In this document: piece by piece, positions 1 to 64,000 of the stretch
How the letters are laid out: each line of letters opens with the position of its first letter
Numbering within the stretch: the stretch's first letter is position 1
IMG/VR virus record: IMGVR_UViG_3300028797_000143
Span: 1 to 64,000 of that record
DNA from: a virus
Taxonomy: Duplodnaviria; Caudoviricetes
Reading direction: 5' to 3' (one strand)
DNA length: 64,000 nucleotides
Notes under the pieces: model-generated
Database searches by the model: none
What the model was told of the DNA's origin: nothing
Seen by the model: only the letters and a program-made list of their open reading frames with translations
Program-made: the position numbers and the translations under genes

Positions 1-1208
1 CTGAAAAGCCAAGCGTAGTACACGTTGTACCTCTCGGCAAACCATCGGTACGAGGAGTTGGCGAGCGTCACCTTGCCTGCCTTGGTCTGCGTGGCGTTGA
101 TGACAGCGAGGTTGCTGTCTTCCATCATCAGCACACCTTCGGTTACGTCCCACAGATGTCCGCCTTGCAGGTAAGCCCAGTTTAGTGCTGGATACATAGC
201 CTTCGTGCCGCCGCTCTTCGTGGGAGCCATCATCGGACCATACTTGGCGGTCAACGCCTCGCCGTCAGGCAGGGCAAAAGCGCCTACCTTCATCAGCGGC
301 TGGATGCCGAACTCGCCACGCAGGTATGCCTCGTATGTCTTGTAGTAAGCACGAATCTCGGCTGCGTACTGCGAGGATTGGAACTCCGTGAGCTTCATCG
401 GGTCTGTGTTACCTGCCTCACTATGCACAGCGACATTGGCGCTGAGTGTACGTCCGTTAGTACTCCAATAAGAAGCAGCACCCTCGAAGTTCATCAGTCC
501 GCGATAGTTGGTACTCTTGCCGTTTACCTTACGATAGTTGTCGCTGGCCGGCATGTCGCCCCACGAAATGTGCGTAAGACCGGAGCAGTTATAGAATCGG
601 TAGTCGGTGCAGTCGTCGCGCTGTACGATGACGCGGTTATTGGCTTCATCGGCATAAGCCCACCACTGTGCGATGGTGGCAGCAGTAGCACCCAACTCTG
701 TCAACTTCGCTTCGATAGCGGCGGTGCAAGCGGCAGCAGCCTCGGCCAGCGTGGTAGCGGTGTAAGTGAAGGTGATGCTTGTGGTGGTGTCCCAGTTCGG
801 CAGACCGAATCGCAGACCGATAGTCTTGCTGTGCTCCTCTCCGTCGAGCACGGCATCGGTCCAAGCGTACTGGCACACTCCAAGATATTTCTGCGTTGGC
901 AGGCTGCTGTAATTGCCCATGAACGTGCGCCAACGACCATCCTTATGGTAGCTCAGGAACACACCCTTGTACGTCCACGATGCAGGCACAAGGCTGCGGT
1001 TATACACGTCCTTGCGGATAGCCACCTTATTGCCGCTCTCGTCCAGATACACGGCATCGCCAAATACAGGCGTGTCGGTGGTAGGAACATTTACTCCGTC
1101 GAACTTGGAGACGTTACCCTCCTTGATGTTAGCCACACGACTCTCGGTGGTAGGCTTGCCAGCGGAATTGTAACTGGCCAAGTCGTTGTATTGTTCAATC
1201 TGTTTCAT
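1..1208 (-). CDS. Tail fibre/receptor-binding protein, probable DGR target (3' end truncated by window edge; absent from ORF track)
   Basis: Hand translation: ATG at 1208 (MKQIEQYNDLAS...), open for about 402 codons to the edge, ending ...NSSYRWFAERYNVYYAWLF, a CLec-fold/VR-like motif; last gene of the tail operon. Confidence 0.8.
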   Translation of the reverse strand, partial: MKQIEQYNDLASYNSAGKPTTESRVANIKEGNVSKFDGVNVPTTDTPVFGDAVYLDESGNKVAIRKDVYNRSLVPASWTYKGVFLSYHKDGRWRTFMGNYSSLPTQKYLGVCQYAWTDAVLDGEEHSKTIGLRFGLPNWDTTTSITFTYTATTLAEAAAACTAAIEAKLTELGATAATIAQWWAYADEANNRVIVQRDDCTDYRFYNCSGLTHISWGDMPASDNYRKVNGKSTNYRGLMNFEGAASYWSTNGRTLSANVAVHSEAGNTDPMKLTEFQSSQYAAEIRAYYKTYEAYLRGEFGIQPLMKVGAFALPDGEALTAKYGPMMAPTKSGGTKAMYPALNWAYLQGGHLWDVTEGVLMMEDSNLAVINATQTKAGKVTLANSSYRWFAERYNVYYAWLF

Positions 1209-1246
1209 ATCTTTAAACTTTTTTAAACTATTAAACTTCTTAAACC

Positions 1247-2926
1247 TTAATTCAGTGCCACCCAGTCATTAGTGCTACCTGTAACTGCTACGGCGTAATA
1301 AACCTTCTTGCTCACCTTGTCAACATACTGCTGACCAATCTTGCGGGGGCAACCGTTCCATACAGTCATAGTCTCCTCGTCCCAGTTGTCAGGCACGTTG
1401 GCGGCACTCGGAGCACCCTCCACGCTGCTGTAAAGCACGTTAGGCACACCAAGCGTCAGGATGTCATCGCACTCCACACTCTGCGCCTTCACCACAGGCA
1501 GCACGGCATTATCCTTACCAGCGAGCAGTTCACGCAGTGCCTTGTTCTCGCTGTAGAGATACAGCAGGGATTCGGCCACAACACTCAGACTGATGTCGAG
1601 CTTCACCTTGTCAACCTTGCCACCAAGGGCGGTGTCCATTTGTTGTTTGGTGTAGAAGTCGGAGAGGTCTTGCGGTTGTATGAGCGGTGTGCGTGTCACT
1701 GTGTACACATCGTACGGGTCGCCATGCACGTACACGGTCTCGTACTTCTTCGTAGTTCCTACCTCATATTTGTTGACGAAGAAGAAGTCGAAGTAGCTGC
1801 CAACATTTACGATGGTGGCCACCACATAGCCGTAGCCGCCACCCATAGGGATGAGCACCATTTCGCCTATTTGGAGACCATTTCGCAAGGCTTGTAGCTT
1901 GGTGGTCGTCGCGCTTGATAGAGGGTCGGCGAGCAAATCCGATACGGTGAAATCCGCGATTTTTTCCGATGCCATGTTGCCGAGCTTCGTCTTCTCGACC
2001 GTTGTATAGTCGTTCGTCGAGAGCCCCTTGCCGTTCACCTTGTCAACCTTGCCACCAAGGGCGGTGTCCATTTGTTGTTTGGTGTAGAAGTCGGAGAGGT
2101 CTATCTCCTTCGTAATGCTCCATACGTCTTGCGCATTTCCCGTCACCTCATAGTAAGTGCCGTAGTAAATGAACTCAAAGACGAATGAACTGCCCAAGGA
2201 GATGACAGCGGCGGGAACGTAACCGCCTCCCGTGCTCGAATTGTCAGGGAATAATACAAGGTACTTCGCACTGCCGCACGCTTGTCGCAGATTGTACAAT
2301 GCGCGTTGAACAGCCGCGCTGCTAATCGAATTGGCCACGTTATATGCGCTTACCTCCGCAATGATTATCTTTTCAGCCTTGGTAATAGCGTCCTGCACGT
2401 TCTGCGCCATGTCCGATGCGGGGATGCCGCCGCTCGGTTTCTGATAGGCTGTGGCACCAGCCGATGCGCCACTCCTGATAGCATTGATGTCGGTAACAAG
2501 GTTTTGTTTTCCGGCAAGCAAGAGTTTCACCTCATTCTTCGTGTAGTAGTTGCTCGGGTCAAAGATTTCCGTCAGCGGTATGCTGATAGGCTCCTGACCT
2601 GAGTCTGTGTTGAACGTGATGACAAGGTTCCCGTTGGAAATTTCGACACTGCTCACCATGCCGTCCTTGATGAAGTCGGTAGCGTCAATCTGAGCCAGCA
2701 CGGTTGAGCCGTGTTTCAGCTCAATCTTCTTAGTGTTGCTGTTGTACGAGCCTCCGTCAACCAATGACAGCAGTTGTGTCTTGTCGGCCTTGTCGCTGTC
2801 TAAGCTGGCCATCCATTCGGTGAGGGAACCCTTGGCGTTACCCTCTCCTACCTGTACGGCATCGGAGTGAGTACCGAAGTACAGGGTTTCGCCTCCCTCT
2901 GTTCTCTTGATTATCTTCTTTGCCAT
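1247..2926 (-). CDS. Tail fibre/adaptor protein with two internal paralogous modules
   Basis: Position in tail operon; repeated DLSDFYTKQQMDTALGGKVDKV linker; start moved to MAKKIIK (ATG 2926). Confidence 0.65.
   Translation of the reverse strand: MAKKIIKRTEGGETLYFGTHSDAVQVGEGNAKGSLTEWMASLDSDKADKTQLLSLVDGGSYNSNTKKIELKHGSTVLAQIDATDFIKDGMVSSVEISNGNLVITFNTDSGQEPISIPLTEIFDPSNYYTKNEVKLLLAGKQNLVTDINAIRSGASAGATAYQKPSGGIPASDMAQNVQDAITKAEKIIIAEVSAYNVANSISSAAVQRALYNLRQACGSAKYLVLFPDNSSTGGGYVPAAVISLGSSFVFEFIYYGTYYEVTGNAQDVWSITKEIDLSDFYTKQQMDTALGGKVDKVNGKGLSTNDYTTVEKTKLGNMASEKIADFTVSDLLADPLSSATTTKLQALRNGLQIGEMVLIPMGGGYGYVVATIVNVGSYFDFFFVNKYEVGTTKKYETVYVHGDPYDVYTVTRTPLIQPQDLSDFYTKQQMDTALGGKVDKVKLDISLSVVAESLLYLYSENKALRELLAGKDNAVLPVVKAQSVECDDILTLGVPNVLYSSVEGAPSAANVPDNWDEETMTVWNGCPRKIGQQYVDKVSKKVYYAVAVTGSTNDWVALN
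1602..2102. repeat. Exact 69-bp direct repeat (1602-1670 and 2034-2102)
   Basis: Identical ttcaccttgtcaaccttgcc...gtcggagaggtct at both positions. Confidence 0.95.
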
Positions 2927-2937
2927 AGTTGTATAGT

Positions 2938-3501
2938 TTATAAATCGTGAATATCGGTTATGATTTGCTCTGCGTGTGCTTCGAGCCATTCCTCGCAGTC
3001 CTCCTTGGCATCAAGTGCTGGCTTCTGTAGTTCCTCTATCTGCTCGGGTGTCAGGTCTTCGTAGGTGAGCGGGTCGCCCTTGTCACCTTTCTCTCCCTTG
3101 GCGAAGTAGAACATGGATGCTATCAGCGTCTCACCACCCTCACGGAAGTCATCGTACTCCTTCAGGAGCGGGTCATTGCACTCGCATACACGTACAACGC
3201 AGCACCACATAGAACGCAGCTTCGTGCCGTCAGGATTCGTGATGCGTATCTCCACGTTGTAGGTGGAGGACGGGAGGTTGCCATCGTCGTGGATGGTGAG
3301 CACATTGCCGTCGATGAGGATGGGCGTGTAGTCGTAGCTGACGTACTCGTTCTTCAGCGATACGATAATGTCAGCCCCCTCCACGGGTATGTAGTCCTCG
3401 CTGACAACGGCATCAGCCACCACCGTTTCCTTCTGTAGCGGTATGGCGATATCCTTGCTGTTGCCTCGGACGATGATGACTTGTTTCTTTTCTTCTTCCA
3501 T
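2938..3501 (-). CDS. Tail/baseplate accessory protein (BppU-like N-terminus, short collagen-like GEKGDKGD stalk)
   Basis: Synteny; AKGEKGDKGDPLTYEDLTPEQ motif typical of tail fibre anchors. Confidence 0.55.
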   Translation of the reverse strand: MEEEKKQVIIVRGNSKDIAIPLQKETVVADAVVSEDYIPVEGADIIVSLKNEYVSYDYTPILIDGNVLTIHDDGNLPSSTYNVEIRITNPDGTKLRSMWCCVVRVCECNDPLLKEYDDFREGGETLIASMFYFAKGEKGDKGDPLTYEDLTPEQIEELQKPALDAKEDCEEWLEAHAEQIITDIHDL

Positions 3502-3511
3502 ATCAGTTTAT

Positions 3512-6500
3512 TTAAAGTGTTCCGTAATCTTCTATCTCCCAGAATATCTCGCCGTCCTCGGCCTTGCAGACAAGTGTCATATACTCGACTGCTGTGTTTG
3601 CCTTGATTGTCGGGAATACGTGCTGTTTGTAATCACCCAATACAGCTTGAACGCTTATTAGGTCTGGGTCAGCACCACCGTAATTCTGCGCGTCGTAAGC
3701 CCATATATCACAGAAGCCTCCTTCAGCTGAGTATGGCTGAATCTTTGTTGTTTGGTTTTGTGACGTGCTTTCATATATTATTCCGTAGTCAACCTCTACC
3801 ACTACGGTATGGCCATACACATTCACTTGTACTGGCGAAACAAGTATCACCCCGTTTTCATCAAGCACTGAGACCATTCTGTTCGGTTCTTCTTGGGTCG
3901 GAGCCGAAAAACTGCCTTTTTTCGCTTGTTCTATGGCTGCTATCGCCACTTTCTTGTCAACGGAATTGTGGTGTGATGGATTCCCTGCAATCTCATATAC
4001 TTTCCATTCATACGAGCGCCTTGCCCACGGAGTGTATTCAAAGATGAAATTCTCCGCATCTGTTCCGTCGTCGCTAATCGAATTGACAAAACCCGCTGCA
4101 CCGAATATACATATAGGTATATCTGTGTCATTTGAGATAACAACACGCGACCCTATGTATTTGATGGCCTCTGACTTGCCCGCTTTCAAAAGACGGTACA
4201 ATGCAAGCGTTCCCGCGTCAGTAAACGTCATTACTATCGGATTATCATCTTCATCATGTGGCACGACTTGACCTGTGTGGGGGTCAACCCACTCCATATC
4301 ATTACCTAGACAGTCAAGGTTTACCGTAACGGTGCCGTCGCTTATCGGCGGCATTAACGTGTCATTAAACGACGCTATCGTATTCGATGTATCGTTATCG
4401 AAATTCGTGCGGAAACGGGCGTAGAATGGCAGAACGACGTTTATCTGCGTACCGCTGTCATGCGTCACAGTCCCCTCTTGTACCATCTTTATGTTTGCAC
4501 CCATCGCAGGCGGTGTAAGATACAAGGCTGGCGTTACGAATGTGTAATTCCTTCCGCTGCTCGGATAGTTACTGTTGTTAAACGCCTTTATGTCTGTCAC
4601 CCCGTAACCGAACGGATTGAATTGCGCATATTTGATAAAGTCATTCCCCGCTGTTGCGGTAGTCACTTCAATCTCCGTCTGCTTTTGGTATGTGTACCCG
4701 CCAATTAAGAGGTCATTGGAAACCTCCGTTGTCTCAGCCTGCAGACGTATCTTTCTGTTGTTCCCGTCTATGATGACACCTGTCTCACCTAACTTGTCTA
4801 TGAGCGTCATGGTGTCCCCTTGTGCGTAGAGGTCTGCGTGTATCTCCAATCCAGCCTTAGAGAACTTCATCCAATTCCCGTTCTGGTCGTTCTCCTTGCC
4901 TGTAATCTCCACGAAGTGGTTGACGGTGGCATCGTAGTACATCTGCTTGATGGCGCGGTTGGCAAGTGTATAGTTTCCGCTATAATAGCCCACACTATAC
5001 GTGCCCTTACCGACATCTTGATACAGCGTGAAACTCGGCGCTCCACTTCCATATGCTGAGAGTAGTATCGCCGCCCGACGCTCTTCTTCCCAGAGGTGAC
5101 CAAGCTGTGCAAGATGGTCGCCTGCTTGTGGCCAATCGGTTGCACTTGTATCCCTTGCAGGGTAGTTTCTATGGCCTGAGCCAACTTGATGGTCTATGTA
5201 ATTGGCTGTTGTGAAGTCGATGTAATGGTACTTCTCAATCACCATATCCTCTTCGCCGTGAGTGACGGAGATATTGACGGAGCCCTTCCGATATACTGCC
5301 ATCCAATAGTATCGGGTACTATCGAAGTTGAATGTCTGGCAGCGTGCCATATCTCCCACGACCCATTCGTTGTCTATCTCATTGCCGTATCTGTCATCGG
5401 CTTTGAAATAGCAGCGGTAATACGACACATTACTTCTCTCGCTCTCTACTTGCCTCAGTTGCTCATTGTCGGAGTCGTACCATTCCACATGGTGTATCAC
5501 ACAGCTTGCGGGTGAGAGGGCTATCTGGCCGCCTACGTGCCTTAGCTCAGCGACCGTAATCTGCGAGAAAGTGGCGTTCTTGCGGATATTGAGGAAGTCT
5601 GCCTCGATGTGTGAGTTGCCGTCAGCGTCCTCATAGATGGATGCTCCGGCACCTTGTATACCACCCGCTCCCACCTCTATCGTAGAGCCTACAAAGACGC
5701 CATTCTTGGCCGTGACGTTATCATCTACGTTAAGGCTTTTCTCCATTTTGACATCTTCATGGAAGATGGTGTACTCATCAGTTCGTGCGAAGTTCTCAGC
5801 TTCCTTCTTAGAGACGTATTCTGTCTTTGTCCGAAGGGCTGAATAGACATTACCATCCGTAGGCTCGACACTACTATCCGAGGTGATGAGCTTGATGGCC
5901 TGTCCTTTCTTCTCGGTGTTTGCAACGACCTTAGCTCCTGCTATGTAATAGCCTATGCCCTCGATATTGGCTTCGAGGTTCCCAAGGCGAGAGAACTTAG
6001 CACTCTCGCCTACAGAGTAGGACGGATTGTCGTAGGGATAGTCAAGAGGATGGGTGAAGCCTATGATACGGCTGAATCTACCCTCCTCATCGAAGAAGAG
6101 GGGATTGTTAAGCTGTATGGTCTGTCCTATCTTAAGGATTCCAGTCTCATAGGCTACGTTGGTGTCCATCGGACACTCATAGACGTTGGTATCGGCTTTT
6201 ATGCCCTGCGCGATGAGCTTCACCTGCTTCAGCAGTTCTATCTCAGCGATGGCGGTGATGTCCTTTGAGGAATAGAAGGCCGTGTCCCAGCCTATGATGA
6301 TGAGCTTGTCACCTGCTTGCGGATAGACGGTCTCATTGGGTAGGGAAACGCCATATTCGTCGCTTCTCACGACCTCATACATACCCTCATGGCCTTTGAC
6401 AAGCTGTAGGCCGAATGTCATGCCAGCGAGACTGCCAGAGAGGAACTGAACCTTTAACTCGTTTGCGATGAGAGCTTCCTGCTCCAAGATGAACAGGTCA

Positions 6501-8539
6501 TCGCTCTCTTGGTATGCTGCCTTGAAGCGGTAATAGACATCTGTGACGGTCTTCTTATTCCCTGCTTCGTCTGTATCTTCGTGTGTATTTGTGTAGGTCT
6601 TATCACCCTCTGTCATGCCTGCGAAGCTGACCTTAAGGTTCAGTTTCGGGAACACATCATCAAGGGTTACTGTCTTCTCCACGATGGCAGAGGGCGGTAA
6701 GTCGCCGAAGATGTCTATATACCCACCTCCGTTGTACTCGGGGTCGAGTTTGGATGCTGCGTCAGGATTCGCTCCATCATCGGTACGATCGTCATCACTG
6801 AGGATGGGGAGAAGTAACCTCTGCTCGTGAATACTCTTCAGTACGTCCTCAGATTGAGAATCTGCGGTGTAGAAAGCCGTATCGACATAAGGAATCACGA
6901 AGTGTGTGCAAGTCTTTATCTGGAACGACTCCATGTAGGTGCTCGGAGTGTTTGTGGGTATCCAGAAGCCGAAAGACCACTTGCTACTCGTCACATCGTA
7001 GTAAGGGAGAATCTTGGCCGAGACATCAGTTCCATCAAAATCCAATACTACGTTATCATCAAAGGGATAAACCGACTGACATGAAATCCTTGGGAGGTTG
7101 GTGAAATAGATGATCAGAGCAGGACGCAGCTTATCCTTCTTTGATTGGTCTAAATGCTCGTATTGCCACTCAAAGAGTCTTATATTCTGACTATCTTTGG
7201 CGAATACGGTCACATCAAGCTTCCAAGGTAATGTCTTTCCTGCAACGGATGCGTCAACGACTATCTCTCCGCTATACTCCATATCGATAGCCCCATTTCC
7301 ATTCCTTACGTTACAGTGCATCTCCACACCATCATAGAGGTTATTGTTGAAATAGAGCAGTCCTTGAACATCGTCACACCACTTATTGCCAGGAATAGCA
7401 GAATCCCATGTAAGGTCTACGTGTGCGCTGGCTGAGTACTTATAGACACCCGGCCTATTGGGGAAGGTGATAGTGCCTTGTACGTAATAGGTATCCCATG
7501 TGAACGCTATGCCGTTAGGGGCAAGTAGCTTCCAGAACTTGCCATTATTCGTGTTGATGGGCAATCTCCCGTCCATGTTACCAGTACAGGTCGTTTCCAC
7601 CACATCTACAGGGAGTATTTTGGACTCCTTGCCGAAATGGTCTCTGTTTATCATCCTTGATGGGTCATCACGGAAAGAGTAGCCATCAACACCTAACCAT
7701 TTCTGGTAGAAATTCTTTGTAGGAGTGAAGATAAGCTTCTTCCTATATCTTCCACTGACGTTATTCGTGCCGCCGAAAGCATACAGTCGGGTGGCGTATT
7801 CATCTTGGCTCTGGCTGGGTTTCATGCCGATGATATTATCTCCTTCTGTAAAGGCGACAGTATCTAAGGTATCAATGTCTATCTCACAACGGCCAAAGTA
7901 TATCGTATCGCCGTCTATCCACCATTCAAGTTCCCAAGCATCTGCGATGGCTTGTAAGGCTTCAAGGGTGCTGATGTTATCGTAGTTGACTACCTTGTAC
8001 TCTACTGTGTCCTTATAGGTGACACCACCAACTTCTACCTCCTGTACTTCGAGGTTCAGCTTATCCTCACCATAGATAGCCCATGTATAGGGATTACTAT
8101 ATGACCCGTTGACCTTCGGGCGGTAGTTGAACTCCGTATAGCCTGCTGACACCTCTTCGGCGTGGCGTGCTTCGAGGTTCTTAAGGAATGTGTCTACATG
8201 CCCTTTCAGGGTCGCGGTGTTCGTCCATGACACTTCTGAGGCAGAGTTGGCAGGGTCGAGCTTGTAAGACTTATTACGCCATATCTTATACGGAGCCTCG
8301 AATTTAAGCTGATACTCTACGCCTCCCGTGGCATCATCCATGGAGGGCTGCTGTTGTTCGCACAGGACGAAACGCTCGCCGTCTATGATAACATAGTCGC
8401 CAATCTGCAGGTCAAGCCTTGCGGCAAGGCTGTCGTAGATGACGATGTTATCCTCGCCGCCAAGTTCCTTGGTGCGCTTGCTGCCGTCGCCTATCTCGAT
8501 CTGGCCGCGTGTAGTTCCGTCTGCTTTATAGATATTCAT
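3512..8539 (-). CDS. Large tail hub/spike (Tal-like) protein
   Basis: 1675 aa, second gene after TMP; TRLYAFGG motif of prophage tail proteins. Confidence 0.7.
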   Translation of the reverse strand: MNIYKADGTTRGQIEIGDGSKRTKELGGEDNIVIYDSLAARLDLQIGDYVIIDGERFVLCEQQQPSMDDATGGVEYQLKFEAPYKIWRNKSYKLDPANSASEVSWTNTATLKGHVDTFLKNLEARHAEEVSAGYTEFNYRPKVNGSYSNPYTWAIYGEDKLNLEVQEVEVGGVTYKDTVEYKVVNYDNISTLEALQAIADAWELEWWIDGDTIYFGRCEIDIDTLDTVAFTEGDNIIGMKPSQSQDEYATRLYAFGGTNNVSGRYRKKLIFTPTKNFYQKWLGVDGYSFRDDPSRMINRDHFGKESKILPVDVVETTCTGNMDGRLPINTNNGKFWKLLAPNGIAFTWDTYYVQGTITFPNRPGVYKYSASAHVDLTWDSAIPGNKWCDDVQGLLYFNNNLYDGVEMHCNVRNGNGAIDMEYSGEIVVDASVAGKTLPWKLDVTVFAKDSQNIRLFEWQYEHLDQSKKDKLRPALIIYFTNLPRISCQSVYPFDDNVVLDFDGTDVSAKILPYYDVTSSKWSFGFWIPTNTPSTYMESFQIKTCTHFVIPYVDTAFYTADSQSEDVLKSIHEQRLLLPILSDDDRTDDGANPDAASKLDPEYNGGGYIDIFGDLPPSAIVEKTVTLDDVFPKLNLKVSFAGMTEGDKTYTNTHEDTDEAGNKKTVTDVYYRFKAAYQESDDLFILEQEALIANELKVQFLSGSLAGMTFGLQLVKGHEGMYEVVRSDEYGVSLPNETVYPQAGDKLIIIGWDTAFYSSKDITAIAEIELLKQVKLIAQGIKADTNVYECPMDTNVAYETGILKIGQTIQLNNPLFFDEEGRFSRIIGFTHPLDYPYDNPSYSVGESAKFSRLGNLEANIEGIGYYIAGAKVVANTEKKGQAIKLITSDSSVEPTDGNVYSALRTKTEYVSKKEAENFARTDEYTIFHEDVKMEKSLNVDDNVTAKNGVFVGSTIEVGAGGIQGAGASIYEDADGNSHIEADFLNIRKNATFSQITVAELRHVGGQIALSPASCVIHHVEWYDSDNEQLRQVESERSNVSYYRCYFKADDRYGNEIDNEWVVGDMARCQTFNFDSTRYYWMAVYRKGSVNISVTHGEEDMVIEKYHYIDFTTANYIDHQVGSGHRNYPARDTSATDWPQAGDHLAQLGHLWEEERRAAILLSAYGSGAPSFTLYQDVGKGTYSVGYYSGNYTLANRAIKQMYYDATVNHFVEITGKENDQNGNWMKFSKAGLEIHADLYAQGDTMTLIDKLGETGVIIDGNNRKIRLQAETTEVSNDLLIGGYTYQKQTEIEVTTATAGNDFIKYAQFNPFGYGVTDIKAFNNSNYPSSGRNYTFVTPALYLTPPAMGANIKMVQEGTVTHDSGTQINVVLPFYARFRTNFDNDTSNTIASFNDTLMPPISDGTVTVNLDCLGNDMEWVDPHTGQVVPHDEDDNPIVMTFTDAGTLALYRLLKAGKSEAIKYIGSRVVISNDTDIPICIFGAAGFVNSISDDGTDAENFIFEYTPWARRSYEWKVYEIAGNPSHHNSVDKKVAIAAIEQAKKGSFSAPTQEEPNRMVSVLDENGVILVSPVQVNVYGHTVVVEVDYGIIYESTSQNQTTKIQPYSAEGGFCDIWAYDAQNYGGADPDLISVQAVLGDYKQHVFPTIKANTAVEYMTLVCKAEDGEIFWEIEDYGTL

Positions 8540-9090
8540 AGTTCTGTGATGTCATAGATGATTGTCTCTGTTGCTGTCGGAGGCAGCGGGAAGTCCTCGT
8601 GTGCCGTTCTGTATGTACTCCAGGGCTTCGGCTCGGAAACCTTAAGGATGAAGTGCGCCATGCGTTGGTCAAACTGCGTGAACTGCGTGCATGACTGATA
8701 GAGGAGGTTGTATACTACACCTTCCTGAAAGCGTGTTTCAAGCGTGAAGGCGCCTCTTAGCAGTACCTCGTCGCAGAACTTATTGTACTGAAGCATGAAC
8801 GTCTCCTTCATCGTGTAGTATTCGGGAACGTTGGGGTCTTCCCAATCCTCCTCCGGCTTCTGCGCAGGAGCTTTCACGATGATATGGAATGGTAGTGTCA
8901 GCTCGCGCTCATCGACACGCATGGCTGTAGCATTGACGTTCACGTTCTTGCCGTGCTGCGCCCTGCTTTTGCTCTGTATGTAGGGCTTCATGGGAGCGGG
9001 TGTCATGAGAGCCGAGAGAGCCCCGTCTTCGAGGTTCACGCCCCACGCCATGAAAGCGTCCTGATTGTTTATGTAAACATCATATTGCAT
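8536..9090 (-). CDS. Distal tail protein (Dit-like)
   Basis: About 184 aa directly after the TMP stop codon; ATG at 9090. Confidence 0.6.
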   Translation of the reverse strand: MQYDVYINNQDAFMAWGVNLEDGALSALMTPAPMKPYIQSKSRAQHGKNVNVNATAMRVDERELTLPFHIIVKAPAQKPEEDWEDPNVPEYYTMKETFMLQYNKFCDEVLLRGAFTLETRFQEGVVYNLLYQSCTQFTQFDQRMAHFILKVSEPKPWSTYRTAHEDFPLPPTATETIIYDITEL

Positions 9091-9091
9091 A

Positions 9092-12000
9092 TCATAGATA
9101 TTTTGTATTGTCAACGACTTCTGCGAGCTGCTTGCCGAAGTCTTCCTTGATGATACGTATCGCCGTGGAAATCTCGTTGAGGTATATGTTACGCTCCGCA
9201 GCCATCGTCTGGAGTGCTGACAGGGATGCCGTGCTGCTCGTTATCAGCGTTGACATCGTTGTGATGTTCTGTAGTATGACCTTTGCGGTGGCGTTGATGT
9301 CCTCGCCTGAGATTTGGAGGGCTGTGAAACGACCGCTGAGTTCGTCACCCGTCTCTTGGGACATGGTTTGGAAGGAGCGGCCGCTGGCACTTTGCCTGTA
9401 GCTTGCTTCATCCCATCCTAAGACTTTCCTCAGTTCATCTCTTTCTGCTAAGGCCCTGTTGGCAATGTCTTCATACTCGGCTCTCAATGCGGCTTCTTCC
9501 TTCACGTCAATTTTCCCATCGTTCTCCATTGCCTTCTGGAAGTTCTTAAGCCATTTGTCCAACTCCTTTTTGTATGTGTTGGATACAAAGCTGTTGATGA
9601 TGGCCTTTTGCATGTACTTCTCGAAGTTCTCGGAGAAATCTTCAGCTTCGGAATCCATGTCCATAAGAGCACTGGCAAAGTCATCAACGAGAGAATCGAG
9701 ATTCGTTGATGTCAGTTTCTCTACAAACTGATCTTCTATCTCTTTAGCACTCTTCCAATACTCAATATACTCATCCATGTATTGAGCCGCATCCTCATAG
9801 CCCTCGTCGGCATAAGCCTTGATATGAGCGTAAATATCGGGTAGGTCGCGGGCAACCTTATACATCTCTTCACTCGTGAGATTGAAGAACTGTTGGCTTG
9901 TCGTTATTGTCTTATTTACGAGCGCACTTACTCGCTCCCACTCTGCTTTAGAGATTGCCTCGTTTACCTTATAATGAGATGAGTGAGAACCACCAATACC
10001 AAGGAAGCCGTTTGACCATGCATCGGCACTGCGTTGCATCATTTCACGAGTATTAGCTTCTGCTTGCCTGTAATTGTCGAGTATTTGCTTTTTAACATCA
10101 AAAGATTCGCTTAATGAGGCGTCATCCATCTTATCCTTCAGTTCATCGATTGAATATTTCAAAGCCTGATTACTTGCTGTGAGCTTTTCCAAGTCTTCTT
10201 CGAGGTTCCAATCCGAATCACCGAACAAAGGATTACCCTCAGCCCATTTACCGATAGCAGTACCAAGAGTGCGTAGAGAGCCAAGGACGGCCACACCGAC
10301 ACCTACTACATCACCTTCTTGTAATGAGTGAATACCATTGACAGCGTATGTGCTGCTCTCTGCGAAGTCAGACCAGCCTTTTCCGAAACGGGTGTCTTCA
10401 AGACCAAGGTCTTCAAGAGCCGTACTCATGGATTGTACGTTCTTGTCGATAGACTCACATATCTTGGCAACAAAGGATAGTGTCTCTTGGAACTCGGCTC
10501 CCCAATTGCCGCCGCCACCCATACCTTGAAGACCCTCTAAGGCACCAGAAGCCTGTTCCATACCTTCAGATGCCTGTTGCATGCTATTCTCGGCATTGGA
10601 AAGGTTCTTCAAATACTCGGTAATCTGGTCTTGTGAGTAGCCTTTCTTTGAGAGGCTTGTTGATATCTGCTCAGCATTACCTGTATTGATGTCCTTTGAG
10701 GAAATGCCAGTGTTTATCGAAATTTGATTCTGTATCCTAAGAAGGTCTGTAGCGGCCTTAACCTGCTTCTCCTTAGCCTCTAAGACCCTCTCGTTAGCCT
10801 CGGCAATCTTGCGTTCAAGCTGTTCTTGTTTGTCTAATTCAGGCGTTGCAAGGCCGAAGAGCTGCTTCCATGCGCCCTTCCTCTTTTGTATGGCATCGTT
10901 GATGTCGTTAATCTTGTCCGTGAAAATCTTCACGTCTTGGATGGAGATATCCTTACCACTCTTGGCAAGATACTCTTTAATCTTCGAGCGAAGCCTGATA
11001 AGGTACTCTTCACTGAGATTGTCGATGGTCTGGAAGACGTCTTCCCAGTGAATACTGTTCTTGAACTCTTCGACATCCAACTGTTTGAGGGCACTTTCCT
11101 TTTGGCGGTTCAAGGTGAGCTTTTCGCCGATAGTGCTTGCTCGCTTGATTTGCTTTTCAAAACTCTCTGTGATAGCTGCTCTACGCTGTTCGTATGTTCC
11201 ATACTCTTGCAAGAAAGCAAGGATAGCCTTACGTTCATCGTCGTAACGGTCTTCTATGAGCTTGGCGTATTCTTTATTCTCTTTCTCAGTTTGAGCGATG
11301 ACATACTTACGCTTTTCATCAATAAGCTTCTGTTCCTCTTCTGTCCATTTGTTGAGAACCTTAAGACCTTGCCATCCCTTGCCACCTTCGTCAGTAAGCT
11401 CGTAAGGAGAGTTCTTATGTGTCAACTCCCACTGCTTCTTACGCTGCTCGTAGATGGTCTTGTAGACCTCCTCCTGTTGAAGGTTTATGTCGCGTAGCTT
11501 CCTCTTGTGCTCAATATCTCGTGCCTCACGCTCGCGCTCTCCTTCGTTGCGTATGCCAGCAACCAATGCGTCTGCCTCGGCATCCTCGGCTTCACGAGCA
11601 AGCTTCGCCATTTCTTCGGCACGCTTCCACTCTTCTTGCTTTTGTTGGGCAAGTTTCTTGGGGGTGTCATCCTTCTTTTTCTTAGTGTCACCGCCAATAG
11701 ATTGGTAAGCGGATTCCGCGGCCTTAGCAGATTTCTTTATCTCTTCAAAGTGTTCTTGCGTTGCAAGTACAGCACCTTTGGTACCTTTTGAAACAATCTC
11801 CCAGCTATCATCAACCTTTTTGACATAGGTTTCAACTCCATCATCCATATTCTTCTTGATGGAATTAAACGTAGTTTTCTGTTTCTCGAAGTTGTCTTTG
11901 AGTGCCTTGTATGTTTTTTCAGCTCCAACGACGTTTGTCCTTGCACTCAACATACCATTAACACGCTTCAATAGTGACTCGCGGTCATTGTATGTGAGGT

Positions 12001-13813
12001 AGTCTTGAAGTTCGGAAATGAACACCGACTTGTTTTCGTTGCCTTTCTTATTGGCATCACGAAGATGCTTTTGAAGGGCTTTCAACTGTTCATCAGAGTA
12101 TTCGCCAAGAGCACCACCTTCTGCTGTGAAGTCAGTAAGTTTGTTTTCTGTAAGGCTACGACGATACAATTGATCAGATTGTATACTCTTTTGCTGAAAG
12201 TATTTCAACATCTGTCCGGTTGTCGCCGTACCAAACACTCCACCACCTCCTGTTTGCTCCTTAAAAATTCTCTGAATTTCTAATTTGCGCCTTTTGTCTG
12301 CTTCTCTTTGCTCTTTAGTAATACTTAGCGAGACTCCTTCTCTACCCTCTATTGCTTTCAGCTCTTCATATAGGGCCTTACTCTCGTCTCTTGATAATTT
12401 GAGATTATTGGTCTTCTCTTCGCGTTGCATCTTACCGTCGTAAGCCGCTATTTCCTTTTTTAGTTTGAGTATATCACGAAGCTGCCCTTTCTCATCTATA
12501 TACTTCTCGATAATGTCGGGATATCGAGAAATAAGCAAATCCATTGCTTCTTTTCTGTCCTCTGTAGCTGTTGAATCGCTCTGTGCTAAAGAAATTGCAT
12601 CCTCTGTTTGCTTATTATATTCTTTTTGTTGCTCATTAAGATTTTCTAATGTATTCTCTAAATCTTGATTAGCTTTCTCTGCAGTGCTTGTAGCCGTGGC
12701 AAGCTTATAGATTCCAAAAGCAAGTGCTCCGACTGCCATAGCGGCTAATACGTACGGATTCTTTAAGATTGTTGCATTGAGCGCAGCCTGTGCTTTCTCT
12801 TCTAAGACAAGAGCACCATAGTGTAGCTGTTCTGCGGCAGTTAGTTTATACAATCCAGCGACCCTGCCTTTTTCAAGAGTATTTGCAACTATCAAGGCTG
12901 CTTTGTAAATACCATAAGCCACAATCAAGTCTTGTATAACAGCTGCAATCTGTTGGTAGCTATCGACTAATTCAGAGGCATATTTAATACCACCAACTAT
13001 CTGGTCTTGGTATTTCTCTCCAATCTCATTCAACATAGAGGCAAAGCTATCCTCGAATTGACCAATCTCTGCCGAAATATTATTCATCATCTCGCCCATC
13101 AGGTTATGGAATTGTCCACCTTCACCTGTGACGCTATCAAGGACTTTGTTGAGTTGAGAGAATGTTATTGTTGTTCCTACTGCCTGCTCTCCAAGATCTT
13201 TCAACACATCTTTAATCATCACACCCTTTACAGCCCAGCTTTGTAAGCCGTTTGCATCCACGACGCCTGTTGACTTGGCTCTATTGTATGCCGCTACAAG
13301 CTCCATCAAAGGTGCATGTGTTCCCGTAGCCACATTCGACAACTGATCCAATCGCTTGATGATTTCATCGGTCTCGTGTCCGTAAGCAATCATCTGTTGA
13401 CTTGCCTGCGCGAGGTCTTTGAACTCGAACATGTTGTAGTAGGCATAGTCTTTCAATTGCTTAGTGAACTTTGCACCTTCTTCGGCGTTCCCAAGAAAAA
13501 CCTTCATGGAAGATTCGATGTCTTGGAAATAGGAACGCATTTCGATAACCTTCTTAGTAAAGTCAATGATTTCACTCACTCCGAAAGCCAAGCCAGCAGC
13601 AGACGCTATACTCTTTAGGGAGTCGATGATTTTCTTGCTTTCCGTATCAAACGAATTGCCTATATCTTTGACGTCCTTATCAATATGCTTCTTAGTAGCA
13701 TCAATGCTGGATTCGGCCATAGCCGAAGTCCTTTTAATCTGAATTTCAATCCCGTTTAAGGCTTGAATGAAATTCTGATTGTCACCTGTTATGTCGAAAT
13801 GTATGCCTGCCAT
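9092..13813 (-). CDS. Tape measure protein
   Basis: About 1570 aa, helical/coiled-coil, TMP-type N-terminal region; start at MAGIHFD (ATG 13813). Confidence 0.9.
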   Translation of the reverse strand: MAGIHFDITGDNQNFIQALNGIEIQIKRTSAMAESSIDATKKHIDKDVKDIGNSFDTESKKIIDSLKSIASAAGLAFGVSEIIDFTKKVIEMRSYFQDIESSMKVFLGNAEEGAKFTKQLKDYAYYNMFEFKDLAQASQQMIAYGHETDEIIKRLDQLSNVATGTHAPLMELVAAYNRAKSTGVVDANGLQSWAVKGVMIKDVLKDLGEQAVGTTITFSQLNKVLDSVTGEGGQFHNLMGEMMNNISAEIGQFEDSFASMLNEIGEKYQDQIVGGIKYASELVDSYQQIAAVIQDLIVAYGIYKAALIVANTLEKGRVAGLYKLTAAEQLHYGALVLEEKAQAALNATILKNPYVLAAMAVGALAFGIYKLATATSTAEKANQDLENTLENLNEQQKEYNKQTEDAISLAQSDSTATEDRKEAMDLLISRYPDIIEKYIDEKGQLRDILKLKKEIAAYDGKMQREEKTNNLKLSRDESKALYEELKAIEGREGVSLSITKEQREADKRRKLEIQRIFKEQTGGGGVFGTATTGQMLKYFQQKSIQSDQLYRRSLTENKLTDFTAEGGALGEYSDEQLKALQKHLRDANKKGNENKSVFISELQDYLTYNDRESLLKRVNGMLSARTNVVGAEKTYKALKDNFEKQKTTFNSIKKNMDDGVETYVKKVDDSWEIVSKGTKGAVLATQEHFEEIKKSAKAAESAYQSIGGDTKKKKDDTPKKLAQQKQEEWKRAEEMAKLAREAEDAEADALVAGIRNEGEREREARDIEHKRKLRDINLQQEEVYKTIYEQRKKQWELTHKNSPYELTDEGGKGWQGLKVLNKWTEEEQKLIDEKRKYVIAQTEKENKEYAKLIEDRYDDERKAILAFLQEYGTYEQRRAAITESFEKQIKRASTIGEKLTLNRQKESALKQLDVEEFKNSIHWEDVFQTIDNLSEEYLIRLRSKIKEYLAKSGKDISIQDVKIFTDKINDINDAIQKRKGAWKQLFGLATPELDKQEQLERKIAEANERVLEAKEKQVKAATDLLRIQNQISINTGISSKDINTGNAEQISTSLSKKGYSQDQITEYLKNLSNAENSMQQASEGMEQASGALEGLQGMGGGGNWGAEFQETLSFVAKICESIDKNVQSMSTALEDLGLEDTRFGKGWSDFAESSTYAVNGIHSLQEGDVVGVGVAVLGSLRTLGTAIGKWAEGNPLFGDSDWNLEEDLEKLTASNQALKYSIDELKDKMDDASLSESFDVKKQILDNYRQAEANTREMMQRSADAWSNGFLGIGGSHSSHYKVNEAISKAEWERVSALVNKTITTSQQFFNLTSEEMYKVARDLPDIYAHIKAYADEGYEDAAQYMDEYIEYWKSAKEIEDQFVEKLTSTNLDSLVDDFASALMDMDSEAEDFSENFEKYMQKAIINSFVSNTYKKELDKWLKNFQKAMENDGKIDVKEEAALRAEYEDIANRALAERDELRKVLGWDEASYRQSASGRSFQTMSQETGDELSGRFTALQISGEDINATAKVILQNITTMSTLITSSTASLSALQTMAAERNIYLNEISTAIRIIKEDFGKQLAEVVDNTKYL

Positions 13814-13834
13814 TTTTGTCGCTAATCTTGGCGA

Positions 13835-13866
13835 CAAAGATACACGTTGTATTCAATCATCGAATA
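13835..13866 (-). promoter_or_regulatory. Late-type promoter for tail operon
   Basis: TATCTTTG (-7) preceded by TATTCGATGATTGAATA box. Confidence 0.7.
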
Positions 13867-14020
13867 AAAAGAGTGGAAATGTTGTTCGTTTATCAAATAA
13901 TTAACTTTTTTTCGGTCTTTTAGCCTATCACCCTCATCGGTTTTGGCTTATCTTAGCGCGCGAAATTGGTGAGTAGGCTATACTCTTAAGACCAGATATA
14001 AACTACTAAATCTTAACAAT

Positions 14021-14290
14021 ATGGATGAAACACAGAAATTGCCTATATGCTTAAATATTCTCATGGCGTTTGCTTATCTGCTTATTGCCATCGGTGTTAT
14101 ATTTACCTTCATTGTCTTTGTTAGATTAGGCGATGATGACTATTTTGACCTGATCAGCTTCTATACAGCTATAGTATCATTCTTTACGGCTGTTTTCACA
14201 ATCTGTTTCCACTACATCGTTAAGGCCGCTTGCATCTACATTGAGAAGAATGAGGTAGAGGAAAAGAAGGAGGAAGTGGTAAGCGAATAG
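14021..14290 (+). CDS. Small two-TM membrane protein (moron-like)
   Basis: Two hydrophobic stretches, AT-rich, isolated between TMP and lysis operons. Confidence 0.65.
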   Translation: MDETQKLPICLNILMAFAYLLIAIGVIFTFIVFVRLGDDDYFDLISFYTAIVSFFTAVFTICFHYIVKAACIYIEKNEVEEKKEEVVSE

Positions 14291-14310
14291 CCCTCCTTTT
14301 CTCTAAGGTG

Positions 14311-14334
14311 CTCCGATGGGGTTTCCCGTCGGGG
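14311..14334 (+). terminator. Stem-loop after moron gene
   Basis: ctccgatggg-gttt-cccgtcgggg; no clear U tract. Confidence 0.4.
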
Positions 14335-14398
14335 TCTGCCCTGTTGTGTTCAATAAATGGTGAAAAAAGCATAAATAAGGCATATTATGGAGTAAAAA

Positions 14399-14430
14399 TA
14401 TTCGATGATTGAATATAATGTGTAGTTTTG
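14399..14430 (+). promoter_or_regulatory. Late-type promoter for lysis operon
   Basis: TATTCGATGATTGAATA box plus TAGTTTTG (-7); matches the TMP promoter. Confidence 0.7.
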
Positions 14431-14457
14431 TGGCGTAAACGATAACGCTTCAAGACT

Positions 14458-14910
14458 ATGTGGGTTATATGGAATAAGTTGATACCCTTTGGTGGGTTCG
14501 AGGCCATGGCAGTGTGGCCGTTTGTCTTTGTCCGCAGGGATAAGGATATTACTGCGAGAGACATCAGGCATGAGAAGATTCATGGTGCGCAGCAGTTGGA
14601 GTTGCTGTTGGTTGGTTTCTTTATTACCGCCGTCCTTGCTGCGATAGGTTGCGGGTGGTGGTCATTGTTGGCCTTGCCGTTGTTCTATTGGGCATATTGT
14701 ATCTGTTGGATTATAGAGCTTGGCCGTTGTTTGAAGGACAAAGAGCGCGGTCAGGCTTCTATTCAATATAAGCCGAGGAATCTGTGGCATAGGGTGGAGC
14801 ACTCTATCATCTTCGAGAGGGAGGCATACTCCATGGAGGGTGACGAGGTGTACCTGAAGCACAGGCCTTGGTTTGCATGGACAGAGTATATTGGCGTCAA
14901 ACCCGTATAG
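14458..14910 (+). CDS. Membrane-associated protein with HExxH motif
   Basis: RHEKIH followed by a hydrophobic segment. Confidence 0.6.
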   Translation: MWVIWNKLIPFGGFEAMAVWPFVFVRRDKDITARDIRHEKIHGAQQLELLLVGFFITAVLAAIGCGWWSLLALPLFYWAYCICWIIELGRCLKDKERGQASIQYKPRNLWHRVEHSIIFEREAYSMEGDEVYLKHRPWFAWTEYIGVKPV

Positions 14911-14911
14911 C

Positions 14912-15424
14912 ATGGAGAAGAGCATAGTGACAAATACATCGCGCGGAATAGCCCTTGGGTTATTTGGAGAAGAGGTCTTTACTCTCATCTATGACCTACG
15001 ATGGCTTGTGCTGTTGAGTATTACTCTTATCATCGCTGACTTCTGGTATGGGATGAGTGAGGCACGGATGAAGAAGGAAAAAGTCAGGTGGAGCAAGGCG
15101 TGGCGCAGGACGGCTAATAAGGTGGTGGACTATATCTGCCTTGTGATGGTGGCAGGCATCTTGGGTGTTGCCATCGGCGAGCCGTTGGGTGTGGGTCATG
15201 TGCAGGTGGCCGCTGTGGTGATGCTGCTGTGCTGTATCTCAGAGCTTAATAGCATCTATGGGCATATCTGTGCCTTACATGGTATGAAGCAGAGGCTCGA
15301 CCTGTGGAAGCTGCTGACAGGCTTGGTGAAGGCCAAGAGCGAGGCGGTGGGAGAGGCTATAGAGGGAGCAGAGATAGAGAGGAAGAAGCCCGAAGTAGAA
15401 TCTTCGGGAGTGGTGGCTGAATAG
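14912..15424 (+). CDS. Holin
   Basis: Several TM helices, charged C-terminus, directly upstream of endolysin; ATG 14912. Confidence 0.75.
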   Translation: MEKSIVTNTSRGIALGLFGEEVFTLIYDLRWLVLLSITLIIADFWYGMSEARMKKEKVRWSKAWRRTANKVVDYICLVMVAGILGVAIGEPLGVGHVQVAAVVMLLCCISELNSIYGHICALHGMKQRLDLWKLLTGLVKAKSEAVGEAIEGAEIERKKPEVESSGVVAE

Positions 15425-15449
15425 AGAACTTCATAAACGAGATACGACT

Positions 15450-15884
15450 ATGGTTAAGTTATCAAGGAACTTCACGCTGGAGGAGCTGACGGCGAGCAGC
15501 ACGGCGAAACAGAAGGGCATCAAGAATGTACCCGGTACGCAGGAGGTGGCGTGTTTGACGGCTCTTGCGCAGAACGTCCTACAACCTCTCAGGGATTGGT
15601 GGGGCAAGCCTATCACCATCGGTAGCGGCTATCGCTGTCCTGAGCTGAATAAGGCCGTGGGTGGCGTACAGAACTCTCAACACATGAAAGGTCAGGCCGT
15701 GGACTTGTGCATCGACGGTGACATGGCCAAGGGTAGGAAGTGGTTTGAGTACATCAAGAGCCATTTGACCTTTGACCAGGTTATCTTCGAGCATAACGCG
15801 AAAGGCACGTATTGGGTTCATGTTAGCTTTGACCCGTTTGGGTGCAACAGGAAGCAGGTCATCAACGAACTACTGAAGAAATGA
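15450..15884 (+). CDS. Endolysin, peptidase M15 family
   Basis: SGYRC..LNKAVGG..NSQHMKGQAVD and WVHVS motifs. Confidence 0.9.
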   Translation: MVKLSRNFTLEELTASSTAKQKGIKNVPGTQEVACLTALAQNVLQPLRDWWGKPITIGSGYRCPELNKAVGGVQNSQHMKGQAVDLCIDGDMAKGRKWFEYIKSHLTFDQVIFEHNAKGTYWVHVSFDPFGCNRKQVINELLKK

Positions 15885-15991
15885 GCCCGTGTAAGGATTG
15901 CCCCAAGGTGAGTAACACCATCAACGGGCTTCGCTGCCCTGAACTCGATATGAATGTGGAGTATTGTCTAATGAAACCATGTAAGTTATGA
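15881..15991 (+). CDS. 36-aa Cys-rich peptide (not in ORF track)
   Basis: MSPCKDCPKVSNTINGLRCPELDMNVEYCLMKPCKL; ATGA overlaps with both neighbours. Confidence 0.6.
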   Translation: MSPCKDCPKVSNTINGLRCPELDMNVEYCLMKPCKL

Positions 15992-16569
15992 ATGACCTCG
16001 ACGATTTCTACACCTATGGAGGGTGTTTCCCGCGAATAGCTGCTATGGTGCTGTTCGTTATCATTATGTCTATCATGTTGTGTAGCTGTAAGAGCACAAA
16101 ACAAGTCTCGGAGGAACGCTATACCTCGGAGCAGTTGGTAACAAGATTGGACTCTATGCTACAGGTTAGGTTGGTGACACAGCAGGACAGCTCTTTCAGG
16201 GAGTATGTCGTCAGCCAATTAAAGACCCTACGCGAGAAGAACGACACAAGCCATACTATCGTCGTTGACACTGCAGGTAGGGTAATCAAGGAAACGCTCA
16301 TCATCAGGACAGAGAAGGAATCCAATAGCGAGACGGATAGGAAGGAGAGGGAGGTTATCATGCACAAGTTGGAGGTGATGGATAGCACTCTTGTATCCCT
16401 ACGCTCTCAGATTGAGAGGACTGACACTCTGCTACAGAAGAAACAGGAAACTATTGAAGTGAATAGACTCCATGGCTGGCAGAAGTGGTTGATGTGGACG
16501 GGAGTGGCAGCTATTCTTGGGTTACTTATATTTATAGGATATAAGATATGGAGGCTGTGGCCTCATTAA
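15988..16569 (+). CDS. Putative unimolecular spanin
   Basis: N-terminal signal with lipobox (LCSC) plus C-terminal TM helix, last gene of lysis cassette. Confidence 0.65.
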   Translation: MNDLDDFYTYGGCFPRIAAMVLFVIIMSIMLCSCKSTKQVSEERYTSEQLVTRLDSMLQVRLVTQQDSSFREYVVSQLKTLREKNDTSHTIVVDTAGRVIKETLIIRTEKESNSETDRKEREVIMHKLEVMDSTLVSLRSQIERTDTLLQKKQETIEVNRLHGWQKWLMWTGVAAILGLLIFIGYKIWRLWPH

Positions 16570-16794
16570 GATAAAAGCCCGTGAGGGTGGTTCTAAAAAG
16601 GTAAATGGTTTTTCATTTTAGCTAATTGATTTGATTGATTTCTGGTAAGTTGAGTGTCTATCCTGGTTTGTGAGGAATAGGGATAGTCTTAAAGAAAATC
16701 CCCACCCGAAGAGGTGAGGATAAAGAAGAAACCTTCGTTTGCATTGTTCTTACTTTTGAGTGTGCGCTACAAAGTAAGTAACTATTAAGATAAA

Positions 16795-17031
16795 ATGCAA
16801 ATGAAGGTTTCGGATTTTCTCAAAATTAGCATGGAGATGTTAAAGTTGCTGTCAGCAAATGGCATCAAAATGGATGATCACAGGTATGTGAAAGCGTATG
16901 AGGCTTTTCTTAATATGCGGCGTAATCATGTCAAGTATAGGGTTGCCATAAAGATGATAGCCGATGAGGAGGGAGTGTCGGAGAGGACGTTGGAGCGTAT
17001 CTTCAAGAGGCTTTCTGCGATTGTTAAATGA
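16795..17031 (+). CDS. Small HTH regulator
   Basis: C-terminal IADEEGVSERTLERIFKRL helix-turn-helix. Confidence 0.7.
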   Translation: MQMKVSDFLKISMEMLKLLSANGIKMDDHRYVKAYEAFLNMRRNHVKYRVAIKMIADEEGVSERTLERIFKRLSAIVK

Positions 17032-17089
17032 CGTCAGATGTTGACGGCTGTTCCTTTGTGTTTACTCTTCCATAGGTTGTTTTGTGCTC

Positions 17090-17097
17090 TACCTTTG
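17090..17097 (+). promoter_or_regulatory. -7 promoter element of Cys-rich operon
   Basis: TACCTTTG without TTTG at canonical spacing; TGACG repeats at 17029-17046. Confidence 0.5.
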
Positions 17098-17155
17098 CCC
17101 CTGTCAAAGCGCAATGACAAGGTAATATTATTCACAACACAAACACAAAACAATC

Positions 17156-17689
17156 ATGGAACTGAAAGATCTTCTCGAAATGAAGGCTCTCGAAGGTAGT
17201 GGCATGAGCCCCTACGAGCAGTTCAAGACTCAGCACATTCAGGCTAAGAGCCACACCAGCGGCATCGCCGTGACGGGTCTTGTGACGGGTATCGTGGGTA
17301 CTGTGGCAGGCATCACGGCGTGGATTTTCAATCCGCTGTATAGCAATGCCAAGGCAGGTCAGGCTCGCGAAGCTGCCCTTGCTGCCAAGGAGCTCGCCAA
17401 TGCACAGATTGCTGCATCGCAGCGTCAGCTCGACCAGCTCACCGCCCTGTTTGCCGCCGAGCGTCAGGAGCGCATCAACGGTGACATCACACTGAACGCA
17501 ACCATCAACGACACCGTGAGCGGCCAGCAGGCTTCTACATTGACAGCCACCCAACAGGCCGAACTCGCCGCATCGCAGACTGTGATGACTGGCTTGATGA
17601 CAGGCAAGTACAGCGAGAACCCTCAGCGCGTTACTATCTGGCGTGACGCACAGGCTTGCAACTGCCCCGGCTGCGGATGCAACGGCTAA
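17156..17689 (+). CDS. Hypothetical: Gly-rich TM segment, coiled coil, C-terminal CNCPGCGC
   Basis: ORF track and composition. Confidence 0.75.
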   Translation: MELKDLLEMKALEGSGMSPYEQFKTQHIQAKSHTSGIAVTGLVTGIVGTVAGITAWIFNPLYSNAKAGQAREAALAAKELANAQIAASQRQLDQLTALFAAERQERINGDITLNATINDTVSGQQASTLTATQQAELAASQTVMTGLMTGKYSENPQRVTIWRDAQACNCPGCGCNG

Positions 17690-17785
17690 GCTGAAAAATT
17701 TGGAAGGAATCTGCTTAATGTGTAGGAAACTATGCAAACAAGCAGGTTCCAACCTCCTTAATCTATAACAAAACATACGGCAACA

Positions 17786-18160
17786 ATGTTATGGTTCAAC
17801 AAAGAAAAGAAAAAGAAGATGGAGTTTATACAGAACTTTGTACCCACAAGTAAGGCGCAGCTGATACAGGTGGCCATGATGTATAACAAAGGAGATTTGG
17901 CCAAGGCGCAGGAGATGTTTGACTTCTACGCTAAGAACCTCGACCTCCCTGACTTCGACCCGGTAGCTCCTTCGTTTATGCAACAGATGAAGCGCGAGGC
18001 GACGGGGCTGTTCATGTTCATCAAGGAGAACAAGGACGATTTGAGGCAGGGCTATGAGATGATAAGGTCTGCGATACTGAATAGGGGCGAGCTACCTGAC
18101 TTTCCTGCGGGAGAATCCGCAGGAACGGTAATGGAGGTATTGCCACCAATCAACGAATAA
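17786..18160 (+). CDS. Hypothetical protein (Cys-rich operon)
   Basis: ORF with AT-rich leader. Confidence 0.7.
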   Translation: MLWFNKEKKKKMEFIQNFVPTSKAQLIQVAMMYNKGDLAKAQEMFDFYAKNLDLPDFDPVAPSFMQQMKREATGLFMFIKENKDDLRQGYEMIRSAILNRGELPDFPAGESAGTVMEVLPPINE

Positions 18161-18169
18161 CACGGCAAC

Positions 18170-18388
18170 ATGGAAAAGAAAGAGCTAAAGGGCTTTCCGC
18201 TGTCCTTCAACATATACGCGGAGAATGAGGAAGAGGTGGCTGAGTGTAGAAAGGCTATCATCGCCTTTATAGGGCTTCATGCCTCACAATGCAGGGCTGT
18301 CACGGCGAAGAAGGTGGCGCAGGCTCTCATGAATTGGGACAAGAGCCCATTTGTCAAGAACAAGATTATCCAATACTTCAAAGATTAA
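18170..18388 (+). CDS. Hypothetical protein (Cys-rich operon)
   Basis: Tightly spaced operon gene. Confidence 0.65.
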   Translation: MEKKELKGFPLSFNIYAENEEEVAECRKAIIAFIGLHASQCRAVTAKKVAQALMNWDKSPFVKNKIIQYFKD

Positions 18389-18391
18389 GAT

Positions 18392-18691
18392 ATGGAAACG
18401 AACGAACAGAAACAATTTCAGTGTACGGGCGACTGCCTGAAATGTATTGCGGTACAGCGGCAGTATTGTGCGAGCCAGCACTCTCATGATAGCGTAATGA
18501 TGCTTCGTGAGCTTAGTGAGGCTGTAAAGGCTTTGTCCTCCACGGTGGAGGACTTGAAGGCCAAGATAGAGGCTATACAGGACAATGAAGCCTTGGTGTT
18601 CGACCCGAAGGAAGATGCAGACAACCCATCGGGGAAACCGAAGGGTACACTCATAAAGAAAGCACAGGAAGGGGACGGTGCAGAAGAATAG
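18392..18691 (+). CDS. Hypothetical: CxxxCxxC...C cluster plus coiled coil
   Basis: CTGDCLKC..QYC followed by heptad region. Confidence 0.7.
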   Translation: METNEQKQFQCTGDCLKCIAVQRQYCASQHSHDSVMMLRELSEAVKALSSTVEDLKAKIEAIQDNEALVFDPKEDADNPSGKPKGTLIKKAQEGDGAEE

Positions 18692-18730
18692 ACTCCCCAA
18701 AATAATCAACACACAAAACACAAAAAGATT

Positions 18731-19189
18731 ATGGATTGTAACAACAATGGAAAGACCTCCGTGGTATCGGTCACTACATACCCCGGAGGCACAGCGGCAG
18801 ATGCGAACTATCTGCTCCAACTCGACCACTACACATGTGGCAATCGCAAACTCTGTACGCAGGAGATGTTCCCCGTCACAGCAGACTTGAAGGCAACGCC
18901 AATCGGCAGCCCGGTCTCCATGCCTGTAAATGGAACGCCTCAGTATTGTCAGGAAGTTCTCATCAGCGGTACTTGCACGTACATGCCTTATCAGTGTGGC
19001 TGTCAGTGCAACCCATGTCCTCGCACCGAAAATATCTATTGCACCGTATGCCTGCCTTGCTCGTCTAATGTCACACCGACATTGACCGTAGGCACACCTG
19101 CCGCAGCACCAACAGGCGCGCGGCCATGTAGCAATGTGACCAACTGTGTTGCCATCACGACCGTCATCAACGTGGCTACAGGCGCATAA
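18731..19189 (+). CDS. Cys-rich beta-type protein (14 Cys in 152 aa)
   Basis: Counted in translation; CGCQCNPC core. Confidence 0.75.
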   Translation: MDCNNNGKTSVVSVTTYPGGTAADANYLLQLDHYTCGNRKLCTQEMFPVTADLKATPIGSPVSMPVNGTPQYCQEVLISGTCTYMPYQCGCQCNPCPRTENIYCTVCLPCSSNVTPTLTVGTPAAAPTGARPCSNVTNCVAITTVINVATGA

Positions 19190-19566
19190 TGGAGTGGTTG
19201 GATATTGCGAGCATCGTGTTTGTCTGCGTGACGATGAATCACCTTGGGCTGATAGGAGCAATAGAGGGTGTGATTAGACATCGGATTCCGATTGTCAACT
19301 GCCCTAAATGTTTGTCGTTCTGGACTACGATGGTTTATGGTTGCTATGGCATAGCAAGAAACGGAACGCAGGTGATGTCGGTGCTTGCAATATCCTTCCT
19401 CGCCAGCTATGCGGCTATATGGCTGGAGCTGGCAGAGGGATTCATTGACACTTTATACATGAAGCTGTATGGGAAGATTTACACAACCTCAACCGACACG
19501 TCTGCCTCAGATGCCGAAGGTGGTGATTCCGACGGCACCGTGTCCGACGTGCGACAAAACTGCTAA
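19189..19566 (+). CDS. Membrane protein with CPKC motif (DUF1360-like)
   Basis: Three hydrophobic segments, NCPKCLSFW. Confidence 0.6.
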   Translation: MEWLDIASIVFVCVTMNHLGLIGAIEGVIRHRIPIVNCPKCLSFWTTMVYGCYGIARNGTQVMSVLAISFLASYAAIWLELAEGFIDTLYMKLYGKIYTTSTDTSASDAEGGDSDGTVSDVRQNC

Positions 19567-19594
19567 GAATTCTGTCAGGCGTGGCAGAAAATAG
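19469..19594 (+). CDS. Overlapping 41-aa ORF with CPTC motif
   Basis: MGRFTQPQPTRLPQMPKVVIPTAPCPTCDKTAKNSVRRGRK in an alternative frame. Confidence 0.4.
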   Translation: MGRFTQPQPTRLPQMPKVVIPTAPCPTCDKTAKNSVRRGRK

Positions 19595-19686
19595 CAATGG
19601 AGTTTTATCAGCGTTTCATAAGCGGTTGATTACCAACTGCTAAAATGCTGATAGAAAATTGATAGAAAAAGTTAATATTTATCAAT

Positions 19687-20169
19687 ATGAGCACAGAAGA
19701 AATGAAACAGGAGTTTCGCGAGCTATACGATATGATGGCTCAGTCGAACAATGTGGCCTTCATGCGCATCTTCGGTCAGGTACACAAGGAGATGATGGAT
19801 TGGTTCATCGCCAACAAGCCTACCGAGGCGCAGATGTGGCTGGAGAAGCTGGAGGCTATCAGGTGGAAGAACTACCTGACACCCAAGGAGGCCGACATGA
19901 TTGTGGATGCTATGGAGCCTGCCGCTCCGTGGAGCCGCGACAAGTGGAAGGCTGCGATGGCCGAGCATAACCTGGAGCTGGAGAAAGAGCCTTGCTACAA
20001 CCGATGTGCGCTGTGGGTGACGATGAACATGATAATGTCCGATTCGTCCGACACACTTGCCAAGTACATCAGCGGCGATGATCTCTTCATGGCGGTCTAT
20101 GAGCTTGCCGTTGACAAGCTAACCGACCTTGATAAGAAGTTCAACATAAGGGCTTATTTCGGGTTATGA
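19687..20169 (+). CDS. Helical hypothetical protein (Cys-rich operon)
   Basis: ORF; YN..ALWVTMNM..SD...L.D.D..FNIRAYF pattern. Confidence 0.75.
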   Translation: MSTEEMKQEFRELYDMMAQSNNVAFMRIFGQVHKEMMDWFIANKPTEAQMWLEKLEAIRWKNYLTPKEADMIVDAMEPAAPWSRDKWKAAMAEHNLELEKEPCYNRCALWVTMNMIMSDSSDTLAKYISGDDLFMAVYELAVDKLTDLDKKFNIRAYFGL

Positions 20170-20426
20170 ACTACCGCGAGCTGTTGCGACTATGTGCGTT
20201 GAAGGACATCAGTTGCCGTATGTCCGAGGATGACGTGCGTGCGTTGCGGCAGCTCGCCGAGAAACAAGATGTGATGGACTCCCTACATCGTCAGGAGGCG
20301 GTGCTTAACGACCTCTCCAAGCGTGTAGGGAGCCATCCTTTTGCGTCCGATTTGGTGGCGAATGTTGCGGGCAACGCCGTCACGGAGGGAATTGTGTGGT
20401 TAGCACGAATATTATTCAAGAGATGA
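20166..20426 (+). CDS. Hypothetical, C-terminal amphipathic helix
   Basis: ATGA-coupled to previous gene. Confidence 0.65.
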   Translation: MNYRELLRLCALKDISCRMSEDDVRALRQLAEKQDVMDSLHRQEAVLNDLSKRVGSHPFASDLVANVAGNAVTEGIVWLARILFKR

Positions 20427-20509
20427 GTAAGAGCGACCGATATGAGTTATGGTACATGCTATCAATTGTCTTTGTGATAGTTGTGGCCTTATTGTCTATG
20501 ATTCTATAA
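20423..20509 (+). CDS. 28-aa single-TM peptide
   Basis: MSKSDRYELWYMLSIVFVIVVALLSMIL; ATGA-coupled. Confidence 0.45.
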   Translation: MSKSDRYELWYMLSIVFVIVVALLSMIL

Positions 20510-20545
20510 AGTAGTATTTTTGTCTTACTTTCAAAATTTCAGCAT

Positions 20546-20592
20546 TTTTAACTATAATAATTTGTGTATATGGTAGAAAATCAGTACCTTTG
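20546..20592 (+). promoter_or_regulatory. Strong early promoter P1
   Basis: TTTTAACTA-N6-TTTG-N20-TACCTTTG. Confidence 0.85.
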
Positions 20593-20649
20593 CATATAGA
20601 AAGGAAGGGGAAAGACCCCGAAACCAAGAAACCAATTAAACAGAGAAAA

Positions 20650-20772
20650 ATGAAGCAGACAATCAAGAAACTAATGGAAAACAACTCGGAAAGGATAGGT
20701 TCCGTAGTATGTTTCATCGGCCTTATGGTCATGATGTACATGGCGTACAAAGCAATATGGATATTCTACTAA
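20650..20772 (+). CDS. Small single-TM protein, first gene after P1
   Basis: MKQTIKK...; leader has AACCAATTAAACA. Confidence 0.55.
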   Translation: MKQTIKKLMENNSERIGSVVCFIGLMVMMYMAYKAIWIFY

Positions 20773-20792
20773 CCAATTAAACAGATAGAACT

Positions 20793-21149
20793 ATGGAAAC
20801 AAAGAAAATCAAAGTTGACTTGGAAGAAGTCAAGGTCGTAAGCATCATGATAGACCTCGGTAGCCTTGAACGCTACATGGACAGGTTCCTTGCATTGAAG
20901 AATCACGAGAGACATACACGCGAGATTCTTGAAGTGCGCGGCTTCGATGGTTCAAACAGCGTGAGTGTTACGCTCATGATAGATGAGAATGAAGACGAGG
21001 CAAAAGAGGTTGAGCATTGCATGGAGTATGTCGGGCAGTTCGGCAATATAGTCGGGAATCCAGATGTGGACACAGCATTCATCTTTGATAAGGATGCTAA
21101 TGGTATTGATGGCCAACTTGATTGGAAAGAGTTGTACGTAATAAGCTAA
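20793..21149 (+). CDS. Acidic hypothetical protein
   Basis: ORF with conserved leader motif. Confidence 0.7.
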   Translation: METKKIKVDLEEVKVVSIMIDLGSLERYMDRFLALKNHERHTREILEVRGFDGSNSVSVTLMIDENEDEAKEVEHCMEYVGQFGNIVGNPDVDTAFIFDKDANGIDGQLDWKELYVIS

Positions 21150-21153
21150 GGCG

Positions 21154-21327
21154 ATGATGAAAGGTGGTTATACAATGCAAGTCGACATCGAGTTCGAGTT
21201 CGACGAAAGCAAACTAACAGCGTTAGATGTAATGGATCTGTTTGACTACCATGCAAAAGTTAAGGTCAAGCTAAATGACCAAAGAGTGAATATCTTAAAT
21301 GCTCACCTAAAACAAGTAGAACAATAA
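21154..21327 (+). CDS. Small hypothetical protein
   Basis: Hand-translated 57-aa ORF filling the gap. Confidence 0.45.
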   Translation: MMKGGYTMQVDIEFEFDESKLTALDVMDLFDYHAKVKVKLNDQRVNILNAHLKQVEQ

Positions 21328-21329
21328 CT

Positions 21330-21569
21330 ATGGAAAAGAGAAATTGGAAGGCTTTGGCCAGAGAGTTCAGAGAGATGGTAAAGAACACCACCGATGCTAC
21401 AAAGGTTATCGTAAAGGTGGGAGATAATGACATCGCTATATACCCCGCCAAGACGAATCACACGAAAGCATTCTATTGCACGGAAGAGCTGATAGACTTC
21501 TGTAGATGCAAGAGATTGTCAAACCATGTGACAGTAATAGACGGAGTTTGTGTAGCAAAAATCTATTGA
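21330..21569 (+). CDS. Hypothetical protein
   Basis: Operon-spaced ORF. Confidence 0.6.
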   Translation: MEKRNWKALAREFREMVKNTTDATKVIVKVGDNDIAIYPAKTNHTKAFYCTEELIDFCRCKRLSNHVTVIDGVCVAKIY

Positions 21570-21572
21570 GTT

Positions 21573-21803
21573 ATGAATGCATTCAGCTTTGACAACAGAG
21601 GACGTGCCTACGTCTCAGAACAGGAGTTTATGGACTACCTTTCCAAGTCTGCCTACCATGATGACTATACGCAAGAGAGTCGTGAAGAGTGTCAGGTGAA
21701 TGACAAGGATTGGAAGATGTGTGAGTGCCTGCTGTATTTCAATGGCGGCGGGTGTCTGCTCGCAAGATACAACCGAGACTTCAGCTATGGAGAGTTATTC
21801 TAA
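21573..21803 (+). CDS. Hypothetical protein
   Basis: Operon-spaced ORF. Confidence 0.6.
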   Translation: MNAFSFDNRGRAYVSEQEFMDYLSKSAYHDDYTQESREECQVNDKDWKMCECLLYFNGGGCLLARYNRDFSYGELF

Positions 21804-21815
21804 ATCTAAAAGACT

Positions 21816-22166
21816 ATGTTTCTAAGATTTTCAAAAGGAAGCTATCGCCAAGGGAGTAATTATTTGAGCACCATTCGGAAGTGTGTGTTCCTCGGTAACA
21901 CCTTGGTCATGGAGTACGGGAATAAAATAGTAGGCGCCGCATGGTTGCATGAAGAGACGGATAAGACACTTGATTTTGATGTTGTAGTAGCCTCGAAATG
22001 CGAGCTTGGAGCAACCCGTATTGCCCGATACATAAAGAACATGATAGGGAAGTCTAACAAGTTCACAGAAAGCCCAACCTCTAAGAAGCGTAAATATTAC
22101 GTCGAAGAGTGTGAAAGTGACAAGCTACCTATAAATGCTAAATTAGTTCTTTCATTAACCAATTAA
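21816..22166 (+). CDS. Hypothetical protein
   Basis: Operon-spaced ORF. Confidence 0.6.
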   Translation: MFLRFSKGSYRQGSNYLSTIRKCVFLGNTLVMEYGNKIVGAAWLHEETDKTLDFDVVVASKCELGATRIARYIKNMIGKSNKFTESPTSKKRKYYVEECESDKLPINAKLVLSLTN

Positions 22167-22177
22167 ACAAAGAGATT

Positions 22178-22462
22178 ATGAATGTATATCTGCTTATCCA
22201 CGCGATTAACGAGGCCTACAAGTCCTATACATACTATGAAGTAGAGATCTGTTACTCCAATAAGGAGGACGCCTTGGCAGACCTCGAAAAGAAAGTCAAG
22301 TCTATTGAAAACGGGACATCAACAAACTTCCCTGGCGAGTCCATCAAGGGAGAAGAGAATAATGTGCCCTTCGCTCTTAAGTACTACACCTTTGAGTGGA
22401 CTAACGAGGGAGGTGAAAAGATGTTTACGCACTACTATGTGATGGAAATGAAATTAAAGTAA
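22178..22462 (+). CDS. Hypothetical protein
   Basis: Leader motif at 22157. Confidence 0.6.
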   Translation: MNVYLLIHAINEAYKSYTYYEVEICYSNKEDALADLEKKVKSIENGTSTNFPGESIKGEENNVPFALKYYTFEWTNEGGEKMFTHYYVMEMKLK

Positions 22463-22495
22463 CCCATATTATTAACCAATTAAATCAGTAAAGTT

Positions 22496-23476
22496 ATGTT
22501 TGGAAGTATTTCATTTGGCGCTATGCCAAGAATGGCAGCTCCCGCGGTTGCGGAGGCCGTGCCAGAGGTAAACAACGAGAACCAGTTCTTCGATTTTGAG
22601 AAGGAGAAAGTTCAAATCCTGACGCTCGATCAGTTGAAGCGTACCAACATGGAGAACAGGGGTGACGACCGCTCATGTCCTCACGGCATCTACCATCACG
22701 CCCTCATCCAGAAGATTTTGGATATGGCCGAAGAGAACGGCTATGATGCCGAGGTGTATGATTTGTTCGCCACGAACAACAGAGACAAGCAGACGCCGGG
22801 CGTGTCCCTCTATCCCGAGTTGGAACAGCGATATGGCGAGCGTGCCATCGAAGCTCACACCCTCCGAAGAGTGTATGCCAATATCCGCTTGAAGAACTTC
22901 GACACGGAGGAGATGACAACGTGCATGGCTCTCTCCTACACGCAGAAGGGCATCCAAGTCGGCTTTGGCCGTAATGTTAAGGTGTGCCACAATTTGAACA
23001 TTTTAGGCACGGGTCAGTTCGTGACAGACTATTCCATCGGTGCCTTCCACTATGCCAATGGTGACATCTTCAAGACCGACTTGCAAGGTATCTTCAACAA
23101 AATCGGCACATGGCTGAAGACGGCAGAGACCATCATGAAGATGGATGATGAGGTTATCGACAGGATGAAGATGTCCGTCCTCACGGCAGAGCAGCTGTAC
23201 ACCATCCTCGGTATGCTCATGACCATCCGCGTGACGCATGACACGGAGATCAAGTCCATCAAGAGCAATACGGGGACGTACCCCTTGAATCAGGCTCAGA
23301 TTACCAAGTTTACCGAGGGCCTTCTCCTGAAGCAGCAGGAGGCAGGACGCATCACGGCGTGGGATATGTACAACTGCGCTACGGAGCTGTATAAGCCCCA
23401 TATCGTAGACCAGAACCTTATCATCCCGCAGTCCCTTTCTATGAAGACCTTCATGGAGGTGAATCAGCTGTATTAA
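22496..23476 (+). CDS. DUF932-like protein
   Basis: Resembles Bacteroidales mobile-element DUF932 proteins (QVGFG.NV.VC.N; W..YN.ATE..K). Confidence 0.65.
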   Translation: MFGSISFGAMPRMAAPAVAEAVPEVNNENQFFDFEKEKVQILTLDQLKRTNMENRGDDRSCPHGIYHHALIQKILDMAEENGYDAEVYDLFATNNRDKQTPGVSLYPELEQRYGERAIEAHTLRRVYANIRLKNFDTEEMTTCMALSYTQKGIQVGFGRNVKVCHNLNILGTGQFVTDYSIGAFHYANGDIFKTDLQGIFNKIGTWLKTAETIMKMDDEVIDRMKMSVLTAEQLYTILGMLMTIRVTHDTEIKSIKSNTGTYPLNQAQITKFTEGLLLKQQEAGRITAWDMYNCATELYKPHIVDQNLIIPQSLSMKTFMEVNQLY

Positions 23477-23483
23477 CCAACAG

Positions 23484-23507
23484 AGGAGGTGGTTTCGGCC
23501 ACCTCCT
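23484..23507 (+). terminator. Stem-loop after DUF932 gene
   Basis: aggaggtgg-tttcgg-ccacctcct. Confidence 0.6.
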
Positions 23508-23667
23508 ATATATAATAAGGTATATGGAAAATATAGTAGTCTATAAGTACCTCGGTAAAGAGGAACAGCGGAAGCAATTCCCTGACGCTATCAGTGCCTT
23601 TCGCTTTCAGGCGGGGCTTGTAAAGAGTAAGAAGAATCTTGAATATGCAACAGTAAAATAGAATATT

Positions 23668-24183
23668 ATGAGTATCATTATTAAAGGAAAGCCCATGAGC
23701 GAGTACATCAAGGAACAGATGGAAAAGGGCGAAGTATTGGAAAATGTCTATGGAGTACGGGAAGAAGGCCATACTCGTAGTGTCTACCATGGCTCACAGA
23801 TAATCGGTGGTGGGAATATGGTGTTGACCAACAATGCCAGAGTGACCATTTCCAGAGGTGGTAAGAAGTACACCATTAAAGGTAACCGCATCGAGAAAAG
23901 GAATGGTCAGTGGTACGTCGATGGTAAGGCCGTCGATTGGGACAATATCGGAGGTAGGTATGAGGAGGAGTTTACGACCGTGGAGATACATGGTAATGTA
24001 GAGCAGCTTCATACTCAGTCGGGTGATGTCAAGGTTATCGGTGATGTGCAGAACCTCTGTACTACAAGTGGTGATGTAGAGTGTCAGTCGGCATATAATG
24101 TCCACACCACGAGTGGCGATGTAACCTGTAACCAGATAGGCGGTAGTGTTAGTACAATCAGTGGTGATATAAACAGGAAATAG
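23668..24183 (+). CDS. Protein with C-terminal TxSGD(V) beta-helix repeats (DUF4097-like)
   Basis: TQSGDV, TTSGDV x2, TISGDI. Confidence 0.6.
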   Translation: MSIIIKGKPMSEYIKEQMEKGEVLENVYGVREEGHTRSVYHGSQIIGGGNMVLTNNARVTISRGGKKYTIKGNRIEKRNGQWYVDGKAVDWDNIGGRYEEEFTTVEIHGNVEQLHTQSGDVKVIGDVQNLCTTSGDVECQSAYNVHTTSGDVTCNQIGGSVSTISGDINRK

Positions 24184-24186
24184 TGT

Positions 24187-24630
24187 ATGAATAATATCTA
24201 TCATATTCATAAGTCGAGTAATTCGTATTGGAATAACGAATGGTATGATACCGACTTCTATCTCTGTGAGACTGAGGAAGAGTATCAGCAGTTGATGGCT
24301 GAATACAAGACCAAGCGGCAGAAGATAGAGGATGAGTACAATGACGCAAAGGCCAAGGGTGTCGATTTCGGCAGATTGGGGATTTGCGGAGAGCTGTTCA
24401 ATATAAGATGGAGGTATAATAATTTCCGTTTTACACCTGAGCAGAAGGTATATGCCCGTGAATATTACTATGGACATGAGTGGCAGGGCAAGACGTTTGA
24501 TGCTATCGGATTCTGTTGGTTCGAGCGTCTGGAGCGTTCTACGCACACTATGTATTTCTTGAAGCCCGGCAGTGTTGGCACTATCACGCCGTGCACAGAT
24601 CCCGGCATTGGTTGGATGTATGGAAGTTAA
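24187..24630 (+). CDS. Hypothetical protein
   Basis: Operon-spaced ORF. Confidence 0.65.
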   Translation: MNNIYHIHKSSNSYWNNEWYDTDFYLCETEEEYQQLMAEYKTKRQKIEDEYNDAKAKGVDFGRLGICGELFNIRWRYNNFRFTPEQKVYAREYYYGHEWQGKTFDAIGFCWFERLERSTHTMYFLKPGSVGTITPCTDPGIGWMYGS

Positions 24631-24638
24631 TATTGACT

Positions 24639-24800
24639 ATGAGAAAGTATCACTATGAATGGTTCGTCTATACTGACAACCTGAATTATGGACGGCAGTA
24701 TCTTGGCCAGTCGGAAAGCAAGGCGTATGCCAATAGGATTGGTCAGTGGGCTAATAGAGGGTGTTTCGTCTTGGAGAAGCACCGAGTGTATGACAAATAA
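24639..24800 (+). CDS. Small hypothetical protein
   Basis: Start moved to MRKYHYEW. Confidence 0.5.
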   Translation: MRKYHYEWFVYTDNLNYGRQYLGQSESKAYANRIGQWANRGCFVLEKHRVYDK

Positions 24801-24810
24801 AACATAGATT

Positions 24811-25002
24811 ATGAAAGAACGAAAATGGAACAAGTCAGGTTCAAGGATGCTGATAGAAAGCGGCTGGAAGAAGTTTGATGAACAGACGGACGTAATCTCT
24901 ACGGGTAACGTAACGTCTATGCCCATACTCAGTATAGCGGCTTTATCAGACCTTGGAACCTCACGGAGTGTAACGGCTTCAAGTTTGAAGAGGGGCATTT
25001 GA
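24811..25002 (+). CDS. Small hypothetical protein
   Basis: Operon-spaced ORF. Confidence 0.45.
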   Translation: MKERKWNKSGSRMLIESGWKKFDEQTDVISTGNVTSMPILSIAALSDLGTSRSVTASSLKRGI

Positions 25003-25265
25003 TGGAAGCTGATATAAAGCCATTCAAGAACCATCGCATCCCGAAGGACATAGAAGAGTATCTTACCGACAAGAACAGAAAGGATATGGTTATCCTCTAT
25101 ATGTTCTTTGTAAGGAATGACTTTGGTCGTGTTGAACCATTCTGTTACGTGGTGACTGACTACAACCACAAACTGATTATGTATAGGGTTCTGTCACGCG
25201 GTAATCAGAACTATGCGAAGCGGAAAAGAGCAGCAGAAGAGGCTATTAGTTACATCACTGATTGA
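24999..25265 (+). CDS. Hypothetical protein
   Basis: Coupled to previous gene. Confidence 0.55.
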   Translation: MMEADIKPFKNHRIPKDIEEYLTDKNRKDMVILYMFFVRNDFGRVEPFCYVVTDYNHKLIMYRVLSRGNQNYAKRKRAAEEAISYITD

Positions 25266-25412
25266 CACTGAATATGATAGTGAATGGCTATGATATCGTC
25301 TATAGTAGGACGTACATGAAGTTTCAGGTATGGGATTGTGACTTATGCTTGGAAGAGTTTGAGAATATAGAAGATGCAATTAAATTTGCAAATGATAATT
25401 AAATTTACGATT

Positions 25413-25955
25413 ATGAAGATAGTAATAATGAACGTCGGTGATGCCAGAATCGACATCGTTGATGCACCTGACCACCTGATAGGTGATGAGGATATTGAGA
25501 AGTGGCTTTCGGAGAAGGATTTCTATTATCCTGGGATTAGCTCTTGGATGGCTGTCTCCGCGGATTATGTCCCCGTGAGGTTTATCACCTACAATGAGGA
25601 AGGAGAAACTGCTGTCAGCCATTCGAGGATAAACACAGTCCAAGAGATCGTGTATAATGTTAAAGGCAGAGAGAAGCAGGAGCTTATCGATGCGCTTCAG
25701 AAGTATGGCGAGAAAGAGGATGGAGGGTATGAGTACCATTTCCATGGAACAATGCCTTGTATCGCTGCTTATGACTATGACGAGCCTGCAGATGTTGTCG
25801 TGTATGCTGTAAGAGTGAAAGATAATTGGCTATCCCTCATCGTCCGTGGCAAGGAGGAGTACGACGAGGAGCACCAGATTGATGCCGGCGAGGTCTTTGC
25901 CGGGCATTTGGATTTCGTAACAAGTGAAATAATCAACAACCATGGAAAGAAATGA
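25413..25955 (+). CDS. Acidic hypothetical protein
   Basis: Start moved to MKIVIMN. Confidence 0.65.
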   Translation: MKIVIMNVGDARIDIVDAPDHLIGDEDIEKWLSEKDFYYPGISSWMAVSADYVPVRFITYNEEGETAVSHSRINTVQEIVYNVKGREKQELIDALQKYGEKEDGGYEYHFHGTMPCIAAYDYDEPADVVVYAVRVKDNWLSLIVRGKEEYDEEHQIDAGEVFAGHLDFVTSEIINNHGKK

Positions 25956-26193
25956 ATTGATAACCTTGGTTCATACTATCATGCATGAATCCGAAGGGCG
26001 CATGAAAGCTAACTTGGAGAAAGTCCTTGACAGCGGTGCCGTGGATTTGAGTTCTGGTGATAAGAGACCCTATGTCTTGGCTGAGACGGTCTTCTGCGCG
26101 CTGCTGAAAGAGGAACAGTCCCATTATAGGCCTATGTATGGCAGGAGTAAGCAAATCTCAAATGACATCGATAACATATACTACATGATATGA
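25942..26193 (+). CDS. Hypothetical protein
   Basis: Overlap-coupled ORF. Confidence 0.55.
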   Translation: MERNELITLVHTIMHESEGRMKANLEKVLDSGAVDLSSGDKRPYVLAETVFCALLKEEQSHYRPMYGRSKQISNDIDNIYYMI

Positions 26194-26441
26194 CAGAAAG
26201 AGAAATAGCAGAAAATATCTGCCGTGCAATGGCACGAAACCTCGTGGATGAGAACGGAGGCTTTTCCATGGGAGGTACGACTCTCGCCGAGAAGTATTCG
26301 GAAAGACAATTCAAGGCAGGGTATGATATACAGATGATAGCCAAGCATGCAAATGCCCTCCGTCATTGGGTTGTGGCAGCAGGCTATGACTTGGATAACT
26401 CCTTTAGGGTAGTATTAAGTAATAATATATTGAACAAATGA
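26190..26441 (+). CDS. Hypothetical protein
   Basis: ATGA-coupled. Confidence 0.55.
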   Translation: MTEREIAENICRAMARNLVDENGGFSMGGTTLAEKYSERQFKAGYDIQMIAKHANALRHWVVAAGYDLDNSFRVVLSNNILNK

Positions 26442-26824
26442 AAAAGACACTACATGTGCGTTTCGTCCATGAGATGGGTGAGATGCTGAAAGACTTCAAA
26501 ACTTTAAATGAAGACCTCGGCGCTTTCATGAGAGGAGAAATAGGTCCTACACAGAAAGCGTACATCGAGAAGATCAATTCCAATTGGAACGGGTATAACT
26601 TCATCGTGCAATTCGGTCATGTCTTTAGACTGACTGACAAGGTTCGCTATAAGGACAATGGAGCGATGTATACCCCTTGCGAGAACTGCGAGCTGAGTGG
26701 ATATTGTTCCAAGGACATAGGTAGGCTATGTGATTTGCTCCAAGCAGGAGGTAACGAATGGTTTGAGGATGCAGGTGAGCTTATCCTTGATAAGAAAGGA
26801 AAGATGAAAGTAGAACCTTGGTAA
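26438..26824 (+). CDS. Hypothetical protein with CxxC...C motif
   Basis: PCENCELSGYC; ATGA-coupled. Confidence 0.55.
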   Translation: MKKTLHVRFVHEMGEMLKDFKTLNEDLGAFMRGEIGPTQKAYIEKINSNWNGYNFIVQFGHVFRLTDKVRYKDNGAMYTPCENCELSGYCSKDIGRLCDLLQAGGNEWFEDAGELILDKKGKMKVEPW

Positions 26825-26835
26825 AAATAGAGATT

Positions 26836-27000
26836 ATGGCAAAGTATGTTTGTAGCGTCTGTGGCTCCGAGGATATCGAAGTCAAGGCATGGGTCCGTCC
26901 TAACAAGGATGATGAGGTGGTAGAATGGTGTGAAGATGAGATTCCAGAATGCTGGTGTAACGACTGTCAGGAAAGAACCACATTCAAGAAAGTAGGGTAA
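26836..27000 (+). CDS. Small zinc-ribbon protein
   Basis: CSVC...CNDC. Confidence 0.6.
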   Translation: MAKYVCSVCGSEDIEVKAWVRPNKDDEVVEWCEDEIPECWCNDCQERTTFKKVG

Positions 27001-27081
27001 AATCTCTCACTTCTAAAACACCTCTTTTCGGTTGTAATTTTGGACATCGGTTGCGTAAATCGGTTGCACGATGTTGCACAG

Positions 27082-27108
27082 AAAAAGGAGTTACGTTTGT
27101 AACTCCTT
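27082..27108 (-). terminator. Intrinsic terminator behind the att tRNA fragment
   Basis: aaggagttac-gttt-gtaactcctt with U tract on minus strand. Confidence 0.8.
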
Positions 27109-27119
27109 GATTTCCAGTG

Positions 27120-27163
27120 TAGCGGGAATCGGGATTGAACCGATGACCTCATGATTATGAATC
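27120..27163 (-). mobile_element. attP core: 3' half of a CAT-anticodon (Met-type) tRNA
   Basis: GATTCATAATCATGAGGTCATCGGTTCAATCCCGATTCCCGCTA (anticodon loop, T arm, acceptor 3' strand) with no 5' half, next to integrase. Confidence 0.85.
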
Positions 27164-27340
27164 AGTATTTTAGCGTTTCTTTGGGTTGCATGTTGTTGCA
27201 TAAAATTGTGTTAAAGTTGCTCATTTTCTTGCACTTCCGAATAATGTTGCATACCTTTGCAAAAACTTAATTTATCGGTTGCATTCATCGGTTGCATAAT
27301 CAAGTATGGTCAATCGGTTGCAATTATCGGTTGCAAGAAA

Positions 27341-28816
27341 ATGGTTAAGTGGGAAGAGGTTTATAGGTATGGTGGCGACAGCGTGCGAGGTGCCTTTAGC
27401 GTCCGCGTGGCTGTTGTCCTAAATCGTGCGTCAAGACCTGATGGCGATGGTAGGTATATGGTGGCTGTCAAAGTTACCCAGGGGAATGACAGGAGGTATT
27501 TCATAAATGTCCCCGGAATACGTATGCTCCCAGAGGACTTCGTTGCCATGTGCCGTGAGAGGGACGTGATGAGGGGAAGGTTCAAGAGGTTCGCGGATAT
27601 AGGAGGAAAGGTAACGGGATTCTATGACAGGGTTTGCCATATGGTCGATGACCTCGTTTTCAATGGGTCCTTCGTCTTTGATGATTTCAAGTACAGGTGG
27701 AATGACATAGAGAAGACCAATCTCGTGGAGATAACACCCTATACGTTATGGGAGCAGGTTGCCAAGGAGCGGTCGGCAGGTACGGAGGAGAGTTACCTCA
27801 TAGCCTTAAGGAGGTTCAAGATAGACATGGGTACGAAAATAAGGTTCTGTGACTTCTCCAAGCCTCTCGTGGCGAGGTGGAAGGAGAAGATGCTCAGTGC
27901 AGGTCTCTCGCGTACTACGGCCAATATCTATATCCGTTCCCTACGTGTTGTTCTCAACGATGCCCGAAGGATGGGACAGCTTTCCGATACGCGGGGTGTC
28001 TTCGATGGGCTGTGTATAGGTGGAAGGAACAGCTATAATAGCCGAAAGGAGAAATATCTGTCCGTAGAACAGTGGACGCGCCTATGGCTGTTCTATGAGT
28101 CTAAAGGAGAGGGAAACGAGGTTTATCTGTCATGGAGGGAAGACCAGAAGAAGGACAGGATGGAGGCCTTGGGTATGATGCTCTTCATGTACCTTGCTGA
28201 CGGGATGAACCTGAGAGACGTCGTAAGCCTGAGATATGACGATTACTACTATCAGCATGATCGCAGGCAATTGCATTTCCAGAGGCAGAAGGTCGCGGAG
28301 CGTTCGGGTGCCAAGGTTGTCTTCCCCGTCTTAGAGCCTATACGTATCATCCTCGAAAGACAAGGGGAGAAGGAGGTACGCGGAGGCCTTGTGTTCGGAT
28401 ACCTCAAAGGGAGGGTGAAACTCGACTCACAGACGAAAGAGACCGCCAAGGAGATAAGAAGACTTACGGCCTTGTACAACTCTACGATTGGTGACAGGGT
28501 AGCCCATATCGCCGATGCTATAGGCCTTGACGTACACCCTACCCCCACGTGGTGTAGGCACTCTTTTGCGAGTAACCTCATACAGGCTGGTGTTCCGAAG
28601 GAGTACATCACCGCTTCCATGGCACATAGCAGCGATGATACCACGGATAACTACATAGACATGTATTCCTATGAGCAGATGGTTGACTACAACAGCCGCC
28701 TCCTGGATGACCCTTCGAGGAAGAAGAACAGGGTTCGCGACATCTTCAAGGGCTTCTCCGAAGAGGAGTTGGAAGAGCTGAGGGCACTGATGGGGATGAA
28801 GCAGGATGAAACGTAA
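27341..28816 (+). CDS. int: Tyrosine integrase, Bacteroidales type with arm-binding N-terminal domain
   Basis: RHSFA, SMAHS and catalytic Tyr region; start moved to MVKWEEV, downstream of promoter 27228-27259. Confidence 0.92.
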   Translation: MVKWEEVYRYGGDSVRGAFSVRVAVVLNRASRPDGDGRYMVAVKVTQGNDRRYFINVPGIRMLPEDFVAMCRERDVMRGRFKRFADIGGKVTGFYDRVCHMVDDLVFNGSFVFDDFKYRWNDIEKTNLVEITPYTLWEQVAKERSAGTEESYLIALRRFKIDMGTKIRFCDFSKPLVARWKEKMLSAGLSRTTANIYIRSLRVVLNDARRMGQLSDTRGVFDGLCIGGRNSYNSRKEKYLSVEQWTRLWLFYESKGEGNEVYLSWREDQKKDRMEALGMMLFMYLADGMNLRDVVSLRYDDYYYQHDRRQLHFQRQKVAERSGAKVVFPVLEPIRIILERQGEKEVRGGLVFGYLKGRVKLDSQTKETAKEIRRLTALYNSTIGDRVAHIADAIGLDVHPTPTWCRHSFASNLIQAGVPKEYITASMAHSSDDTTDNYIDMYSYEQMVDYNSRLLDDPSRKKNRVRDIFKGFSEEELEELRALMGMKQDET

Positions 28817-28888
28817 TTATGTGCATTTATTCGAATATATGTTAATATATTTGGAAATATCAACATAATGCACTACCTTTGCACCAAA

Positions 28889-29221
28889 ATGCAAAGGATT
28901 ATGATTCACACTGACACACCCTCTGTTGCTTACTATGCCATTTCGGAGCATCAACTGCAGGAAATCATCAACGAGAGCGTTAAGGCGACCTTGAAGGAGG
29001 TGGGCTTTGACTTCGACACCATGGGGCAACACCTTGCCACGGAGCAGAAGGACGAGTACAAGCCGTTGGCCTATTGGCTGAACAAGCTTAACATCAACCG
29101 CTCTACCTTGTGGCGAAGAGCCAAGGAGAACCTTATTACCCCTTCAAGGATGGGAGGTAAGGTGTACCTTTGCCAGCGGGATATTGACCAGATGTTCCAG
29201 AAGCTTGCGGAAAAGAGGTGA
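28889..29221 (+). CDS. Excisionase-like HTH protein
   Basis: LNINRSTLWR..K...ITPSRMGGKVYL; own promoter TTTG(28850)-N20-TACCTTTG(28874). Confidence 0.65.
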   Translation: MQRIMIHTDTPSVAYYAISEHQLQEIINESVKATLKEVGFDFDTMGQHLATEQKDEYKPLAYWLNKLNINRSTLWRRAKENLITPSRMGGKVYLCQRDIDQMFQKLAEKR

Positions 29222-29223
29222 TG

Positions 29224-29487
29224 TCAGCCTTTTTCCTCGAAGAAGAACCCCTCTCCGAGTAATAGCCATTTGGCAGATACACCATACTCCTTTGCAAGTA
29301 TATACAGGTACTCCGGTTTGATTATCCCCGTTCCATGGTTCTTAATCGTGCACAGATTCCCATAGCTGATGTCGTGTTGTACGGCAAAGTCGCAGAGTCC
29401 CCTCATTCTTCTCATCCGCTTAAGAATCTCTATGGCTTCAAAGAAGCGCTCGTTGATTTCCTGTGAGGTCTTTGACTTCTTCAGCAT
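29224..29487 (-). CDS. XRE-type HTH regulator
   Basis: LAKEYGVSAKWLLLGEG. Confidence 0.75.
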   Translation of the reverse strand: MLKKSKTSQEINERFFEAIEILKRMRRMRGLCDFAVQHDISYGNLCTIKNHGTGIIKPEYLYILAKEYGVSAKWLLLGEGFFFEEKG

Positions 29488-29549
29488 TGTTGCACGATTG
29501 TATCCACTTAGAAGGATGGGTTATTATTTCAAAGAACGACTTTGCAATG

Positions 29550-29939
29550 TTATTTGATGGACAGCTTTTCGAGAAGCGTCACGAGTGAGGTGCTGATGGC
29601 CGTCAGCTGTATTTGTATTTGGTTCTGCATATCTATCTGCTGGCAGATGGTCTCGTTCTGCTTTTTGACGACGCTTAGCAGGTCGAGAAGTGCAAGGTTT
29701 CCACCCTTAAAGGGAGGTATCTCACCCACCTTGATCTGTTCGGCGCTGTCAGTGATGTAAGCGTCCACTGTTTCCCTGCCGTATTCCTGACGCAACATAT
29801 CAAGTTGCTTCTCGGTAAGGTCTATACCATTTGTCTCAACCCTTGAAAGGTTCGACTGAGAGAGACCTAAGATAGTAGCGAAGTCCCCTTGGCGAATGTC
29901 CTTGGCTCTCCGAAACTCTCTAATCTTGAAATTACCCAT
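29550..29939 (-). CDS. Putative immunity repressor (XRE HTH)
   Basis: IRQGDFATILGLSQSNLSRVE; ATG 29939; divergent from cro-like gene. Confidence 0.75.
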   Translation of the reverse strand: MGNFKIREFRRAKDIRQGDFATILGLSQSNLSRVETNGIDLTEKQLDMLRQEYGRETVDAYITDSAEQIKVGEIPPFKGGNLALLDLLSVVKKQNETICQQIDMQNQIQIQLTAISTSLVTLLEKLSIK

Positions 29940-29984
29940 AATATTGTTAATTTTGTATAAATGGATGAATATATTAGTGTTATA

Positions 29985-30069
29985 TTTGCATAAATGCAGA
30001 TAAATTCGTATCTTTGCACAAAGAATAAAACGATGGTGCAAAAGTAATGGAAAATATTCAATCATCAAA
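29985..30069. promoter_or_regulatory. Face-to-face promoter pair (lysis/lysogeny switch)
   Basis: Rightward TTTG 29985 / TATCTTTG 30009; leftward TTTG 30066-69 / TACTTTTG 30039-46. Confidence 0.7.
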
Positions 30070-30313
30070 GCGTTTTCAGCAGAATTTCGAAAAAATATCC
30101 CTCAGGGGATACTATAACGGCCTTCCCGAGCGCGTGTCACCTAAGCTACAGTTCCTCGAAGAGATACAGAGGAGGTGTAAGGAAGAGAGTGGCAAGCAGG
30201 TGACGATGGCCACCGTAAGGAATTGGGTACTCTATGGCATCAAGCCGATGAATCCCATTCATGTGAAGGTTATATCCGACATTACTAACATTAAAGAAGA
30301 AGACCTATGGTAG
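30047..30313 (+). CDS. Cro-like HTH protein
   Basis: VTMATVRNWV; first gene of rightward operon. Confidence 0.6.
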   Translation: MENIQSSKRFQQNFEKISLRGYYNGLPERVSPKLQFLEEIQRRCKEESGKQVTMATVRNWVLYGIKPMNPIHVKVISDITNIKEEDLW

Positions 30314-30861
30314 GAGCAGAGTTCTATATTTTCGACAATGAGCTGTGGTGCAAGTCGGACGATGGGAGGAACTTCATCGTTGACGAGACCTGTACGGAGG
30401 TTATCTCTTATATTATAAATAATGTACGCGCGAGATACCCAGAGGCTTACAAGGCTCTCTCCAAGCACTACCAGAAGAGTTCTATCAGTGCATCCTACTA
30501 TCAGTATTTAATGGCAAGGAGGTTCTGTAAGTGCAATTTCGGTTCACTTGATGCCACTTCGGAGGATGTCCGTAATGACGGAGTGTTCAACTTTGAGAAC
30601 GTCCAATGTCCCATGAGAGGGGAGTGTCCCTTGGAGGGTGTTGTATGTAATCCCGTTTTTGATGCTCACCTCTTGAAGTCCGAGATGAGGGTGATGAAGC
30701 TGTGGTATGAAGGACGGACAAAGGAGGAGATAGCCGAGGAGCTGTTCATCTCCCCGGGGACTGTGAAGAATCATATTAAGAGCGCCTACCTGAAGCTTGG
30801 CGTCCATTCGGAGGCTGAGTTTGTGAGGTACGCAAAAGATAATCATTTATTCACCAATTAA
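30307..30861 (+). CDS. Protein with C-terminal LuxR/GerE-type HTH
   Basis: EIAEELFISPGTVKNHIKSAYLKLGV; Cys-containing linker. Confidence 0.85.
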   Translation: MVGAEFYIFDNELWCKSDDGRNFIVDETCTEVISYIINNVRARYPEAYKALSKHYQKSSISASYYQYLMARRFCKCNFGSLDATSEDVRNDGVFNFENVQCPMRGECPLEGVVCNPVFDAHLLKSEMRVMKLWYEGRTKEEIAEELFISPGTVKNHIKSAYLKLGVHSEAEFVRYAKDNHLFTN

Positions 30862-30868
30862 ACGAGTT

Positions 30869-31597
30869 ATGGAACAATTACAATTCAGAACGCTTACGGC
30901 AGACGAGATTGAATGCCGCGTAGCACAGGCTGGCAAGAACCAGCAGGGAGGTTGGTGTTCTCTCTTACTCTACAAGGATGCCCGGTGTGACCAGAGGCTT
31001 CTTGATGAGACGGTCGGGTGTTTCCGATGGAAGAGGGAGCATGAGCTCATCAATGGTAACCTGTTCTGTACTGTCAGTATCAAGGACGGCAGTGGAGAGT
31101 GGGTGTCTAAACAAGACGTTGGTACGGAGAGCAGCACGGAGAAGGAGAAAGGCCAGGCATCGGATGCCTTCAAGCGTGCGTGCTTCAATTGGGGTCTCGG
31201 GCGTGAGCTGTATACCTCTCCCAAGATCTTTGTCAACCTCACATCGGATGAGGTTTTCGAGCAGAACGGCAAGGCCAAGGTAAACCCGAGAGTGACGTTC
31301 AAGGTGTCGAGCATCAGCTATGATGATAAGAGGAACATCAGTGCTTTGGTCATCACGGACTCCAAGGGTGCTGTCCGTTATACCTTTGGCAATGTAAAGG
31401 CAAAAGTAACACCTGTTGCAAAGCCTGAGTTGTCTTTGGAGGACGCCAAGAAGCAAATCAGTGAGGCTACCACTAATGAGCAGCTTGCCGCCATCTTCAA
31501 GGCCAATAAGCACCTGCAGAACGACGCCAGTTTCATCGACGCTCTGTCGAATCGTAAGAACCAAATCCTGAACGACAATGGAGCTGCCGCTGCTTAA
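30869..31597 (+). CDS. Rad52/Sak-like single-strand annealing protein
   Basis: YKDAR..LDE.VG...DVGTES..EKGQASDAFKRA...G.GRELY. Confidence 0.8.
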   Translation: MEQLQFRTLTADEIECRVAQAGKNQQGGWCSLLLYKDARCDQRLLDETVGCFRWKREHELINGNLFCTVSIKDGSGEWVSKQDVGTESSTEKEKGQASDAFKRACFNWGLGRELYTSPKIFVNLTSDEVFEQNGKAKVNPRVTFKVSSISYDDKRNISALVITDSKGAVRYTFGNVKAKVTPVAKPELSLEDAKKQISEATTNEQLAAIFKANKHLQNDASFIDALSNRKNQILNDNGAAAA

Positions 31598-32510
31598 CCA
31601 ATCGCCCGTAGTGTTTGATGCGGAGCATCACACCTACCAGCTTGGAGATAAGTTCCTGAAGGGTGTCACGGGGACACTCGTCAGGAGGGCTTATCCCAAC
31701 ACCTACCAGATTCCTGACGGCTTCACGGAAGAGCAGTGGGAAGAGAGATTACGACAGGCGGCTGCCAAGGGTACTGCCATCCACCAAGCCATTGAGTTGT
31801 ATGAAGACCTTGGCGTAGAGAACGACATGCCAGAGCTTCGTAACTACATCTCCATCAAGGATGACAACGGCTTCGTGAACCTCGCTACGGAGTATCTTGT
31901 GAGTGACGAGAAAAACTACGCTTCGGCTGTTGACCATGTGTGGTACTCTCCAGAAACGAAGGATATCATTCTCGTAGATATTAAGAGAACCTACGAGATT
32001 CACATCGACGAGGTGACGTGTCAGACGAGCATCTATAAGAAGCTCTTCTTACGGCAGAATCCCCACTTGAAGGACTACAATATCTGTACGGCTGTTTTGT
32101 GGCTGAGAGATGAGAAGAGTGACTTCCGTCTCTTGAACCCGTGGGCTGAGGAGGTCGTTGATGAGCTTATCGAAGCCGATTTGAAGGATGAGACCTTCGA
32201 CATTCAGAAGCATTATGGTGACCTTCCCGTGAGGTTTGCCGATGCCGAGAAGGTGATAGCACAGCTTGACGCAGAGCTGAAAGAGAAGAGGGCTCAGTAT
32301 GAGAAGCTGACAAAGGGCTTGTATGACTTGATGGTTGAATATGGCGTCCAGAAGTTTACGGGCTCCAGGATTCAGCTGACGATTACCAAGCCTACGAAAC
32401 GTGAGGGCTTCAATAAGGATGCGTTCAAGCAGGATAATCCAGACCTATATGAGAAGTATAAGACCTATACAGACGTGAAATCAAGTTTAAGAATAACAGT
32501 AAAAAATTAA
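31578..32510 (+). CDS. PD-(D/E)XK exonuclease
   Basis: GTAIH..E; ASAVD...LVDIKRT. Confidence 0.75.
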   Translation: MELPLLNQSPVVFDAEHHTYQLGDKFLKGVTGTLVRRAYPNTYQIPDGFTEEQWEERLRQAAAKGTAIHQAIELYEDLGVENDMPELRNYISIKDDNGFVNLATEYLVSDEKNYASAVDHVWYSPETKDIILVDIKRTYEIHIDEVTCQTSIYKKLFLRQNPHLKDYNICTAVLWLRDEKSDFRLLNPWAEEVVDELIEADLKDETFDIQKHYGDLPVRFADAEKVIAQLDAELKEKRAQYEKLTKGLYDLMVEYGVQKFTGSRIQLTITKPTKREGFNKDAFKQDNPDLYEKYKTYTDVKSSLRITVKN

Positions 32511-32514
32511 AATC

Positions 32515-32913
32515 ATGGCAAACAATCTGAATGTAAGCATCAACCTCCTTAAGTTGAAAGCCGCCATTTTAGGTGTCAAGGGTAAGGAGAAAATCAAGAA
32601 GTGTGTGGTCATCCCCATCGAGGACAACGACCTATTTTCTAAGGTGGATGATAACGGCAAGGTGAGTGTGTATTTGAACCTCACCTGCTGGGAGAACAGA
32701 CAAGTCTCTCAGTATGGCGACACCCACATGGTCAAGCAGTCACACTCCAAGGAGTGGAATGAGGCCCACACCGATGAAGACAGGAAAGCGGAGCCTATCC
32801 TCGGCAATGCCAAACCCGTCGTTGAGCGCACTGTTGAGAGTGTCAACGTCCCCACTGCCGAAGTGGAACCCGCCGTCTTTGACGGAGAAGGCAACGATGA
32901 CCTGCCCTTCTAA
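32515..32913 (+). CDS. Putative single-stranded DNA-binding protein
   Basis: Acidic C-terminal DDLPF tail; in recombination module. Confidence 0.55.
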   Translation: MANNLNVSINLLKLKAAILGVKGKEKIKKCVVIPIEDNDLFSKVDDNGKVSVYLNLTCWENRQVSQYGDTHMVKQSHSKEWNEAHTDEDRKAEPILGNAKPVVERTVESVNVPTAEVEPAVFDGEGNDDLPF

Positions 32914-33374
32914 TGGAAAGCGGCAAAAGGACATTCGTTCTTTCCAACGAGACAGAGAGACAGGAGTTCAGGCGCTATTGCAATGATGTTTATCTCTGGG
33001 GTTGCGAGAAGGGTGGTATCGTGGAAATCACGAAGCGATACCGCCCACGCTCGCTGTCGCAGAATAATTATCTCCATTTACTTCTGTCTTACTTCGCCTC
33101 TCAGTATGGTTGTTCGCTCGAAGATGCCAAGTATGAGTTCTTCAAGAAGAGGTACAATACAGACATGTTCGTGAAAACGAGGAAGCATAACGGCAGGGAG
33201 GTGACCTATGTAAGGAGTAGTGCATCTCTTGACAAGAACGAAATGAGGCTGGCCATTGACAGGTTCAAAAATAAGGTTCTTGAAGAGTTCGGGCTATACC
33301 TCCCCGATGCCGACAACTATGCTGCCGTAAGGGAGGCTGAAAAGGATATTGCAAGATATGCAGAATACTTATAA
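32913..33374 (+). CDS. NinB-like protein
   Basis: RSLSQNNYLH motif. Confidence 0.6.
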   Translation: MESGKRTFVLSNETERQEFRRYCNDVYLWGCEKGGIVEITKRYRPRSLSQNNYLHLLLSYFASQYGCSLEDAKYEFFKKRYNTDMFVKTRKHNGREVTYVRSSASLDKNEMRLAIDRFKNKVLEEFGLYLPDADNYAAVREAEKDIARYAEYL

Positions 33375-33383
33375 TTATCCATT

Positions 33384-34007
33384 ATGAAAAGTGAACTATT
33401 GAACTACAAGCCGTCCGAGATTGAGTACGTGCTTGATGATGTCGTTGCGGAGACATTCCCGCAGGAACTTGACTTCATGTCCCTCGAAGGAGGCTCTTTG
33501 ATGGGTGAGAAGCCCCTGAAGACCAAGCGAGACATCCTTAATTTTATCGGTAAGCATTTCACGGCTACGTTCCCCGACGATCAGTTTGCCGTCCGTAAGC
33601 TGACACGTATCGAGGAGCAGGCCATCCGCGAGGAGTACTGCGCCCTCACCGAAGACCTCCTCCCCGTCAGAAAGGCTGAGCTGGAGGAAGCCATCGAGAA
33701 GGCCAAGAAGATGAAAGCCGATGCCGAGGCCGCCCTCGCCGCCGTGGTGCAGGACATCGCCGCCTATGCCGCGCAAGTGAAACAGGGTACCAAGGAGCTT
33801 CTGTTGAAGTCCAAGGACACCTTCTGTATCGCCCTCGCGGGTTACTATCTCGTCTATACGTGGGATGAGGCGAAGCAGACCTTCGTCCTTGCCAATGGTC
33901 ATAAGGTCGTTGACTCTGGAGAGATTTTCGCCAATGACACCCGGAACAGGGAGATGATGTTGGAGCTTTTCGGCTGTGAGTTCGAGGAAACGAATGTAGA
34001 AGAGTAA
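33384..34007 (+). CDS. Hypothetical protein with central coiled coil
   Basis: ORF track. Confidence 0.7.
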   Translation: MKSELLNYKPSEIEYVLDDVVAETFPQELDFMSLEGGSLMGEKPLKTKRDILNFIGKHFTATFPDDQFAVRKLTRIEEQAIREEYCALTEDLLPVRKAELEEAIEKAKKMKADAEAALAAVVQDIAAYAAQVKQGTKELLLKSKDTFCIALAGYYLVYTWDEAKQTFVLANGHKVVDSGEIFANDTRNREMMLELFGCEFEETNVEE

Positions 34008-35182
34008 TGCCATATATTTTACGTACATACCAAAAAGAAGCTGCCGATGCTGCCGTGGGAGCGTTTCAGAGAGGTTCTTCAAACGGGCTTCTCGTCCTCC
34101 CCACGGCCAGCGGCAAGTCGTTGGTGATAGCAGACATCGCCAGCAGGCTTGACTCCCCGCTGTTGGTGTTCCAGCCGAGTGTGGAGATTCTTAGGCAAAA
34201 CTTCGAGAAGATATGTTCGTATGGTATTACCGATGTGGGTGTCTATTCAGCCTCCATGGGGGATAAGAATATCCGCAGGATTACCCTCGCTACTATTGGA
34301 AGCGTCCATAACCACATGGATGATTTCAGGCTGTTTAAATACTGCCTTATCGATGAAGCGCATGGTGTATCCTCCAGAGGAGGAATGTACAATGAGTTCA
34401 TCTTAGACAGGAAGGACAGGGTGGTGATCGGCCTTACGGCAAGTCCCTATAGGTTGGAGAGGGCTTTCGAAGGAGCTTCTATCCTCACGTTCCTCACGAG
34501 GACGCATCCGAGGGTCTTCAGCAAGGTCTTATATGTCTGCCAGACGGGTGACCTGCTGAGAAGGGGCTTCATCTCTCCTGTAGAGTATACAGACCTCACA
34601 TCTAAGATTTCATTTGATATAGGAAGGGTAAAGGTCAACTCCACGGGAGCCGACTATGATGATGAAAGTCTGAGACAGGAATACGAGAGAAGCAGATTCA
34701 TGTATGACTTGGAGATGTGGACGCAGAGGATATTACAAGAAGAAAGGAATGGTATCCTCGTGTTCACAAGGTTCGTCAAGGAATCCATGTATCTTGTAGA
34801 ACGCCTTAAGACTCATGGTATAAGTGCCGAGGTGGTTTCTGGGAGCACACCGAAGAATGACAGAGCGCGTATCGTCAACGACTTCAAGAGTGGGAGGCTG
34901 AAGGTTCTCAGCAATGCCAACTGCATGACGATGGGCTTTGACTACCCTGCCTTGGATACCGTCATCCTTGCCAGCCCTACGAGGTCTCTGGCTCGTTACT
35001 ATCAGCAGGTAGGACGTGTTGTAAGGGTCTTTGAGGGAAAGAGAGCCAAGGTTATAGACATGTGCGGGAGCTATAAGAGATTCGGGGCTTTCGAGGATTT
35101 GAGGATTGAGAACCCTCTCGGAGGTAACAGGTGGGTGGTGACATCAAACGGACGACCTTTAACAGGTGAACTAATAAAATAA
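34007..35182 (+). CDS. Superfamily 2 (DEAD/DEAH) helicase
   Basis: PTASGKS, DEAH, TAS, QQVGR motifs. Confidence 0.92.
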   Translation: MPYILRTYQKEAADAAVGAFQRGSSNGLLVLPTASGKSLVIADIASRLDSPLLVFQPSVEILRQNFEKICSYGITDVGVYSASMGDKNIRRITLATIGSVHNHMDDFRLFKYCLIDEAHGVSSRGGMYNEFILDRKDRVVIGLTASPYRLERAFEGASILTFLTRTHPRVFSKVLYVCQTGDLLRRGFISPVEYTDLTSKISFDIGRVKVNSTGADYDDESLRQEYERSRFMYDLEMWTQRILQEERNGILVFTRFVKESMYLVERLKTHGISAEVVSGSTPKNDRARIVNDFKSGRLKVLSNANCMTMGFDYPALDTVILASPTRSLARYYQQVGRVVRVFEGKRAKVIDMCGSYKRFGAFEDLRIENPLGGNRWVVTSNGRPLTGELIK

Positions 35183-35244
35183 AAGACATGAAATACAGAT
35201 TCTATCCGAGTTTGGATACTTACACTTTTCAGTGGTTTTGAAAT

Positions 35245-35493
35245 ATGGACCTATTTGAGTTTTTAAAGGGCTTCTCCTCGAAGGATAAGTCCGTCATGAA
35301 GCGTTATCATGTGCGCCCAGATAAGATAGACCTCATCTTTAAGCTGAGGTGTGTGGAGTCTATCTCCAAGGTCTTCGAGAGGGGTGTGCGGAAGTTGCAA
35401 GTCAACCTCTCCAACGGCAAGAAAGCGTACGTGGACGATTACATTGTCAAACTACCCAACGGAGAGTGGGACGTAATAAGAGATCAGTTATGA
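35245..35493 (+). CDS. Hypothetical protein
   Basis: Coupled to next gene. Confidence 0.5.
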   Translation: MDLFEFLKGFSSKDKSVMKRYHVRPDKIDLIFKLRCVESISKVFERGVRKLQVNLSNGKKAYVDDYIVKLPNGEWDVIRDQL

Positions 35494-35972
35494 TAAGAAG
35501 GACACCTTTGAAAAGGACTTCCAAGAAAAGGGAGCCCAACTATACCGCAGATATGGATAGGGTTTTCCAGTACTATATCAGGCTGAGGGACGTCATGCCG
35601 GGAGGGTATGGGAGATGTATCTCATGCGGTAAGATACGACCTTTCAACCACCTTCAGGCAGGCCATTTTTATAGTCGAAGACATATGAGTACGAGGTGGA
35701 ACGAAGATAACGTCCATGCCGAGTGCGAGGGCTGTAACTGCTTTGATGGCGATCATCTCTTAAGCTACCAGCAGAACCTTGCCAAGAAGATAGGCATGGA
35801 GAGGATGCAATACCTTGCCGTGGCTCATAACCAGACGAGGAATTGGCATCCCTTCGAGATACAGACTATGGTCAAGCACTATGGAGAGGAGGTCATACGC
35901 CTCGCCTCCGTAAAGGGTCTGCCCATTGCCGAGGATGTCATGCGTATCATCAGAAAGTACCAGAAGATGTAA
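35490..35972 (+). CDS. NinG/Rap-like nuclease
   Basis: YIRLRD..CISCG..QAGHF.SR...N.HAECEGCN; ATG 35490. Confidence 0.85.
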   Translation: MIRRTPLKRTSKKREPNYTADMDRVFQYYIRLRDVMPGGYGRCISCGKIRPFNHLQAGHFYSRRHMSTRWNEDNVHAECEGCNCFDGDHLLSYQQNLAKKIGMERMQYLAVAHNQTRNWHPFEIQTMVKHYGEEVIRLASVKGLPIAEDVMRIIRKYQKM

Positions 35973-36043
35973 AAATTGGAGCACGTCTCACGACGGGCTC
36001 CAAATTAACCAATTAAACAGGGAGTTATGAGAACTCGGTCTGT
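35971..36043 (-). ncRNA. Candidate sRNA-1 (about 70 nt), antisense to early-gene leaders
   Basis: Promoter CTTG(36078-81)-N20-TATCTTTG(36050-57); GTGA-looped terminator 35976-36003 plus U tract; no ORF. Confidence 0.65.
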
Positions 36044-36090
36044 TCGGTGCAAAGATACAATGTTATCTTGAATCTTGCAAGTAAATCGGT

Positions 36091-36150
36091 AAAAAGCCTG
36101 CTTCCGCAGGTAGAAAAGAGAGAAAACTCTTGAGAGAAATGGAATTATTT
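36091..36150 (-). ncRNA. Candidate sRNA-2 (about 60 nt)
   Basis: Promoter TTTG(36186-89)-N20-TACCTTTG(36158-65); CCTGC-GGAA-GCAGG terminator plus U tract; no ORF. Confidence 0.55.
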
Positions 36151-36232
36151 AACGATGCAAAGGTATTGATAATTATTGATATATACAAATATATGCAACG
36201 GAATTTCGCGCCTTTCGGCCATTATTTAGTAT

Positions 36233-36279
36233 TTTTAACTATTTTCTTTTGTCTATATGCGAAAAAAGCCGTACCTTTG
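36233..36279 (+). promoter_or_regulatory. Strong early promoter P2
   Basis: TTTTAACTA-N6-TTTG-N20-TACCTTTG. Confidence 0.85.
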
Positions 36280-36315
36280 CATATAGAGAGGAAGAAACTC
36301 TAAAATCACAAAGAA

Positions 36316-36612
36316 ATGGAAAAGACAACAACATCACATCTAATAGCTGACTATCACAGCTTTGTGAGAGATTTGAAGTCACAGTTCAACGCTGTTCAAG
36401 TATTGGAGAAATCCTTCTTCGAGCTTGAAGACCTGTGCGAGTGGTCAATAGTAAACGGAGTGACCTGCCTCAATGACAAGAATGAGCGGGTGAGTGTCGT
36501 GGATGAGACGCTTGGCAGGCAGCAAAACGAAATGTATGAGAAGCTTTGCAAGGCCGTGAAAGACTTGCATTGCATGCTTTCATCGGGTGTATCATGCTTT
36601 AATAAACAGTAA
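36316..36612 (+). CDS. Hypothetical protein
   Basis: First ORF after P2. Confidence 0.6.
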   Translation: MEKTTTSHLIADYHSFVRDLKSQFNAVQVLEKSFFELEDLCEWSIVNGVTCLNDKNERVSVVDETLGRQQNEMYEKLCKAVKDLHCMLSSGVSCFNKQ

Positions 36613-36613
36613 T

Positions 36614-37000
36614 ATGGATTTGAATCAATTCATCAAGAAAAGCCACCTCCGAGCCGTTGAGAAGTTCAACGCAGATCTGGAGGCATTCGTAAAGGAAACG
36701 GGGGACAATACCCTCTATGAGGACGTAAACACGCCGTTTACCCTTTCAAACGTGAGAGTCGAGAACGGTAAGCTCTGCTACACCTTCGATGGTGCGGAGG
36801 AGAGCGAGAACCAGGTATACTTGGATTCGGAAGATAATCAGTACTACGAGTCCGAGGGCTTGGACAGCATCCCAGAGTATATCAAGTTTTGGAGAGCGTG
36901 CCTCCGGCGTGCGAGGAGATATTGGACGATGAGCCCAGAGCAGCTTGACAGACTCTCCGATGGAGAGGAAGAAGAGGAGGACTCCGAATTAACCGATTAA
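36614..37000 (+). CDS. Acidic hypothetical protein
   Basis: Start moved to MDLNQF. Confidence 0.65.
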   Translation: MDLNQFIKKSHLRAVEKFNADLEAFVKETGDNTLYEDVNTPFTLSNVRVENGKLCYTFDGAEESENQVYLDSEDNQYYESEGLDSIPEYIKFWRACLRRARRYWTMSPEQLDRLSDGEEEEEDSELTD

Positions 37001-37010
37001 ACAGTAACCC

Positions 37011-37036
37011 GCCCTGCGGGTAGTGTCCCGCAGGGC
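37011..37036 (+). terminator. GC-rich stem-loop
   Basis: gccctgcggg-tagtgt-cccgcagggc. Confidence 0.6.
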
Positions 37037-37050
37037 TTAATAATAAGAAT

Positions 37051-37254
37051 ATGAGAAAAGACAAGAATTTCACCTTTTACAATGGCGGTATGGAGTTGTG
37101 TCATGTGACCTCATCGCCAGATCAGGCGCATCCGTTCGAGATTATGATACGGAGAATGTGCCGTTACGCAGGTAGGTTTGGGTATAGTATCTCCTACGAT
37201 GTCAAGAATGTGGAACAAAAGGAAAAGACGATGACACAGGATGACCTACATTGA
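37051..37254 (+). CDS. Small hypothetical protein
   Basis: ORF overlapping initiator start. Confidence 0.45.
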   Translation: MRKDKNFTFYNGGMELCHVTSSPDQAHPFEIMIRRMCRYAGRFGYSISYDVKNVEQKEKTMTQDDLH

Positions 37255-38341
37255 TTTGATAAACAACTTTTGGAAGAAGAATCAGGTTTCTCCATTGTCG
37301 AGCACAGAGATAGCATTTTACTTCTATCTGCTAAAGGAATGTGACTCGTTGGAGTGGAGTAATCCGTTCAAATTGCCTACGCGCAAAATCTGCTTTGAGC
37401 TCGATTTTCGGAAAGATACAATCACGAGCGTTAGAAATTCTTTGAAGCAAAAAGGGTTTATCGATTTCACGAAAGGTGACAGAAGGGCATCCGACCCAGA
37501 GTACTCTATCTTAGACGAAAGTGGTATTTTGGTACAAATAACGTACCAAAAGCCGTACCAAAAAGCGTACCAAAAGCCGTACCAAAAGGCGTACCAAAAC
37601 ACGGACCAAAGCCCCAAAAATGGCCAAAATTCGGAAAAAATCGGACAAAACGAAAATCCCCCCATACCCCCCTATAAAGAGCTAATGGATAGTTTAAAAG
37701 AACTGTCTTCTGACGAAGACAGACAGAAAGTTAACATTGTCGGTCGGTCTTTTATGGAGAAAAAGAGGGATTTTTGCGATGAAGCGGACGCCTATATTCC
37801 CAAATACGGACAGCAGATGATTGACGAGTTTTGTGAGTATTGGACTAAGGAAGTTGAAACAGACACCCTAAGGTTCGAAAAACAGAACAAGTTTTTTATG
37901 GCGGGGCGGCTCGCGACGTGGGCTAAGAATAGCATGACAACGCAGAGGTCTGTCACTGACATAGAGTACAAAACCCAGCTCTACAACATCAATTGGGACA
38001 AAGTGAAGGCATGGTATGTCGGCCTCGGGTTGGTGTTGGAACGTTGGACGGACAGACGGAAGCGGGCTTATATCTCGGTTTATGACTCTTACGGAAACGC
38101 GGACGCTTTCAGGGAAGCCCTGAAGCGGTTCGGACAGGAAGTGAAGAAGTCGGATTGGATATTAGGCTTGGCGGGAAGTCCGATGCGTGATTTTGAATGG
38201 CTGTTTACGCTTGACAATTTCGCTCTGGTGGTAGACGGCAGGTATAGTAAAAACTACAATTTAGAGAAAAATGGGAAACGACAAAGAAGTGCCACAGCAG
38301 CGCCCGAGCACTCCAACGAAGAGTACTTCGCGGGGTTTTAA
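37241..38341 (+). CDS. Replication initiator (lambda O/DnaD-like)
   Basis: N-terminal winged-helix-like region, internal iterons, upstream of loader and helicase. Confidence 0.8.
   Translation: MTYIDLINNFWKKNQVSPLSSTEIAFYFYLLKECDSLEWSNPFKLPTRKICFELDFRKDTITSVRNSLKQKGFIDFTKGDRRASDPEYSILDESGILVQITYQKPYQKAYQKPYQKAYQNTDQSPKNGQNSEKIGQNENPPIPPYKELMDSLKELSSDEDRQKVNIVGRSFMEKKRDFCDEADAYIPKYGQQMIDEFCEYWTKEVETDTLRFEKQNKFFMAGRLATWAKNSMTTQRSVTDIEYKTQLYNINWDKVKAWYVGLGLVLERWTDRRKRAYISVYDSYGNADAFREALKRFGQEVKKSDWILGLAGSPMRDFEWLFTLDNFALVVDGRYSKNYNLEKNGKRQRSATAAPEHSNEEYFAGF
37527..37601. repeat. Iterons of putative replication origin
   Basis: Five tandem 12-bp units with core CGTACCAAAA (37542-37601) plus inverted TTTTGGTAC (37527-37535). 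Confidence 0.85.
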
Positions 38342-38936
38342 GCTCCCTATAGCCCCCGATGAGCTGCTAAAGAGGATAGGCATAGAATATCTCCGCGATG
38401 TACGGAAGAGAGGACGTGAGTTCAAGAACACGGACTACCTTAAGCGGCAGGCGAAGGAGATAGCAGATTTCCTCGTTGAGGAGCGAGACAAGTACGGCCT
38501 TATGATATGCGGTAAGGTCGGGAACGGCAAGTCCACGATGGGACGCGCTATCTGTAAGGTTGTGAACAGCCTTATTGAGGAAGTAAAGAAGGGAGAACGA
38601 TTCCCGTGGGACTACATGTCGATGGTCGATGCACGGGATATGGTAAGAACCTTCATCAGGGACTATGACGAGGGATTCCGAATGATAAAGAGCAGGAAAT
38701 ACCTCATCATAGACGATTTAGGGACAGACCAGAAGGACGTCTCTTTGTATGGGACTATCTTTAATCCCTTCATGGAGCTGTTGGACTATCGCTACGAGCA
38801 CCTTCTCCCGACGATAATCATCTCAAACCTCAATGCGCGGGACATCGCTGAGAAGTATGAAGACGAACGTCTGCCGGATAGGATGAGAGAGATGTTTAAG
38901 ATTCTTGTTTTCGAAGATAAGTCGTTTAGGGTATGA
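38271..38936 (+). CDS. DnaC/IstB-like helicase loader
   Basis: GKVGNGKST Walker A; IIDDLG Walker B. Confidence 0.85.
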   Translation: MGNDKEVPQQRPSTPTKSTSRGFKLPIAPDELLKRIGIEYLRDVRKRGREFKNTDYLKRQAKEIADFLVEERDKYGLMICGKVGNGKSTMGRAICKVVNSLIEEVKKGERFPWDYMSMVDARDMVRTFIRDYDEGFRMIKSRKYLIIDDLGTDQKDVSLYGTIFNPFMELLDYRYEHLLPTIIISNLNARDIAEKYEDERLPDRMREMFKILVFEDKSFRV

Positions 38937-40303
38937 GTGAGGTATTGGTGAAAGACATACCCTGCGAGGAACTTGTCTTAGGAACGATTCTTGATTCTGG
39001 TAAGATCTACGACCACGTTCTCGAAACTTTGGATGATGACTGCTTCTATGACGGCATGCATCTCGGGGTGTGGCAGGCGATGGCAGAGGTCAAGAAGAAG
39101 GGGGAGAATATAGACATCATCACTGTCACGGCAGAGCTGGCGCGTGAAGGCTCCACGATACAGCCCCATGAAGTGATGGGGCTCGCATCCAAGAATCTTG
39201 TAAGCACTGTTTATATCGACAACTACACCTCACGTCTTAAAGACCTCAGCCTTCGCAGGAGGTTATGGCGGCTCGGGCAGAAACTCGTGAATGCAGGCCT
39301 TGCCGAGACGGAAGAGGTGGAGGATATCCAGCAGCTTGCCACCGAGGAGTTGAACGGGTTGTTCGACAAGGCAGAGGGGACGTTTACACTCACGGATGCT
39401 CTTGTAAAGCTCTTGAACATCATCAGTAATAACATGACCAAAGGAGCTATCACAGGTACTCCGACAGGATTCAGGAAACTCGATGAAAAGGGCGGTTTGC
39501 ATGGCTCAGATTTGATAATCATCGCAGGTGAGACCAGCCAGGGCAAGTCGTCTATGGCGCTTTCGATAGCAAACAACGTCATTCAAAGCGGTGAGAAATG
39601 TGCGTTTTTATCCTTGGAAATGACGAAAGAGCAGTTGGCAGCACGTCTTGTGGCAATAAGGTCAGGTGTCCCAGCGAACACGATTATGTACGATGGGAAC
39701 ATGAACACCAGCCAACTTTTTGCTATAGACAGTGCCAAGGGCTCTCTCCCCGGTGAGAACCTGTATTTCGATGAGAGAGGTACGATAAGCCTTGAAACGA
39801 TACTTCTCTCAATAAGAATGATGGTTATGAAGTATGGTATCAAAGGTGCTTTCGTAGATTATCTGCAGATTCTCAATGTCAACAGCAGGAACAACGGATA
39901 CACGAGAGAGCAGGCCATGGGAGATGCGTCCAGAAGGCTTAAGAACCTCGCCAAGGAGTTGAACATTTGGATTGTCGCGCTGAGTCAGTTGAGCAGGAAC
40001 CAGCAAGACCCCGTACCTTCTTTGGCTCGTTTGAGGGACAGCGGACAGATCGCGGAGGCGGCAGACGTGGTGATGTTAGTCTACAGGCCAGAATATTACA
40101 ATAGAACCTTCCCCCACCCCTTCGAGTATTTGACGGATGAGGAGGTGAAAGGCAAGGCGATGATAGACGTGGCCAAGGGTAGAAACATCGGAGTGTTCAA
40201 GTTTCTCGTAGAGTTTAATGCAGAGACAACGCACTTCCATGATATAGACAACGGGGAGTCCGTCTTTGAGCAGATGCCTGTTGAAGAAGATGCCCCATTT
40301 TAA
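38933..40303 (+). CDS. dnaB: Replicative DNA helicase
   Basis: GETSQGKS, FVDYLQ, LSQLSR..RDSGQI...AD. Confidence 0.93.
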   Translation: MSEVLVKDIPCEELVLGTILDSGKIYDHVLETLDDDCFYDGMHLGVWQAMAEVKKKGENIDIITVTAELAREGSTIQPHEVMGLASKNLVSTVYIDNYTSRLKDLSLRRRLWRLGQKLVNAGLAETEEVEDIQQLATEELNGLFDKAEGTFTLTDALVKLLNIISNNMTKGAITGTPTGFRKLDEKGGLHGSDLIIIAGETSQGKSSMALSIANNVIQSGEKCAFLSLEMTKEQLAARLVAIRSGVPANTIMYDGNMNTSQLFAIDSAKGSLPGENLYFDERGTISLETILLSIRMMVMKYGIKGAFVDYLQILNVNSRNNGYTREQAMGDASRRLKNLAKELNIWIVALSQLSRNQQDPVPSLARLRDSGQIAEAADVVMLVYRPEYYNRTFPHPFEYLTDEEVKGKAMIDVAKGRNIGVFKFLVEFNAETTHFHDIDNGESVFEQMPVEEDAPF

Positions 40304-40329
40304 ACAATAACCAATTAAACAAAGCAGTT

Positions 40330-40647
40330 ATGATTACAAACGAAAAACAGAGAGACCTTTTGAACAAGGAGTTCAAGGTCAATGAACACTTCAAAATTAC
40401 CAGAGGGTACTACGAAGACATGCCAGACCCCATGTTGGCATGGACGTGGAGTAATAAGCAAATGGAAGAGCTTGCGAAGAACATTAGCAAGAATCTTGCT
40501 CCATATGAAGAGGAGAACCCCGAATATTCGGATGAGGACTTTTGGGCTACGATGGAAAACGAAGCCGTAAAGATGGGAATGGAATACTATGAAGACTTTG
40601 AGGAGGACTATCTCGCAGAGTTGGAGTATAAGTGGAGGAATTTGTAA
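40330..40647 (+). CDS. Acidic hypothetical protein
   Basis: Leader motif at 40309. Confidence 0.6.
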   Translation: MITNEKQRDLLNKEFKVNEHFKITRGYYEDMPDPMLAWTWSNKQMEELAKNISKNLAPYEEENPEYSDEDFWATMENEAVKMGMEYYEDFEEDYLAELEYKWRNL

Positions 40648-40898
40648 TGGTACACATCATCTATTCACGCTATCAGCAGAGACCTCCACTCCCGCACTAT
40701 CTGCGTGTGATGACAGACTTTAGGAATTTGTCTGCTCGGGAGTCCTTGGAGTATTATCTCATTTGGTTGGAGGGTGGCTGCTCATATTCCATCGGAAAGA
40801 TACGAGGCACCCATGTGAACTATCCTATCATGGAAACGAAACGGCACTACTATTTCAAGCGTAACAATGTGCTGACATTCGTGAGAAAAGACGGCTAA
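40647..40898 (+). CDS. Hypothetical protein
   Basis: TAATG-coupled. Confidence 0.45.
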   Translation: MVHIIYSRYQQRPPLPHYLRVMTDFRNLSARESLEYYLIWLEGGCSYSIGKIRGTHVNYPIMETKRHYYFKRNNVLTFVRKDG

Positions 40899-40926
40899 TC
40901 GATTGAATCTCAAAAGATTTTAGTTT

Positions 40927-40973
40927 TTTTAACTATAATAATTTGCAAATATCGCATAAAACCCGTATCTTTG
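40927..40973 (+). promoter_or_regulatory. Strong early promoter P3
   Basis: TTTTAACTA-N6-TTTG-N20-TATCTTTG. Confidence 0.85.
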
Positions 40974-41022
40974 CATAAAGAAAGATAAGAAGAGTACACT
41001 AAACCAATTAAACAGAAAAGTC

Positions 41023-41460
41023 ATGAAAAAGGAAATCAGAAAAGATGTCAGAGAGTACATCCTAAGCAGAGTAAACGAGACGCTGGCACGCCTCGGAGTG
41101 AGCGAGAAGGTCGTAGAGACGAACGAGTGGGAAGATAAGTACCGCGACAAGCTTCACTATAATTTCGAGAGTGCACCCATCAAGCAGATGCCGATGATGT
41201 TCAAGAGACTTGTGGTAAGCGGCCACCTCGTAAGCGTCGAGACGAAAGAAGATGACAGGTTCTTCAAAGTCTCTCAGCAGAACGACATCGTTGTAGCGGT
41301 CTTCGGCTACGAATACAACCACTTCGGAGGAGGCTCCAACGGCTGTGACATAGGCCGCATGGTCTTCGCAGTAAGCAAAGATCTCCCCAAGAGTTTCGAG
41401 AGTGAGATGGGTGATGTGGCAGACGTATATATCCGCAAGTTGGAAGGAGTAACGATATGA
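41023..41460 (+). CDS. Hypothetical protein
   Basis: First gene after P3, leader motif at 41002. Confidence 0.7.
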   Translation: MKKEIRKDVREYILSRVNETLARLGVSEKVVETNEWEDKYRDKLHYNFESAPIKQMPMMFKRLVVSGHLVSVETKEDDRFFKVSQQNDIVVAVFGYEYNHFGGGSNGCDIGRMVFAVSKDLPKSFESEMGDVADVYIRKLEGVTI

Positions 41461-42134
41461 GACAGGAAAATGTATATTGGGCTGCGGAGGATATTCCATC
41501 CAACAAGCTCGAAAGCATGGGTGTAAGAAACCTTACTGACGTGGAGTTGGTATCAATCGTCATAGGAAACGGTGACGCGGAAGCGTCTCTGGAGAAAGCC
41601 CGTGAATTTCTTTCCAAATTCGGTTATAGACTTGACAGTATCAGTATGCGCACTCCATCTCAGATGTGGAGAGACCAAGGAATCGAAGAGAAGGATTCGC
41701 TTAGAATGTTGGCTTCTCTGGAACTTGGCAGAAGGATGATAATGGATGCTGAGAAAGTGGAGAAGATAGATTGCTCTGTTAAGGCTTATATGTATTCAAG
41801 AAAATACCTCTCGGGTCTTGACCATGAAGAGTTCTGGCTTTTCTCCCTTAAGGCAAACAAAGATATTATTTCCTTCAAACAAATCTCCAAGGGAGGTATA
41901 GATGCCACACTTGTTGATTTAAGGGTTTTGTTCAAGGAGGCCATCGTCAATAGCGCTTCAATCATTGTCGCTGTCCACAACCATCCGAGCGGAAGTGTTC
42001 GTCCCAGCAGGGATGATGATATGCTTACGGATAGGATACAAAGAGCGGCAAAGATGCTTGACTTTAAGTTCTTAGACCATATCATTGTCGCTGATGGTCA
42101 GTATTACTCATACAAAGAAGAAGGAAAACTATGA
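41457..42134 (+). CDS. RadC-like JAB/MPN-domain protein
   Basis: HNHPSG..PS.DD...DHII plus N-terminal HhH region. Confidence 0.9.
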   Translation: MRQENVYWAAEDIPSNKLESMGVRNLTDVELVSIVIGNGDAEASLEKAREFLSKFGYRLDSISMRTPSQMWRDQGIEEKDSLRMLASLELGRRMIMDAEKVEKIDCSVKAYMYSRKYLSGLDHEEFWLFSLKANKDIISFKQISKGGIDATLVDLRVLFKEAIVNSASIIVAVHNHPSGSVRPSRDDDMLTDRIQRAAKMLDFKFLDHIIVADGQYYSYKEEGKL

Positions 42135-42400
42135 AAGCAATGCTTATAAAGACAGACGGGACCTTAAAGTATGTCGAGCCGAGGAATGGCGAGCACTTCG
42201 AGTTGGACGAGTTACGGTCGTTCGTAGAAGGGTATATCGAATTACTGAACCTCGGCGACAGGTTCATGGTGGTAAACGAGGAAGGTAAACTCCTTGGGAA
42301 GCCCGTCAATGACTTCGCGACATTGGAAGCCCAAAACGCAGGAATCAACGACATCATCGTAGGTGATGTGCTCATTTGTAAAATGGATAAAATAAGATAG
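42131..42400 (+). CDS. DUF3846-like protein
   Basis: LRSFVEGYIE...VVNEEGKL...N..AT...IVGDVLI. Confidence 0.65.
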   Translation: MKAMLIKTDGTLKYVEPRNGEHFELDELRSFVEGYIELLNLGDRFMVVNEEGKLLGKPVNDFATLEAQNAGINDIIVGDVLICKMDKIR

Positions 42401-42401
42401 T

Positions 42402-45223
42402 ATGTATAACGGACAGCCTTTTGTACCTATCAACCATCCCGTCACGGCGCTTACGTTAAAGGCGCAGGCGGTGCCATATACGGAGTGGGACACCATCTAC
42501 TCTTTGATGGAGGAGACCAACGACCCAGCCGAGAAGGAGGCGTTGAGAGTTATTCTAATCGAAAAATATCACCAAGAAGAAGGATGGGATATATAATTGT
42601 TCTACTATTGATACTGATTGTACTGATAAACGACGATAGACTATGAAGTATGTAACCAGCATAATGGCTCAGAAGATGAGTGGTACGTCTTTTGACAAGG
42701 CTTTGCAAGGAAGCTTCCCGTTTGATAGATGGAGAGCCTACGTCGTATTCAGACGAGGTGTCATCTATTACATTGACATATGGAGGGATGATGAGAAAGC
42801 CGGGCGTATCGTCAACGAGGGGAATAAATCATGGCGGTTAGAGTTTAGAGGCTGGCCTTCGTCATTTACAGACTTCGGTCATGCTGTAAAAGTTTTAGAA
42901 GATATGATACACAACTATGAAAAGATTTAGACATCATTGGTCAAACGACCCAAATAACGCCCACAAGGTATGTACTATTTGTGGTGCGCGAATTGATAGA
43001 TTCGTAACAGAAAACGAAGAATATGATTATGTCAAAATTGAGATTTGCGCATAAGAAGTAAACAGCGATGTAACTGGAGGCTGACGACTACGTGATTAGC
43101 GTCCTACGCAATCAACTGAAAGTAAGATTCAACGTAATGTATTGATAATTCAAATTAAAGAGTAACAATCATGGATAAGTTAGGAAAAGATAAATCCATA
43201 AACGAAGATTTAAGCAAGGAAATTGAATACCTAAATAAGCGTTACCCAGAAGTGTCGTTTGCTAAGTTAAGCCGTATAGTCGTACACGTTGCAAGATGGC
43301 AGAAAGAAATGATGATGAAAGAAGCCAAGAGCGGCGTGGGTAATAACGGCTACTTTATCGAATTTGACGATGGGACATTTATTGATATTGACCCCGCGAT
43401 GCAATTAAAGCCAGCTTTTCATGTTGAGGAAGGTGAAAAAGTAAGGATTGCAATTATTAAGGAGGATTAAATCATGGAACAAGAAGATAGTCACATTATC
43501 GGAGATTACCCACTTCAATTCAAGGATGAACTTGACAAGTGGCTTTTTGACGAATTTGGTATCATGGCGGGTTGTTGTTCTTCTATCAAAAGCATGGAAT
43601 ACCACGTAGCAAGAGAAGTTGCGGAGAAAGCCATTGAGGTAACAAGGCAAGAAACAAAGAAGCAGACTATAGAAAAGGCTGTAGAGTGGATGAAGGAGAA
43701 CTTAACGTTTATGCACCCGCGAAAAGAACGGATGGAATGTTTGGTTAATATCGGTGTCTTTAAAGACGCTATGAATGAGGAGGATTGACTATGACCATAA
43801 CAATTACAGCAAAAGAGTATGATGCCATTAACGAGGTACTGGACCAAGTTCGTACCGACTACGAGGCGGCTACAAATGAAGAGTATCTGGAGTCAATGGG
43901 CGAAACCATGAGCCTTGTGAGAAACGTGCTCGAAAAGTATAGAAAGGCGCGGCAGAAAGCTGCAGACTTCCAGATGGCGAGGGCTTACGTCGCGGAGCGC
44001 AACCGCAACAAGGGTTTGCGTCCGAGGGATATTGACAAGCTGACAAGGCAATTATTGAGAAATATTAAAACGGAGGACTGACGGATGAATAATATAAAGG
44101 CTTGAAAGATATGGCACAAGACGAATTGATGGTTGGTAATTGGGTGCTATACCAAGGGCACGCTTACCAGATTGAAGAGATTAGCCGACCCTCGCAGAAG
44201 GTGACGCTGGGCACTACGCGGGCGGTGCGGTTCGTAGAGATTAAGGACTTGGAGCCGTTGCCGCTGACGAAGGAGATTCTGCTGCGGAATGACTTCGAGG
44301 TGGATGAAGAGGACGAGAACAACCTCTACATGGAGTATGACGGGATGTGGTGGGTGCGATGGCATCCGAAGGAGACGAACTACACTCGTGGCTCGTACTC
44401 TTACGTTGACATTGACCACGGCTGCGTGACGCTCACCGAATTGCCGTGCGATAGTGTGCATGAGTTACAGAACGCGATGGCTCTGTGCCATTGCCATTGG
44501 ACGATACATTTATAAGGGGTAAGAATATGGAAACATTAAGCGACATGGCATTCGACTACGCAATGCAACGAGGACACGGCAAGAAGGCGCACGAGAACTT
44601 CGTGGCTGGAGCAAAGGCCGTACTGCGAGAGATTAAGGAGGCATACGACATCAGCGGCATTGACACGATGGTTGACCGCCTCAATAGTTTTTACGAAGAA
44701 TTAAGGGAGAGAAGACTATGATACGAAACCTTTGCTATAAGACCAGCCGCGACATGAAGCGGTTGAAGGAATTGCTTGATGCGGGCTATGAGGTTGTATG
44801 CTTTTACACATACGATTTTGCAAGAGGCAAAGACCCAATGCCGTTAATGACGACTGATGTCTGCACCGCGCGTTACAATGAGGCTGGAGAATACAGTAGC
44901 TATACGCTTTCTTGCCGTGGTACGGTTTTTCTTCAATATTGGACACATGGGATAGAATGCGGGTGCTCATTTATAGAATTGTTAGAGGCGTGCGATATTC
45001 AATTCATAGAACCAACGATAACGAAATAACTATGCCTTATTACCAGAACGATATGATGCACTGCAATCAAAGCAGATGTTCACGCAAAGAGTGTTGTTAT
45101 CGCTTTTGGCTTGCGATGCACATCAAGGGTAGTGGCTTTAGATACGCTTCGTTCTACATGCCCGCACCAAGCGAACAACTTGGCGACAAATGCCAATATT
45201 TCATCAACATCAAAGATTACTAA
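42402..45223 (+). other. Run of small coupled hypothetical genes (42402-42596, 42643-42930, 43171-43470, 43474-43788, 43785-44081, 44111-44515, 44527-44721, 44718-45029, 45032-45223)
   Basis: Closely spaced or overlapping + strand ORFs; no confident function. Confidence 0.6.
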
Positions 45224-45225
45224 CT

Positions 45226-45552
45226 ATGAAAGAACTTCACCTGCCACTGAAAGCAAAGTGGTTCCGCATGATTGAAAGCGGAGAAAAGAAAGAGGAATAT
45301 CGAGAGCTTACGCCGTTTTGGTGTAAGCGGCTACTTGGCTTTGAAATGGCTCTATTCTCATACAGAAATAACTATCAGTCATGCAACAGGAATGGTTACA
45401 CTCACGCTCACTTCACGCTCGGCTACCCTTCAAAAGATGACATCTCCCGCCACATGGTGAAGCGAATCAAGGAAATTGTCATCGGCACAGGCAGACCAGA
45501 GTGGGGAGCAGAGCCAGGGAAAGAATATTTCGTAATCAAATTGGAGGACTAA
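45226..45552 (+). CDS. ASCH/PUA-like domain protein
   Basis: LPLKAKWF.MI.SGEKKEEYR. Confidence 0.75.
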   Translation: MKELHLPLKAKWFRMIESGEKKEEYRELTPFWCKRLLGFEMALFSYRNNYQSCNRNGYTHAHFTLGYPSKDDISRHMVKRIKEIVIGTGRPEWGAEPGKEYFVIKLED

Positions 45553-45554
45553 CT

Positions 45555-47389
45555 ATGAAAGAAAAACATAAACCCATATTCAAAGTAGGTGATAGAGTGA
45601 GATTCCGCAACGAAGTGTTCGAAATCGTATCCAACGCCGATATTTACATCTTGAAAAGCGAGAGAGCGAATAGCTCAACACCCGTAATTCATGTGGACTT
45701 CGGCAATGAAGACTATGAGCTTAGTCTTGTGAAAAGGGAAGAAGACCCAGATTTGAATGAGTTTGAGGCTGAACTATTCACCACTTTCAGCGATATATGG
45801 CAAAGCTATTTGGTAGGAGAAGAGGTAAATGTTGCAGAGGTGGTAAAAGAGCATTCACCCGAATTGCTTGAAAGAGCGAAGAAGGTGTTAGCGAAAGACA
45901 TGCCGAAGTGGAAACCTGCGTCGCAGTCTTATTTAAGTGATAGACTTCCGAGATTTGACTACATTCTCAAACGGGTTGTAGCAAGAGATGAAAATGGCGC
46001 ATACTACCTGACTATGGACGATTTGTACAAATTACCAAAGGAGGATTAACCATGATAGACAAGAATTGCAAATACTACAAGAATGGCCATTGCACAAAAG
46101 GCCTACCAGGGACCAAATGTGAACTCAAAGGCTGTGTAGCACATACAAAGAAGAATGCAGGCCAACACATCTATAACCTTCAGCTCACCGAACGTCAGGC
46201 CAAACTTCTCTCCTACGCCTGCGACCAATTCTCACGTCTCATCTGCGGGCAGGATCGGTCTTTCCAAGAGCTCATGGAATCAGCATGGGAGAAACGCTGC
46301 AAGGAAGCCACAGGCAAGATGATGGACGATTCATGGGACGGTGGCTGGCAAAATATGCGCCATGAAGCCGAAGCCCTCTGCAAGCAAATCAAGAAACGCT
46401 TTTGGGGCTGCGATTGGAACGCCATGTACGGCGTACACTACGACGATACCGCCGATATTCTCTTCGATTTGCATCAAACCATCCGTCATCAACTCTGGCT
46501 CGACCGCCCCGCTGACAAGAAATCCTCTATCACCGTCGATGCCTCAGAAGCGATGGCCTTCAGCAACGAACCCTTGGCAATCATCAAACGAATCAAGTAA
46601 TATGAATTACTTCATAATCCTTTACATCATTCCGACTGTCATCTGCCTGATGATAGTGTGTCGAAGTTTCCGCAGGCTTGAAATGTACGGCGAGAAGGTA
46701 CGTCCTCCTTATAGGCTGATAGCATACTGTTTCATTCCATTTGTGAATCTCTTGGCAGTTCTCTTCTTCATCGCCGTACTAATAGAGATCATAGAAGAGC
46801 ATCTATACGGAAACAAACCTAACAATAAACAATCATGAAAGAAATCAAATTTAAGGTGCTAAGGAAGAACAAGTATGGGCACCGCTTCATCTTGGAGCCA
46901 AAAGAACGTATTAAATTCCGTGAGAAGTGCAAGTACAATGAGGGTTATAGTTCATGTAAGAAGAACTACAAATGCTATGTCGATCACGGAGTCCTCTTAG
47001 GCTGCACGTCCAACGTAGACTGCCCGCGGTGCCATAATTGGGACAAACGTCATGGCCTGGAACTTCCATACACCATGGTAGAAAACGAATACCCCTACTT
47101 GAAACAAACTACCTTTACATGGCATCCTGCCACAGAGAGCCCGGGCATGCGCCGAATAATAATCGCTTTCCGCGTGAAAGGTCACGAGAACGACCATCTA
47201 ATCTTCAATGTGGTAAGATTCCTTGAAAGAGGTGCGCAACCAGCCACGGTCAAATTCACGGCAGACGATGGTACTAAGCAGCTTCCGGTAGCATGGGCTT
47301 ACTATGATGAGTTCGTAAAAGGTATTGAGGAATGGATGATAAAACGAGCCACCTACGCAGCATGGGGATGGTGGCCAGACGATAAGTAG
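45555..47389 (+). other. Hypothetical genes 45555-46049, 46052-46600, 46602-46838 (TM), 46835-47389
   Basis: Operon-spaced ORFs. Confidence 0.6.
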
Positions 47390-47390
47390 T

Positions 47391-47780
47391 ATGAGAGAAA
47401 TAAAGTTCAGAGGCTTCGATGCCGTAGGTAACAAAGGCTGGGTCTATGGCGACCTCGTCCACAACAAGAAAGTCAACAAAGAAGAGCCGTTCCTCACAGA
47501 CCGCATCATGGTCGGTGGCTATGAGGTCTTCCCTGAATCCGTCGGGCAGTTCATAGGACTGAGAGACAAGGAGAGGAATGAAATCTATAAAGGCGATATC
47601 GTTCAATGCGGCGATTTCGTTTATGAGGTTGTTTATTGTGAATATTATGCGTCCTTTGGTCTTCGACGCTCTCAGGATATGTATATGCACTATTTTGGTG
47701 AGGCGATGAAAGCCAACGAATGCCAAGTAATCGGCAACATCTACGAGAACAAAGAACTACCAACCAACATAGCAAAGTAA
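47391..47780 (+). CDS. YopX family protein
   Basis: MREIKFRG...WVYG...GQFIGL.D...EIY.GDI...VIGNIYEN. Confidence 0.85.
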   Translation: MREIKFRGFDAVGNKGWVYGDLVHNKKVNKEEPFLTDRIMVGGYEVFPESVGQFIGLRDKERNEIYKGDIVQCGDFVYEVVYCEYYASFGLRRSQDMYMHYFGEAMKANECQVIGNIYENKELPTNIAK

Positions 47781-47782
47781 TC

Positions 47783-48211
47783 ATGGAACAGCAAGACAGA
47801 AACCAAGAGCTAAAGCGAAGGATAAAACAGCAATCGTGGCTAATAAATATATGGCTAATAGTTACAGTGACTATTGCAGTGCTCTTCGTGGTATTCCTCA
47901 TCCTTGGTGATTGGCTGAGAGCGTTTGACAACGCGCTTTGGCTCTTCGTTGCTTGGATGTATTGGAAACAAATGTGCGCGTCATCCGTTTTGATGAAACT
48001 CTTCATAGACCTGCAGACCTATTGCAAGCGTCTAACCGAAATCAACGAAATCCTAATCGATAAACTTGAAGGCAATGGAAAAGAAAAACTGAATGAATCC
48101 TTCGATAGATGTGTCACTCATCTTGCAAGGCTCCACGGCATGAAGGTATACGAAGTTCGCGAGGAGCTGAGAGAATGGCTCAGCAGCATCAATTGTTGCA
48201 ATGGCTCCTAA
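47783..48211 (+). CDS. Membrane protein
   Basis: Two hydrophobic segments; start moved to MEQQDR. Confidence 0.55.
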   Translation: MEQQDRNQELKRRIKQQSWLINIWLIVTVTIAVLFVVFLILGDWLRAFDNALWLFVAWMYWKQMCASSVLMKLFIDLQTYCKRLTEINEILIDKLEGNGKEKLNESFDRCVTHLARLHGMKVYEVREELREWLSSINCCNGS

Positions 48212-48246
48212 CCGAATGTTGCATGTCGGTGCAATTTGTTTCGTTC

Positions 48247-48293
48247 TTTTAACTATAATTATTTGCATATTTCGCGGAAAATTTGTATCTTTG
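48247..48293 (+). promoter_or_regulatory. Strong promoter P4 heading the modification cluster
   Basis: TTTTAACTA-N6-TTTG-N20-TATCTTTG. Confidence 0.85.
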
Positions 48294-48393
48294 CATGAAA
48301 TCAATGGATATTATGCTTAATAATAGTTAAATTAAAGGCATTTTGATGATAAAAAGTTCGATAAATCAATTAAACATGTAATTTTGCAAACAG

Positions 48394-49245
48394 ATGGAAA
48401 ACGAAGGTTATGACATCGACGTTCTTAGAGAGTTTATTGCCCGATGTGAATGGAAGTGGGCGAGGACAATGGAAGAGGTTCCTCATGAATACATCTATCG
48501 CGGAAGGTGTGCTCTCACGGACAAAGAGTTCTATTACTTTTTGAATGCTCAGGTGTATCATGGAATCGAAGAGTGGTGGGGAAAAGGCAAGCGCCCGTAC
48601 CTGCACATCGACGGATACAAGTATTGGACGATGGGAGGCTATGGCCCCGAGAACAGGACGATGAATCGGCAGAAAGAGTTCGATGAGTTCAATGTTTTTG
48701 AGTGGCCGATACCGTGTAACTATTCTCAGCAGGAGATGGAAATCATGGCGCTGACAATCGTCAAGACGTTTGGGAAGAGTGTCTTCGAGGCGGGTATTGC
48801 CAATGGCGACTTCGTGAAGATGTCGGGTATAAAGCCCGAAAACTATTATGGAGTAGACCCGGCCAAGAAAGCGGTAGCCCATTTTAGGATAGGGGCGGCT
48901 AAGTTCTACCAACGATGCTCATGCAAGTCCTTTGAAGAGGCGATAGCCAAATGGAAGAATGGCGAGAGTGTAGTGATAGCGTTATTCGGAACGGCGTCAT
49001 ACTTGATGCATCAATACCTTGAAAGGTTGAACGAGATAGGTGGTGACTATTGCCTGATGTTCTATCGCGAGGGGTATACTCCAGACGAGTATAAGGAGAT
49101 GCATCACATGGGCTATACAAAGAGTGACCTTCATAGAATGTTTCCAAGGGCCAATTTCTATAATCATCAAAAATACATCACAGTATCAAGTCAGAAGTTA
49201 ATATGGCAGCAGCCGATAACGGTTCCAGATTTATTCTCACAATGA
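48394..49245 (+). CDS. Two-domain protein: aromatic N-domain plus degenerate SAM-methyltransferase-like domain
   Basis: C-domain aligns by eye with next gene (YGVDP, IALFG.ASYL, LMFY). Confidence 0.6.
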   Translation: MENEGYDIDVLREFIARCEWKWARTMEEVPHEYIYRGRCALTDKEFYYFLNAQVYHGIEEWWGKGKRPYLHIDGYKYWTMGGYGPENRTMNRQKEFDEFNVFEWPIPCNYSQQEMEIMALTIVKTFGKSVFEAGIANGDFVKMSGIKPENYYGVDPAKKAVAHFRIGAAKFYQRCSCKSFEEAIAKWKNGESVVIALFGTASYLMHQYLERLNEIGGDYCLMFYREGYTPDEYKEMHHMGYTKSDLHRMFPRANFYNHQKYITVSSQKLIWQQPITVPDLFSQ

Positions 49246-49263
49246 TGTGATGGCAATGAAAGA

Positions 49264-49803
49264 ATGAATAATTCGAAATCCCAATACGACGAGATAGCTG
49301 AATGCTACGACACCCTGTTTACAGACGAGTCGAGTATCGCAGAGAACGCAGAGGTAGGAGAAATGCTCCTACCTCTTAGTGGTTCTGTACTTGACATAGG
49401 CTGTGGAACGGGGCTTCTAACCGAGATTGTTGACATTAACCCTGATAAGTATTGTGGCGTAGATCCAAGTGCCAAGATGTTGGGGAAGTTCAAGATGAAG
49501 CACCCGACGTACACCAATTTGGTGTGCGCCCCATATGACGGCTATTGTGTGGATTGTAACAAGTTCGACAATATCATCGCTCTCTTCGGTTCGGCTTCGT
49601 ATTTGGAGAATAAGGCTCTCATCAAGCTTGCCATAACCGATAAGCGCAAGTTTCTTATGTTCTACAAGGATAGCTATCATCCTGTGACCTATGAGATGTG
49701 TGGAGTCGAATTTGAACACAGCAGGCTCTCAAAGAAGATACTGTCTGCTATATTCAACAAGAATAAAGTAGAGGAGTTTAGGAACTATTTAATAGTAAGA
49801 TGA
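49264..49803 (+). CDS. Class I SAM-dependent methyltransferase
   Basis: VLDIGCGTG, GVDPS..M. Confidence 0.85.
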   Translation: MNNSKSQYDEIAECYDTLFTDESSIAENAEVGEMLLPLSGSVLDIGCGTGLLTEIVDINPDKYCGVDPSAKMLGKFKMKHPTYTNLVCAPYDGYCVDCNKFDNIIALFGSASYLENKALIKLAITDKRKFLMFYKDSYHPVTYEMCGVEFEHSRLSKKILSAIFNKNKVEEFRNYLIVR

Positions 49804-49804
49804 T

Positions 49805-50359
49805 ATGGACATACAGTTTATCGTAATGACCACGAGCTTTGGAGGCCGTGACATCTCTCACCTCCATGAAGCCATTCCGAATCTTATAGTTTGCAAGGAC
49901 TATAACCATGATGCAATGGGCAACTTCCTTAATTCCATGAATCTTACGGAAGACCCAGCCATCCACTTGGAGGACGATATAATCCTCTGCGACAACTTCT
50001 ACGAGAAGGTGATGGATGCTGTGAATCAGTACCCGGACTATATCATTAACTTCTTCTCGCTGCGAAAGAAGGACTACGAGCTGCGCAAGCCATATTTCGA
50101 GGCGGGGGCTAAGTTCATGATGAACCAATGCTTCTATATTCCTGCGGGTGTAGGCCCTCAGATTGCGGAGTTCTGGAAGACGTGGCCGCGGAAGGTGGAG
50201 CATCCTACAGGCTATGATATACTGATGGCTGATTGGATGAAGTCCAAGAAGATGAAGTACGTCCAGTGGTTCCCGCATCTTGTGAATCATGTGGAGTGTA
50301 AGTCACTCATCAACCCCAAGCGCAGCAGCAAGCGTTCCGACAAGTTTTTCACGAAATAA
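49805..50359 (+). CDS. GT-A-like glycosyltransferase (paralog 1)
   Basis: HLEDD, FPHLVNH. Confidence 0.65.
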   Translation: MDIQFIVMTTSFGGRDISHLHEAIPNLIVCKDYNHDAMGNFLNSMNLTEDPAIHLEDDIILCDNFYEKVMDAVNQYPDYIINFFSLRKKDYELRKPYFEAGAKFMMNQCFYIPAGVGPQIAEFWKTWPRKVEHPTGYDILMADWMKSKKMKYVQWFPHLVNHVECKSLINPKRSSKRSDKFFTK

Positions 50360-50366
50360 TATAAAT

Positions 50367-51110
50367 ATGGAGAATTACCTATCACAGATTGTAGTGATGA
50401 ACGTCTATCGGCGAGAGAGGGAAGGTAAGTACCTGAAGAAGCTCATAGACATCAGCGCAAAGCCCTATGGCATCCCCGTACAGATCTCGATGGACGACGG
50501 GAGCCTGGGCGTATGGAAGAACTTCTGTCAGACGTTGACCATGGACGGCGGCTTGGAGGATAAGCCCTTCCGAATGGTGGTACAGGATGATGTGTCTTTC
50601 GACCGTAACATCCTGCCGAAGATACAGCATATCTTGAAATATGCTCCGAAAGACAAGATTATCGTGCTCTACAACCCCACGAACACCGATTATCTCGAAT
50701 GTCACAAGCAGGGCAAGCACGTATTGGCCACCGACATCAACTTCTGGCTACAGGCCGCCATTTATCCAAACAGCTTCACGAAGGAGTTTGTCGAGACGAT
50801 GGACGTACAGGCCAAGGAGGAGCGTAACGATGATGACCGCCTCTCTGCCTACCTGCAGGTTCGCAAGGAGAAGCTGTTCGCCATTGTGCCGTCGCTCATC
50901 CAGCATTATGGTGCTTTCCGCAGCAACTTCAAGGTTTCTGGAGCCGTCGGCGGTGTCATTCGTAACAGCTCTACCTACGACAATCAGTTCGACGTGGAGA
51001 GTGTCGATTGGGAGGCTGAGTTTAATAATCCTTTTATCGCCAAGCTGCGCAAGGACTATGCTAAAGTGGTGATGAAGGAGGAGTTCCTTAAAGAATGGGG
51101 GAAGTTCTGA
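50367..51110 (+). CDS. GT-A-like glycosyltransferase (paralog 2)
   Basis: VVQDD, DDDRL, VPSLIQH; ATG 50367. Confidence 0.7.
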   Translation: MENYLSQIVVMNVYRREREGKYLKKLIDISAKPYGIPVQISMDDGSLGVWKNFCQTLTMDGGLEDKPFRMVVQDDVSFDRNILPKIQHILKYAPKDKIIVLYNPTNTDYLECHKQGKHVLATDINFWLQAAIYPNSFTKEFVETMDVQAKEERNDDDRLSAYLQVRKEKLFAIVPSLIQHYGAFRSNFKVSGAVGGVIRNSSTYDNQFDVESVDWEAEFNNPFIAKLRKDYAKVVMKEEFLKEWGKF

Positions 51111-51111
51111 T

Positions 51112-51570
51112 ATGGCTAACGAGAATCTTGCATTGAAGCTTGCCAAGGACGGCATTGAGGTTGAAATGATGAAGCCTCTAAAGATTGACTATGTGAGTGT
51201 GGACGACATCATGCCCAACGATTACAACCCTAACACTCATACAGCAGACTCATTCGACCTACTCATCAAGTCGCTGTTGTATTTTGGTTTCACACAGCCT
51301 ATCGTGGTACACCGCCCGACGATGAAGATTGTGGACGGCGAGAACCGCTATCGTGCGGCATGTGTCATTGGATATAATCTCGTCCCCGTCTGCTTCGTGG
51401 ACTTCGACGATGAGAAACTGAAGTACGCCACCATCATGCACAACATGGCGCGAGGCCATAACAATGACGAGATGATGAAGCGCCTGACAGACTACCTTGA
51501 TACCCATTTCGATTCGAAGACCGACAAGGTGCTGCTTACAGACCGCGACAAATACCGCAAACAGGAATGA
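51112..51570 (+). CDS. ParB/Srx-fold protein (IbrB-like)
   Basis: PNDYNPN...GFTQPIVV...IVDGENR...HNMARG. Confidence 0.85.
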   Translation: MANENLALKLAKDGIEVEMMKPLKIDYVSVDDIMPNDYNPNTHTADSFDLLIKSLLYFGFTQPIVVHRPTMKIVDGENRYRAACVIGYNLVPVCFVDFDDEKLKYATIMHNMARGHNNDEMMKRLTDYLDTHFDSKTDKVLLTDRDKYRKQE

Positions 51571-52265
51571 AGTACAAGTGTGACATCAAGTTTATGGCAG
51601 TGCCGAGCAGAATGCAAAACGTGGTGACGCTTTGCAATCAACTTGGCTTGTCTTATAACGATGTCGCTGTTGACCACGATATGCGCGGTCTGCCATTGCT
51701 TACGAGTCAGAAGGCTTTTTCTTTGCCACGTAAAGATGGAGTCACACATCGCCTCGTGCTACAGGATGACTTGATACTCAATCCCTATCTCATGGAGAGT
51801 ATACAAGCATTGGTCAATCGTTTTCCAGACAATCCAATAGCCCTCTATACTTACAAGCGTGAAGAGCACGACGCGGATTTGAAGCAGGGTGTTTACAAGC
51901 TTCATTTCATCCCCGGCCTCGCTATTATCATGCCGCTAAAGGTTATGGATGGTATTATTGAGGTTTATAAGGACTACCCACTATTTCGTGATGACGATTG
52001 GTTCTACAGCTGGTATTGCAAGCGCAATGACATCAAGTGTTATGGCGTGATACCAAATCTTGTGACCTTAAATTGGGACTTTGAATCCACGTTAGGTAAT
52101 AATGTCCTTAAACGCTATAAGAACAAAATATATACAGACCAGCGCGTAGATATAGCTTCTTTGAAATTGAACGCCGATACTTACGGCGACAAATATATCA
52201 ATCTTACAGACCGAGAATTTAATAGAATAAACGATGATTGTTGTAGACGTAGTAATTCCAACTAA
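51567..52265 (+). CDS. GT-A-like glycosyltransferase (paralog 3)
   Basis: VLQDD, DDWF, IPNLV. Confidence 0.65.
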   Translation: MKYKCDIKFMAVPSRMQNVVTLCNQLGLSYNDVAVDHDMRGLPLLTSQKAFSLPRKDGVTHRLVLQDDLILNPYLMESIQALVNRFPDNPIALYTYKREEHDADLKQGVYKLHFIPGLAIIMPLKVMDGIIEVYKDYPLFRDDDWFYSWYCKRNDIKCYGVIPNLVTLNWDFESTLGNNVLKRYKNKIYTDQRVDIASLKLNADTYGDKYINLTDREFNRINDDCCRRSNSN

Positions 52266-52899
52266 CACGTTGGATGAACAGATTAGAGCCATCACTCAGA
52301 ACTCGATTTACAGCCTGAAAAACAGTGAGACGAGTAATGTGAAGTTCAATGTTGTGGTGTGCGAGCAGAATAAGGATGCAGAGGATTACGACCAAGTAGA
52401 CCTTATGCTTCATTACGATTTCCCCTTCTGCTTCAATAAGGTGCTTAACTATGGTGCCAAGCATTGCTCGAACAAGTATATCATGTTCGTCAATAATGAC
52501 ATCATGTACTGCCGTGGCTTTATTATGCCACTATTGAGCGCCGCCATGATGGGCTATCAGTCACTCTCTCCTACAGATCCGCACAAAGATAAGCCGTGCA
52601 ACGAGCCTTTTGTGGAAGGGTATGGAATCGACCTCGAACTGAAAGGGTGGTTCATAGTCTGCGACCGTCAGATGTTCGACTCTATCGGCGGGTTCGATGA
52701 GAGCGTTGACTTCTATTGGAGCGACAACCTCTACAAGGAGCAGTTGAAGAAAGCACACATCAAACACGTCCGCGTCACCAACTCCTTCGCTGTACACTTT
52801 GGACGCTCTACGCTCCGCAAGCATGACAAGGAGAAACGTATTGAGCTTGCCGATGGACAAGGTGAGAAATTCTTGGAACTGACAGGACACAAAAGATAA
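52234..52899 (+). CDS. Family 2 glycosyltransferase
   Basis: VVIPT...FNKVLNYG...MFVNND...GGFDE..FYW.D. Confidence 0.85.
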   Translation: MIVVDVVIPTNTLDEQIRAITQNSIYSLKNSETSNVKFNVVVCEQNKDAEDYDQVDLMLHYDFPFCFNKVLNYGAKHCSNKYIMFVNNDIMYCRGFIMPLLSAAMMGYQSLSPTDPHKDKPCNEPFVEGYGIDLELKGWFIVCDRQMFDSIGGFDESVDFYWSDNLYKEQLKKAHIKHVRVTNSFAVHFGRSTLRKHDKEKRIELADGQGEKFLELTGHKR

Positions 52900-52903
52900 A
52901 GAT

Positions 52904-54076
52904 ATGATATTTTACGGAGAAAAGAATGTTTACGAAGCCGCACTCGACCGAATCCGATATATTTTCGACGAGTTCTACGGTAAACGTCCTATCATCGTCA
53001 CCATTTCTGGCGGCAAGGACTCTACGGTGACACTTTACCTTGTTCATGAGGTTATGATGGAGCGTGGTATCGAGAAGATACCTGTTCTCTTTCTCGACCA
53101 AGAGGCCGAAGCTCCACAAACCACAGACTACATCAGGGAGATTATGCACCTTCCATGGGTAGAACCATATTGGGTGCAGACCTATTTTAAGGAGTGGAAC
53201 GCCTCGAAGGGTGAATGGTTTAACGTATGGGGGCCTGGCGAGCAGTGGTGTCGTGAGAAAGAACCTAATAACCCCTATGCTGATATGGAACTGAGCACCA
53301 ACGTCTATTTCACAAAGACGCTCAGCTGTGTGCAGTATTCTCTCTTTGGCAAGAGTTTCGTATCCCTTGGCGGTGTGCGCATTGAGGAGTCTCCAGCACG
53401 TCTCTCAGGCCTTACCAACTGCGAGGTCATCGAAGGGACGGGTATCACATGGGGTAAGGGTGGTGGCTACTACAAGAATGGTGAGCCAAAGGCTATGGTA
53501 CTCTATCCGATATGGGATTGGAAGTGTTACGATGTTTGGTATTACATCTTCAGCAACCGAATCCCTTATTGCAAGCTTTACGACTATCTTTTCTCCGAGC
53601 AGCCATTACGTGACTGCCGTGTGAGTTCTCTTATCCACGAGCAAGCTATCAAGAATCTCGAAATCATCCGTCGTATTTCTCCTGAATTTTATGAGCGTTT
53701 ACAACGCCGTGTAAAGAATGTTAATTCGACAGTGCAGGTCTATGCCGAGTTGATACACTATATCAATTGGACTTTCCTTCCTAAGTACTTCAATTCATGG
53801 GAAGAGTACGTGGAATATCTTGCCGACAACCTTGTAGGCGACAAGACAAAGGTGCCAGGCATCAAACGCATGTACCATAATGCCCTTGATAGAGGGCTTG
53901 AAGGTGTAGGAAAGTGGGAGGAAGGCCGCGTCTTTGTGACGCGTCGCATCTCTCAGACAGCTGCCATCTGTATTCTTTCAGAAGATTTTGAGATGAAGCG
54001 CATACAGAATATTCAGCGCACCCTTCACGCTTATTACAACGAGAATTACGAAGCAATTAAAAACGCAAACAAATGA
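52904..54076 (+). CDS. PAPS-reductase-family protein (IbrA/YbdN-like)
   Basis: ISGGKDS, GVRIEES..R, YPIWDW...DVW. Confidence 0.88.
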   Translation: MIFYGEKNVYEAALDRIRYIFDEFYGKRPIIVTISGGKDSTVTLYLVHEVMMERGIEKIPVLFLDQEAEAPQTTDYIREIMHLPWVEPYWVQTYFKEWNASKGEWFNVWGPGEQWCREKEPNNPYADMELSTNVYFTKTLSCVQYSLFGKSFVSLGGVRIEESPARLSGLTNCEVIEGTGITWGKGGGYYKNGEPKAMVLYPIWDWKCYDVWYYIFSNRIPYCKLYDYLFSEQPLRDCRVSSLIHEQAIKNLEIIRRISPEFYERLQRRVKNVNSTVQVYAELIHYINWTFLPKYFNSWEEYVEYLADNLVGDKTKVPGIKRMYHNALDRGLEGVGKWEEGRVFVTRRISQTAAICILSEDFEMKRIQNIQRTLHAYYNENYEAIKNANK

Positions 54077-54732
54077 ATATAAGAGAAGAAATCAAGAAGG
54101 AGTTCGATGCCGCACAAGACAAGCTGGCATACCTGAACGACCTGAGAAAGTACATCAGTACGCTTTCTCCCGAGAATGTGAATCCCGTTGACTGCGTGCT
54201 TTGGGTTCCCAAGGAGCAGGTTGTGGCCAACAACTACAACCCCAACCATGTTGCCGACAAGGAGATGAAGCTGCTGTACACGTCCGTCAGAGAGGATGGC
54301 TATACCATGCCTATTGTGACTATCTGGGATGACAACCTGAAGAAGTACGTCATCATCGACGGATTCCACCGCAACCTCGTCATCCGTAAGTTCCCCGACA
54401 TCGATGCCCGCTGTAAGGGTATGTTACCTATCGTAGTACTCGACAAGGACATCGACCAGCGCATGGCCAGTACCATTCGTCACAACCGCGCCCGTGGCTC
54501 ACACTCCATTGACGGCACGGCGAATATCGTCTTCCAGATGTTGAAGGACGGCAAGAGTGAGCGCGAGATCTGCGAGAACCTTGGCATGGAGCAACGCGAG
54601 TTTGGCAAGCTGATGTTTGTGACGGGCTTTGCCAAAATCTTCAAGAACTATCATTACTCTGCCTGTGTGGAGAAGGTGGTAGACGAGAAACGAGTAGCAC
54701 GCGAAACGAAACAAAAAGAAGCGAAGAAATGA
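54073..54732 (+). CDS. ParB/Srx-fold protein (IbrB/YbdM-like)
   Basis: ANNYNPN...DGYTMPIV...IDGFHR...TIRHNRARGSH. Confidence 0.88.
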   Translation: MNIREEIKKEFDAAQDKLAYLNDLRKYISTLSPENVNPVDCVLWVPKEQVVANNYNPNHVADKEMKLLYTSVREDGYTMPIVTIWDDNLKKYVIIDGFHRNLVIRKFPDIDARCKGMLPIVVLDKDIDQRMASTIRHNRARGSHSIDGTANIVFQMLKDGKSEREICENLGMEQREFGKLMFVTGFAKIFKNYHYSACVEKVVDEKRVARETKQKEAKK

Positions 54733-55403
54733 ATATTCAGACAGTAAAGATTGGGGAGATTTACCCCTACTACAACAACCCTCGAAACAACGCCGACGCG
54801 GTACAGCCCGTTATTGAGAGTTTCAAGAAGTTCGGCTTCATCAAGCCTATCATGGTCGACAAGGACCATATCATCATCTGCGGTCATACACGTTACATCG
54901 CGGCCTTCCAGTGCGGCTGTGAGTATGTGCCTATCATCGTCAGCGATATGCCAGAGGAGCAGGCTAAGCGCTTCCGCATCCTCGACAATAAGATTGCTGA
55001 GAAGTCAGGCTTCGATGAGAACGAGCTGATAGAGGAGCTGAAGAAGATGGAGGCTCCCGAGGAGATGCAAGCATTCTTCTTCGAGGACATCAACCGCATG
55101 ATTAACTTCGACTTCAACCAGTTCCAGAACAACTTCAACGCTGCGGGTGGCGGTTTGCACGACATCACCGATTTCCAATATGAGGAAGGAGGCGGTGAGG
55201 ACTACCAGCCAGCACCGCAAGATACGACTGAATATGAGCCGTCCGAGGAATCTGAGGAAGAAGAGTTCAACACATTTAGTGAAGAAGACCCCGCCAAGGA
55301 CCTCTTCGTGGTACAGATGCGCCCCGATGCCACCAGATTCATGAAGGTGGTATGCCCCTATTGCGGAAACATTGAGGAAATCGACTTAGACATGGAGGAC
55401 TAA
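54729..55403 (+). CDS. ParB N-terminal domain protein with acidic linker and CxxC
   Basis: NNPR...GF..PI.VD...GHTR...RILDNK; CPYC. Confidence 0.85.
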   Translation: MNIQTVKIGEIYPYYNNPRNNADAVQPVIESFKKFGFIKPIMVDKDHIIICGHTRYIAAFQCGCEYVPIIVSDMPEEQAKRFRILDNKIAEKSGFDENELIEELKKMEAPEEMQAFFFEDINRMINFDFNQFQNNFNAAGGGLHDITDFQYEEGGGEDYQPAPQDTTEYEPSEESEEEEFNTFSEEDPAKDLFVVQMRPDATRFMKVVCPYCGNIEEIDLDMED

Positions 55404-55406
55404 ACT

Positions 55407-56018
55407 ATGGCACAAGACATCAAATTAAAGAAGGAAATCGTAGAGGTTGACATCAACCAGATTACCCCCTACGAAGGTTCGCATAAGACAGACGCGAGTA
55501 TCAACCTGCTCATCGAGAGTATCAAGGACTTCGGCGTGAACCAGCCTATCACCGTAGATAAGAACTACGTTGTGGTGACGGGAAATGGCGTTTATAAGGC
55601 CGCAAAGGAGGCGGGGCTGACCAAACTCCCGTGTATCATCCTTGATGACCTCACAGACGAGGAAATCAAGCAATATCGTATTGCGGACGATAAGACACAG
55701 GAGTTCGCCACATGGAACGAGAAGAAACTCCGTCAGGAGCTCTCTTACCTCCAAGACCCGACGTCGATGCAGATGTACTTCGATGAGAGTATCGTCGGTA
55801 TGCTCGGCCTCGATGCGAAGGTGAAGCAGAATCCTATCGTCTCGACACAGCAGACAGAGACAGCCGGTATTGTCAATGCAATGACAAAGGCCGAGAAGGA
55901 CAAGAAGTTCAAGGAGGAACTGAACAACGTCAATGCAAGTATGAACATACAGCCCGCCGAGTACTTTGAGTACCATTGCTCGAAGTGTGGCCGTCTGGTA
56001 AAAGTAAAGGTAAACTGA
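55407..56018 (+). CDS. ParB N-terminal domain protein (degenerate) with CxxC
   Basis: GVNQPITVD..GNG...RIADDK; CSKC. Confidence 0.8.
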   Translation: MAQDIKLKKEIVEVDINQITPYEGSHKTDASINLLIESIKDFGVNQPITVDKNYVVVTGNGVYKAAKEAGLTKLPCIILDDLTDEEIKQYRIADDKTQEFATWNEKKLRQELSYLQDPTSMQMYFDESIVGMLGLDAKVKQNPIVSTQQTETAGIVNAMTKAEKDKKFKEELNNVNASMNIQPAEYFEYHCSKCGRLVKVKVN

Positions 56019-56019
56019 T

Positions 56020-56559
56020 ATGGCAAACGACAACAAAATGGCAGGATTGGTACACTCCATGCCATCTCCTGTAGGTCACCCTCCACGCTTTAAGACGCCG
56101 AAAGCACTATGGGATAAGTTCGTGGAATACTGCGATTGGATTGATGGTAATCCGTGGCAGGAGAAGACCGCATCTAACGTCCTTGACTCTATTGGCGCTG
56201 GCGAAGAACAGAAACAGAAGAACGCTCTTCGTCAGAATGTGGTAGTAACCCAGAGGGCCTATACTCTATATGGCTTCTGCGCCTATGCAGGCATCCATTA
56301 CAAATGGGCCGACTTCCGTAAGAACTATATCGATAAGACGGGGTTTCCACCTGTCATTGAGCAGATTGAGAATGTCATCTGCGCCCAACAGGTGGATGGA
56401 GCTATGATCAATAAGTTCAACTCTAACCTCGTGGCACGCCTTAACGGATTCGCCGATAAGCAATGGATGGAGCTGACAGGTCGCGGTGGCGATGACTTCA
56501 AGTGGCCTAAACTCACAGATGCGGACATAAAGTATCTTAAAGATGTAAACGGTTTATAA
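56020..56559 (+). CDS. terS: Terminase small subunit (P22 gp3-like)
   Basis: G.PPRFKTP..LW...Y..W...P; F.SNLVARLNG; directly before TerL. Confidence 0.8.
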   Translation: MANDNKMAGLVHSMPSPVGHPPRFKTPKALWDKFVEYCDWIDGNPWQEKTASNVLDSIGAGEEQKQKNALRQNVVVTQRAYTLYGFCAYAGIHYKWADFRKNYIDKTGFPPVIEQIENVICAQQVDGAMINKFNSNLVARLNGFADKQWMELTGRGGDDFKWPKLTDADIKYLKDVNGL

Positions 56560-58037
56560 TGGATTTTCAGCAACAGAAACTTATCCATAAGCAACTGTTA
56601 CTGTCATCAACCCTCCGTTTCACGCAAGGGTTCTTCCAGTACATGAATGGTGCTCCTTACATCGTAGGTGAGCACCATATTAAGATATGCCAATATCTTG
56701 ACAAGGTTGTGAAGGGTGAGATTCAAAAGCTGATAATCAACATAGCTCCGCGCTATGGAAAAACGGAGCTTGTATCCAGAATGTTCCCCGCCTACGGGTT
56801 TGCGCTTAATCCAAGGTCGCTTTTCTTACATCTCAGTTATAGCGGTAGCTTGACACTTGATAATTCCGTTGCAACAAAAGACATTATCAAATCGAAGTAC
56901 TTCCAGAATGTGTTTAATGTAGAGTTTGACCGCCGTATAAATTCAGGCTCGAAATGGAATACAACAGTAGGTGGTGGTGAGTATGCTACCTCTATGCTCG
57001 GACAGATTACAGGTTTCGGTGCAGGTCGTGTAGAGCTTGACTACGATAAGGATGAAGATAAGCTGTTTGATGATTTCACCGCACGTTATAACCCGAATGG
57101 CTTCTCAGGGGCGATTATCATCGATGACCCCATCAAACCAGACGAAGCTTTGAGTGACAAGATACGTGAAAAGGTGAACCTCCGCTTCGAGACAACCATC
57201 CGAAACCGTGTCAACTCCCGCAAGACACCTATCATCATCATCATGCAGCGGCTCCATGAGCATGACCTCTGCGGATACCTTCAGGAGATAGAACCTGACG
57301 AGTGGACTGTCCTCTCACTTCCTGCTATCATGACTGATGGACATGGGAATCAGAGACCGCTATGGCCGTTCAAGTTCACCATCCCCGAGTTGATGAAGAT
57401 TAAGAACGCCAACTCCTATGTCTTCGAGACGCAATACATGCAGAACCCCACCCCGCTCGAAGGACTTATGTACCGCCCGTTCAAGACCTACGAGATACTA
57501 CCTCCGCGTCGCTCTGCGAAGTTTATTGGCAATGTTACCGACCCAGCTGATACGGGAGCGGATTGGCTGTGTTCCATCTGCTTCGATGTACACCCGGAAG
57601 GTTACTATGTCACCGATGTCCTCTATACGAAGAAGCCTGCAGAATACACCGAGCAAGCAATGGCGCAGATGTTATGCAAGAACGAGACGGGTGTTTGCTT
57701 CATAGAGTCCAACAATGGAGGACGATTGTTCATGCGTAACGTGGAGAGGATAACCCGTGAGTACGAAAATAGGCAGACGCAGTTCGTGACCTATACTACC
57801 CACATGAACAAACAGGTGAGAATCTTCTCCCGATCCAATGAGGTGTCTAATATGCTCATCTTCCCACAAGGATGGGAACATAGGTGGCCAGAGTTCTATC
57901 GTGACTTGACATCATACCGAAAAGAGGGCGCGATGGCTCATGACGATGCACCTGACTGCGCAACGGCGGTAATTGAGAGATGTGAGAATTGGGGAGGTAC
58001 GGCTACTGATTCGGAGATACTAAGTGATTTCTTATAA
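56559..58037 (+). CDS. terL: Terminase large subunit
   Basis: PRYGKT Walker A, IIDDP, MQR.HEHDL, C-terminal HDDAPD nuclease motif. Confidence 0.92.
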   Translation: MDFQQQKLIHKQLLLSSTLRFTQGFFQYMNGAPYIVGEHHIKICQYLDKVVKGEIQKLIINIAPRYGKTELVSRMFPAYGFALNPRSLFLHLSYSGSLTLDNSVATKDIIKSKYFQNVFNVEFDRRINSGSKWNTTVGGGEYATSMLGQITGFGAGRVELDYDKDEDKLFDDFTARYNPNGFSGAIIIDDPIKPDEALSDKIREKVNLRFETTIRNRVNSRKTPIIIIMQRLHEHDLCGYLQEIEPDEWTVLSLPAIMTDGHGNQRPLWPFKFTIPELMKIKNANSYVFETQYMQNPTPLEGLMYRPFKTYEILPPRRSAKFIGNVTDPADTGADWLCSICFDVHPEGYYVTDVLYTKKPAEYTEQAMAQMLCKNETGVCFIESNNGGRLFMRNVERITREYENRQTQFVTYTTHMNKQVRIFSRSNEVSNMLIFPQGWEHRWPEFYRDLTSYRKEGAMAHDDAPDCATAVIERCENWGGTATDSEILSDFL

Positions 58038-58038
58038 T

Positions 58039-58677
58039 ATGGAAAAGCTGTCAGTTATTACTATAAACCTCAACAACAAGGAAGGACTTAAGAAGACTAT
58101 AGATAGCGTCATCAAACAGACTTGTTTCAGTCTTCTGGAGTTTATTGTAATCGATGGAGAGAGCACAGATGGAAGCGTAGACGTTATCCGAGAAAACGAA
58201 AGATACTTGAAGTATTGGGTGTCAGAGAAGGATGGTGGAATCTACGATGCCATGAATAAAGGTATACGCATGGCCAACGGGGAATTCTGCCTATTTCTTA
58301 ACAGCGGAGACACATTCCATTCAGAATGCTCCTTTGGCCTATCTATACCATACCTCAACAAAGACATCGTTTATGGCAATATGATAATAGATGGAAAGGT
58401 TGCTACATACCCAGATAGATTAACTAACGGCTATTTCAGATATAACACTCTTCCACACCAAGCTTCGTTTATTCGTACTGCCCTATTGAAGAAGAGAGGA
58501 TATGACACTTCTTATAGAGTTATATCTGATTGGATAAGGTTCAGAGAACTGATAATGGTAGGATGCTCATATAGGCACATAGATGTTCTTGTCAGCGACT
58601 TCGAGCCAGGAGGTATTAGCGCCGATTACAACAAGATAAAGACGGAGCGAAAGAGATATTTGGAATCTATTCAATGA
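58039..58677 (+). CDS. Family 2 glycosyltransferase (host LPS/capsule type)
   Basis: SVITIN.NN..GL..TI.SV..Q...IDG.STDGS...GIYDAMNKG...FLNSGD. Confidence 0.9.
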   Translation: MEKLSVITINLNNKEGLKKTIDSVIKQTCFSLLEFIVIDGESTDGSVDVIRENERYLKYWVSEKDGGIYDAMNKGIRMANGEFCLFLNSGDTFHSECSFGLSIPYLNKDIVYGNMIIDGKVATYPDRLTNGYFRYNTLPHQASFIRTALLKKRGYDTSYRVISDWIRFRELIMVGCSYRHIDVLVSDFEPGGISADYNKIKTERKRYLESIQ

Positions 58678-58686
58678 TTTTAGTAT

Positions 58687-58733
58687 TTTTAACTATAAAT
58701 ATTTGCACAATTCATCAAAAACCCGTACCTTTG
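58687..58733 (+). promoter_or_regulatory. Strong early promoter P5
   Basis: TTTTAACTA-N6-TTTG-N20-TACCTTTG. Confidence 0.85.
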
Positions 58734-58791
58734 TATATAAGAAAGAAAGGAAAGCCCTTTCAAACAGAAACCAATTAAACAGAGTACAGCT

Positions 58792-59256
58792 ATGGGAATG
58801 TTCAGCTTTTTCACACAGGACACCGACGAGAGAATCGTTAATGGCAAGCCAATGCACGTTGTCATGGTAGACAACAAAGGTAATCAGTATGTCGAAGAGT
58901 GCTACGAAGGCTACGGAGTATTTGGAGGCAAGGACTACTACGAACTCCTCGCAGAGATGAATGGTCACGAGGTGGTCAAACTTCTGCACGGCATGGGATA
59001 CGCAGTAGAAGACAAGGATGGTAAGAACCATCACTTCGACTCCGAAGAGCAGGCAAAAGACAAGCTTCGCTCTATAGGCATTGAACTCGCTTTCGACGGA
59101 CACCCTCACGGAGACAATCCGAACGTGTTGCACCCGTCACTCACAGCGAATGGCGAGTATTTCAACGGAGAACCACCCGCCGCAGACCCAGACCAAGGGT
59201 TCACGGATGAGGAGATTTGGGGCGATTACTATGACTTTAACGAGGAGGAAGACTAA
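58792..59256 (+). CDS. Acidic hypothetical protein
   Basis: First gene after P5; leader motif at 58769. Confidence 0.7.
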   Translation: MGMFSFFTQDTDERIVNGKPMHVVMVDNKGNQYVEECYEGYGVFGGKDYYELLAEMNGHEVVKLLHGMGYAVEDKDGKNHHFDSEEQAKDKLRSIGIELAFDGHPHGDNPNVLHPSLTANGEYFNGEPPAADPDQGFTDEEIWGDYYDFNEEED

Positions 59257-59447
59257 TGACACGGCTATTGAAACGCGAAATATGGAGGAACGGAACCTGC
59301 ATTTATTTCATTGAGAAGTATTACGAGAAGTTCGCCTCTGTGCCTCATTGGAGATACGGCGAGTACACAAGCCAAGGTAAGGTTGTCCAGAGTGACGGAT
59401 TACTTAAGAAACCGAGTAAGAAACTAAACTACTTCCAGCTATCATGA
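59256..59447 (+). CDS. Small hypothetical protein
   Basis: Coupled on both sides. Confidence 0.5.
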   Translation: MTRLLKREIWRNGTCIYFIEKYYEKFASVPHWRYGEYTSQGKVVQSDGLLKKPSKKLNYFQLS

Positions 59448-60286
59448 CACAGCTTACAAAGCCCATGTTGGCTACAGGATATGATAAGACCCGTGTGAAG
59501 TTCCCATGCATCGTCCAGACTAAATTGGACGGCGTGAGAGCGCTTCTCTGTTTGATTGGTAATGAGGTACACATCCTTTCACGCACGGGGAAAGAGTATT
59601 ATGTACCACACCTGAGAGAGTGGGCAGAGGGTCACAGAGACCTTCTCCCCCTCGACGGTGAAATCTACGCCTACAAGGATTTGACGTTCCAGCAGATCTG
59701 CTCGGCAGTGAAATGCAAATCGGATTGGACGGATAAGCTTAAGTTCGTGGCGTATGATAGACCAATAACAGAAGAGACAAACATCAAAAGGTGGTCAAAC
59801 CTTCTATCTGACTTGGAAAAGGTACAAGACCCCGTTAATCTCTGCCAGACGATAATATGCCACTCTTTTGAGGAGATAGAACGATGGCATGACTTCTTCG
59901 TACAGCAAGGCTACGAGGGTGCTATCATCCGTAATATGGATGGTATGTATATCGAAGGAAGAAGCGGGAATCTTATGAAGCTGAAGAAATTCGACACTGA
60001 CGAATACGAGATAGCTGATGTGATAGAGGCCAGCGGACAGGACAAGGGCACGGCAATATTCAAGCTGGTGGTGGCCGACTTCCTGTGGACGGAAGAGGCT
60101 CACCCAGCGGGCAAGCCATTTACGTTCTTTGCCCGCCCGACTGGGAGCAAGGTGCTCCGTGCAAGCTATCTGCGAGACCGTGAGAAGCTGATAGGCAAGC
60201 AGTGTACCATCCGGCATTTCGGATTCACGGACGGCGGTGTCATCCCCCGCTTCCCTGTGGCGTTAGGAATTAGAGACTATGAGTAA
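59444..60286 (+). CDS. ATP-dependent DNA ligase
   Basis: KLDGVR, DGEIY, EGAIIR, KLKKF, OB-fold C-terminus. Confidence 0.9.
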   Translation: MTQLTKPMLATGYDKTRVKFPCIVQTKLDGVRALLCLIGNEVHILSRTGKEYYVPHLREWAEGHRDLLPLDGEIYAYKDLTFQQICSAVKCKSDWTDKLKFVAYDRPITEETNIKRWSNLLSDLEKVQDPVNLCQTIICHSFEEIERWHDFFVQQGYEGAIIRNMDGMYIEGRSGNLMKLKKFDTDEYEIADVIEASGQDKGTAIFKLVVADFLWTEEAHPAGKPFTFFARPTGSKVLRASYLRDREKLIGKQCTIRHFGFTDGGVIPRFPVALGIRDYE

Positions 60287-60306
60287 CCAATTAAACAGTA
60301 TGAGTT

Positions 60307-60459
60307 ATGAAGATAGTAACATTGACATTCGTTGTCAGCGACAAGGTGGCTGATGACATTCAGAACGATTTGGCGTGGGGTGATATAGGCAATGCTGTTG
60401 AAACGTTGAATGCGAACTGTGACGAGAGTGACTATGACATAGAAATTATAGACTTATGA
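60307..60459 (+). CDS. Small acidic protein
   Basis: Hand-translated 50 aa; leader motif at 60285. Confidence 0.45.
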   Translation: MKIVTLTFVVSDKVADDIQNDLAWGDIGNAVETLNANCDESDYDIEIIDL

Positions 60460-60463
60460 TGGA

Positions 60464-60496
60464 TAGAGGGAGACTAAGCACTCCCTCTACCTTTTT
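60464..60496 (+). terminator. Intrinsic terminator
   Basis: tagagggag-N8-ctccctcta plus T run. Confidence 0.7.
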
Positions 60497-60501
60497 AGTT
60501 A

Positions 60502-60548
60502 TTTTAACTATTATTCTTTGCGTATCTCACTGAACTTCAGTATCTTTG
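60502..60548 (+). promoter_or_regulatory. Strong early promoter P6
   Basis: TTTTAACTA-N6-TTTG-N20-TATCTTTG. Confidence 0.85.
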
Positions 60549-60604
60549 CATATAGAAAGGAAGGGAGAGCCCTTCGAGTTAAAAACCAATTAAACAAGAA
60601 AGTT

Positions 60605-61276
60605 ATGGAACTAAAAGAAATTCTATTTGGCACCCTGGAGCCGCAAGAGAAGTTGGAGCGCATCAACACCATTTCAGGGAAGACGTTGTTGAAGCCGTAT
60701 GTGATGTTACCCGTCATAAGGCGCATCGTAAAAGAGTGCGGAAAAGAGGGTAACTTCCGTGTTAAGCACGACAGGCAGCTTGGAAATCGATGGAACTCTA
60801 TTGTGAAGGGAATATATAACTACAAAGGAGAAATCTTCGTCGATGTATATATCCAGAGCGATAAGACCGACACCAACATACCAGTCCTCTATGACAACCT
60901 CCTTGGCGGCGGTGTCAGTCGTGTAGAGAGCCACATCGGGAACGCCACGTACCGAGAGGATGAGAAGGAGGCTGTAGTACGAGGGCTTCTTTCAGAGTAT
61001 GTCTATTACAAGTATATCGAGAAGGAGGCGAGAGAAGCGCAGGAGAAGATTGACAACCTACTCCACTACTCGATTACCAATCCCGTTTTTGATTACTACT
61101 ATAAGAGATGGGACGGATGGCATCGTATGGACTTCGACAAAGACCTCAGAAATCGTTATTATGGCGGTAAGGAAGCCGTAGAGGAGTATGCAAAGGCTCA
61201 TGTGGACGAGCTGACAGGCAAGAGCGTCAGTGAGCTTCAAGAGATCTACAAGCAGGTATTCATCGGTAAAATCTAA
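60605..61276 (+). CDS. Hypothetical protein
   Basis: Start moved to MELKEIL; leader motif at 60584. Confidence 0.7.
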   Translation: MELKEILFGTLEPQEKLERINTISGKTLLKPYVMLPVIRRIVKECGKEGNFRVKHDRQLGNRWNSIVKGIYNYKGEIFVDVYIQSDKTDTNIPVLYDNLLGGGVSRVESHIGNATYREDEKEAVVRGLLSEYVYYKYIEKEAREAQEKIDNLLHYSITNPVFDYYYKRWDGWHRMDFDKDLRNRYYGGKEAVEEYAKAHVDELTGKSVSELQEIYKQVFIGKI

Positions 61277-61281
61277 CAGCT

Positions 61282-62191
61282 ATGAAAGGTCAGTTCACGA
61301 AGCCCATAGGCTATATAGAGGAAATCGGCGGTTATGTCATCAAGAAGATATACGACCGCGGAAAGAAGTACATCGTATGGAAGGGCGCTATCTATTGGAG
61401 GTTCGCCAACATACAGCAGGCGCGAAAGTTCGCAACGGAAAGAATACAAAACCAACAACTGAAATTCCTATGAAACAGATAAGTATTGAAGAGGTAAGAA
61501 ACAGCCTCGTAGAGCAGATAAAGGTCAAGCTGAACAAATGCGATGGCAAGTATTATTATTTCGAGGAGTATTTAAATGAGTGCTTCCTCGTCTCTGGCCA
61601 ATGGGTTCCATGCGCTGGCGTTAAGTTGAAGGAAAATGGAGTCCTTGTGTTTGATGTTACCATCATTAACGTGCATGATATTGAAGTGGGGTATAACGAC
61701 CTGATGGTAGAGTCACTTCAAAACATCTTGGATGCAATTCCTTTCGAGGTGCACAAGTTGGAGATAAAGGCTTGTCAAATATCGTCAGCAGAAGTGATGA
61801 CCGTCTTGGAGAAGGAACTATCATATCTCCCATCAGGCGACGAATGCTATTCTATTCTTGACGACTTCCTCGGTGCCGGGTGGGTGCGCGAAGAGGATGA
61901 CCCATATCAGTATTATAAGTACCCGAATACGGAAGACGATAAACATTGGCTCAGTGCCTATTTCAGCTGATGGAACAGAGTATAGATACAAGAACAGCCT
62001 TCATGGAGCTGCAGGCCGCAAGGGACAGGTACAGGAGATTCATGAAGACGTATTGGGACAAAGAGCGCAATCAAGTCATGACCTCCCAACTGAAGACGTT
62101 TGCCATCATCTTCAAGGCAGGCATCATCGCGAGGATGCGGTATGACAAGAGCCTGCTCCAAGCAAAGCGGAAGCTTACTTTAAGTCTTTGA
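61282..62191 (+). other. Hypothetical genes 61282-61473, 61470-61970, 61970-62191
   Basis: Coupled ORFs; starts adjusted to in-frame ATGs. Confidence 0.55.
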
Positions 62192-62201
62192 TTTTCAGTA
62201 T

Positions 62202-62248
62202 TTTTAACTAAAATAGTTTGCGCGTATGCGCAAAAATGCGTACCTTTG
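62202..62248 (+). promoter_or_regulatory. Strong early promoter P7
   Basis: TTTTAACTA-N6-TTTG-N20-TACCTTTG. Confidence 0.85.
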
Positions 62249-62306
62249 CATATAAGGAAGAAGGAGGAGTGCTCCTTTAATCAAGAACCAATTAAACAGA
62301 AAAGTT

Positions 62307-62774
62307 ATGTTACAGACAGAGTTTTACGAAAGGACAAAGGACAACCTCACAGGTGAGGAGTACGCAAAGGTAGAACATCTCTACAATTCAGTCCAGATGG
62401 ATAAGGATGAGTTCTGCAGAGAGTGGATGCGTCACGAGAGGGACGATAAGATGATAGCAGAGCTGATGGTCACCATCAACAACTTGGAACGCAAGAGCCA
62501 GGAGTTGGAGTTAGACAACAAGCGCCTCATGAATGACTTCAAGAAGGCCATGAGGCAGCACGAGGAAGAAGTTAAAAGTGATGCCGCTGCCTATAAGAGA
62601 AGCATGGAGGACTTCGGGCGCAAGATCATCGTGAACGCAAGCGACGATTCCTGCCTTTACAGCATCATCGAGGAGGAGTTCGGAATAGACTTCATCATCA
62701 TGGTAAAGCTTGAAGAGGACATCGACTTGGAGAAGTCCGAGAGAGAGTATCTTGCCAACAAACTAAAGCGCTAA
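62307..62774 (+). CDS. Coiled-coil hypothetical protein
   Basis: First gene after P7; leader motif at 62286. Confidence 0.7.
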   Translation: MLQTEFYERTKDNLTGEEYAKVEHLYNSVQMDKDEFCREWMRHERDDKMIAELMVTINNLERKSQELELDNKRLMNDFKKAMRQHEEEVKSDAAAYKRSMEDFGRKIIVNASDDSCLYSIIEEEFGIDFIIMVKLEEDIDLEKSEREYLANKLKR

Positions 62775-62778
62775 GAAG

Positions 62779-63294
62779 ATGTTACGGTTTGCCTTATTGA
62801 ACTACACTCCCAAGCGGTATATGAGACGTGCCAGCTTCGAGGCGCAGGAGTCAAATCGTTACATCATTGACTTCAAGAACGGACGCAAGTATGCCATCCG
62901 AATCATAACGGATATGGTTTGTGAGACGCTATCGAAGACGAACATGGATAACACCATTATCGTGAACATCCCTGCAAGCTGTGAGAGGACAACAGAGCGG
63001 AGGTACAGGACGTTCATGAATGATGTGTGTGACAGGTGCGGGGCTGTGAATGGCTTCGGGCATGTCCATGTCTTTGGGAAGAGGGAGAAGTCACATATCA
63101 TACGTCACCACAGCCACCTTGACAATGTGAGGATAGACAATGACTTCTTCCGTGGTCGCAGGGTGATAGTGGTTGATGACATCTGTACCACAGGACAGAC
63201 ATCAAATAGTTTCATAGAACGCCTGAAGATGGCAGGTGCCGATGTTCGGATGGCGTTATTCATAGCAAAGACAAAGAAATTCAAAACCAATTAA
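62779..63294 (+). CDS. Phosphoribosyltransferase-fold protein (ComF-like)
   Basis: VIVVDDICTTGQT PRPP-binding motif. Confidence 0.85.
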   Translation: MLRFALLNYTPKRYMRRASFEAQESNRYIIDFKNGRKYAIRIITDMVCETLSKTNMDNTIIVNIPASCERTTERRYRTFMNDVCDRCGAVNGFGHVHVFGKREKSHIIRHHSHLDNVRIDNDFFRGRRVIVVDDICTTGQTSNSFIERLKMAGADVRMALFIAKTKKFKTN

Positions 63295-63301
63295 ACAGAT
63301 T

Positions 63302-64000
63302 ATGGAAAAATCAAAACGGCTCTGTTGGGCACCAACAAAACATTTTACTGAAAATGGGATTGACTATCGCATCAGCATAGAGGTAAGCCTCCATGATGAT
63401 TGTAAGAACGGACATTGTGATTTCCACCTCACAGGAAGCGTGTATAAGTACGGACATCGAAACCCAGAGGTTTGTGGCTGTATTCACGAAGAGATAGAGA
63501 AGTACTTCCCTGAGTTGCGAAAGTTTATCCCGCTGCACTTATGCAACTATCTCGGTCATCCGAGTTACCCAGAGGCAAATGGCCAGTATTTCATCAAGCA
63601 CGAAGGGAAAGAAGTGGCTATGCGTTATTTGCGCATCACTTCGGATGAGTTCTCGAAGTTGTCGGCTGTAGGAGATAAAGAAGAGCGTCCTTACTTCAAG
63701 TACCTCCTATACAAACTTGGAATAGTAGACCGCTGGAAGACGGAGGCTGATGAGTTCATCGCTTTCCTCGAAGAAAAGACAGGGATGAAGTGGGAAAACC
63801 CTTACGCTGAAAGCGGTGAACGTAACGTGATGCATCTAACAGATGAAGAACGTGAATCTATAGAGAAAGCAGTTGCCTTGGGTTATTACACGCCACAGGC
63901 CATCGAAGAGCGTGTAAGAGTGCGTCATCAGGCCATACAACAGGCGAAACGTGATGAGGTTATCAAACGCTATGAGGAAGAGACCCGCAAAGCCCGTGAG
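63302..64000 (+). CDS. Hypothetical protein, truncated by right edge (not in ORF track)
   Basis: MEKSKRLCW...HDDCKNGHCDF..TG...CGCIHEEI; open to edge; leader motif at 63285. Confidence 0.75.
   Translation, partial: MEKSKRLCWAPTKHFTENGIDYRISIEVSLHDDCKNGHCDFHLTGSVYKYGHRNPEVCGCIHEEIEKYFPELRKFIPLHLCNYLGHPSYPEANGQYFIKHEGKEVAMRYLRITSDEFSKLSAVGDKEERPYFKYLLYKLGIVDRWKTEADEFIAFLEEKTGMKWENPYAESGERNVMHLTDEERESIEKAVALGYYTPQAIEERVRVRHQAIQQAKRDEVIKRYEEETRKARE

Follow-up and report, generated by a model that had tools for sequence, protein, structure and literature searches.

A recurrent accessory operon of Bacteroidales phages that may encode a membrane-anchored, metal-bridged complex

Prevotella and Bacteroides phages dominate gut and rumen viromes, and to our knowledge their accessory genes are almost entirely unannotated. 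The 64,000-nucleotide stretch of DNA analyzed here (the window) comes from a temperate Prevotella phage and carries, between the lysis genes and the integrase, a run of small genes whose products feature transmembrane (TM) segments, coiled coils, and cysteine motifs. What holds these genes together, and what might their products do for the phage? The first-pass annotation had described a Cys-rich operon that mixes membrane-anchored and Cys-motif subunits and is preceded by a helix-turn-helix (HTH) gene and TGACG repeats. All of these features are present, as follows, together with two nearby lysis genes.

14873-15424: window holin (PF05105), a separate gene from the cassette
15988-16569: u-spanin-like gene, following the endolysin
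16795-17031, + strand: R, 78-aa HTH regulator gene
17029-17119, + strand: control region with half-sites, -7 box, and palindrome
17156-17689, + strand: A, 177 aa, glycine-zipper TM segment and long coiled coil, ending CNCPGCGCNG
17786-18160, + strand: B, 124 aa, helical, with a conserved PTSK motif and the C-terminal tail LPPINE
18170-18388, + strand: C, 72-aa small alpha/beta protein (also listed among the helical proteins), conserved in all loci
18392-18691, + strand: D, 99 aa, Cx3Cx2C...C motif and coiled coil
18731-19189, + strand: E, 152-aa Cys-rich beta sandwich with 14 cysteines
19189-19566, + strand: F, 125 aa, three TM segments and an NCPKC motif
19469-19594, + strand: X, 41-aa gene hidden in the +1 frame across the tail of F
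19687-20169, + strand: G, 160 aa, helical, belonging to Pfam DUF7841
20166-20426, + strand: H, 86 aa, coiled coil and a C-terminal amphipathic or hydrophobic helix
20396-20509, + strand: 37-aa TM open reading frame overlapping the end of H, doubtful as a gene

The region from 16795 to 20509 on the + strand thus opens with R and a set of TGAC(G/A) half-sites, followed by an operon of eight conserved genes (A-H) to which X adds a ninth. The "about 11 genes" counted earlier are reached only by including R, the overlapping X, and the unconserved 37-aa TM frame, which we consider doubtful because no counterpart follows H in the related loci inspected (L001 and L003). The starts of F and H overlap the stops of E and G, respectively (the latter as ATGA), C and D are separated by 3 nt, and X overlaps the start of G in L001. 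A tagged gene set lies downstream of the operon.

About 50 related loci share the gene order R-A-B-C-D-E-F(X)-G(-H), so the grouping is far more than chance, and they keep it even where E identity falls to 28-46%. R, A-G, and X form the conserved core, with H present in roughly half of the loci. The genes are co-inherited and none matches an unrelated known function, in line with the original description of a self-contained operon with no assigned function. Each component is represented by hundreds of protein clusters at 90% identity, including 929 for A (none of them named), 380 for E (48 representatives at 50% identity), and 898 for G. One variant, L029, reads R-E-F-X-G-H and lacks A-D, so the parts may not form one obligate complex.

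The carriers are gut and rumen Prevotella and Bacteroides phages, including a prophage of Prevotella sp. tc2-28 and the cultured, sewage-isolated Bacteroides phage BS162P1. Both integrase-positive phages and complete phages with terminal repeats and no Phage_integrase (PF00589) match are represented. Most recognizable neighbors are lysis genes or integrases, as is usual for an accessory zone, and several loci directly adjoin the integrase. The first-pass annotation had mentioned similar post-lysis modules in gut phages, and the cassette does recur in phages of the gut and rumen, where it is frequently close to genes for lysis. Its position differs among otherwise different phages. In two phages, the M15 endolysin shares 64% identity with that of the window but has no module beside it, and in L011 the cassette follows large tail-fiber-like genes on the same strand.

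In most loci, a small HTH gene homologous to R sits directly upstream of A. In the window, R gives weak HTH matches in Pfam and a match to phrog_17790 (E 2.8e-8), and it has its own -7-like box, TACTTTTG, at 16751-16758. Half-sites of the TGAC(G/A) type occur at 17029-17036 (TGACGTCA) and 17042-17046 (TGACG), and a host-type -7 box, TACCTTTG, at 17090-17097 is flanked by TGAC(G/A) half-sites. Just after this box lies a perfect palindrome, TGTCA-N8-TGACA (TGTCAAAGCGCAATGACA, 17102-17119), which is the sole match to this pattern in the window and coincides with the expected transcript start. A -7 box followed by a palindrome is found in most related loci, with a lineage-specific sequence. The TGAC(G/A) sites, including the palindrome, are likely operator sites for R, though the palindrome could instead form a short RNA hairpin.

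Family searches identify no characterized relative. B and C have no family match, and no enzyme family is found in the cassette in Pfam, PHROGs, NCBIfam, or PADLOC, in agreement with the first reading of the operon. The PADLOC search (2023 library) returned chance-level matches alone (E 0.003 or weaker). G is the sole cassette product that matches a family (PF25223, DUF7841; E 6.3e-14, 52.6 bits against a cut-off of 25.2), and this domain is present in all listed G homologs. Among the sampled genomes, this uncharacterized family is restricted to phages of Bacteroidales and a small percentage (a few percent) of Bacteroidaceae. Its best-scoring members belong to a different cassette, in which DUF7841 is accompanied by a beta protein, a coiled-coil protein, a YG/R-rich protein, and an HExxH protein; DUF7841 is all that this cassette has in common with the operon described here. 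The AlphaFold2 (AF2) model of G is helical (pLDDT 86), and a structure search with it found no fold relative.

Two products, A and F, are the predicted membrane anchors. A consists of a short N-terminal segment, a glycine-zipper TM segment at approximately residues 36-58, and a coiled coil, and its tail reads CxC-x2-4-CxC-NG. Its cysteines are confined to the last 16 residues in 117 of 120 relatives, and 91 of the 120 have exactly four. Counts of Lys/Arg residues flanking the TM segment (2.0 versus 1.2) weakly favor an N-in, C-out orientation. A periplasmic C-terminus would place the Cys tail out of reach of cytoplasmic partners, and disulfides would be possible instead. F contains an invariant CxxC-x3-W motif (NCPKC..FW) in its Arg/Lys-rich first loop, which is presumably cytoplasmic, and it ends in an acidic low-complexity tail. 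Across the 45 aligned F sequences (alignment A6), Cys38, Cys41, Trp45, Trp78, and Tyr94 are invariant. We rejected an assignment of F to the DUF1360 membrane proteins: the match covers the CxxC-W stretch alone and its score falls under the Pfam threshold (13 bits against a cut-off of 21, E 0.1).

D and E each carry a four-cysteine set. D begins with a C-x3-C-x2-C-x7-13-C knuckle, after which come a coiled coil and an acidic tail that varies. All 10 aligned loci, BS162P1 among them, keep the four cysteines. In radical SAM enzymes, the CxxxCxxC motif belongs to a partial TIM barrel that spans at least about 200 residues. D is only 99 aa long, with the motif in its first 26 residues ahead of the coiled coil, and has no Radical_SAM match; we therefore discarded this candidate. 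Cysteine makes up 9.2% of E, versus 1.9% in other open reading frames of the window. In alignment A1, Cys93 is invariant and Cys36, Cys42, and Cys96 are nearly so, giving a Cx5C...Cx2C pattern. The other 10 differ between lineages, and E from BS162P1 has far fewer cysteines. The AF2 model of E is all-beta with eight strands (pLDDT 89.5, pTM 0.82), and a structure search with it found no fold relative (best Z 4.7). The top rows are alpha-crystallin and CS domains (Z 4.2-4.7, rmsd 3.4-5 Å over 80-95 aligned residues), the best superpositions on the alpha-crystallin domain having Z 4.5-4.7 and rmsd 3.4-4.9 Å over 81-95 residues. As far as the predicted model goes, such scores stay under what chance arrangements usually give, and E has no sequence similarity to the small heat-shock or CS-domain proteins.

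X was not called by gene callers, yet it is under purifying selection. An ATG-started +1 frame that reaches a CxxC is open in 52 of 52 loci, and pN/pS in the overlap is 0.39 in the X frame as compared to 1.46 in the F frame, which is unconstrained there, and 1.28 in the third frame. The X start codon is formed from the TAT codon of the invariant Tyr94 of F and the G that follows. TAT encodes this tyrosine in all 47 loci where our script took this ATG as the X start, versus just 58% of tyrosine codons in sampled genes from the window. X comprises a Pro-rich stretch, an invariant CPxC, and a basic tail; in L003 and BS162P1 the CPxC lies at or past the F stop.

How might these pieces work together? 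We propose, tentatively and at somewhat less than even confidence, that the locus is an accessory cassette by which Bacteroidales phages, under the cassette's own regulation, build a metal-bridged complex anchored in the membrane. R would probably bind the TGAC(G/A) half-sites that bracket the host-type promoter, one of them being the palindrome on the transcript start. Since R is proposed to act on sites around this promoter, the operon would be switched independently of the adjacent lysis genes and of the tagged genes downstream. The products would then assemble on the cytoplasmic membrane, anchored by A, with its glycine zipper, long coiled-coil stalk, and terminal CxC...CxC, and by F, with its three TM segments and cytoplasmic CPKC. 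D, E, X, the helical B and C, the DUF7841 protein G, and H would act as soluble cytoplasmic partners. The conserved Cys motifs are either four-Cys sets (the A tail, D, and E) or two-Cys halves (F and X), and for this reason we read them as metal knuckles rather than disulfide cross-links. Judged by their motifs, these would be knuckles of the Zn or Fe type that fold or staple subunits, and F and X may share one metal site.

What such a complex would do is a harder question. Of the specific roles considered, the one to which we give most weight, while still regarding it as doubtful, is late-infection envelope control, that is, lysis timing or egress, by analogy with the T4 lysis-inhibition set of holin T with the antiholins RI and RIII. 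Like T, A has an N-terminal segment of about 35 residues that is taken as cytoplasmic, one TM segment, and a larger Cys-bearing C-terminal domain; the partners are small and soluble, and lysis genes are frequent neighbors of the cassette. However, no sequence or fold similarity to the T4 proteins was detected, and in Pfam and PHROGs searches that covered 106 diverse members, A, F, and H matched no holin family. The window already holds a separate holin, endolysin, and spanin-like gene, and the cassette differs from the T4 set in its nine genes, metal-type Cys motifs, and own regulator. The lambda Rz/Rz1 spanins offer a second comparison: X is small, Pro-rich, and Cys-bearing, and its +1 reading frame is nested in the gene for a membrane protein, while A is a bitopic coiled-coil protein with C-terminal cysteines. 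In contrast to the lambda pair, X is embedded in F rather than A, and a separate u-spanin-like gene follows the endolysin. An inner-membrane spanin subunit has an N-terminal TM segment and a periplasmic coiled coil; A has one TM segment and a coiled coil, and its orientation is only weakly predicted. X does not qualify as an Rz1-type outer-membrane subunit, as it has no lipoprotein signal sequence or lipobox Cys; its N-terminus is polar and Pro-rich with no hydrophobic h-region, and Pro occupies position -1 of the first Cys.

Slightly less probable, in our estimate, is superinfection exclusion or another moron-type envelope function, in which a complex made from its own promoter, also in lysogens, blocks DNA entry by competitors at the inner membrane or otherwise alters the envelope. 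The regulator gene and host-type -7 box, the position between lysis genes and integrase or directly beside the latter, and the two phages with a related endolysin but no adjacent module all suit such a function. As with the morons HK97 gp15 and lambda bor/lom, the cassette forms a transcription unit of its own, carried by otherwise different phages in the accessory zone that separates late genes from the integrase. Morons, however, are usually single genes, and the exclusion functions known to us involve one or two proteins, whereas this is a fixed operon encoding nine, most of them apparently soluble and cytoplasmic. The cassette also occurs in complete phages with no Phage_integrase match and in the sewage-isolated BS162P1, and no PADLOC match rose above chance level.

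We consider it unlikely that the products form a virion-associated "stalk and cap" in which A is a coiled-coil fiber, E its Cys-linked terminal cap, and the others assembly helpers. The long coiled coil and terminal Cys cluster of A, the compact and very conserved beta sandwich of E, and the position in L011 behind tail-fiber-like genes would all be consistent with a fiber. Against it stand the TM segments in A and F, the L029 variant without A-D, and the lack of detectable similarity to any solved fiber or decoration protein. The varied positions, dedicated regulator, and host-type -7 box likewise fit an accessory module better than this structure or the virion shell suggested in the first-pass annotation. 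The remaining probability goes to some other role. The idea first raised, of a redox buffer, an exosporium-like envelope, or a coat cross-linked through disulfides or metal, has in its favor the high Cys content of E and the Cys clusters in A, D, and F, but it is very improbable and already refuted, if weakly. The sequences and alignments reveal no signal peptide in any cassette product, so most should remain in the cytoplasm, which is reducing in an anaerobe. Of the 14 cysteines in E, only four are kept across the family, no spore-coat or exosporium family matched in Pfam or NCBIfam, and the Prevotella and Bacteroides hosts are non-sporulating. The four-Cys sets and CxxC halves are typical of metal sites and, together with the missing signal peptides, fit metal knuckles better than disulfide coat chemistry.

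Taken further, and as a speculation that we think more likely wrong than right, the operon and the wider DUF7841 cassettes, including those of crAss-like phages, could represent an unrecognized, phage-built inner-membrane apparatus, stapled by metal clusters and specific to Bacteroidales phages, that governs lysis timing, egress, or exclusion, with the CPxC of the overprinted X completing a metal site shared with F. The cassette is common, fixed in order, and apparently self-regulated, with no characterized sequence relative and no fold relative for the two modeled products, E and G. Direct testing is feasible, as phage BS162P1 on B. salyersiae BSC162 and the lysogenic Prevotella sp. tc2-28 both carry it. 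X illustrates that conserved small proteins are missed by gene callers in such genomes. If the cassette does control lysis, exclusion, or the state of the envelope, it would amount to a general trait in the way these phages deal with the envelope of Bacteroidales.

The operon lies within the initial 64 kb, analyzed here as the window, of an 88.9-kb IMG/VR phage record. It is positioned between lysis genes on one side and, on the other, a downstream set of small genes with its own TACCTTTG box at 20585. The main features of the region are as follows.

9092-13837, minus strand: tape measure gene, among leftward-running tail genes
14873-15424, plus strand: holin gene (PF05105), in the lysis cassette that comes after the tail genes
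15450-15884, plus strand: M15 endolysin gene, lysis cassette
15988-16569, plus strand: gene for a spanin-like protein of 193 aa, directly 3' of the M15 endolysin gene
16795-20509, plus strand: the operon, comprising the regulator gene R (16795-17031) and the conserved genes A-H
19469-19594, plus strand: X, a 41-codon ORF in the +1 frame over the acidic tail of F
27257-28816: integrase gene

The 15988-16569 product has no family match. It combines an N-terminal signal bearing a lipobox-like LCSC with a C-terminal TM segment, the layout of a unimolecular spanin, and by inspection we read it as a putative u-spanin. Upstream of the holin gene, 14458-14910 (plus strand) encodes a membrane protein of 150 aa that bears the motif HExxH (as HEKIH) and whose N-terminus matches phrog_15610 (“protease”, E 3e-21); in the related locus L002, the homolog and a lipoprotein-like, spanin-like part are fused into a single ORF.

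All of the features listed for this Cys-rich operon in the first-pass annotation are found at the locus, and a synteny check bears out its coherence: the order R-A-B-C-D-E-F-G(-H) is preserved across some 50 loci drawn from IMG/VR, metagenomes, and genomes, with E identity as low as 28%. The cassette is found, among others, in a prophage of the isolate Prevotella sp. tc2-28, in several rumen Prevotella MAGs, and in the cultured Bacteroides phage BS162P1, in which every cassette gene is annotated as hypothetical. Both integrase-positive phages and complete terminal-repeat phages with no match to Phage_integrase (PF00589) carry the cassette. A natural short form (locus L029, 1855-6000) lacks A-D, passes from R directly to E-F-X-G-H, and adjoins an integrase and a small membrane protein. 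Counting the two closest ORFs per side in 44 loci, the most frequent recognizable neighbor families are integrase (6), holin (4), M15 peptidase (2), and amidase (1); DUF5675 occurs three times and may also be part of the lysis set. This is the usual accessory zone, which lies between the late genes and the attachment site. A nucleotide search with 16500-20600 against a phage collection and a tblastn search of E against cultured phages returned no match, and the cassette is not described in a report of related phage isolations (PMC12694917).

R is a 78-aa HTH protein. The interval between R and A contains, in order, TGACGTCA, which overlaps the stop codon of R, a TGACG element, the -7 box TACCTTTG (17090-17097), and, directly 3' of this box, the perfect palindrome TGTCAAAGCGCAATGACA, which occurs only once in the window. 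Most related loci share this layout, with the -7 box situated roughly 65-75 nt 5' of the ATG and the palindrome immediately next to it. The palindrome sequence itself depends on the lineage (TGTAACGTTACA and TTGTAAGCTTACAA, for example), and we infer from the arrangement that it is a candidate operator for R. Across the window, the Bacteroidetes -7 box pattern TAnnTTTG has 51 occurrences where 34 would be expected, most often in the form TACCTTTG, which stands 5' of both this operon (17090) and the next (20585).

The operon products are richer in Cys than the other ORFs of the window (3.3% versus 1.9%), and none carries a signal peptide. A (177 aa) combines a glycine-zipper TM segment with a coiled coil. 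Of 120 relatives, 117 have Cys nowhere but in the final 16 residues, where the usual pattern is CxC-x2-4-CxC-NG. D has a conserved N-terminal C-x3-C-x2-C-x7-13-C motif and is too small to be a radical-SAM enzyme. E contains 14 Cys. Among 33 diverse relatives, Cys93 never varies and Cys36, Cys42, and Cys96 hardly do; the additional Cys are gained and lost from lineage to lineage. F spans the membrane three times, and one of its loops, which is basic, contains a CxxC-x3-W motif that is invariant. B, C, G, and H are either helical proteins or small alpha/beta ones. The terminal 37-aa TM ORF had no counterpart in the related loci inspected. Two long antisense ORFs, 17132-17776 and 18284-19261 (minus strand; 214 and 325 aa), run opposite A and D-F; we rejected them as genes since related loci do not keep the corresponding frames open.

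For locus L011 and a sibling contig, the gene caller's table omits X. An ATG-started +1 ORF reaching a CxxC (nearly always CPxC) is nonetheless found in 52 of 52 loci, including the very distant BS162P1. Its start ATG is formed by the invariant Tyr94 codon of F and the next G. In each of the 47 loci in which our script assigned that ATG as the start of X, Tyr94 is encoded by TAT, yet among sampled genes of the window TAT accounts for only 58% of Tyr codons. Within the F/X overlap, the X frame has a pN/pS of 0.39, compared with 1.46 for the F frame and 1.28 for the third frame. The CPxC of X lies at or past the F stop in some loci. ORF conservation, the constant TAT at Tyr94 of F, pN/pS, and the CPxC position indicate that X is a real overprinted coding frame. 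The module contains no other conserved overlapping, alternative-frame, or antisense ORF. X lacks a lipoprotein signal and was discarded as an o-spanin. A complex prediction of F, X, and Zn scored 0.00 and carries no weight either way.

The sole curated-family match in the module is G, a member of DUF7841. Pfam, PHROGs, NCBIfam, and PADLOC searches of all products gave nothing consistent beyond DUF7841 and phrog_17790. For A, B, C, D, F, and H, Pfam and PHROG searches of 106 diverse orthologs yielded no consistent match, and the window's own proteins have none in NCBIfam or PADLOC; one isolated Saf_2TM match involves a single member (E 1.7e-4). Searches of PDB sequences with profiles of A and G found nothing, and the ESM Atlas gave no usable match for E or A. 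Structures were modeled for two of the nine proteins, E and G. AlphaFold gives E eight strands (pLDDT 89.5, pTM 0.82), and this model has no convincing match by Foldseek against PDB and BFVD (E > 0.03) or by VIA-align, where the best Z of 4.7 is to sandwiches of the CS and alpha-crystallin type. G, modeled at pLDDT 86, likewise has no convincing relative by Foldseek against PDB or by VIA-align, where the best Z of 5.4 spans only 52 residues. Literature searches found no paper naming DUF7841 and nothing relevant on BS162P1 or cysteine-rich Bacteroides phage proteins.

DUF7841 occurs in 14 of 401 sampled host-family genomes and 2 of 401 sampled phylum genomes. Most of these copies, together with copies from crAss-like phages, are located in a different cassette, to which only G among the module families is matched by hhalign. 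This second cassette (L063-L070 in Bacteroidaceae genomes; L077 in the crAss-like phage cr271_1, NC_055887) often adjoins an integrase and encodes a beta-rich protein of 112-166 aa, a protein of 160-185 aa with a C-terminal coiled coil, a low-complexity Gly/Tyr/Arg-rich (YG/R-rich) protein, DUF7841, and an HExxH protein of ~135 aa with a C-terminal CxxC. Its beta protein showed no relation to E. A prophage remnant (L017, G399:C10, 8665-10215) has a DUF7841 gene without the rest of the module, directly 3' of a holin-like gene and a truncated DUF5675-like ORF.

The first-pass annotation had likened the operon to spore-coat or exosporium chemistry, given its mix of membrane-anchored subunits and subunits that disulfides or metal could cross-link. 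The conserved Cys fall into sets of four (A tail, D, and E) and halves of two (F loop and X). Because of this grouping, the soluble products without export signals, and the variability of E's extra Cys, the pattern is, as read from sequence, the signature of structural metal sites rather than of disulfide coat chemistry within a strictly anaerobic host's cytoplasm. Among possible roles, T4-type lysis control ranks first, at low confidence, the likeness lying in the cassette's layout and neighborhood. An exclusion or moron function ranks second, at slightly lower confidence. A virion fiber is less likely, because the products contain TM segments and the cassette has its own regulator and a host-type -7 box and is mobile between phages. 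For the architecture behind the metal-site reading, the simplest model has its weak point in A: the positive-inside rule weakly suggests that the coiled coil and Cys tail of A are periplasmic, where they would be unable to touch E or D. What argues for this model is the combination of two integral membrane proteins with tight translational coupling, and under it the cassette would build a membrane-anchored, metal-bridged hetero-oligomer controlled by its own regulator.

Follow-up and report, generated by a model that had tools for sequence, protein, structure and literature searches.

The described systems closest to the element reported here are the start-associated sequences (SAS) of mycobacteriophages and the c4 RNA of phages P1 and P7. 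The c4 RNA of P1/P7 immI is a small phage antisense RNA that acts in trans near a translation start and keeps lytic functions off, and the RNA and its target sites covary between heteroimmune relatives. P22 sar and P4 CI RNA are its relatives in logic. The stoperators of L5 and Cluster A phages are asymmetric 13-bp sites, dispersed in large numbers through short intergenic gaps and oriented with transcription. On the role of immI in heteroimmunity of P1 and P7, see PMC6906374. The SAS/ESAS of Cluster K mycobacteriophages form an asymmetric repeat of 13 bp that is present 11-19 times and with which stoperators were contrasted (PMC3203893); the function of SAS was still open in PMC12699233.

The window analysed here is the whole stretch of 64,000 nucleotides, positions 1-64,000 of IMGVR_UViG_3300028797_000143, for which the whole phage record is 88.9 kb. 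The source is a temperate siphophage of gut Bacteroidales with a Segatella/Prevotella-type host. An earlier note, made from the letters of the window, had listed ten exact copies of a 13-mer ahead of start codons and proposed a count against shuffled controls. The 13-mer AACCAATTAAACA, called the tag below, was found in 11 exact copies in the window versus 0.01 expected from shuffles, and matches with ≤2 mismatches numbered 18 versus 1.9 expected. The whole record holds 12 forward and 0 reverse copies (0.01 expected), the twelfth lying outside the window at 81478. All exact copies are on the + strand, in gene orientation. The ten listed copies were all recovered, while the eleventh, at 36007, had been overlooked; three near-copies lie where they had been placed (22474, 30852 and 36991), and the fourth starts at 48364 rather than 48365. 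The sites in the window are as follows.

20630..20642, + strand: tag, after promoter cassette P1 and its hairpin; ATG 20650 (40-aa ORF) 7 nt on
20771..20783, + strand: tag, intercistronic, adjoining the upstream ORF stop (T+AA); ATG 20793 9 nt on
22157..22169, + strand: tag, intercistronic, containing the TAA of ORF 21816-22166; ATG 22178 8 nt on
22474..22486, + strand: near-copy AACCAATTAAATC, 2 mismatches, preceding ATG 22496 (326 aa); predicted sRNA duplex -26.3 kcal/mol
30852..30864, + strand: near-copy CACCAATTAAACG, 2 mismatches, containing the stop of the LuxR-type gene 30307-30861, upstream of an Erf-like gene (ATG 30869); predicted sRNA duplex -27.2 kcal/mol
36007..36019, + strand: tag, leading no gene, followed by just a 14-codon ORF; its complement is the sRNA seed region
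36991..37003, + strand: near-copy AACCGATTAAACA, 1 mismatch, containing the stop of ORF 36614-37000 and followed by a 9-bp hairpin and no ATG; this copy has probably decayed or been displaced
40309..40321, + strand: tag, 5 nt after the DnaB stop; ATG 40330 8 nt on
41002..41014, + strand: tag, in the leader of a promoter cassette with its -7 box at 40966; ATG 41023 8 nt on
48364..48376, + strand: near-copy AATCAATTAAACA, 1 mismatch, with a promoter -7 box upstream at 48286; ATG 48394 17 nt on
58769..58781, + strand: tag, after a promoter (58726) and hairpin (58745-58761); ATG 58792 10 nt on
60285..60297, + strand: tag, intercistronic, adjoining the stop of ORF 59444-60286; ATG 60307 9 nt on
60584..60596, + strand: tag, after a promoter (60541) and hairpin (60560-60575); ATG 60605 8 nt on
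62286..62298, + strand: tag, after a promoter (62241) and hairpin (62261-62277); ATG 62307 8 nt on
63285..63297, + strand: tag, intercistronic, containing the stop of ORF 62779-63294; ATG 63302 4 nt on

The spacer from the end of the motif to the ATG was 4-10 nt, as first described, with a mode of 8. The leader tag extends over ~24 nt, comprising the conserved 13-mer core, the spacer, which often ends in AGTT, and the ATG. At least 14 translation starts in the phage are tagged, and AGTT directly precedes the ATG at 6 of 13 tagged starts versus 4 of 131 others (Fisher p = 3e-5). The tagged genes are mainly ORFans in non-structural regions. In agreement with the earlier note, the tag is missing ahead of the tail genes (1-13.8 kb, minus strand), the operon at 16.8-20.5 kb and the large terminase gene (56559). 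Six copies belong to the leaders of promoter cassettes that are nearly identical, each with a strong host-type promoter 30-45 nt upstream, and the rest lie at intercistronic junctions. The cassettes of the window are listed below.

20545..20652, + strand: cassette P1, with UP-like box TTTTTAACTA (20545-20554), TTTG-N20-TACCTTTG (-7 box at 20585), CATATAGAAAGG, hairpin 20607-20619, tag and ATG
40926..41025, + strand: promoter-leader cassette of the P1 family, no hairpin
58686..58794, + strand: P1 family, hairpin GAAAGG-AAAGC-CCTTTC
60502..60607, + strand: P1 family, hairpin GAAGGG-AGAG-CCCTTC
62201..62309, + strand: P1 family, hairpin AAGGAG-GAGTG-CTCCTT

The four hairpins named earlier (20607-20619, 58745-58761, 60560-60575 and 62261-62277) are all present and form the 5'-proximal stems of the predicted leaders, in which the tag is predicted to be unpaired with a probability of 0.68-0.97. 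The cassettes are also mosaic junctions.

SAS and the tag are both 13-bp asymmetric elements lying a few bases before start codons (mostly ATG for SAS) in one orientation. Both are confined to non-structural regions, sometimes contain upstream stop codons, are essentially missing from the host genome, carry an additional upstream inverted repeat at about half of their copies and are kept before non-homologous genes (PMC3203893). The SAS sequence GGGATAGGAGCCC is unrelated and contains a Shine-Dalgarno core, whereas the tag has none and the host clade uses none. Unlike SAS, the tag of this phage is preceded by a promoter together with a 5' hairpin. For the tag a predicted cognate antisense RNA gene was identified, while none has been reported for SAS. 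The predicted unit has two parts, and we infer the 5' end of its RNA.

35971..36044, - strand: predicted anti-leader sRNA of ~74 nt, with a 5' hairpin, single-stranded UAAUUGGUU (36015-36007), an intrinsic terminator stem (36003-35976) with a GUGA loop, and U5
36050..36081, - strand: predicted sRNA promoter of Bacteroidota type, CTTG, 20 nt, TATCTTTG (-7 box 36057-36050)

Among the copies, the one at 36007 alone is flanked by an antisense -7 box on its downstream side and an antisense terminator on its upstream side. The linker UAAUUGGUU complements the invariant tag core AACCAAUUA, and by complementarity the 5' arm of the sRNA could prolong pairing up to the AUG, the AGTT before the ATG pairing with AACU adjoining CAU in the predicted sRNA. 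This anti-AUG arm is locked in the sRNA's own 5' hairpin, so extended pairing would require strand opening. In duplex predictions computed without intramolecular structure, 14 start regions reached -21 kcal/mol or better, whereas across 144 start regions the median was -11.7. The fold z-score of the sRNA was -4.5, and it matched the covariance model at 36 bits, its sequence having belonged to the model seed. The phage also has a second anti-tag, which complements the start region of the antirepressor (Ant/KilAC) perfectly over 16 nt.

Homologous units were found in phages with 51-53% DnaB identity, each with a terminator and, in the same place, a perfect TTTG-N20-TACCTTTG promoter, as well as in a Segatella copri prophage and in provirus G002. 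The -33 element of this phage is imperfect (CTTG), and in G002 the -7 box is the sole clear element. The relatives' tag copy at the sRNA locus is followed by no ATG or by 8-20 codons only, and variant L158 carries a 1-nt deletion there that would break any reading frame. Five diverged lineages share one predicted sRNA fold, in which a 5' hairpin is followed by UAAUUGGUU, left unpaired with a probability of 0.81-0.91, and then by a terminator, while the stem sequences differ (fold z-scores -4.5 to -7.4). The core AACCAATTA is kept ahead of the related phages' own start codons and is invariant between lineages with ~50% identical proteins; conservation in the relatives' leaders runs on to AGTTATG (29 nt). 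In each lineage the sRNA flanks match its own leader variant up to the AUG.

This phage: leader ...ACAG..AGTTATG, sRNA CAUAACUCCCUGUUUAAUUGGUU
Provirus G002: leader ...ACATC..ATTATG, sRNA CAUAAUCGAUGUUUAAUUGGUU
Main S. copri group: leader TTGAACCAATTAAAATTATAAAGATTATG, sRNA UAUAAUCUUUAUAGGAUUUUAAUUGGUUCAA
L191: leader TAGAACC..., sRNA ...GGUUCUA

For the leaders of this phage, the duplex with the cognate sRNA was predicted at -24.5 kcal/mol versus -13 to -18 for non-cognate sRNAs. Among whole records, three tagged ones (5-7 tags each, all forward) gave one strong sRNA match apiece, and two tag-free relatives gave no sRNA match. The covariation could partly stem from concerted evolution of all tag copies, including the one at the sRNA locus, and not from selection for pairing.

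As with c4, the phage would encode an antisense RNA with complementary start-region sites, RNA and sites covarying between relatives, and the antirepressor start region is complemented by the second anti-tag. The c4 RNA has two target sites in one operon and arises by processing of the target transcript, whereas here there are a dozen or more dispersed identical tags and the sRNA has its own predicted promoter. No sequence or Rfam similarity was seen between c4 and this sRNA. The host here is one of the Bacteroidota and does not use Shine-Dalgarno sequences; Bacteroidota to our knowledge lack Hfq, which counts against an sRNA reading.

The earlier note had proposed a post-transcriptional regulon tag acting as an sRNA target, a translational enhancer or a nut-like antitermination site. 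The comparative evidence from the conserved antisense gene and its covariation with the tag in five lineages argues for the first, and with moderate confidence we regard the 13-mer as the site at which the seed of a phage antisense sRNA would pair, one RNA serving many targets and blocking their translation starts. A generic host leader sequence, which the note had named as the finding that would undo its proposal, was ruled out for S. copri N016-9 (3.8 Mb), in which 8 of 9 copies of the 11-mer core AACCAATTAAA lie inside a related prophage (C1:510-574 kb).

It is also possible, though unlikely, that the tag works in cis in translation initiation, as a standby or enhancer site for the host 30S, S1 or another protein, a role also put forward for the mycobacteriophage SAS, with the antisense unit incidental or a minor modulator. 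S. copri has no consensus ribosome-binding site, and under a host start-region matrix tagged starts fell at about the 85th percentile versus the 19th for other phage ORF starts. Host start regions favour A at -14 to -11 and T at -1, with which the tag plus TTATG complies, and the 3' half of the tag (ATTAAACA, ~-16 to -9) looks like a good host-type A-rich start region; part of the tag's conservation would therefore require no RNA partner. The fixed spacing to the ATG and the predicted unpaired state in leaders fit as well; the enhancer proposal is partly compatible with the data. However, 13 invariant bases are more than an unstructured A-rich region calls for, and the 5' half of the tag, CCAATT, was absent from 251 host leaders. 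Complementarity of the tag to 16S rRNA was nothing exceptional, 131 of 300 shuffles equalling it. An antisense promoter, a terminator and an exposed anti-tag seed kept in five lineages would also be left unexplained.

A passive mosaic junction, in which cassettes provide homology for gene shuffling and recombination maintains identity with no regulatory role for the tag, is improbable. The precedent is the PeSL of T4-type phages, repeated cassettes of a host-type early promoter and a stem-loop before small ORFan genes that, as here, fall on mosaic breakpoints (PMC2839356, PMC4122927). Across 65 distinct cassettes of relatives, mean pairwise identity was 0.94 at -30 to -1 and ~0.45 right after the ATG, 5 upstream types leading into 15 different ORF starts, and the tagged genes are, as noted, mostly ORFans. 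The cassettes are such junctions, and recombination could be what holds the twelve tags identical. The PeSL stem-loop, however, is a terminator upstream of the promoter, whereas the hairpin here lies within the 5' leader, and no antisense partner has been described for PeSL. Unlike PeSL, the 13-mer also occurs outside cassettes, and at the six copies with no promoter cassette identity is limited to 13 nt with unrelated flanks. The core is invariant across the diverged lineages, the antisense unit is left unexplained, and shuffling is equally likely to be a consequence of a conserved regulatory sequence as its purpose.

Quite improbable is a stoperator-like DNA site, as in L5, at which a phage repressor would block elongating RNA polymerase. 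The tag resembles stoperators in being a dispersed, asymmetric 13-bp site with a single orientation relative to transcription, in short intergenic gaps overlapping stop codons, and the phage encodes several HTH regulators. Stoperators, however, are repressor DNA sites that are not locked to start codons, whereas the tag has no known binder or candidate for one and has a predicted RNA partner, whose architecture a DNA site would not explain; tight ATG spacing and conservation to AGTTATG are less suited to a monomer HTH site than to RNA pairing. The nut-like site of the earlier note, or a promoter read by a phage-specific sigma factor or RNA polymerase and giving leaderless mRNAs, is highly improbable: at four copies a promoter and then a hairpin come first, and 4-10 nt to the ATG recalls the spacing between a -10-like element and the start of transcription, but half of the copies are intercistronic with no promoter or hairpin, all are ATG-locked, the hairpins have no common box-B-like sequence, no sigma region 2 was found in the phage, no RNA polymerase was seen among the families listed or proteins scanned, and six copies already lie downstream of strong host-type promoters.

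Under the antisense reading, the ~74-nt sRNA would be transcribed from its own promoter and act in trans, its seed pairing with the tag in vivo. The duplex would then spread across -21 to +3 and occlude the A-rich, Shine-Dalgarno-independent ribosome landing site, so that translation of the tagged set would be repressed jointly, and the mRNAs may be destabilised. Because its 3' half also resembles a host start region, the tag would serve as start signal and address label at once. Because the exposed stretch of the sRNA is the exact complement of the tag, one RNA probably shuts off the entire tagged gene set together, and such repression could add an RNA layer to prophage immunity or provide a temporal shut-off.

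The 13-mer AACCAATTAAACA, hereafter the tag, occurred 11 times in the window, always on the + strand, compared with 0.01 copies expected from dinucleotide-preserving shuffles, and 18 sites with no more than two mismatches were found there against 1.9 expected. The whole 88,861-bp record held 12 forward copies and no reverse copy. Every copy preceded the ATG of the next ORF by 4-10 nt (mode 8), and in four exact and two near copies the stop codon of the upstream ORF fell inside or against the tag. The genes behind it were nearly all ORFans. The tag is a real feature of this DNA. The ten exact copies placed by the earlier note were all at the correct coordinates; an eleventh, at 36007, had been overlooked, and a near copy given as 48365 is at 48364. 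The four purine-loop hairpins that it described were present and correspond to the 5'-proximal stem of the predicted leaders. A one-mismatch tag also marks a gene end at 36991-37050. Where an ATG would otherwise stand, it has a 9-bp G+C hairpin lacking a U-tract, and the next ATG comes only after 48 nt.

The record is that of a temperate siphovirus-like phage encoding an integrase, tape-measure protein, large terminase subunit, portal and major head proteins, as well as DnaB, an Erf-like protein, an Ant/KilAC antirepressor and a reverse transcriptase; the last suggests a diversity-generating retroelement. The closest large terminase in a named genome was that of a Segatella copri N016-9 prophage (64% identity), and megablast of 22 kb against GenBank phages gave no match. 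The phage promoters are of the Bacteroidota type, TTTG-N19-21-TAnnTTTG. Ten of them are near-identical and form one cassette family, in which a UP-like box, (A)GTATTTTTAACTA, is followed by TTTG-N20-TAyCTTTG and then by CATATAGAAAGG. An exact tag lies 30-45 nt downstream in six of the ten cassettes; two others have only ATTAAACA, one has a tag with one mismatch and one has no tag. Five of the remaining six exact tags are intercistronic and have no promoter, and the sixth is the copy at 36007. The leader hairpins lie downstream of the promoter and have no U-tracts. The box precedes the -33 element by a few bases in 10/10 cassette promoters and could be a UP element or an operator/activator site; the phage carries two LuxR-type HTH genes.

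Box (A)GTATTTTTAACTA and reverse transcriptase gene.
20545, 36232, 40926, 48247, 58686, 60502 and 62201 in the window: box of the cassette promoters
66657, 71547 and 81401, beyond the window: box of the other three cassette promoters
86715-88013 of the record, beyond the window, - strand: reverse transcriptase gene (PHROG 1423)

The tag at 36007 is followed on the + strand by only a 14-codon ORF. It lies antisense within a predicted minus-strand RNA (the sRNA, 35971-36044) of about 74 nt, and an antisense -7 box together with an antisense terminator was found at this copy alone among 16 exact and near copies. With its own promoter, an intrinsic terminator and no conserved ORF on either strand, the locus has the form of a stand-alone non-coding unit. 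A second small antisense unit adjoins it, with a homologous unit at the same place in relatives; its sequence UUCCAUUUCU shows complementarity to the start of gene 36316. Beyond the window, two further sequences complementary to the tag were found. One, situated after the stop codon of a LuxR-type gene but before the terminator of that gene, is perfectly complementary over 16 nt to the start region of the Ant/KilAC gene (66743); with the shared tag it has an 11-nt match. The other, TGTTTAATTGG, would be expected by chance about 0.02 times.

Antisense units and anti-tags.
36057-36050, - strand: -7 box of the predicted sRNA promoter, CTTG-N20-TATCTTTG
same minus-strand unit: predicted sRNA terminator, TTGGAGCCCGTC-GTGA-GACGTGCTCCAA + T5 (hairpin and U5)
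36152->36091, - strand: second small antisense unit, TTTG-N20-TACCTTTG, about 60 nt, terminator CCTGCGGAAGCAGG + T5
66574-66592 of the record, beyond the window, + strand: second anti-tag, TTTCTTTCTGTTTAATTGG (16-nt complement at 66574-66589), in the 3' UTR of LuxR-type gene 65985-66572
64083-64093 of the record, beyond the window, + strand: third anti-11-mer copy, TGTTTAATTGG, inside the coding region of tagged gene 63302-64201

Searches of Rfam gave no family at the gathering threshold in the window and nothing relevant at E<=1 in 35900-36300; a U6atac match with E = 0.08 was noise. A covariance-model match at 81325-81403 (+) was merely the terminator of a + strand gene sharing CGTCGTGAGA. 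In that region, from 80442 to about 81209 of the record and beyond the window, the real gene is likely on the + strand rather than the longer minus ORF 80316-81323, and its terminator (about 81360-81400) has CGTCGTGAGA and a GTGA loop in common with that of the sRNA.

A related tag, beginning TTGAACCAATTAAAAT, or TAGAACCAATTAAAT in one lineage, and with an invariant core, AACCAATTA, stands before ATGs in 80 IMG/VR contigs that have a DnaB with 51-53% identity. All relatives have a homologous copy of the sRNA locus, with a perfect antisense TTTG-N20-TACCTTTG promoter and a terminator; its + strand lacks an ATG, and one variant has a 1-nt deletion. The unit is also present in the S. copri prophage and in G002, an independent 67-kb provirus with five tagged leaders. 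Among five whole records, tags and sRNA were both present in three and both missing in two. The five lineages have one fold in common, with z-scores of -4.5 to -7.4: a 5' hairpin whose sequence is specific to the lineage, then a single-stranded linker with UAAUUGGUU and the terminator, whose stems vary between lineages by compensatory changes. UAAUUGGUU was invariant in 14 sRNA variants from the five lineages, as a conserved single-stranded seed would be, with an unpaired probability of 0.81-0.91. A search of IMG/VR with the 13-mer and an added G returned 119 single chance matches and was uninformative, and 20/21 matches to an anti-tag plus terminator pattern were chance, the other being the true relative G002. 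Repeated 10-mers in six other Bacteroidales prophages (L219, L221, L222, L232, L207 and L196) were clustered iterons or tandem repeats that were not start-linked, and the GTAGTACCAA repeats of L205 resemble operators at one promoter.

Past the invariant core and as far as the AUG, the RNA of each lineage fits the leader variant of that lineage. On the leaders of this phage the cognate duplex had a mean energy of -24.5 kcal/mol, compared with -13 to -18 for foreign sRNAs, and the same pattern was found in the lineage of L191. Of the start regions of this phage, 14 reach at least the strength of -21 kcal/mol when paired with the sRNA, the median being -11.7. The sequence AGTT, which pairs with the AACU of the RNA, stands before the ATG in 6/13 tagged starts and in 4/131 others (p = 3e-5). 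Two differences separate the main lineage's sRNA locus from its leader consensus, a CC insertion and ATA for ATG, and the insertion yields the GG that closes the 5' hairpin of the RNA itself. Complementarity to start regions is thus maintained by covariation, to which concerted evolution of the repeats could contribute.

The most economical reading of these sequences is that tag and sRNA form a one-to-many antisense system, in which the tag would serve as the address and the sRNA as its reader. Pairing over -21 to +3 would block initiation, the host relying on an unpaired A-rich landing site. From sequence we infer transcription of the sRNA, the sign of its effect and its timing, either in lysogenic immunity or in lytic shut-off. 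The suggestion in the earlier note that the tag is an sRNA target gains support from the comparative evidence, namely the conserved antisense unit and the covariation in five lineages.

That the tag is instead an intrinsic enhancer of translation we consider unlikely. In a matrix of 251 start regions from the host, the known A-rich pattern was seen, A being most frequent at -14 to -11, at -6 and at -3, and T at -1. On this matrix, tagged starts score near the 85th percentile of the host's own genes, so the 3' half of the tag, ATTAAACA, is host-like, in favor of an enhancer; against it, CCAATT was never found in the sampled host leaders. Pairing with 16S rRNA, whether as a Shine-Dalgarno or an epsilon-like enhancer, was rejected because its energy was no better than that of shuffled motifs (best 8 nt, GUUUAAUU, position 953, -7.5 kcal/mol, reached by 131/300 shuffles). 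A ribosomal protein S21 or a sigma factor encoded by the phage was likewise rejected as reader of the tag: neither S21 nor a sigma region 2 is present in it. S. copri N016-9 (3.8 Mb) contains nine copies of the 11-mer AACCAATTAAA, eight of them in the prophage at C1:510-574 kb; the ninth, at C1:1165078, is not at a gene start. A generic host leader, which the earlier note had named as refuting its reading, is therefore excluded for this strain.

In two clusters of small genes, the phage has a second class of start regions, in which the Shine-Dalgarno-like sequence (A)GGAGGA(C/T)T precedes the ATG by 5-8 nt, in contrast to the host clade, which is reported to have no consensus ribosome-binding site.

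Start regions with (A)GGAGGA(C/T)T.
43474, 43791, 45555 and 46052 in the window: starts of this class
83021, 83210, 83787 and 85012, beyond the window: starts of this class

Across 65 distinct cassettes from the relatives, mean identity was 0.94 over positions -30 to -1 and fell to about 0.45 immediately past the ATG. In the region after DnaB of relatives L128-L204, which are otherwise similar, one and the same leader leads straight into at least 15 unrelated ORFs. This makes the cassettes mosaic junctions, as are the promoter/stem-loop (PeSL) cassettes of T4-type phages (PMC2839356). We give little credence to the tag being a passive recombination junction and nothing else. A DNA site resembling the L5-type stoperators, for which the HTH proteins of the phage could be taken as binding partners, seems very improbable. 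A nut site, as the earlier note had proposed, or a promoter is hardly credible. A lambda-type nut site would have a boxA and a conserved boxB hairpin downstream of early promoters, independent of start codons, whereas 6/12 copies of the tag have neither promoter nor hairpin, the hairpins that do occur vary in sequence, and every copy is locked to an ATG.

In appearance, the closest match to the tag is the start-associated sequence (SAS) of Cluster K mycobacteriophages, a 13-bp, ATG-linked sequence of single orientation and non-structural location that is absent from the host and has an upstream repeat at half of its copies (PMC3203893); described in 2011, its function is still unexplained (PMC12699233). 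The tag likewise is a 13-bp asymmetric repeat a few bases before starts, in one orientation and absent from the host. The SAS consensus, GGGATAGGAGCCC, differs in having an AGGAG core and 17-bp inverted repeats (ESAS), whereas the tag is unrelated in sequence, has no Shine-Dalgarno core and is preceded by a promoter and short leader hairpins; it is therefore not a member of the SAS family. In mechanism, the closest analog would be the c4 RNA of P1/P7, although no match to the Rfam C4 covariance model was found and the tag system would have many dispersed targets. As a putative antisense element complementary to the Ant/KilAC start region, the anti-tag at 66574-66589 would echo sar-ant of P22 and c4-ant of P1/P7, where the antisense RNA represses antirepressor synthesis. 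With PeSLs the cassettes share a repeated strong host-type promoter and a stem-loop flanking ORFans at mosaic breakpoints, which in the relatives of this phage fall at the ATG; the PeSL stem-loop differs in being a terminator that precedes the promoter.

Read by analogy, the logic of tag and anti-tag could also explain the mycobacteriophage SAS. In Adephagia (JF704105, L292), the sole reverse-oriented SAS (58682-58694 of the record) occupies the apical loop of an approximately 20-bp hairpin that lies between gp92 and gp93, in a non-coding gap of 430 bp, and this hairpin is possibly an anti-SAS RNA. TM4 had no anti-SAS copy with fewer than three mismatches. The tag/sRNA system offers a concrete, testable hypothesis for the SAS.

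On the antisense reading, the tag would be a portable address label, borne by at least a dozen start sites of this phage and matched in sequence to one predicted small RNA. If it is correct, any gene dropped behind the label joins the regulon, which would tie regulation to mosaic gene exchange at the cassettes. We tentatively extend this to the idea that tag/anti-tag pairs may give Segatella phages a code for immunity or timing that is based on RNA, in which the sRNA of each lineage would silence only leaders with its own tag variant, thereby defining heteroimmunity groups, and new genes would join by landing behind a tagged cassette. Because S. copri N016-9 is a cultured strain and one of its prophages carries the system, direct tests are possible. 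The finding bears on gene regulation in Bacteroidales phages, of which little is known and whose hosts initiate translation without Shine-Dalgarno pairing, and tag/anti-tag pairs might serve as orthogonal translational switches in Bacteroidota.

Follow-up and report, generated by a model that had tools for sequence, protein, structure and literature searches.

The stretch of DNA analyzed here, referred to as the window, comprises the initial 64 kb of a virus record of 88,861 bp. An integrase gene lies at 27257-28816 and an HTH regulator gene at 29550-30068 on the minus strand. A rightward early operon encodes a LuxR/sigma-like regulator, an Erf-like annealing protein, an exonuclease, a helicase and, as its last gene, ninG/rap (35349-35972, plus strand); DnaD-, DnaC- and DnaB-like genes are located downstream of ninG. 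Because its relatives are Prevotellaceae prophages, the phage is a temperate Bacteroidales phage of the Prevotellaceae type. None of the INPHARED isolates has the locus described below, and the nearest TerL proteins (about 49%) are in Bacteroides fragilis phages. The phage has two LuxR-like paralogs, at 30307 and 65985, and an antirepressor gene at 66743, which is 30 kb from the locus. A 585-aa head morphogenesis (MuF-like) protein (L390:5689-7446, minus strand) has the ADP-ribosyltransferase-bearing phage family phrog_16625 among its top family matches.

Convergent with ninG is a predicted small RNA (sRNA) gene of about 80 nt (35966-36045, minus strand). The first-pass annotation had claimed a minus-strand promoter and an intrinsic terminator that works for that strand only, and both are confirmed. 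The promoter has the -33 element CTTG (for TTTG) at 36081-36078, a 20-nt spacer and the -7 box TATCTTTG at 36057-36050, followed by CA, which is the Bacteroidota TAnnTTTG; transcription is predicted to start near 36045. The terminator (35971-36003) has a stem at 36003-35976 with a GUGA tetraloop and a U-tract at 35975-35971 that overlaps the ninG stop codon, and the plus strand has no U-tract at the stem. A simple terminator scanner missed this terminator because the stem carries an internal mismatch. The middle of the RNA had been described as unpaired, which is correct for only part of it: about UAAUUGGUU is single-stranded, but 36045-36015 forms a 5' hairpin, P1 (p = 0.007), whose loop CUCAU (36031-36027) is an anti-start-codon segment. 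The seed (36007-36019), in which UUAAUUGG is invariant, is the complement of a 13-mer found in gene leaders, and about nine of its bases are free in the fold. With most of the middle inside P1, the unpaired bases predicted there are limited to the seed and the anti-AUG loop. Compared to dinucleotide shuffles, the fold has a z of -4.96.

We found 16 distinct sequence variants of this unit, adjoining ninG, in about 80 viral contigs and one Segatella copri prophage. They were collected by NinG searches and a DNA pattern scan and come from rumen-type phages and from the viral contigs, most of which are of the S. copri type. All of the variants have the -7 box (TAnnTTTGCA in every homolog, a pattern that formed part of one search), the invariant UUAAUUGG and a GNRA terminator, features that were partly built into the search patterns; it was through ninG alone, though, that L001, L020, L023, L184 and the S. 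copri types initially came to light. A TTG-like element at a similar spacing is present in most homologs. Two-sided changes occur in 10 of the 12 terminator pairs, in all 17 alignment rows the minus-strand fold is more stable than that of the complementary strand, and the P1 hairpin has p <= 0.02 in 14 of 16 homologs. The homologous P1 loops (CAU, CAUAA, CUUGU, UAUAAU and UCU) are the complement of AUG or of the adjacent GAUUAU. The distance from the terminator GNRA loop to the ninG stop is 8-18 nt in 14 of the 16 genomes, and 131 and 740 nt in the other two. The unit has its own promoter and intrinsic terminator and no conserved ORF, as a trans-acting sRNA gene would. Taken together, these comparisons support a conserved non-coding RNA gene on the minus strand and a family of phage sRNAs. 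Alternatively, the locus could be a decayed plus-strand gene start or encode a 14-aa micropeptide, since a leader and an ATG are present on the plus strand in the source phage. However, the ATG is missing in six homologous loci, the ORFs at the other loci run from 5 to 71 codons with no common sequence, and it is the minus-strand features that are conserved; we consider this explanation very improbable.

A covariance model of the family matches only three of 151 host-family genomes, one of them the S. copri N016-9 prophage, which indicates that the sRNA is not chromosomal. The N016-9 prophage lies on contig NZ_JAPDUQ010000001.1 and has the sRNA locus at L119:10411-10502 on the minus strand. 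L393 and L394 are model matches at E about 1e-4 without ninG or a clear promoter, and we left them unassigned; the L393 match (1480-1600, minus strand, 51 bits), in another host-family genome, has the seed and terminator with no -7 box or ninG nearby. One candidate, L316/G009, was rejected as a member because it fits the search pattern but has no ninG, targets or stable fold; it is among the 17 rows of the alignment (A2) and the model (R1). On a NinG tree, three gains or losses of the sRNA are needed within one subclade. Relatives without the sRNA have other arrangements at this place. In L050, L053, L106, L107, L108, L128, L200, L232, L241 and L244, for example, the segment 60-200 nt past the ninG stop contains a plus-strand promoter together with a structured leader. 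These leaders contain short internal complementary segments before a replication gene and recall a C4-like cis switch, and the S. copri types have a similar structured leader located after the long complementary site described below. The low-GC flavobacterial-type ninG loci (L002-L007) have a same-strand U-rich 3' UTR and terminator directly after the ninG stop; no leaders matching this 3' UTR RNA were seen within the short ninG loci.

The 13-mer complementary to the seed, AACCAATTAAACA, had been reported in 10 leaders, and it does have 10 exact copies in the window besides the one at 36007, all on the plus strand and each shortly before an ATG. In the whole 88.9-kb genome there are 12 forward copies, no reverse copies and none of the reversed control; eleven of them precede genes as leaders, and the remaining one is the seed as it appears on the opposite strand. 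When pairing with the sRNA was predicted for the start regions of all 151 predicted genes, with opening costs included, the best 13 stood apart at -8.3 to -17 kcal/mol, the others being at -5.4 or weaker. The exact leaders in the window are those of gene 20650 (20630-20642), which encodes 40 aa and is the first gene after a TTTTAACTA-box promoter; 20793 (20771-20783, -11.3 kcal/mol net); 22178 (22157-22169, -14.2); 40330, after dnaB (40309-40321, -15.1); 41023 (41002-41014, -13.7); 58792 (58769-58781); 60307 (60285-60297, -17.0); 60605 (60584-60596, -12.9); 62307 (62286-62298), whose family is a target in four genomes; and 63302 (63285-63297, -9.8), all on the plus strand. Two plus-strand leaders are variants: that of gene 22496 (22474-22486), which encodes a DUF932/DUF3871-like protein of a family that is a target in eight genomes, and that of the Erf-like ssDNA annealing gene 30869 (30852-30864). 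The latter had been named as an example of the matching leaders; it has two mismatches but pairs over 20 nt. The thirteenth target, gene 71637, has three deviations from the core, all of them G-U compatible. Genes 41023, 58792, 60605 and 62307 are cassette heads, in agreement with the proposal that the first genes of cassettes are the targets, but internal operon genes are targeted as well. In silico, then, a conserved, accessible seed is complementary to unlinked mRNAs. In the predicted duplexes, pairing extends from about -23 to +3 and takes in the AUG; several of the leaders follow 5' hairpins. Pfam and PHROG named almost none of the targets, and since most have no known function, we can only infer the biological role of the sRNA.

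The DUF932-like gene also displays a pattern of its own in the S. copri types, where it has the motif in its leader and an antisense seed plus hairpin in its 3' UTR (L384/L385, that is G015 C1 574084; G003:21; G007:20; G012:22719).

Motifs repeated before genes could instead be DNA operators for a phage protein, the copy at 36007 being one more of them. This idea would fit a few motif copies that have no ORF downstream; in S. copri-type phages, one such copy immediately precedes a promoter. Yet the copies are placed a few nt before ATGs, inside operons and far from promoters, and the antisense promoter, P1 and the terminator would be left without an explanation. Furthermore, the dispersed promoters carry a different box, TTTTAACTA, and all ten genomic TTTTAACTA boxes are exactly 39 nt upstream of the -7 box. 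These promoters are at 20546, 36233, 40927, 48247, 58687, 60502 and 62202 in the window and at 66658, 71548 and 81402 in the genome. The TTTTAACTA box is likely the site of a phage regulator, for which the LuxR-like paralogs at 30307 and 65985 are candidates. In eight of the ten cases the first leader has a seed match. An operator function for the 13-mer is accordingly something to which we give a small chance. The sRNA promoter has no TTTTAACTA box.

If the motif is read by the RNA, the two should vary together. Co-variation of seeds and leaders was checked in related phages with a 13 x 13 cross-pairing matrix, and for 10 of the 13 genomes the RNA that ranks first with the leaders is the one from the same phage (permutation p about 1e-5, the related phages not being independent). 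There are 13 motif leaders in the 161 kb of ninG loci that bear the RNA, compared to 11 in the 2,070 kb of loci lacking it, so that the leader motif is about 15-fold enriched in sRNA-carrying phages; the odds ratio is 19 for exact motif matches near starts. Rumen types have AGUUAUG in common between leaders and RNA, and S. copri types have UAAAGAUUAUG. Lineage-specific changes in the flank appear on both the RNA and the leader sides, TAGA in G010 and TCGA in G007. A generic Bacteroidota leader signal is ruled out by host counts: in the 3.8-Mb genome of S. copri N016-9, eight of the 14 motif copies are inside the prophage of about 65 kb, and none of the six outside it precedes a sizeable ORF. 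These results support a leader motif that is phage-specific and tracks the sRNA, and a seed that co-evolves with the leaders of its own phage. A likeness between RNA and leaders could also arise if sequence is copied from one locus to another. Tests with G-U wobbles, which were meant to tell RNA pairing from DNA identity, gave 8 versus 3 transitions in one case, p = 0.08 in another and no signal in a third.

One further site matches the RNA even better. The plus strand at 36979-37004, over the stop codon of ORF 36587-37000, is complementary to the seed and the 5' arm of the terminator, and its duplex of about 26 nt has -38.6 compared to -27.1 for the next site. The orthologous ORF of L184, 56% identical, contains such a long site; in the S. 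copri types it lies in an unrelated ORF. The long sites follow the variable terminator arm of their own RNA; in G012, for example, a C-to-G change is common to the RNA and the site. Because it has no start codon at the usual distance, the long site looks like a decoy, and we regard 36979-37004 as a candidate decoy or sponge. Directly after it, a GC-rich stem with an alternative shorter stem is conserved (window 37005-37045, plus strand; L184:12300-12360). This stem precedes gene 37051 and the replication genes and might be a switch coupled to sRNA binding.

The strength of the long site, by far greater than that of any leader, together with the equivocal wobble counts would also fit a real RNA that acts mainly in cis, against read-through from the ninG operon or on the long site as a single partner. 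The leader motif would then be a translational enhancer or a protein-binding site, its A/C-rich composition being like that of known enhancers, and the RNA would resemble the leaders through sequence copying. Against this, a seed that is invariant and fits distant leaders is nothing that a cis antisense RNA would require, and such an RNA would not account for the rarity of the motif where the RNA is absent, the lineage-specific changes common to the RNA and several leaders, or the anti-start segment presented by the P1 loops. We judge this explanation unlikely, even if it is the strongest of the competing ones.

Our preferred reading, to which we assign a probability of about 0.7, is that a trans-acting sRNA blocks initiation on about 13 dispersed early/middle genes and is neutralized on induction. 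The conserved RNA gene, the phage-specific target motif and their co-variation are computational observations; on transcription, repression, timing, an immunity role and neutralization, we infer the following. The sRNA of about 80 nt would be made from its host-type promoter. Its single-stranded seed would nucleate on AACCAAUUA, which precedes the start codon by about 12-22 nt, and pairing would then open P1 and extend over the start codon. Loading of the 30S subunit on these leaders lacking a Shine-Dalgarno (SD) sequence would be blocked and translation repressed. Translation of Bacteroidota mRNAs involves no SD pairing and relies on adenines upstream and on a low degree of structure (PMC6847099), and the Bacteroides sRNAs GibS and FopS repress SD-less mRNAs via pairing near the start codon (PMC7366714, PMC11697453). 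Pairing with the leaders might conversely activate or stabilize the mRNAs, perhaps through the opening of structure or the protection of 5' ends, and the hairpins that several leaders follow could be seen in this light; but duplexes that include the AUG would occlude the ribosome site, and we think activation improbable. As for the purpose of repression, leaky and probably host-harming cassettes would be kept silent in the lysogen or early after infection. That the sRNA promoter is not part of the TTTTAACTA-box regulon points to expression in the lysogen, where the sRNA would counter leakage from the ten strong, dispersed promoters; an alternative timing is that the sRNA serves as a late shut-off.

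On induction, the sRNA would presumably be removed by complementary read-through from the ninG operon and by the long site at 36979-37004. Since no plus-strand terminator was found after ninG, transcription of the early operon should continue across the sRNA gene, and the early mRNA should carry a perfect antisense copy of the sRNA. Additional RNAs of this kind may exist. The divergent gene 36316 has a leader complementary to a second, tandem promoter-to-terminator RNA (36091-36165, minus strand); this RNA is kept in L020, L023 and L184, and its own target is the best in all four cases. The 3' UTR of the LuxR-like gene at 66575 (genome 66570-66640, or L390:4570-4640, plus strand) has a seed and a terminator as well as 16 nt complementary to the antirepressor leader, and would be a second seed-bearing RNA. 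A more ambitious proposal, which we offer tentatively with the odds somewhat against it, is a complete RNA-level regulon. Here the master sRNA would silence all of the dispersed early/middle cassettes through the co-evolving leader motif, a phage mRNA 3' end and the ninG read-through would be built-in anti-sRNAs, and further anti-leader RNAs would cover the antirepressor and the replication operon. Such a regulon would be a second, repressor-independent layer of immunity, widespread in S. copri prophages and acting also on related superinfecting phages with the same seed.

To our knowledge, phage sRNAs regulate either one phage gene (Sar, OOP, aQ, C4) or host mRNAs (PreS, DicF, svsR). A single RNA controlling a dozen scattered phage genes via a co-evolving start-region motif would, if true, be a new lysis-lysogeny design. 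Since prophages of S. copri, a very common human gut bacterium, contain the sRNA, a sequenced lysogen (N016-9) offers a direct test. The motif is also a marker for a group of early proteins that otherwise lack annotation, and the RNA with its leaders would provide Bacteroidales, which use no SD pairing, with a ready-made orthogonal translational switch. Our verdict, from sequence comparisons, is that the sRNA represents a real, conserved and undescribed phage sRNA family, found in temperate Prevotella phages of gut and rumen; literature searches found no description of it, and there was no seed match among the entries listed in the accessible parts of the supplements to an S. copri dRNA-seq preprint and a microbiome structured-RNA paper.

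Several known RNAs resemble it in part. SrcF of S. copri is a conserved chromosomal sRNA of 272 nt, unlike the phage sRNA with its 80 nt or so and its three model matches in 151 family genomes. We know of no sequence relation to GcvB, and OOP and Sar are convergent to early transcripts. The closest likeness is to FopS/GibS of Bacteroides thetaiotaomicron (RF04319; PMC11697453, PMC7366714), which is also a small promoter-to-terminator RNA with a canonical Bacteroides promoter, and whose unpaired seed prevents initiation on several SD-less mRNAs by binding close to their start codons. There is a loose likeness in sequence (CAUA ... UUUAA ... GGUUAA), and the FopS sequence has also been seen in a phage (same papers). 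However, the RF04319 covariance model (threshold 56 bits) has no match in G000, G001 or G010 and reaches only 12.8 bits, at other places, in G003; as a positive control, it found the true FopS copies in the S. copri chromosome. Local alignment to the FopS R1' seed consensus gives p = 0.10 for the sRNA and p < 0.05 in two of the 17 rows, the range across rows being 0.03-0.55 and mostly not significant, and the FopS consensus pairs poorly with the phage leaders (-9.4 vs. -25.7). FopS has only a single-stranded 5' region and a terminator, whereas the 5' hairpin is conserved in 14 of the 16 phage sRNAs, and FopS/GibS targets are host PUL genes rather than phage genes.

With regard to role, the C4 (immI) RNA of P1/P7 (PMC8198154) is likewise a small phage RNA that represses early genes post-transcriptionally and supports lysogeny. 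C4 is encoded in the icd-ant leader and acts on that same operon, whereas the sRNA is a stand-alone unit beside ninG, with its own promoter and terminator, about 13 unlinked leaders and the antirepressor gene 30 kb away. Rfam searches at gathering and E-value thresholds returned nothing meaningful for the sRNA, C4-type RNAs included. P22 Sar, lambda OOP and aQ and phi24B 24B_1 (PMC12197685) are phage RNAs whose pairing adjusts lysis and lysogeny, but each has one target, they are mostly cis-encoded, and they have no genome-wide co-evolving leader motif. GcvB of enteric bacteria (PMC3879156) is a multi-target sRNA that binds an A/C-rich element upstream of start codons, but it is chromosomal and Hfq-dependent and its targets are host transporters. 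By analogy, then, the phage sRNA would work like FopS/GibS and have a role like that of P1 C4 or P22 Sar, while belonging to none of these families.

What the first reader, a model, noticed from the sequence alone, without database searches (positions are those of the whole stretch)
48247..58677. 10-kb modification island fused to the packaging genes
Seen: one promoter (P4) heads 14 nearly gapless genes: 2 methyltransferase-like, 4 glycosyltransferases, 4 ParB/Srx-fold, 1 PAPS-reductase family, TerS, TerL, then a fifth GT. No thymidylate-synthase-like, hydroxymethylase or TET/JBP gene is visible in the window. Established: ParB/PAPS-reductase/GT neighbourhoods beside terminases are associated with predicted DNA modification, and some mycobacteriophages glycosylate their virions with GTs encoded near packaging genes. 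Inference: an uncharacterised pathway building a methylated or otherwise decorated glycan on DNA or capsid, coupled to packaging.
Basis: partly seen in the sequence, partly recalled or inferred. Interest (0 to 1): 0.85.

Follow-up and report, generated by a model that had tools for sequence, protein, structure and literature searches.

The report
Phage IbrA/ParB glycan-modification cassette before terminase
A temperate gut Bacteroidota-type phage carries, in one operon with its DNA-packaging genes, an unusually large version of a conserved but never tested enzyme cassette (an ATP-using IbrA-like enzyme, four ParB-like proteins, five sugar transferases, two methyltransferases) that most likely decorates phage DNA, or possibly the virion, with a methylated glycan.

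Summary
One Bacteroidota-type promoter (48262-48293) heads 14 tightly packed genes, and the next such promoter is at 58702. All 14 gene assignments were confirmed. No thymidylate-synthase-like, TET/JBP, TGT or DNA-methylase gene exists anywhere in the 88.9-kb genome.

The island is a functional unit, not a chance juxtaposition.
- The core sugar transferase (g4) defines a family absent from Pfam, with 165 clusters. In all 8 informative metagenomic contexts it sits beside an IbrA-like PAPS-reductase/DUF3440 gene and ParB genes. These contexts span three unrelated terminase types.
- One relative fuses two such transferases to a ParB.
- The cultured Microbacterium phage Hendrix has the same cassette in the same order.

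The target is unproven. I favour post-replicative DNA modification (about 0.5). The ParB domains are of the type fused to DNA methylases. The g1 methyltransferase carries an N-terminal domain that recurs in bacterial loci beside GmrSD-type restriction genes and fused to a nuclease.

The main rival is virion glycosylation (about 0.25). The transferase family is homologous to Corndog gp38, which is needed for capsid glycosylation.

The scan noted this cassette type before on other DNA (e1-3416728, e1-4042049).

The parts
48248..48293 (+). Operon promoter (TTTG-N20-TATCTTTG, 48262-48293), overlapped by a shared upstream element TTTAACTATAAWWATTTG (48248-48267)
   Evidence: The upstream element recurs at 5 promoters in the window (expected 0.01).
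48394..49245 (+). g1: two-domain methyltransferase. It has a mobile N-terminal domain (about residues 1-95; invariant PHEY, KYWTMG, NR) and a class I SAM methyltransferase domain paralogous to g2.
   Evidence: The N-domain recurs at 50-57% identity fused to a PDDEXK_4 nuclease and beside GmrSD_N genes.
49264..49803 (+). g2: class I SAM methyltransferase of small-molecule type, with motif I VLDIGCGTG
49805..50359 (+). g3: small GT-A glycosyltransferase, a paralogue of g4. Variable among relatives.
   Evidence: phrog_854 at 2e-7; hhalign against the g4 profile prob 97.2%; 75% identical copy in L009
50367..51110 (+). g4: core GT-A glycosyltransferase of the cassette. Motifs R16, (Q/H)DD74-75, ED156, QH180. 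The ORF opens at 50289, but the likely start is the Met at 50367.
   Evidence: The family has 165 representative clusters and no Pfam model.
51112..51570 (+). g5: short ParB_N (ParB-CTPase fold) protein with a GENRYRA motif
   Evidence: Pfam at 4.7e-12; phrog_620/498 at 1e-23; 73-82% identical in relatives
51567..52265 (+). g6: GT-A glycosyltransferase, a paralogue of g4, sitting in the variable slot
   Evidence: hhalign prob 98.8%; the Atlas model matches a GT25-like viral cluster at TM 0.74; absent at this position in L003-L009
52234..52899 (+). g7: GT2-like glycosyltransferase from a different family than g4, sitting in the variable slot
   Evidence: phrog_22332 at 1.2e-19; unrelated to the g4 profile; absent in relatives
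52904..54076 (+). g8: IbrA-like PP-loop ATP pyrophosphatase (PAPS_reduct plus DUF3440, SGGKDS motif)
   Evidence: homologues in 218 phage records, some annotated IbrA
54073..54732 (+). g9: IbrB-like ParB/Srx-fold partner of g8, with a DGFHR motif. It is always the gene next to the PAPS-reductase gene.
   Evidence: phrog_2159 at 1e-64; 45-50% identical to the ParB beside the PAPS reductase in phages Hendrix and FCL-2
54729..55403 (+). g10: ParB_N protein with an acidic linker and a C-terminal CxxC
   Evidence: The ParB part of the GT-GT-ParB fusion P0107 is 38% identical.
55407..56018 (+). g11: ParB_N paralogue of g10 with a degenerate GxxR motif (TGNGVY) and a C-terminal CxxC
56020..56559 (+). 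g12: terminase small subunit (gp3-type)
   Evidence: Pfam GP3_package at 2.3e-16; phrog_606 at 1e-25
56559..58037 (+). g13: terminase large subunit
   Evidence: phrog_38 at 3e-91; 49% identical to the TerL of Bacteroides fragilis phages
58024..58677 (+). g14: soluble GT2 glycosyltransferase, WcaE-like. A lineage-specific addition.
   Evidence: Pfam at 3.3e-17; TIGR04009 at 1.3e-39, below its cut-off; absent after TerL in relatives

Best explanation
The island is an expanded version of a widespread phage cassette that chemically modifies phage DNA after replication, at about the time of packaging.

Shown:
- A fixed core accompanies the cassette: an IbrA-like PP-loop ATP pyrophosphatase (g8), its IbrB-like ParB/Srx partner (g9), and further ParB-CTPase-fold proteins that lack a DNA-binding HTH (g5, g10, g11).
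- A dedicated GT-A transferase family (g4, with paralogues g3 and g6) and a two-domain methyltransferase (g1) travel with this core across phage lineages.
- A variable slot holds further tailoring enzymes. Here these are the transferases g6, g7 and g14. In relatives they are acetyl- or methyltransferases or a decarboxylase.
- The whole set is transcribed with TerS and TerL.

Inferred:
- g8 adenylates a position on DNA to create the acceptor, taking the place of the hydroxymethyl-pyrimidine step that this genome lacks.
- The ParB-like proteins open or present double-stranded DNA and recruit the enzymes.
- The glycosyltransferases build a mono- to oligosaccharide, and g1 and g2 methylate it.
- The g1 N-terminal domain reads the DNA or the mark.
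- The modification is sparse or site-specific rather than genome-wide.
For: 1. The GT is tied to the core. In all 8 informative contexts of g4-family members, a PAPS_reduct(+DUF3440) gene lies within a few genes, and ParB_N genes appear wherever the contig reaches (window; L003-6; L007; L009; L011; L016/17; L020; L021; L022). These contexts include three unrelated TerL types.
2. P0107 is a single 716-aa protein made of GT, GT and a g10-like ParB.
3. The lytic Microbacterium phage Hendrix has the same order: GT, GT, g1-like MT, acyltransferase, PAPS reductase, three ParB genes, then TerL and a ligase. Its TerL is only 25% identical.
4. Several points favour DNA as the target.
- The ParB_N domains match the ParB part of ParB-DNA-methylase fusions (phrog_498 at 1e-23 to 1e-29; PADLOC MTase_II).
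- A phage ParB has been shown to activate a thymine dioxygenase on dsDNA, and GTs, ParBs, terminases and O-methyltransferases co-occur in such DNA-hypermodification clusters (PMC13229309; bioRxiv 10.1101/2023.12.21.572611).
- DpdB and DndB are ParB-like components of DNA-modification systems (PMC12839542).
- The PP-loop region of g8 is nearest to BrxP, DndC and SspD.
5. The g1 N-domain recurs at 50-57% identity in bacterial loci beside GmrSD_N/GmrSD_C, HIRAN and WYL genes, and is fused to a PDDEXK_4 nuclease.
6. The phage has no DNA polymerase among the genes I annotated, and no enzyme that modifies nucleotides before replication. Any DNA mark would therefore have to be post-replicative.
Against: - No enzyme known to make a glycosyl acceptor on DNA is present: no ThyS-like, 5mYOX/TET or C5-MT gene. 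No PP-loop enzyme has been shown to prime DNA for glycosylation.
- The GT-A family is homologous to Corndog gp38 (prob 97.5%, E 7e-12). PMC12363180 reports gp38 as essential for capsid glycosylation.
- The closest solved folds to g4 are protein and glycan transferases: Mimivirus R655/R699, GnT-I, POMGnT1, GLT25D1.
- g1 and g2 resemble small-molecule and sugar-nucleotide methyltransferases, not DNA methylases.
- The GTs are not of the TET-associated family PF20691.
- The genome strongly avoids GATC (63 observed, 368 expected), CTAG (1 observed, 155 expected) and CCGG (51 observed, 198 expected). Its DNA is therefore not broadly shielded from restriction.
- The major head protein has a Ser/Thr-rich C-terminal linker and extension that could accept a glycan.
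Confidence: 0.5

Rival explanations
1. Virion protein glycosylation. The GT-A enzymes and methyltransferases build a methylated O-glycan on the capsid or tail proteins, as in mycobacteriophages Corndog and Che8. The glycan would shield the particle or alter its surface. The ParB and IbrA proteins would then serve another step, or act on proteins.
For: - Corndog gp38 is homologous to the g4 family.
- Corndog also has a methyltransferase and three GTs in one block.
- The closest solved folds are protein O-glycosyltransferases.
- The major head protein (genome 75052-76617) has a Ser/Thr-rich linker (43% S/T over 30 residues) and a C-terminal extension.
- The island proteins are all soluble.
- The cassette also occurs in a strictly lytic phage.
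Against: - This reading does not explain the obligate link of the GT family to ParB and PAPS-reductase genes, or the GT-GT-ParB fusion.
- Corndog's cluster sits between the portal and major head genes, with no PAPS-reductase or ParB gene nearby. Here the portal is 12 kb away on the other strand.
- Corndog gp35 (MT) and gp37 (GT) are not related to the island proteins.
- The g1 N-domain occurs in DNA-conflict contexts.
Confidence: 0.25
2. Two unrelated modules share one operon. The IbrA/IbrB-ParB genes are a packaging or late-gene control accessory. [quoted passage not shown] The GT and MT genes would be independent accessory genes, for example altering a host glycan.
For: - The PAPS-reductase/ParB pair occurs alone, without GTs, between TerL and the portal in Flavobacterium phage FCL-2 and in many other phages.
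- g6, g7 and g14 are not conserved.
- g14 resembles a colanic-acid transferase.
Against: - g4-family GTs were found beside a PAPS-reductase gene in 8 of 8 informative contexts despite gene-order changes and different terminases. One is fused to a ParB.
- The same set and order occur in an actinophage.
- No island protein has a membrane segment.
- The cassette is present in a lytic phage, which argues against lysogenic conversion of the host surface.
Confidence: 0.1
3. A small-molecule pathway. The ParB/Srx-fold proteins act as kinases or NTPases and g8 as an adenylating enzyme on a nucleotide or sugar metabolite. The GT, MT and acyl-transferases then tailor that metabolite, for example to counter a host defence signal or to deplete a host sugar nucleotide.
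For: - Srx and SerK are small-substrate kinases of this fold, and there are weak SerK hits for g5 and g9.
- The methyltransferase folds resemble natural-product and sugar-nucleotide methyltransferases such as TcaB9, KijD1 and MtmC.
- Relatives carry TylF-like O-methyltransferases, GNATs and a pyruvoyl decarboxylase.
Against: - The constant position directly upstream of TerS and TerL is not explained.
- The ParB domains are of the type fused to DNA methylases.
- The g1 N-domain is fused to a nuclease and sits beside GmrSD-type genes.
Confidence: 0.08

Closest known systems
IbrA/IbrB of E. coli (and the phage genes annotated IbrA or PAPS reductase, with a ParB-like neighbour)
   Same: g8 has the PAPS_reduct plus DUF3440 architecture and an intact PP-loop. 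g9 is the adjacent ParB/Srx-fold partner. The pair sits by the packaging genes, as in Flavobacterium phage FCL-2. Depositors annotate homologues as IbrA.
   Different: Here the pair is embedded in a 14-gene operon with three extra ParB proteins, five GTs and two methyltransferases. The biochemical function of IbrA/IbrB is itself unknown. Their description as co-activators of prophage genes comes from PMC4490671 and from my own knowledge.
Microbacterium phage Hendrix gp154-158 plus gp1-5 (uncharacterised)
   Same: The content and order are the same: GT (g3-like), GT (g4 family), g1-like two-domain MT, tailoring acyltransferase, PAPS reductase, g9-like ParB, two g10/g11-like ParBs, TerS position, TerL, and a DNA ligase downstream. 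In both phages the terminase lies far from the portal (PMC7302621).
   Different: Hendrix is a lytic actinophage with 66% GC. It has an acyltransferase instead of extra GTs and no g2, g5, g6, g7 or g14 equivalents. Its TerL is only 25% identical.
Phage post-replicative DNA hypermodification clusters built on 5mYOX (TET/JBP-like) with ParB activators and GTs (Pyle et al. 2023 bioRxiv; O'Toole et al. 2026 PNAS)
   Same: Both have ParB-CTPase-fold proteins without an HTH, one or more GTs, O-methyltransferase-type tailoring enzymes, and frequent adjacency to the terminase. Both work in phages that use the host nucleotide pool.
   Different: There is no 5mYOX, ThyS or C5-MT gene anywhere in this genome, and the GTs are not TAGT/JGT-like. 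An IbrA-like PP-loop enzyme occupies the place of the priming enzyme.
Mycobacteriophage virion glycosylation genes (Corndog gp35-38, Che8 gp110)
   Same: A GT-A enzyme homologous to the g4 family (gp38) sits in a block with further GTs and a methyltransferase.
   Different: Corndog's block lies inside the head-assembly module and has no PAPS-reductase or ParB partner. Its methyltransferase and its other GTs are unrelated to the island's.
PAPS-reductase-family enzymes of DNA phosphorothioation systems (DndC, SspD, BrxP) with the ParB-like DndB
   Same: Both pair a PP-loop enzyme with a ParB-superfamily protein. g9 carries a DGFHR motif reminiscent of the DGQHR motif of DndB. The best defence-library hits of g8 are BrxP, DndC and SspD.
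   Different: Similarity is limited to the roughly 70-100-residue PP-loop region. The DndC equivalog scores 30 bits against a cut-off of 290. None of the 14 island proteins is a cysteine desulfurase, DndD or DndE.

Membership tests
IbrA/IbrB-type pair | PAPS_reduct PP-loop domain followed by DUF3440 in one protein | tested here: met
   g8: PF01507 at 2e-16 and PF11922 at 28 bits, over the cut-off. The SGGKDS motif is seen in the sequence. The same search finds DUF3440 in the E. coli control genome.
IbrA/IbrB-type pair | Adjacent ParB/Srx-fold partner gene | tested here: met
   g9 overlaps g8 by 4 nt and hits phrog_2159 at 1e-64. The adjacency is conserved in L007, L009, L011, L016, L020, FCL-2 and Hendrix.
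IbrA/IbrB-type pair | Activates prophage gene expression | not testable with these tools
   This needs genetics. It is known only for the E. coli ECOR-9 pair.
5mYOX/ThyS-dependent phage DNA glycosylation cluster | An enzyme that makes 5-hydroxymethyl-pyrimidine (ThyS homologue or TET/JBP-like dioxygenase) | tested here: not met
   PF00303 and PF12851 give no hit at E<=1 in the whole genome. There is only a 15-bit 2OG-FeII_Oxy_5 fragment, in a 79-aa ORF.
5mYOX/ThyS-dependent phage DNA glycosylation cluster | GT of the TET-associated/JGT-like GT-A family | tested here: not met
   PF20691 gives no hit at E<=1. The g4 family has no Pfam model.
5mYOX/ThyS-dependent phage DNA glycosylation cluster | ParB-like partner without an HTH, next to GTs and often a terminase | tested here: met
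   The canonical ParB model TIGR00180 scores below its cut-off.
Mycobacteriophage virion glycosylation cassette | GT homologous to Corndog gp38 / Che8 gp110 | tested here: met
   hhalign of the g4 profile against Corndog gp38: prob 97.5%, E 6.9e-12
Mycobacteriophage virion glycosylation cassette | Location inside the head-assembly module (portal to major head protein) | tested here: not met
   The portal is at genome 70042-71469 on the - strand and the major head gene at 75052-76617. Both lie 12-17 kb from the island.
Mycobacteriophage virion glycosylation cassette | Glycosylated capsid or tail proteins | not testable with these tools
   This needs virion glycoproteomics.
Dnd/Ssp DNA phosphorothioation | DndC/SspD orthologue | tested here: not met
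   TIGR03183 scores 30.5 bits against a cut-off of 290. The PADLOC DndC and SspD hits cover only residues 14-82.
Dnd/Ssp DNA phosphorothioation | Cysteine desulfurase, DndD/SspC ATPase, DndE | tested here: inconclusive
   None of the 14 island proteins matches these. The rest of the genome was not searched for them.
Canonical ParABS partition system | ParB with an HTH DNA-binding domain that matches the partition-protein model | tested here: not met
   TIGR00180 scores 44 bits (g5) and 13 bits (g9) against a cut-off of 58. The proteins are 152-224 aa, with only the N-terminal domain matched.

The most novel reading that the evidence does not exclude
This is a second route to glycosylated phage DNA that needs no hydroxymethyl-pyrimidine. 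An IbrA-like PP-loop enzyme, helped by ParB-fold proteins, activates a DNA position by adenylation. A dedicated GT-A family then attaches a sugar chain, which is methylated. The N-terminal domain of g1 is a reader of this mark, and Bacteroidales have captured it for modification-dependent restriction (GmrSD-linked loci).
Probability: 0.3. Interest if true: 0.88.

Novelty: new variant of a known kind. Interest (0 to 1): 0.7.

Why it matters
IbrA-like 'PAPS reductases' and ParB-like genes next to terminases are among the most common unexplained genes in phage genomes. The PAPS-reductase genes are routinely misread as sulfur-metabolism genes (for example PMC12323421).

This window holds the richest version I found. 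It also links several things for the first time in this analysis:
- a dedicated glycosyltransferase family;
- a GT-ParB fusion;
- a mobile domain shared with restriction-type loci;
- an identical cassette in a cultured, easily grown actinophage.

The last point makes the function directly testable. If the target is DNA, it would reveal new chemistry for DNA hypermodification, and a matching host countermeasure, in gut Bacteroidota phages. If the target is the virion, it would extend phage glycosylation beyond actinophages and give the IbrA/ParB pair an unexpected role.

Tried and rejected
- Nucleotide search of the island against 50,697 phage records found no match.
- tblastn of g4 against the same records found no match at E<=1e-3. 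Profile comparison was needed to see the Hendrix and Corndog relatives.
- A search for longer fusion proteins of g4 found none. This is weak evidence.
- Complex prediction for g10 with g4 was not available.
- The Atlas fold library was not available.
- PDB sequence searches gave nothing useful for g4, g8 and g9, and only canonical ParB N-domains for g10.
- Three papers could not be read because they are not held: Iyer et al. 2013, Maindola et al. 2014 and Freeman et al. 2023.
- Rejected: lysogenic conversion of the host surface. No island protein has a membrane segment, and the cassette occurs in a lytic phage.
- Rejected: a true Dnd system. The DndC model scores far below its cut-off.
- Rejected: a plasmid-type partition function. 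The ParB proteins have no HTH and score below the partition-model cut-off.

Full report
**What is there.** The window is the first 64 kb of an 88,861-bp viral record that CheckV rates as complete. The phage is temperate: it has a tyrosine integrase at 27257-28816. It uses Bacteroidota-type promoters. Its TerL is closest, at 49% identity, to that of Bacteroides fragilis phages.

The promoter at 48262-48293 and the next one at 58702-58733 bracket 14 co-directional genes. Gaps between them run from -32 to +18 nt, and no convincing internal terminator is present.
- two methyltransferases (g1, g2);
- three paralogous small GT-A transferases (g3, g4, g6) and two GT2-type transferases (g7, g14);
- four ParB_N proteins (g5, g9, g10, g11);
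- one PAPS_reduct plus DUF3440 protein with an intact SGGKDS PP-loop (g8);
- TerS and TerL.

These assignments rest. The real start of g4 is probably the Met at 50367. Six-frame family searches of the whole genome found no thymidylate-synthase-like, TET/JBP, TGT, C5 or N6/N4 DNA-methylase, or TET-associated GT gene.

**Is it one system?** Yes, as far as comparative genomics can show. Close relatives (IMG/VR loci L003-L006; gut contigs L007 and L009) keep this order: MT, MT, (GT), GT-g4, ParB, a variable slot, PAPS reductase, three ParB genes, TerS, TerL and later a ligase. They lack g6, g7 and g14. Their variable slot holds a methyltransferase-like or GNAT-like gene instead.

The g4 family has 165 representative clusters in 1.84 billion proteins and no Pfam model. 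I sampled distant members. Every contig long enough to judge carries a PAPS_reduct/DUF3440 gene within a few genes, and ParB_N genes where the contig reaches. This holds although gene order differs and the terminases are of unrelated types: Terminase_6 in L011 and Terminase_3 in L016/L017. These relatives add TylF-like and CCoAOMT-like O-methyltransferases, GNATs and a pyruvoyl-dependent decarboxylase.

In L020 one 716-aa protein fuses two g4-like domains to a g10-like ParB with the same C-terminal CxxC.

The cultured, lytic, circularly permuted Microbacterium phage Hendrix has the same cassette across the ends of its record. The order is gp154 (g3-like GT), gp155 (g4 family, prob 98.2%), gp156 (g1-like two-domain MT, prob 97.1%), gp157 acyltransferase, gp158 PAPS reductase, gp1 (g9-like ParB, 45% identical), gp2 and gp3 (g10/g11-like), gp4, gp5 TerL, and gp10 ligase. 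Its terminase, like this phage's, lies far from the portal (PMC7302621).

The IbrA-like/ParB pair also occurs alone, for example between TerL and the portal in Flavobacterium phage FCL-2. Homologues of g8 are found in 218 phage records, some annotated IbrA. The Bacteroides fragilis phages with the closest TerL showed no ParB, PAPS-reductase or GT gene in the 16 kb around TerL. I read this as the cassette not being part of the packaging machine.

**What does it modify?** This is inference. Four points favour DNA:
- The ParB_N domains are the type found as the N-terminal module of phage DNA methylases.
- Phage ParB-like proteins without an HTH have been shown to activate a thymine dioxygenase on double-stranded DNA. 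GTs, ParBs, terminases and O-methyltransferases are the commonest neighbours in such clusters (PMC13229309; bioRxiv 10.1101/2023.12.21.572611).
- DpdB and DndB are ParB-like parts of DNA-modification systems (PMC12839542).
- The N-terminal 95 residues of g1 form a highly conserved mobile domain. At 50-57% identity it recurs in three independent bacterial loci beside GmrSD_N/GmrSD_C, HIRAN and WYL genes, and once fused to a PD-(D/E)XK nuclease. That is the company expected of a DNA or modified-DNA reader.

Four points count against DNA:
- The g4 family is homologous to Corndog gp38. PMC12363180 reports gp38 as essential for capsid glycosylation.
- The nearest solved folds to g4 are protein and glycan transferases.
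- The methyltransferases look like small-molecule or sugar-nucleotide enzymes.
- The major head protein has a Ser/Thr-rich C-terminal extension.

The genome also avoids GATC, CTAG and CCGG very strongly. Any DNA mark is therefore unlikely to give blanket protection from restriction. The avoidance might instead reflect the host's composition, because the phage is temperate.

**Mechanism proposed.** g8 uses ATP to adenylate a DNA position, with g9 as its partner. The extra ParB-fold proteins present or open duplex DNA and hold the transferases there. The GT-A enzymes add sugars, and g1 and g2 methylate them. The product is made on replicated concatemers as TerS and TerL are produced. Only the gene content, the linkage and the fusion are shown. 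Every chemical step is inferred.

**Comparison and novelty.** The core is a member of the IbrA/IbrB type (architecture and adjacency tested and met), whose biochemistry is unknown. The island works like the ParB-assisted 5mYOX/GT hypermodification clusters, but it is not a member of them because it lacks the defining dioxygenase or ThyS and the TAGT-type GT. It shares one GT family with the mycobacteriophage virion-glycosylation genes, but not their location or their other genes. It is not a Dnd system.

I class it as a new variant of a known kind. Earlier notes of this scan described the same cassette type on other genomes (e1-3416728, e1-4042049). I treated them as leads only.

**Limits.** The complex prediction and the Atlas fold library were unavailable. 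Three key papers are not held.

Noticed in passing
window 20547-20566, 40928-40947, 48248-48267, 58688-58707, 60503-60522 (+ strand): Five promoters share an extended element, TTTAACTATAAWWATTTG, that overlaps the -33 TTTG (5 matches with up to 3 mismatches; 0.01 expected). The island promoter therefore belongs to a small co-regulated set, possibly with a common activator site.
   Followed up: partly
whole genome (G000, 88,861 bp): Short palindromes are avoided to an extreme degree: CTAG 1 observed against 155 expected, GATC 63 against 368, CCGG 51 against 198, CTCGAG 0 against 21, GAATTC 2 against 15.
   Followed up: partly
L023 3009-4037, L032 2370-3839, L033 7001-7834 (bacterial metagenome contigs): The g1 N-terminal domain recurs in bacterial loci with HIRAN, WYL, PD-(D/E)XK and paired GmrSD_N/GmrSD_C genes. 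This looks like an undescribed modification-dependent defence locus that shares a domain with a phage methyltransferase.
   Followed up: partly
genome 75052-76617 (L014 11052-12617, +): The major head protein is 521 aa long. It has a Ser/Thr-rich linker near residues 450-480 and a beta-rich C-terminal extension resembling an Ig/BACON-type display domain.
   Followed up: no
window 56020-58037 and genome 67689-71469 (- strand): TerS and TerL are separated from the portal and head-morphogenesis genes by about 12 kb. That stretch holds a DNA ligase, a regulator and an anti-repressor, and the portal is on the opposite strand. Microbacterium phage Hendrix shows the same oddity, with 40 ORFs between its terminase and portal.
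   Followed up: partly
window 55340-55403 and 55960-56018; P0107 C-terminus: g10, g11 and the ParB part of the fusion protein each end in a single conserved CxxC(G) after an acidic linker. Two such tails could form an intermolecular zinc site in a dimer.
   Followed up: no
window 21291-21464 (+): A sub-threshold 2OG-FeII_Oxy_5 match (E 0.002, 15 bits) falls in an ORF of only 79-96 aa. It is too short for a dioxygenase and is probably chance.
   Followed up: no
window 62779-63294 (+): A small protein carries a phosphoribosyltransferase domain (Pribosyltran at 2.6e-7). It lies downstream of the ligase region, and its role is unknown.
   Followed up: no
L011 1826-2494 (+): In a distant relative of the cassette, a pyruvoyl-dependent arginine decarboxylase homologue sits directly upstream of the PAPS-reductase gene. 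This hints at amine- or polyamine-type tailoring.
   Followed up: no
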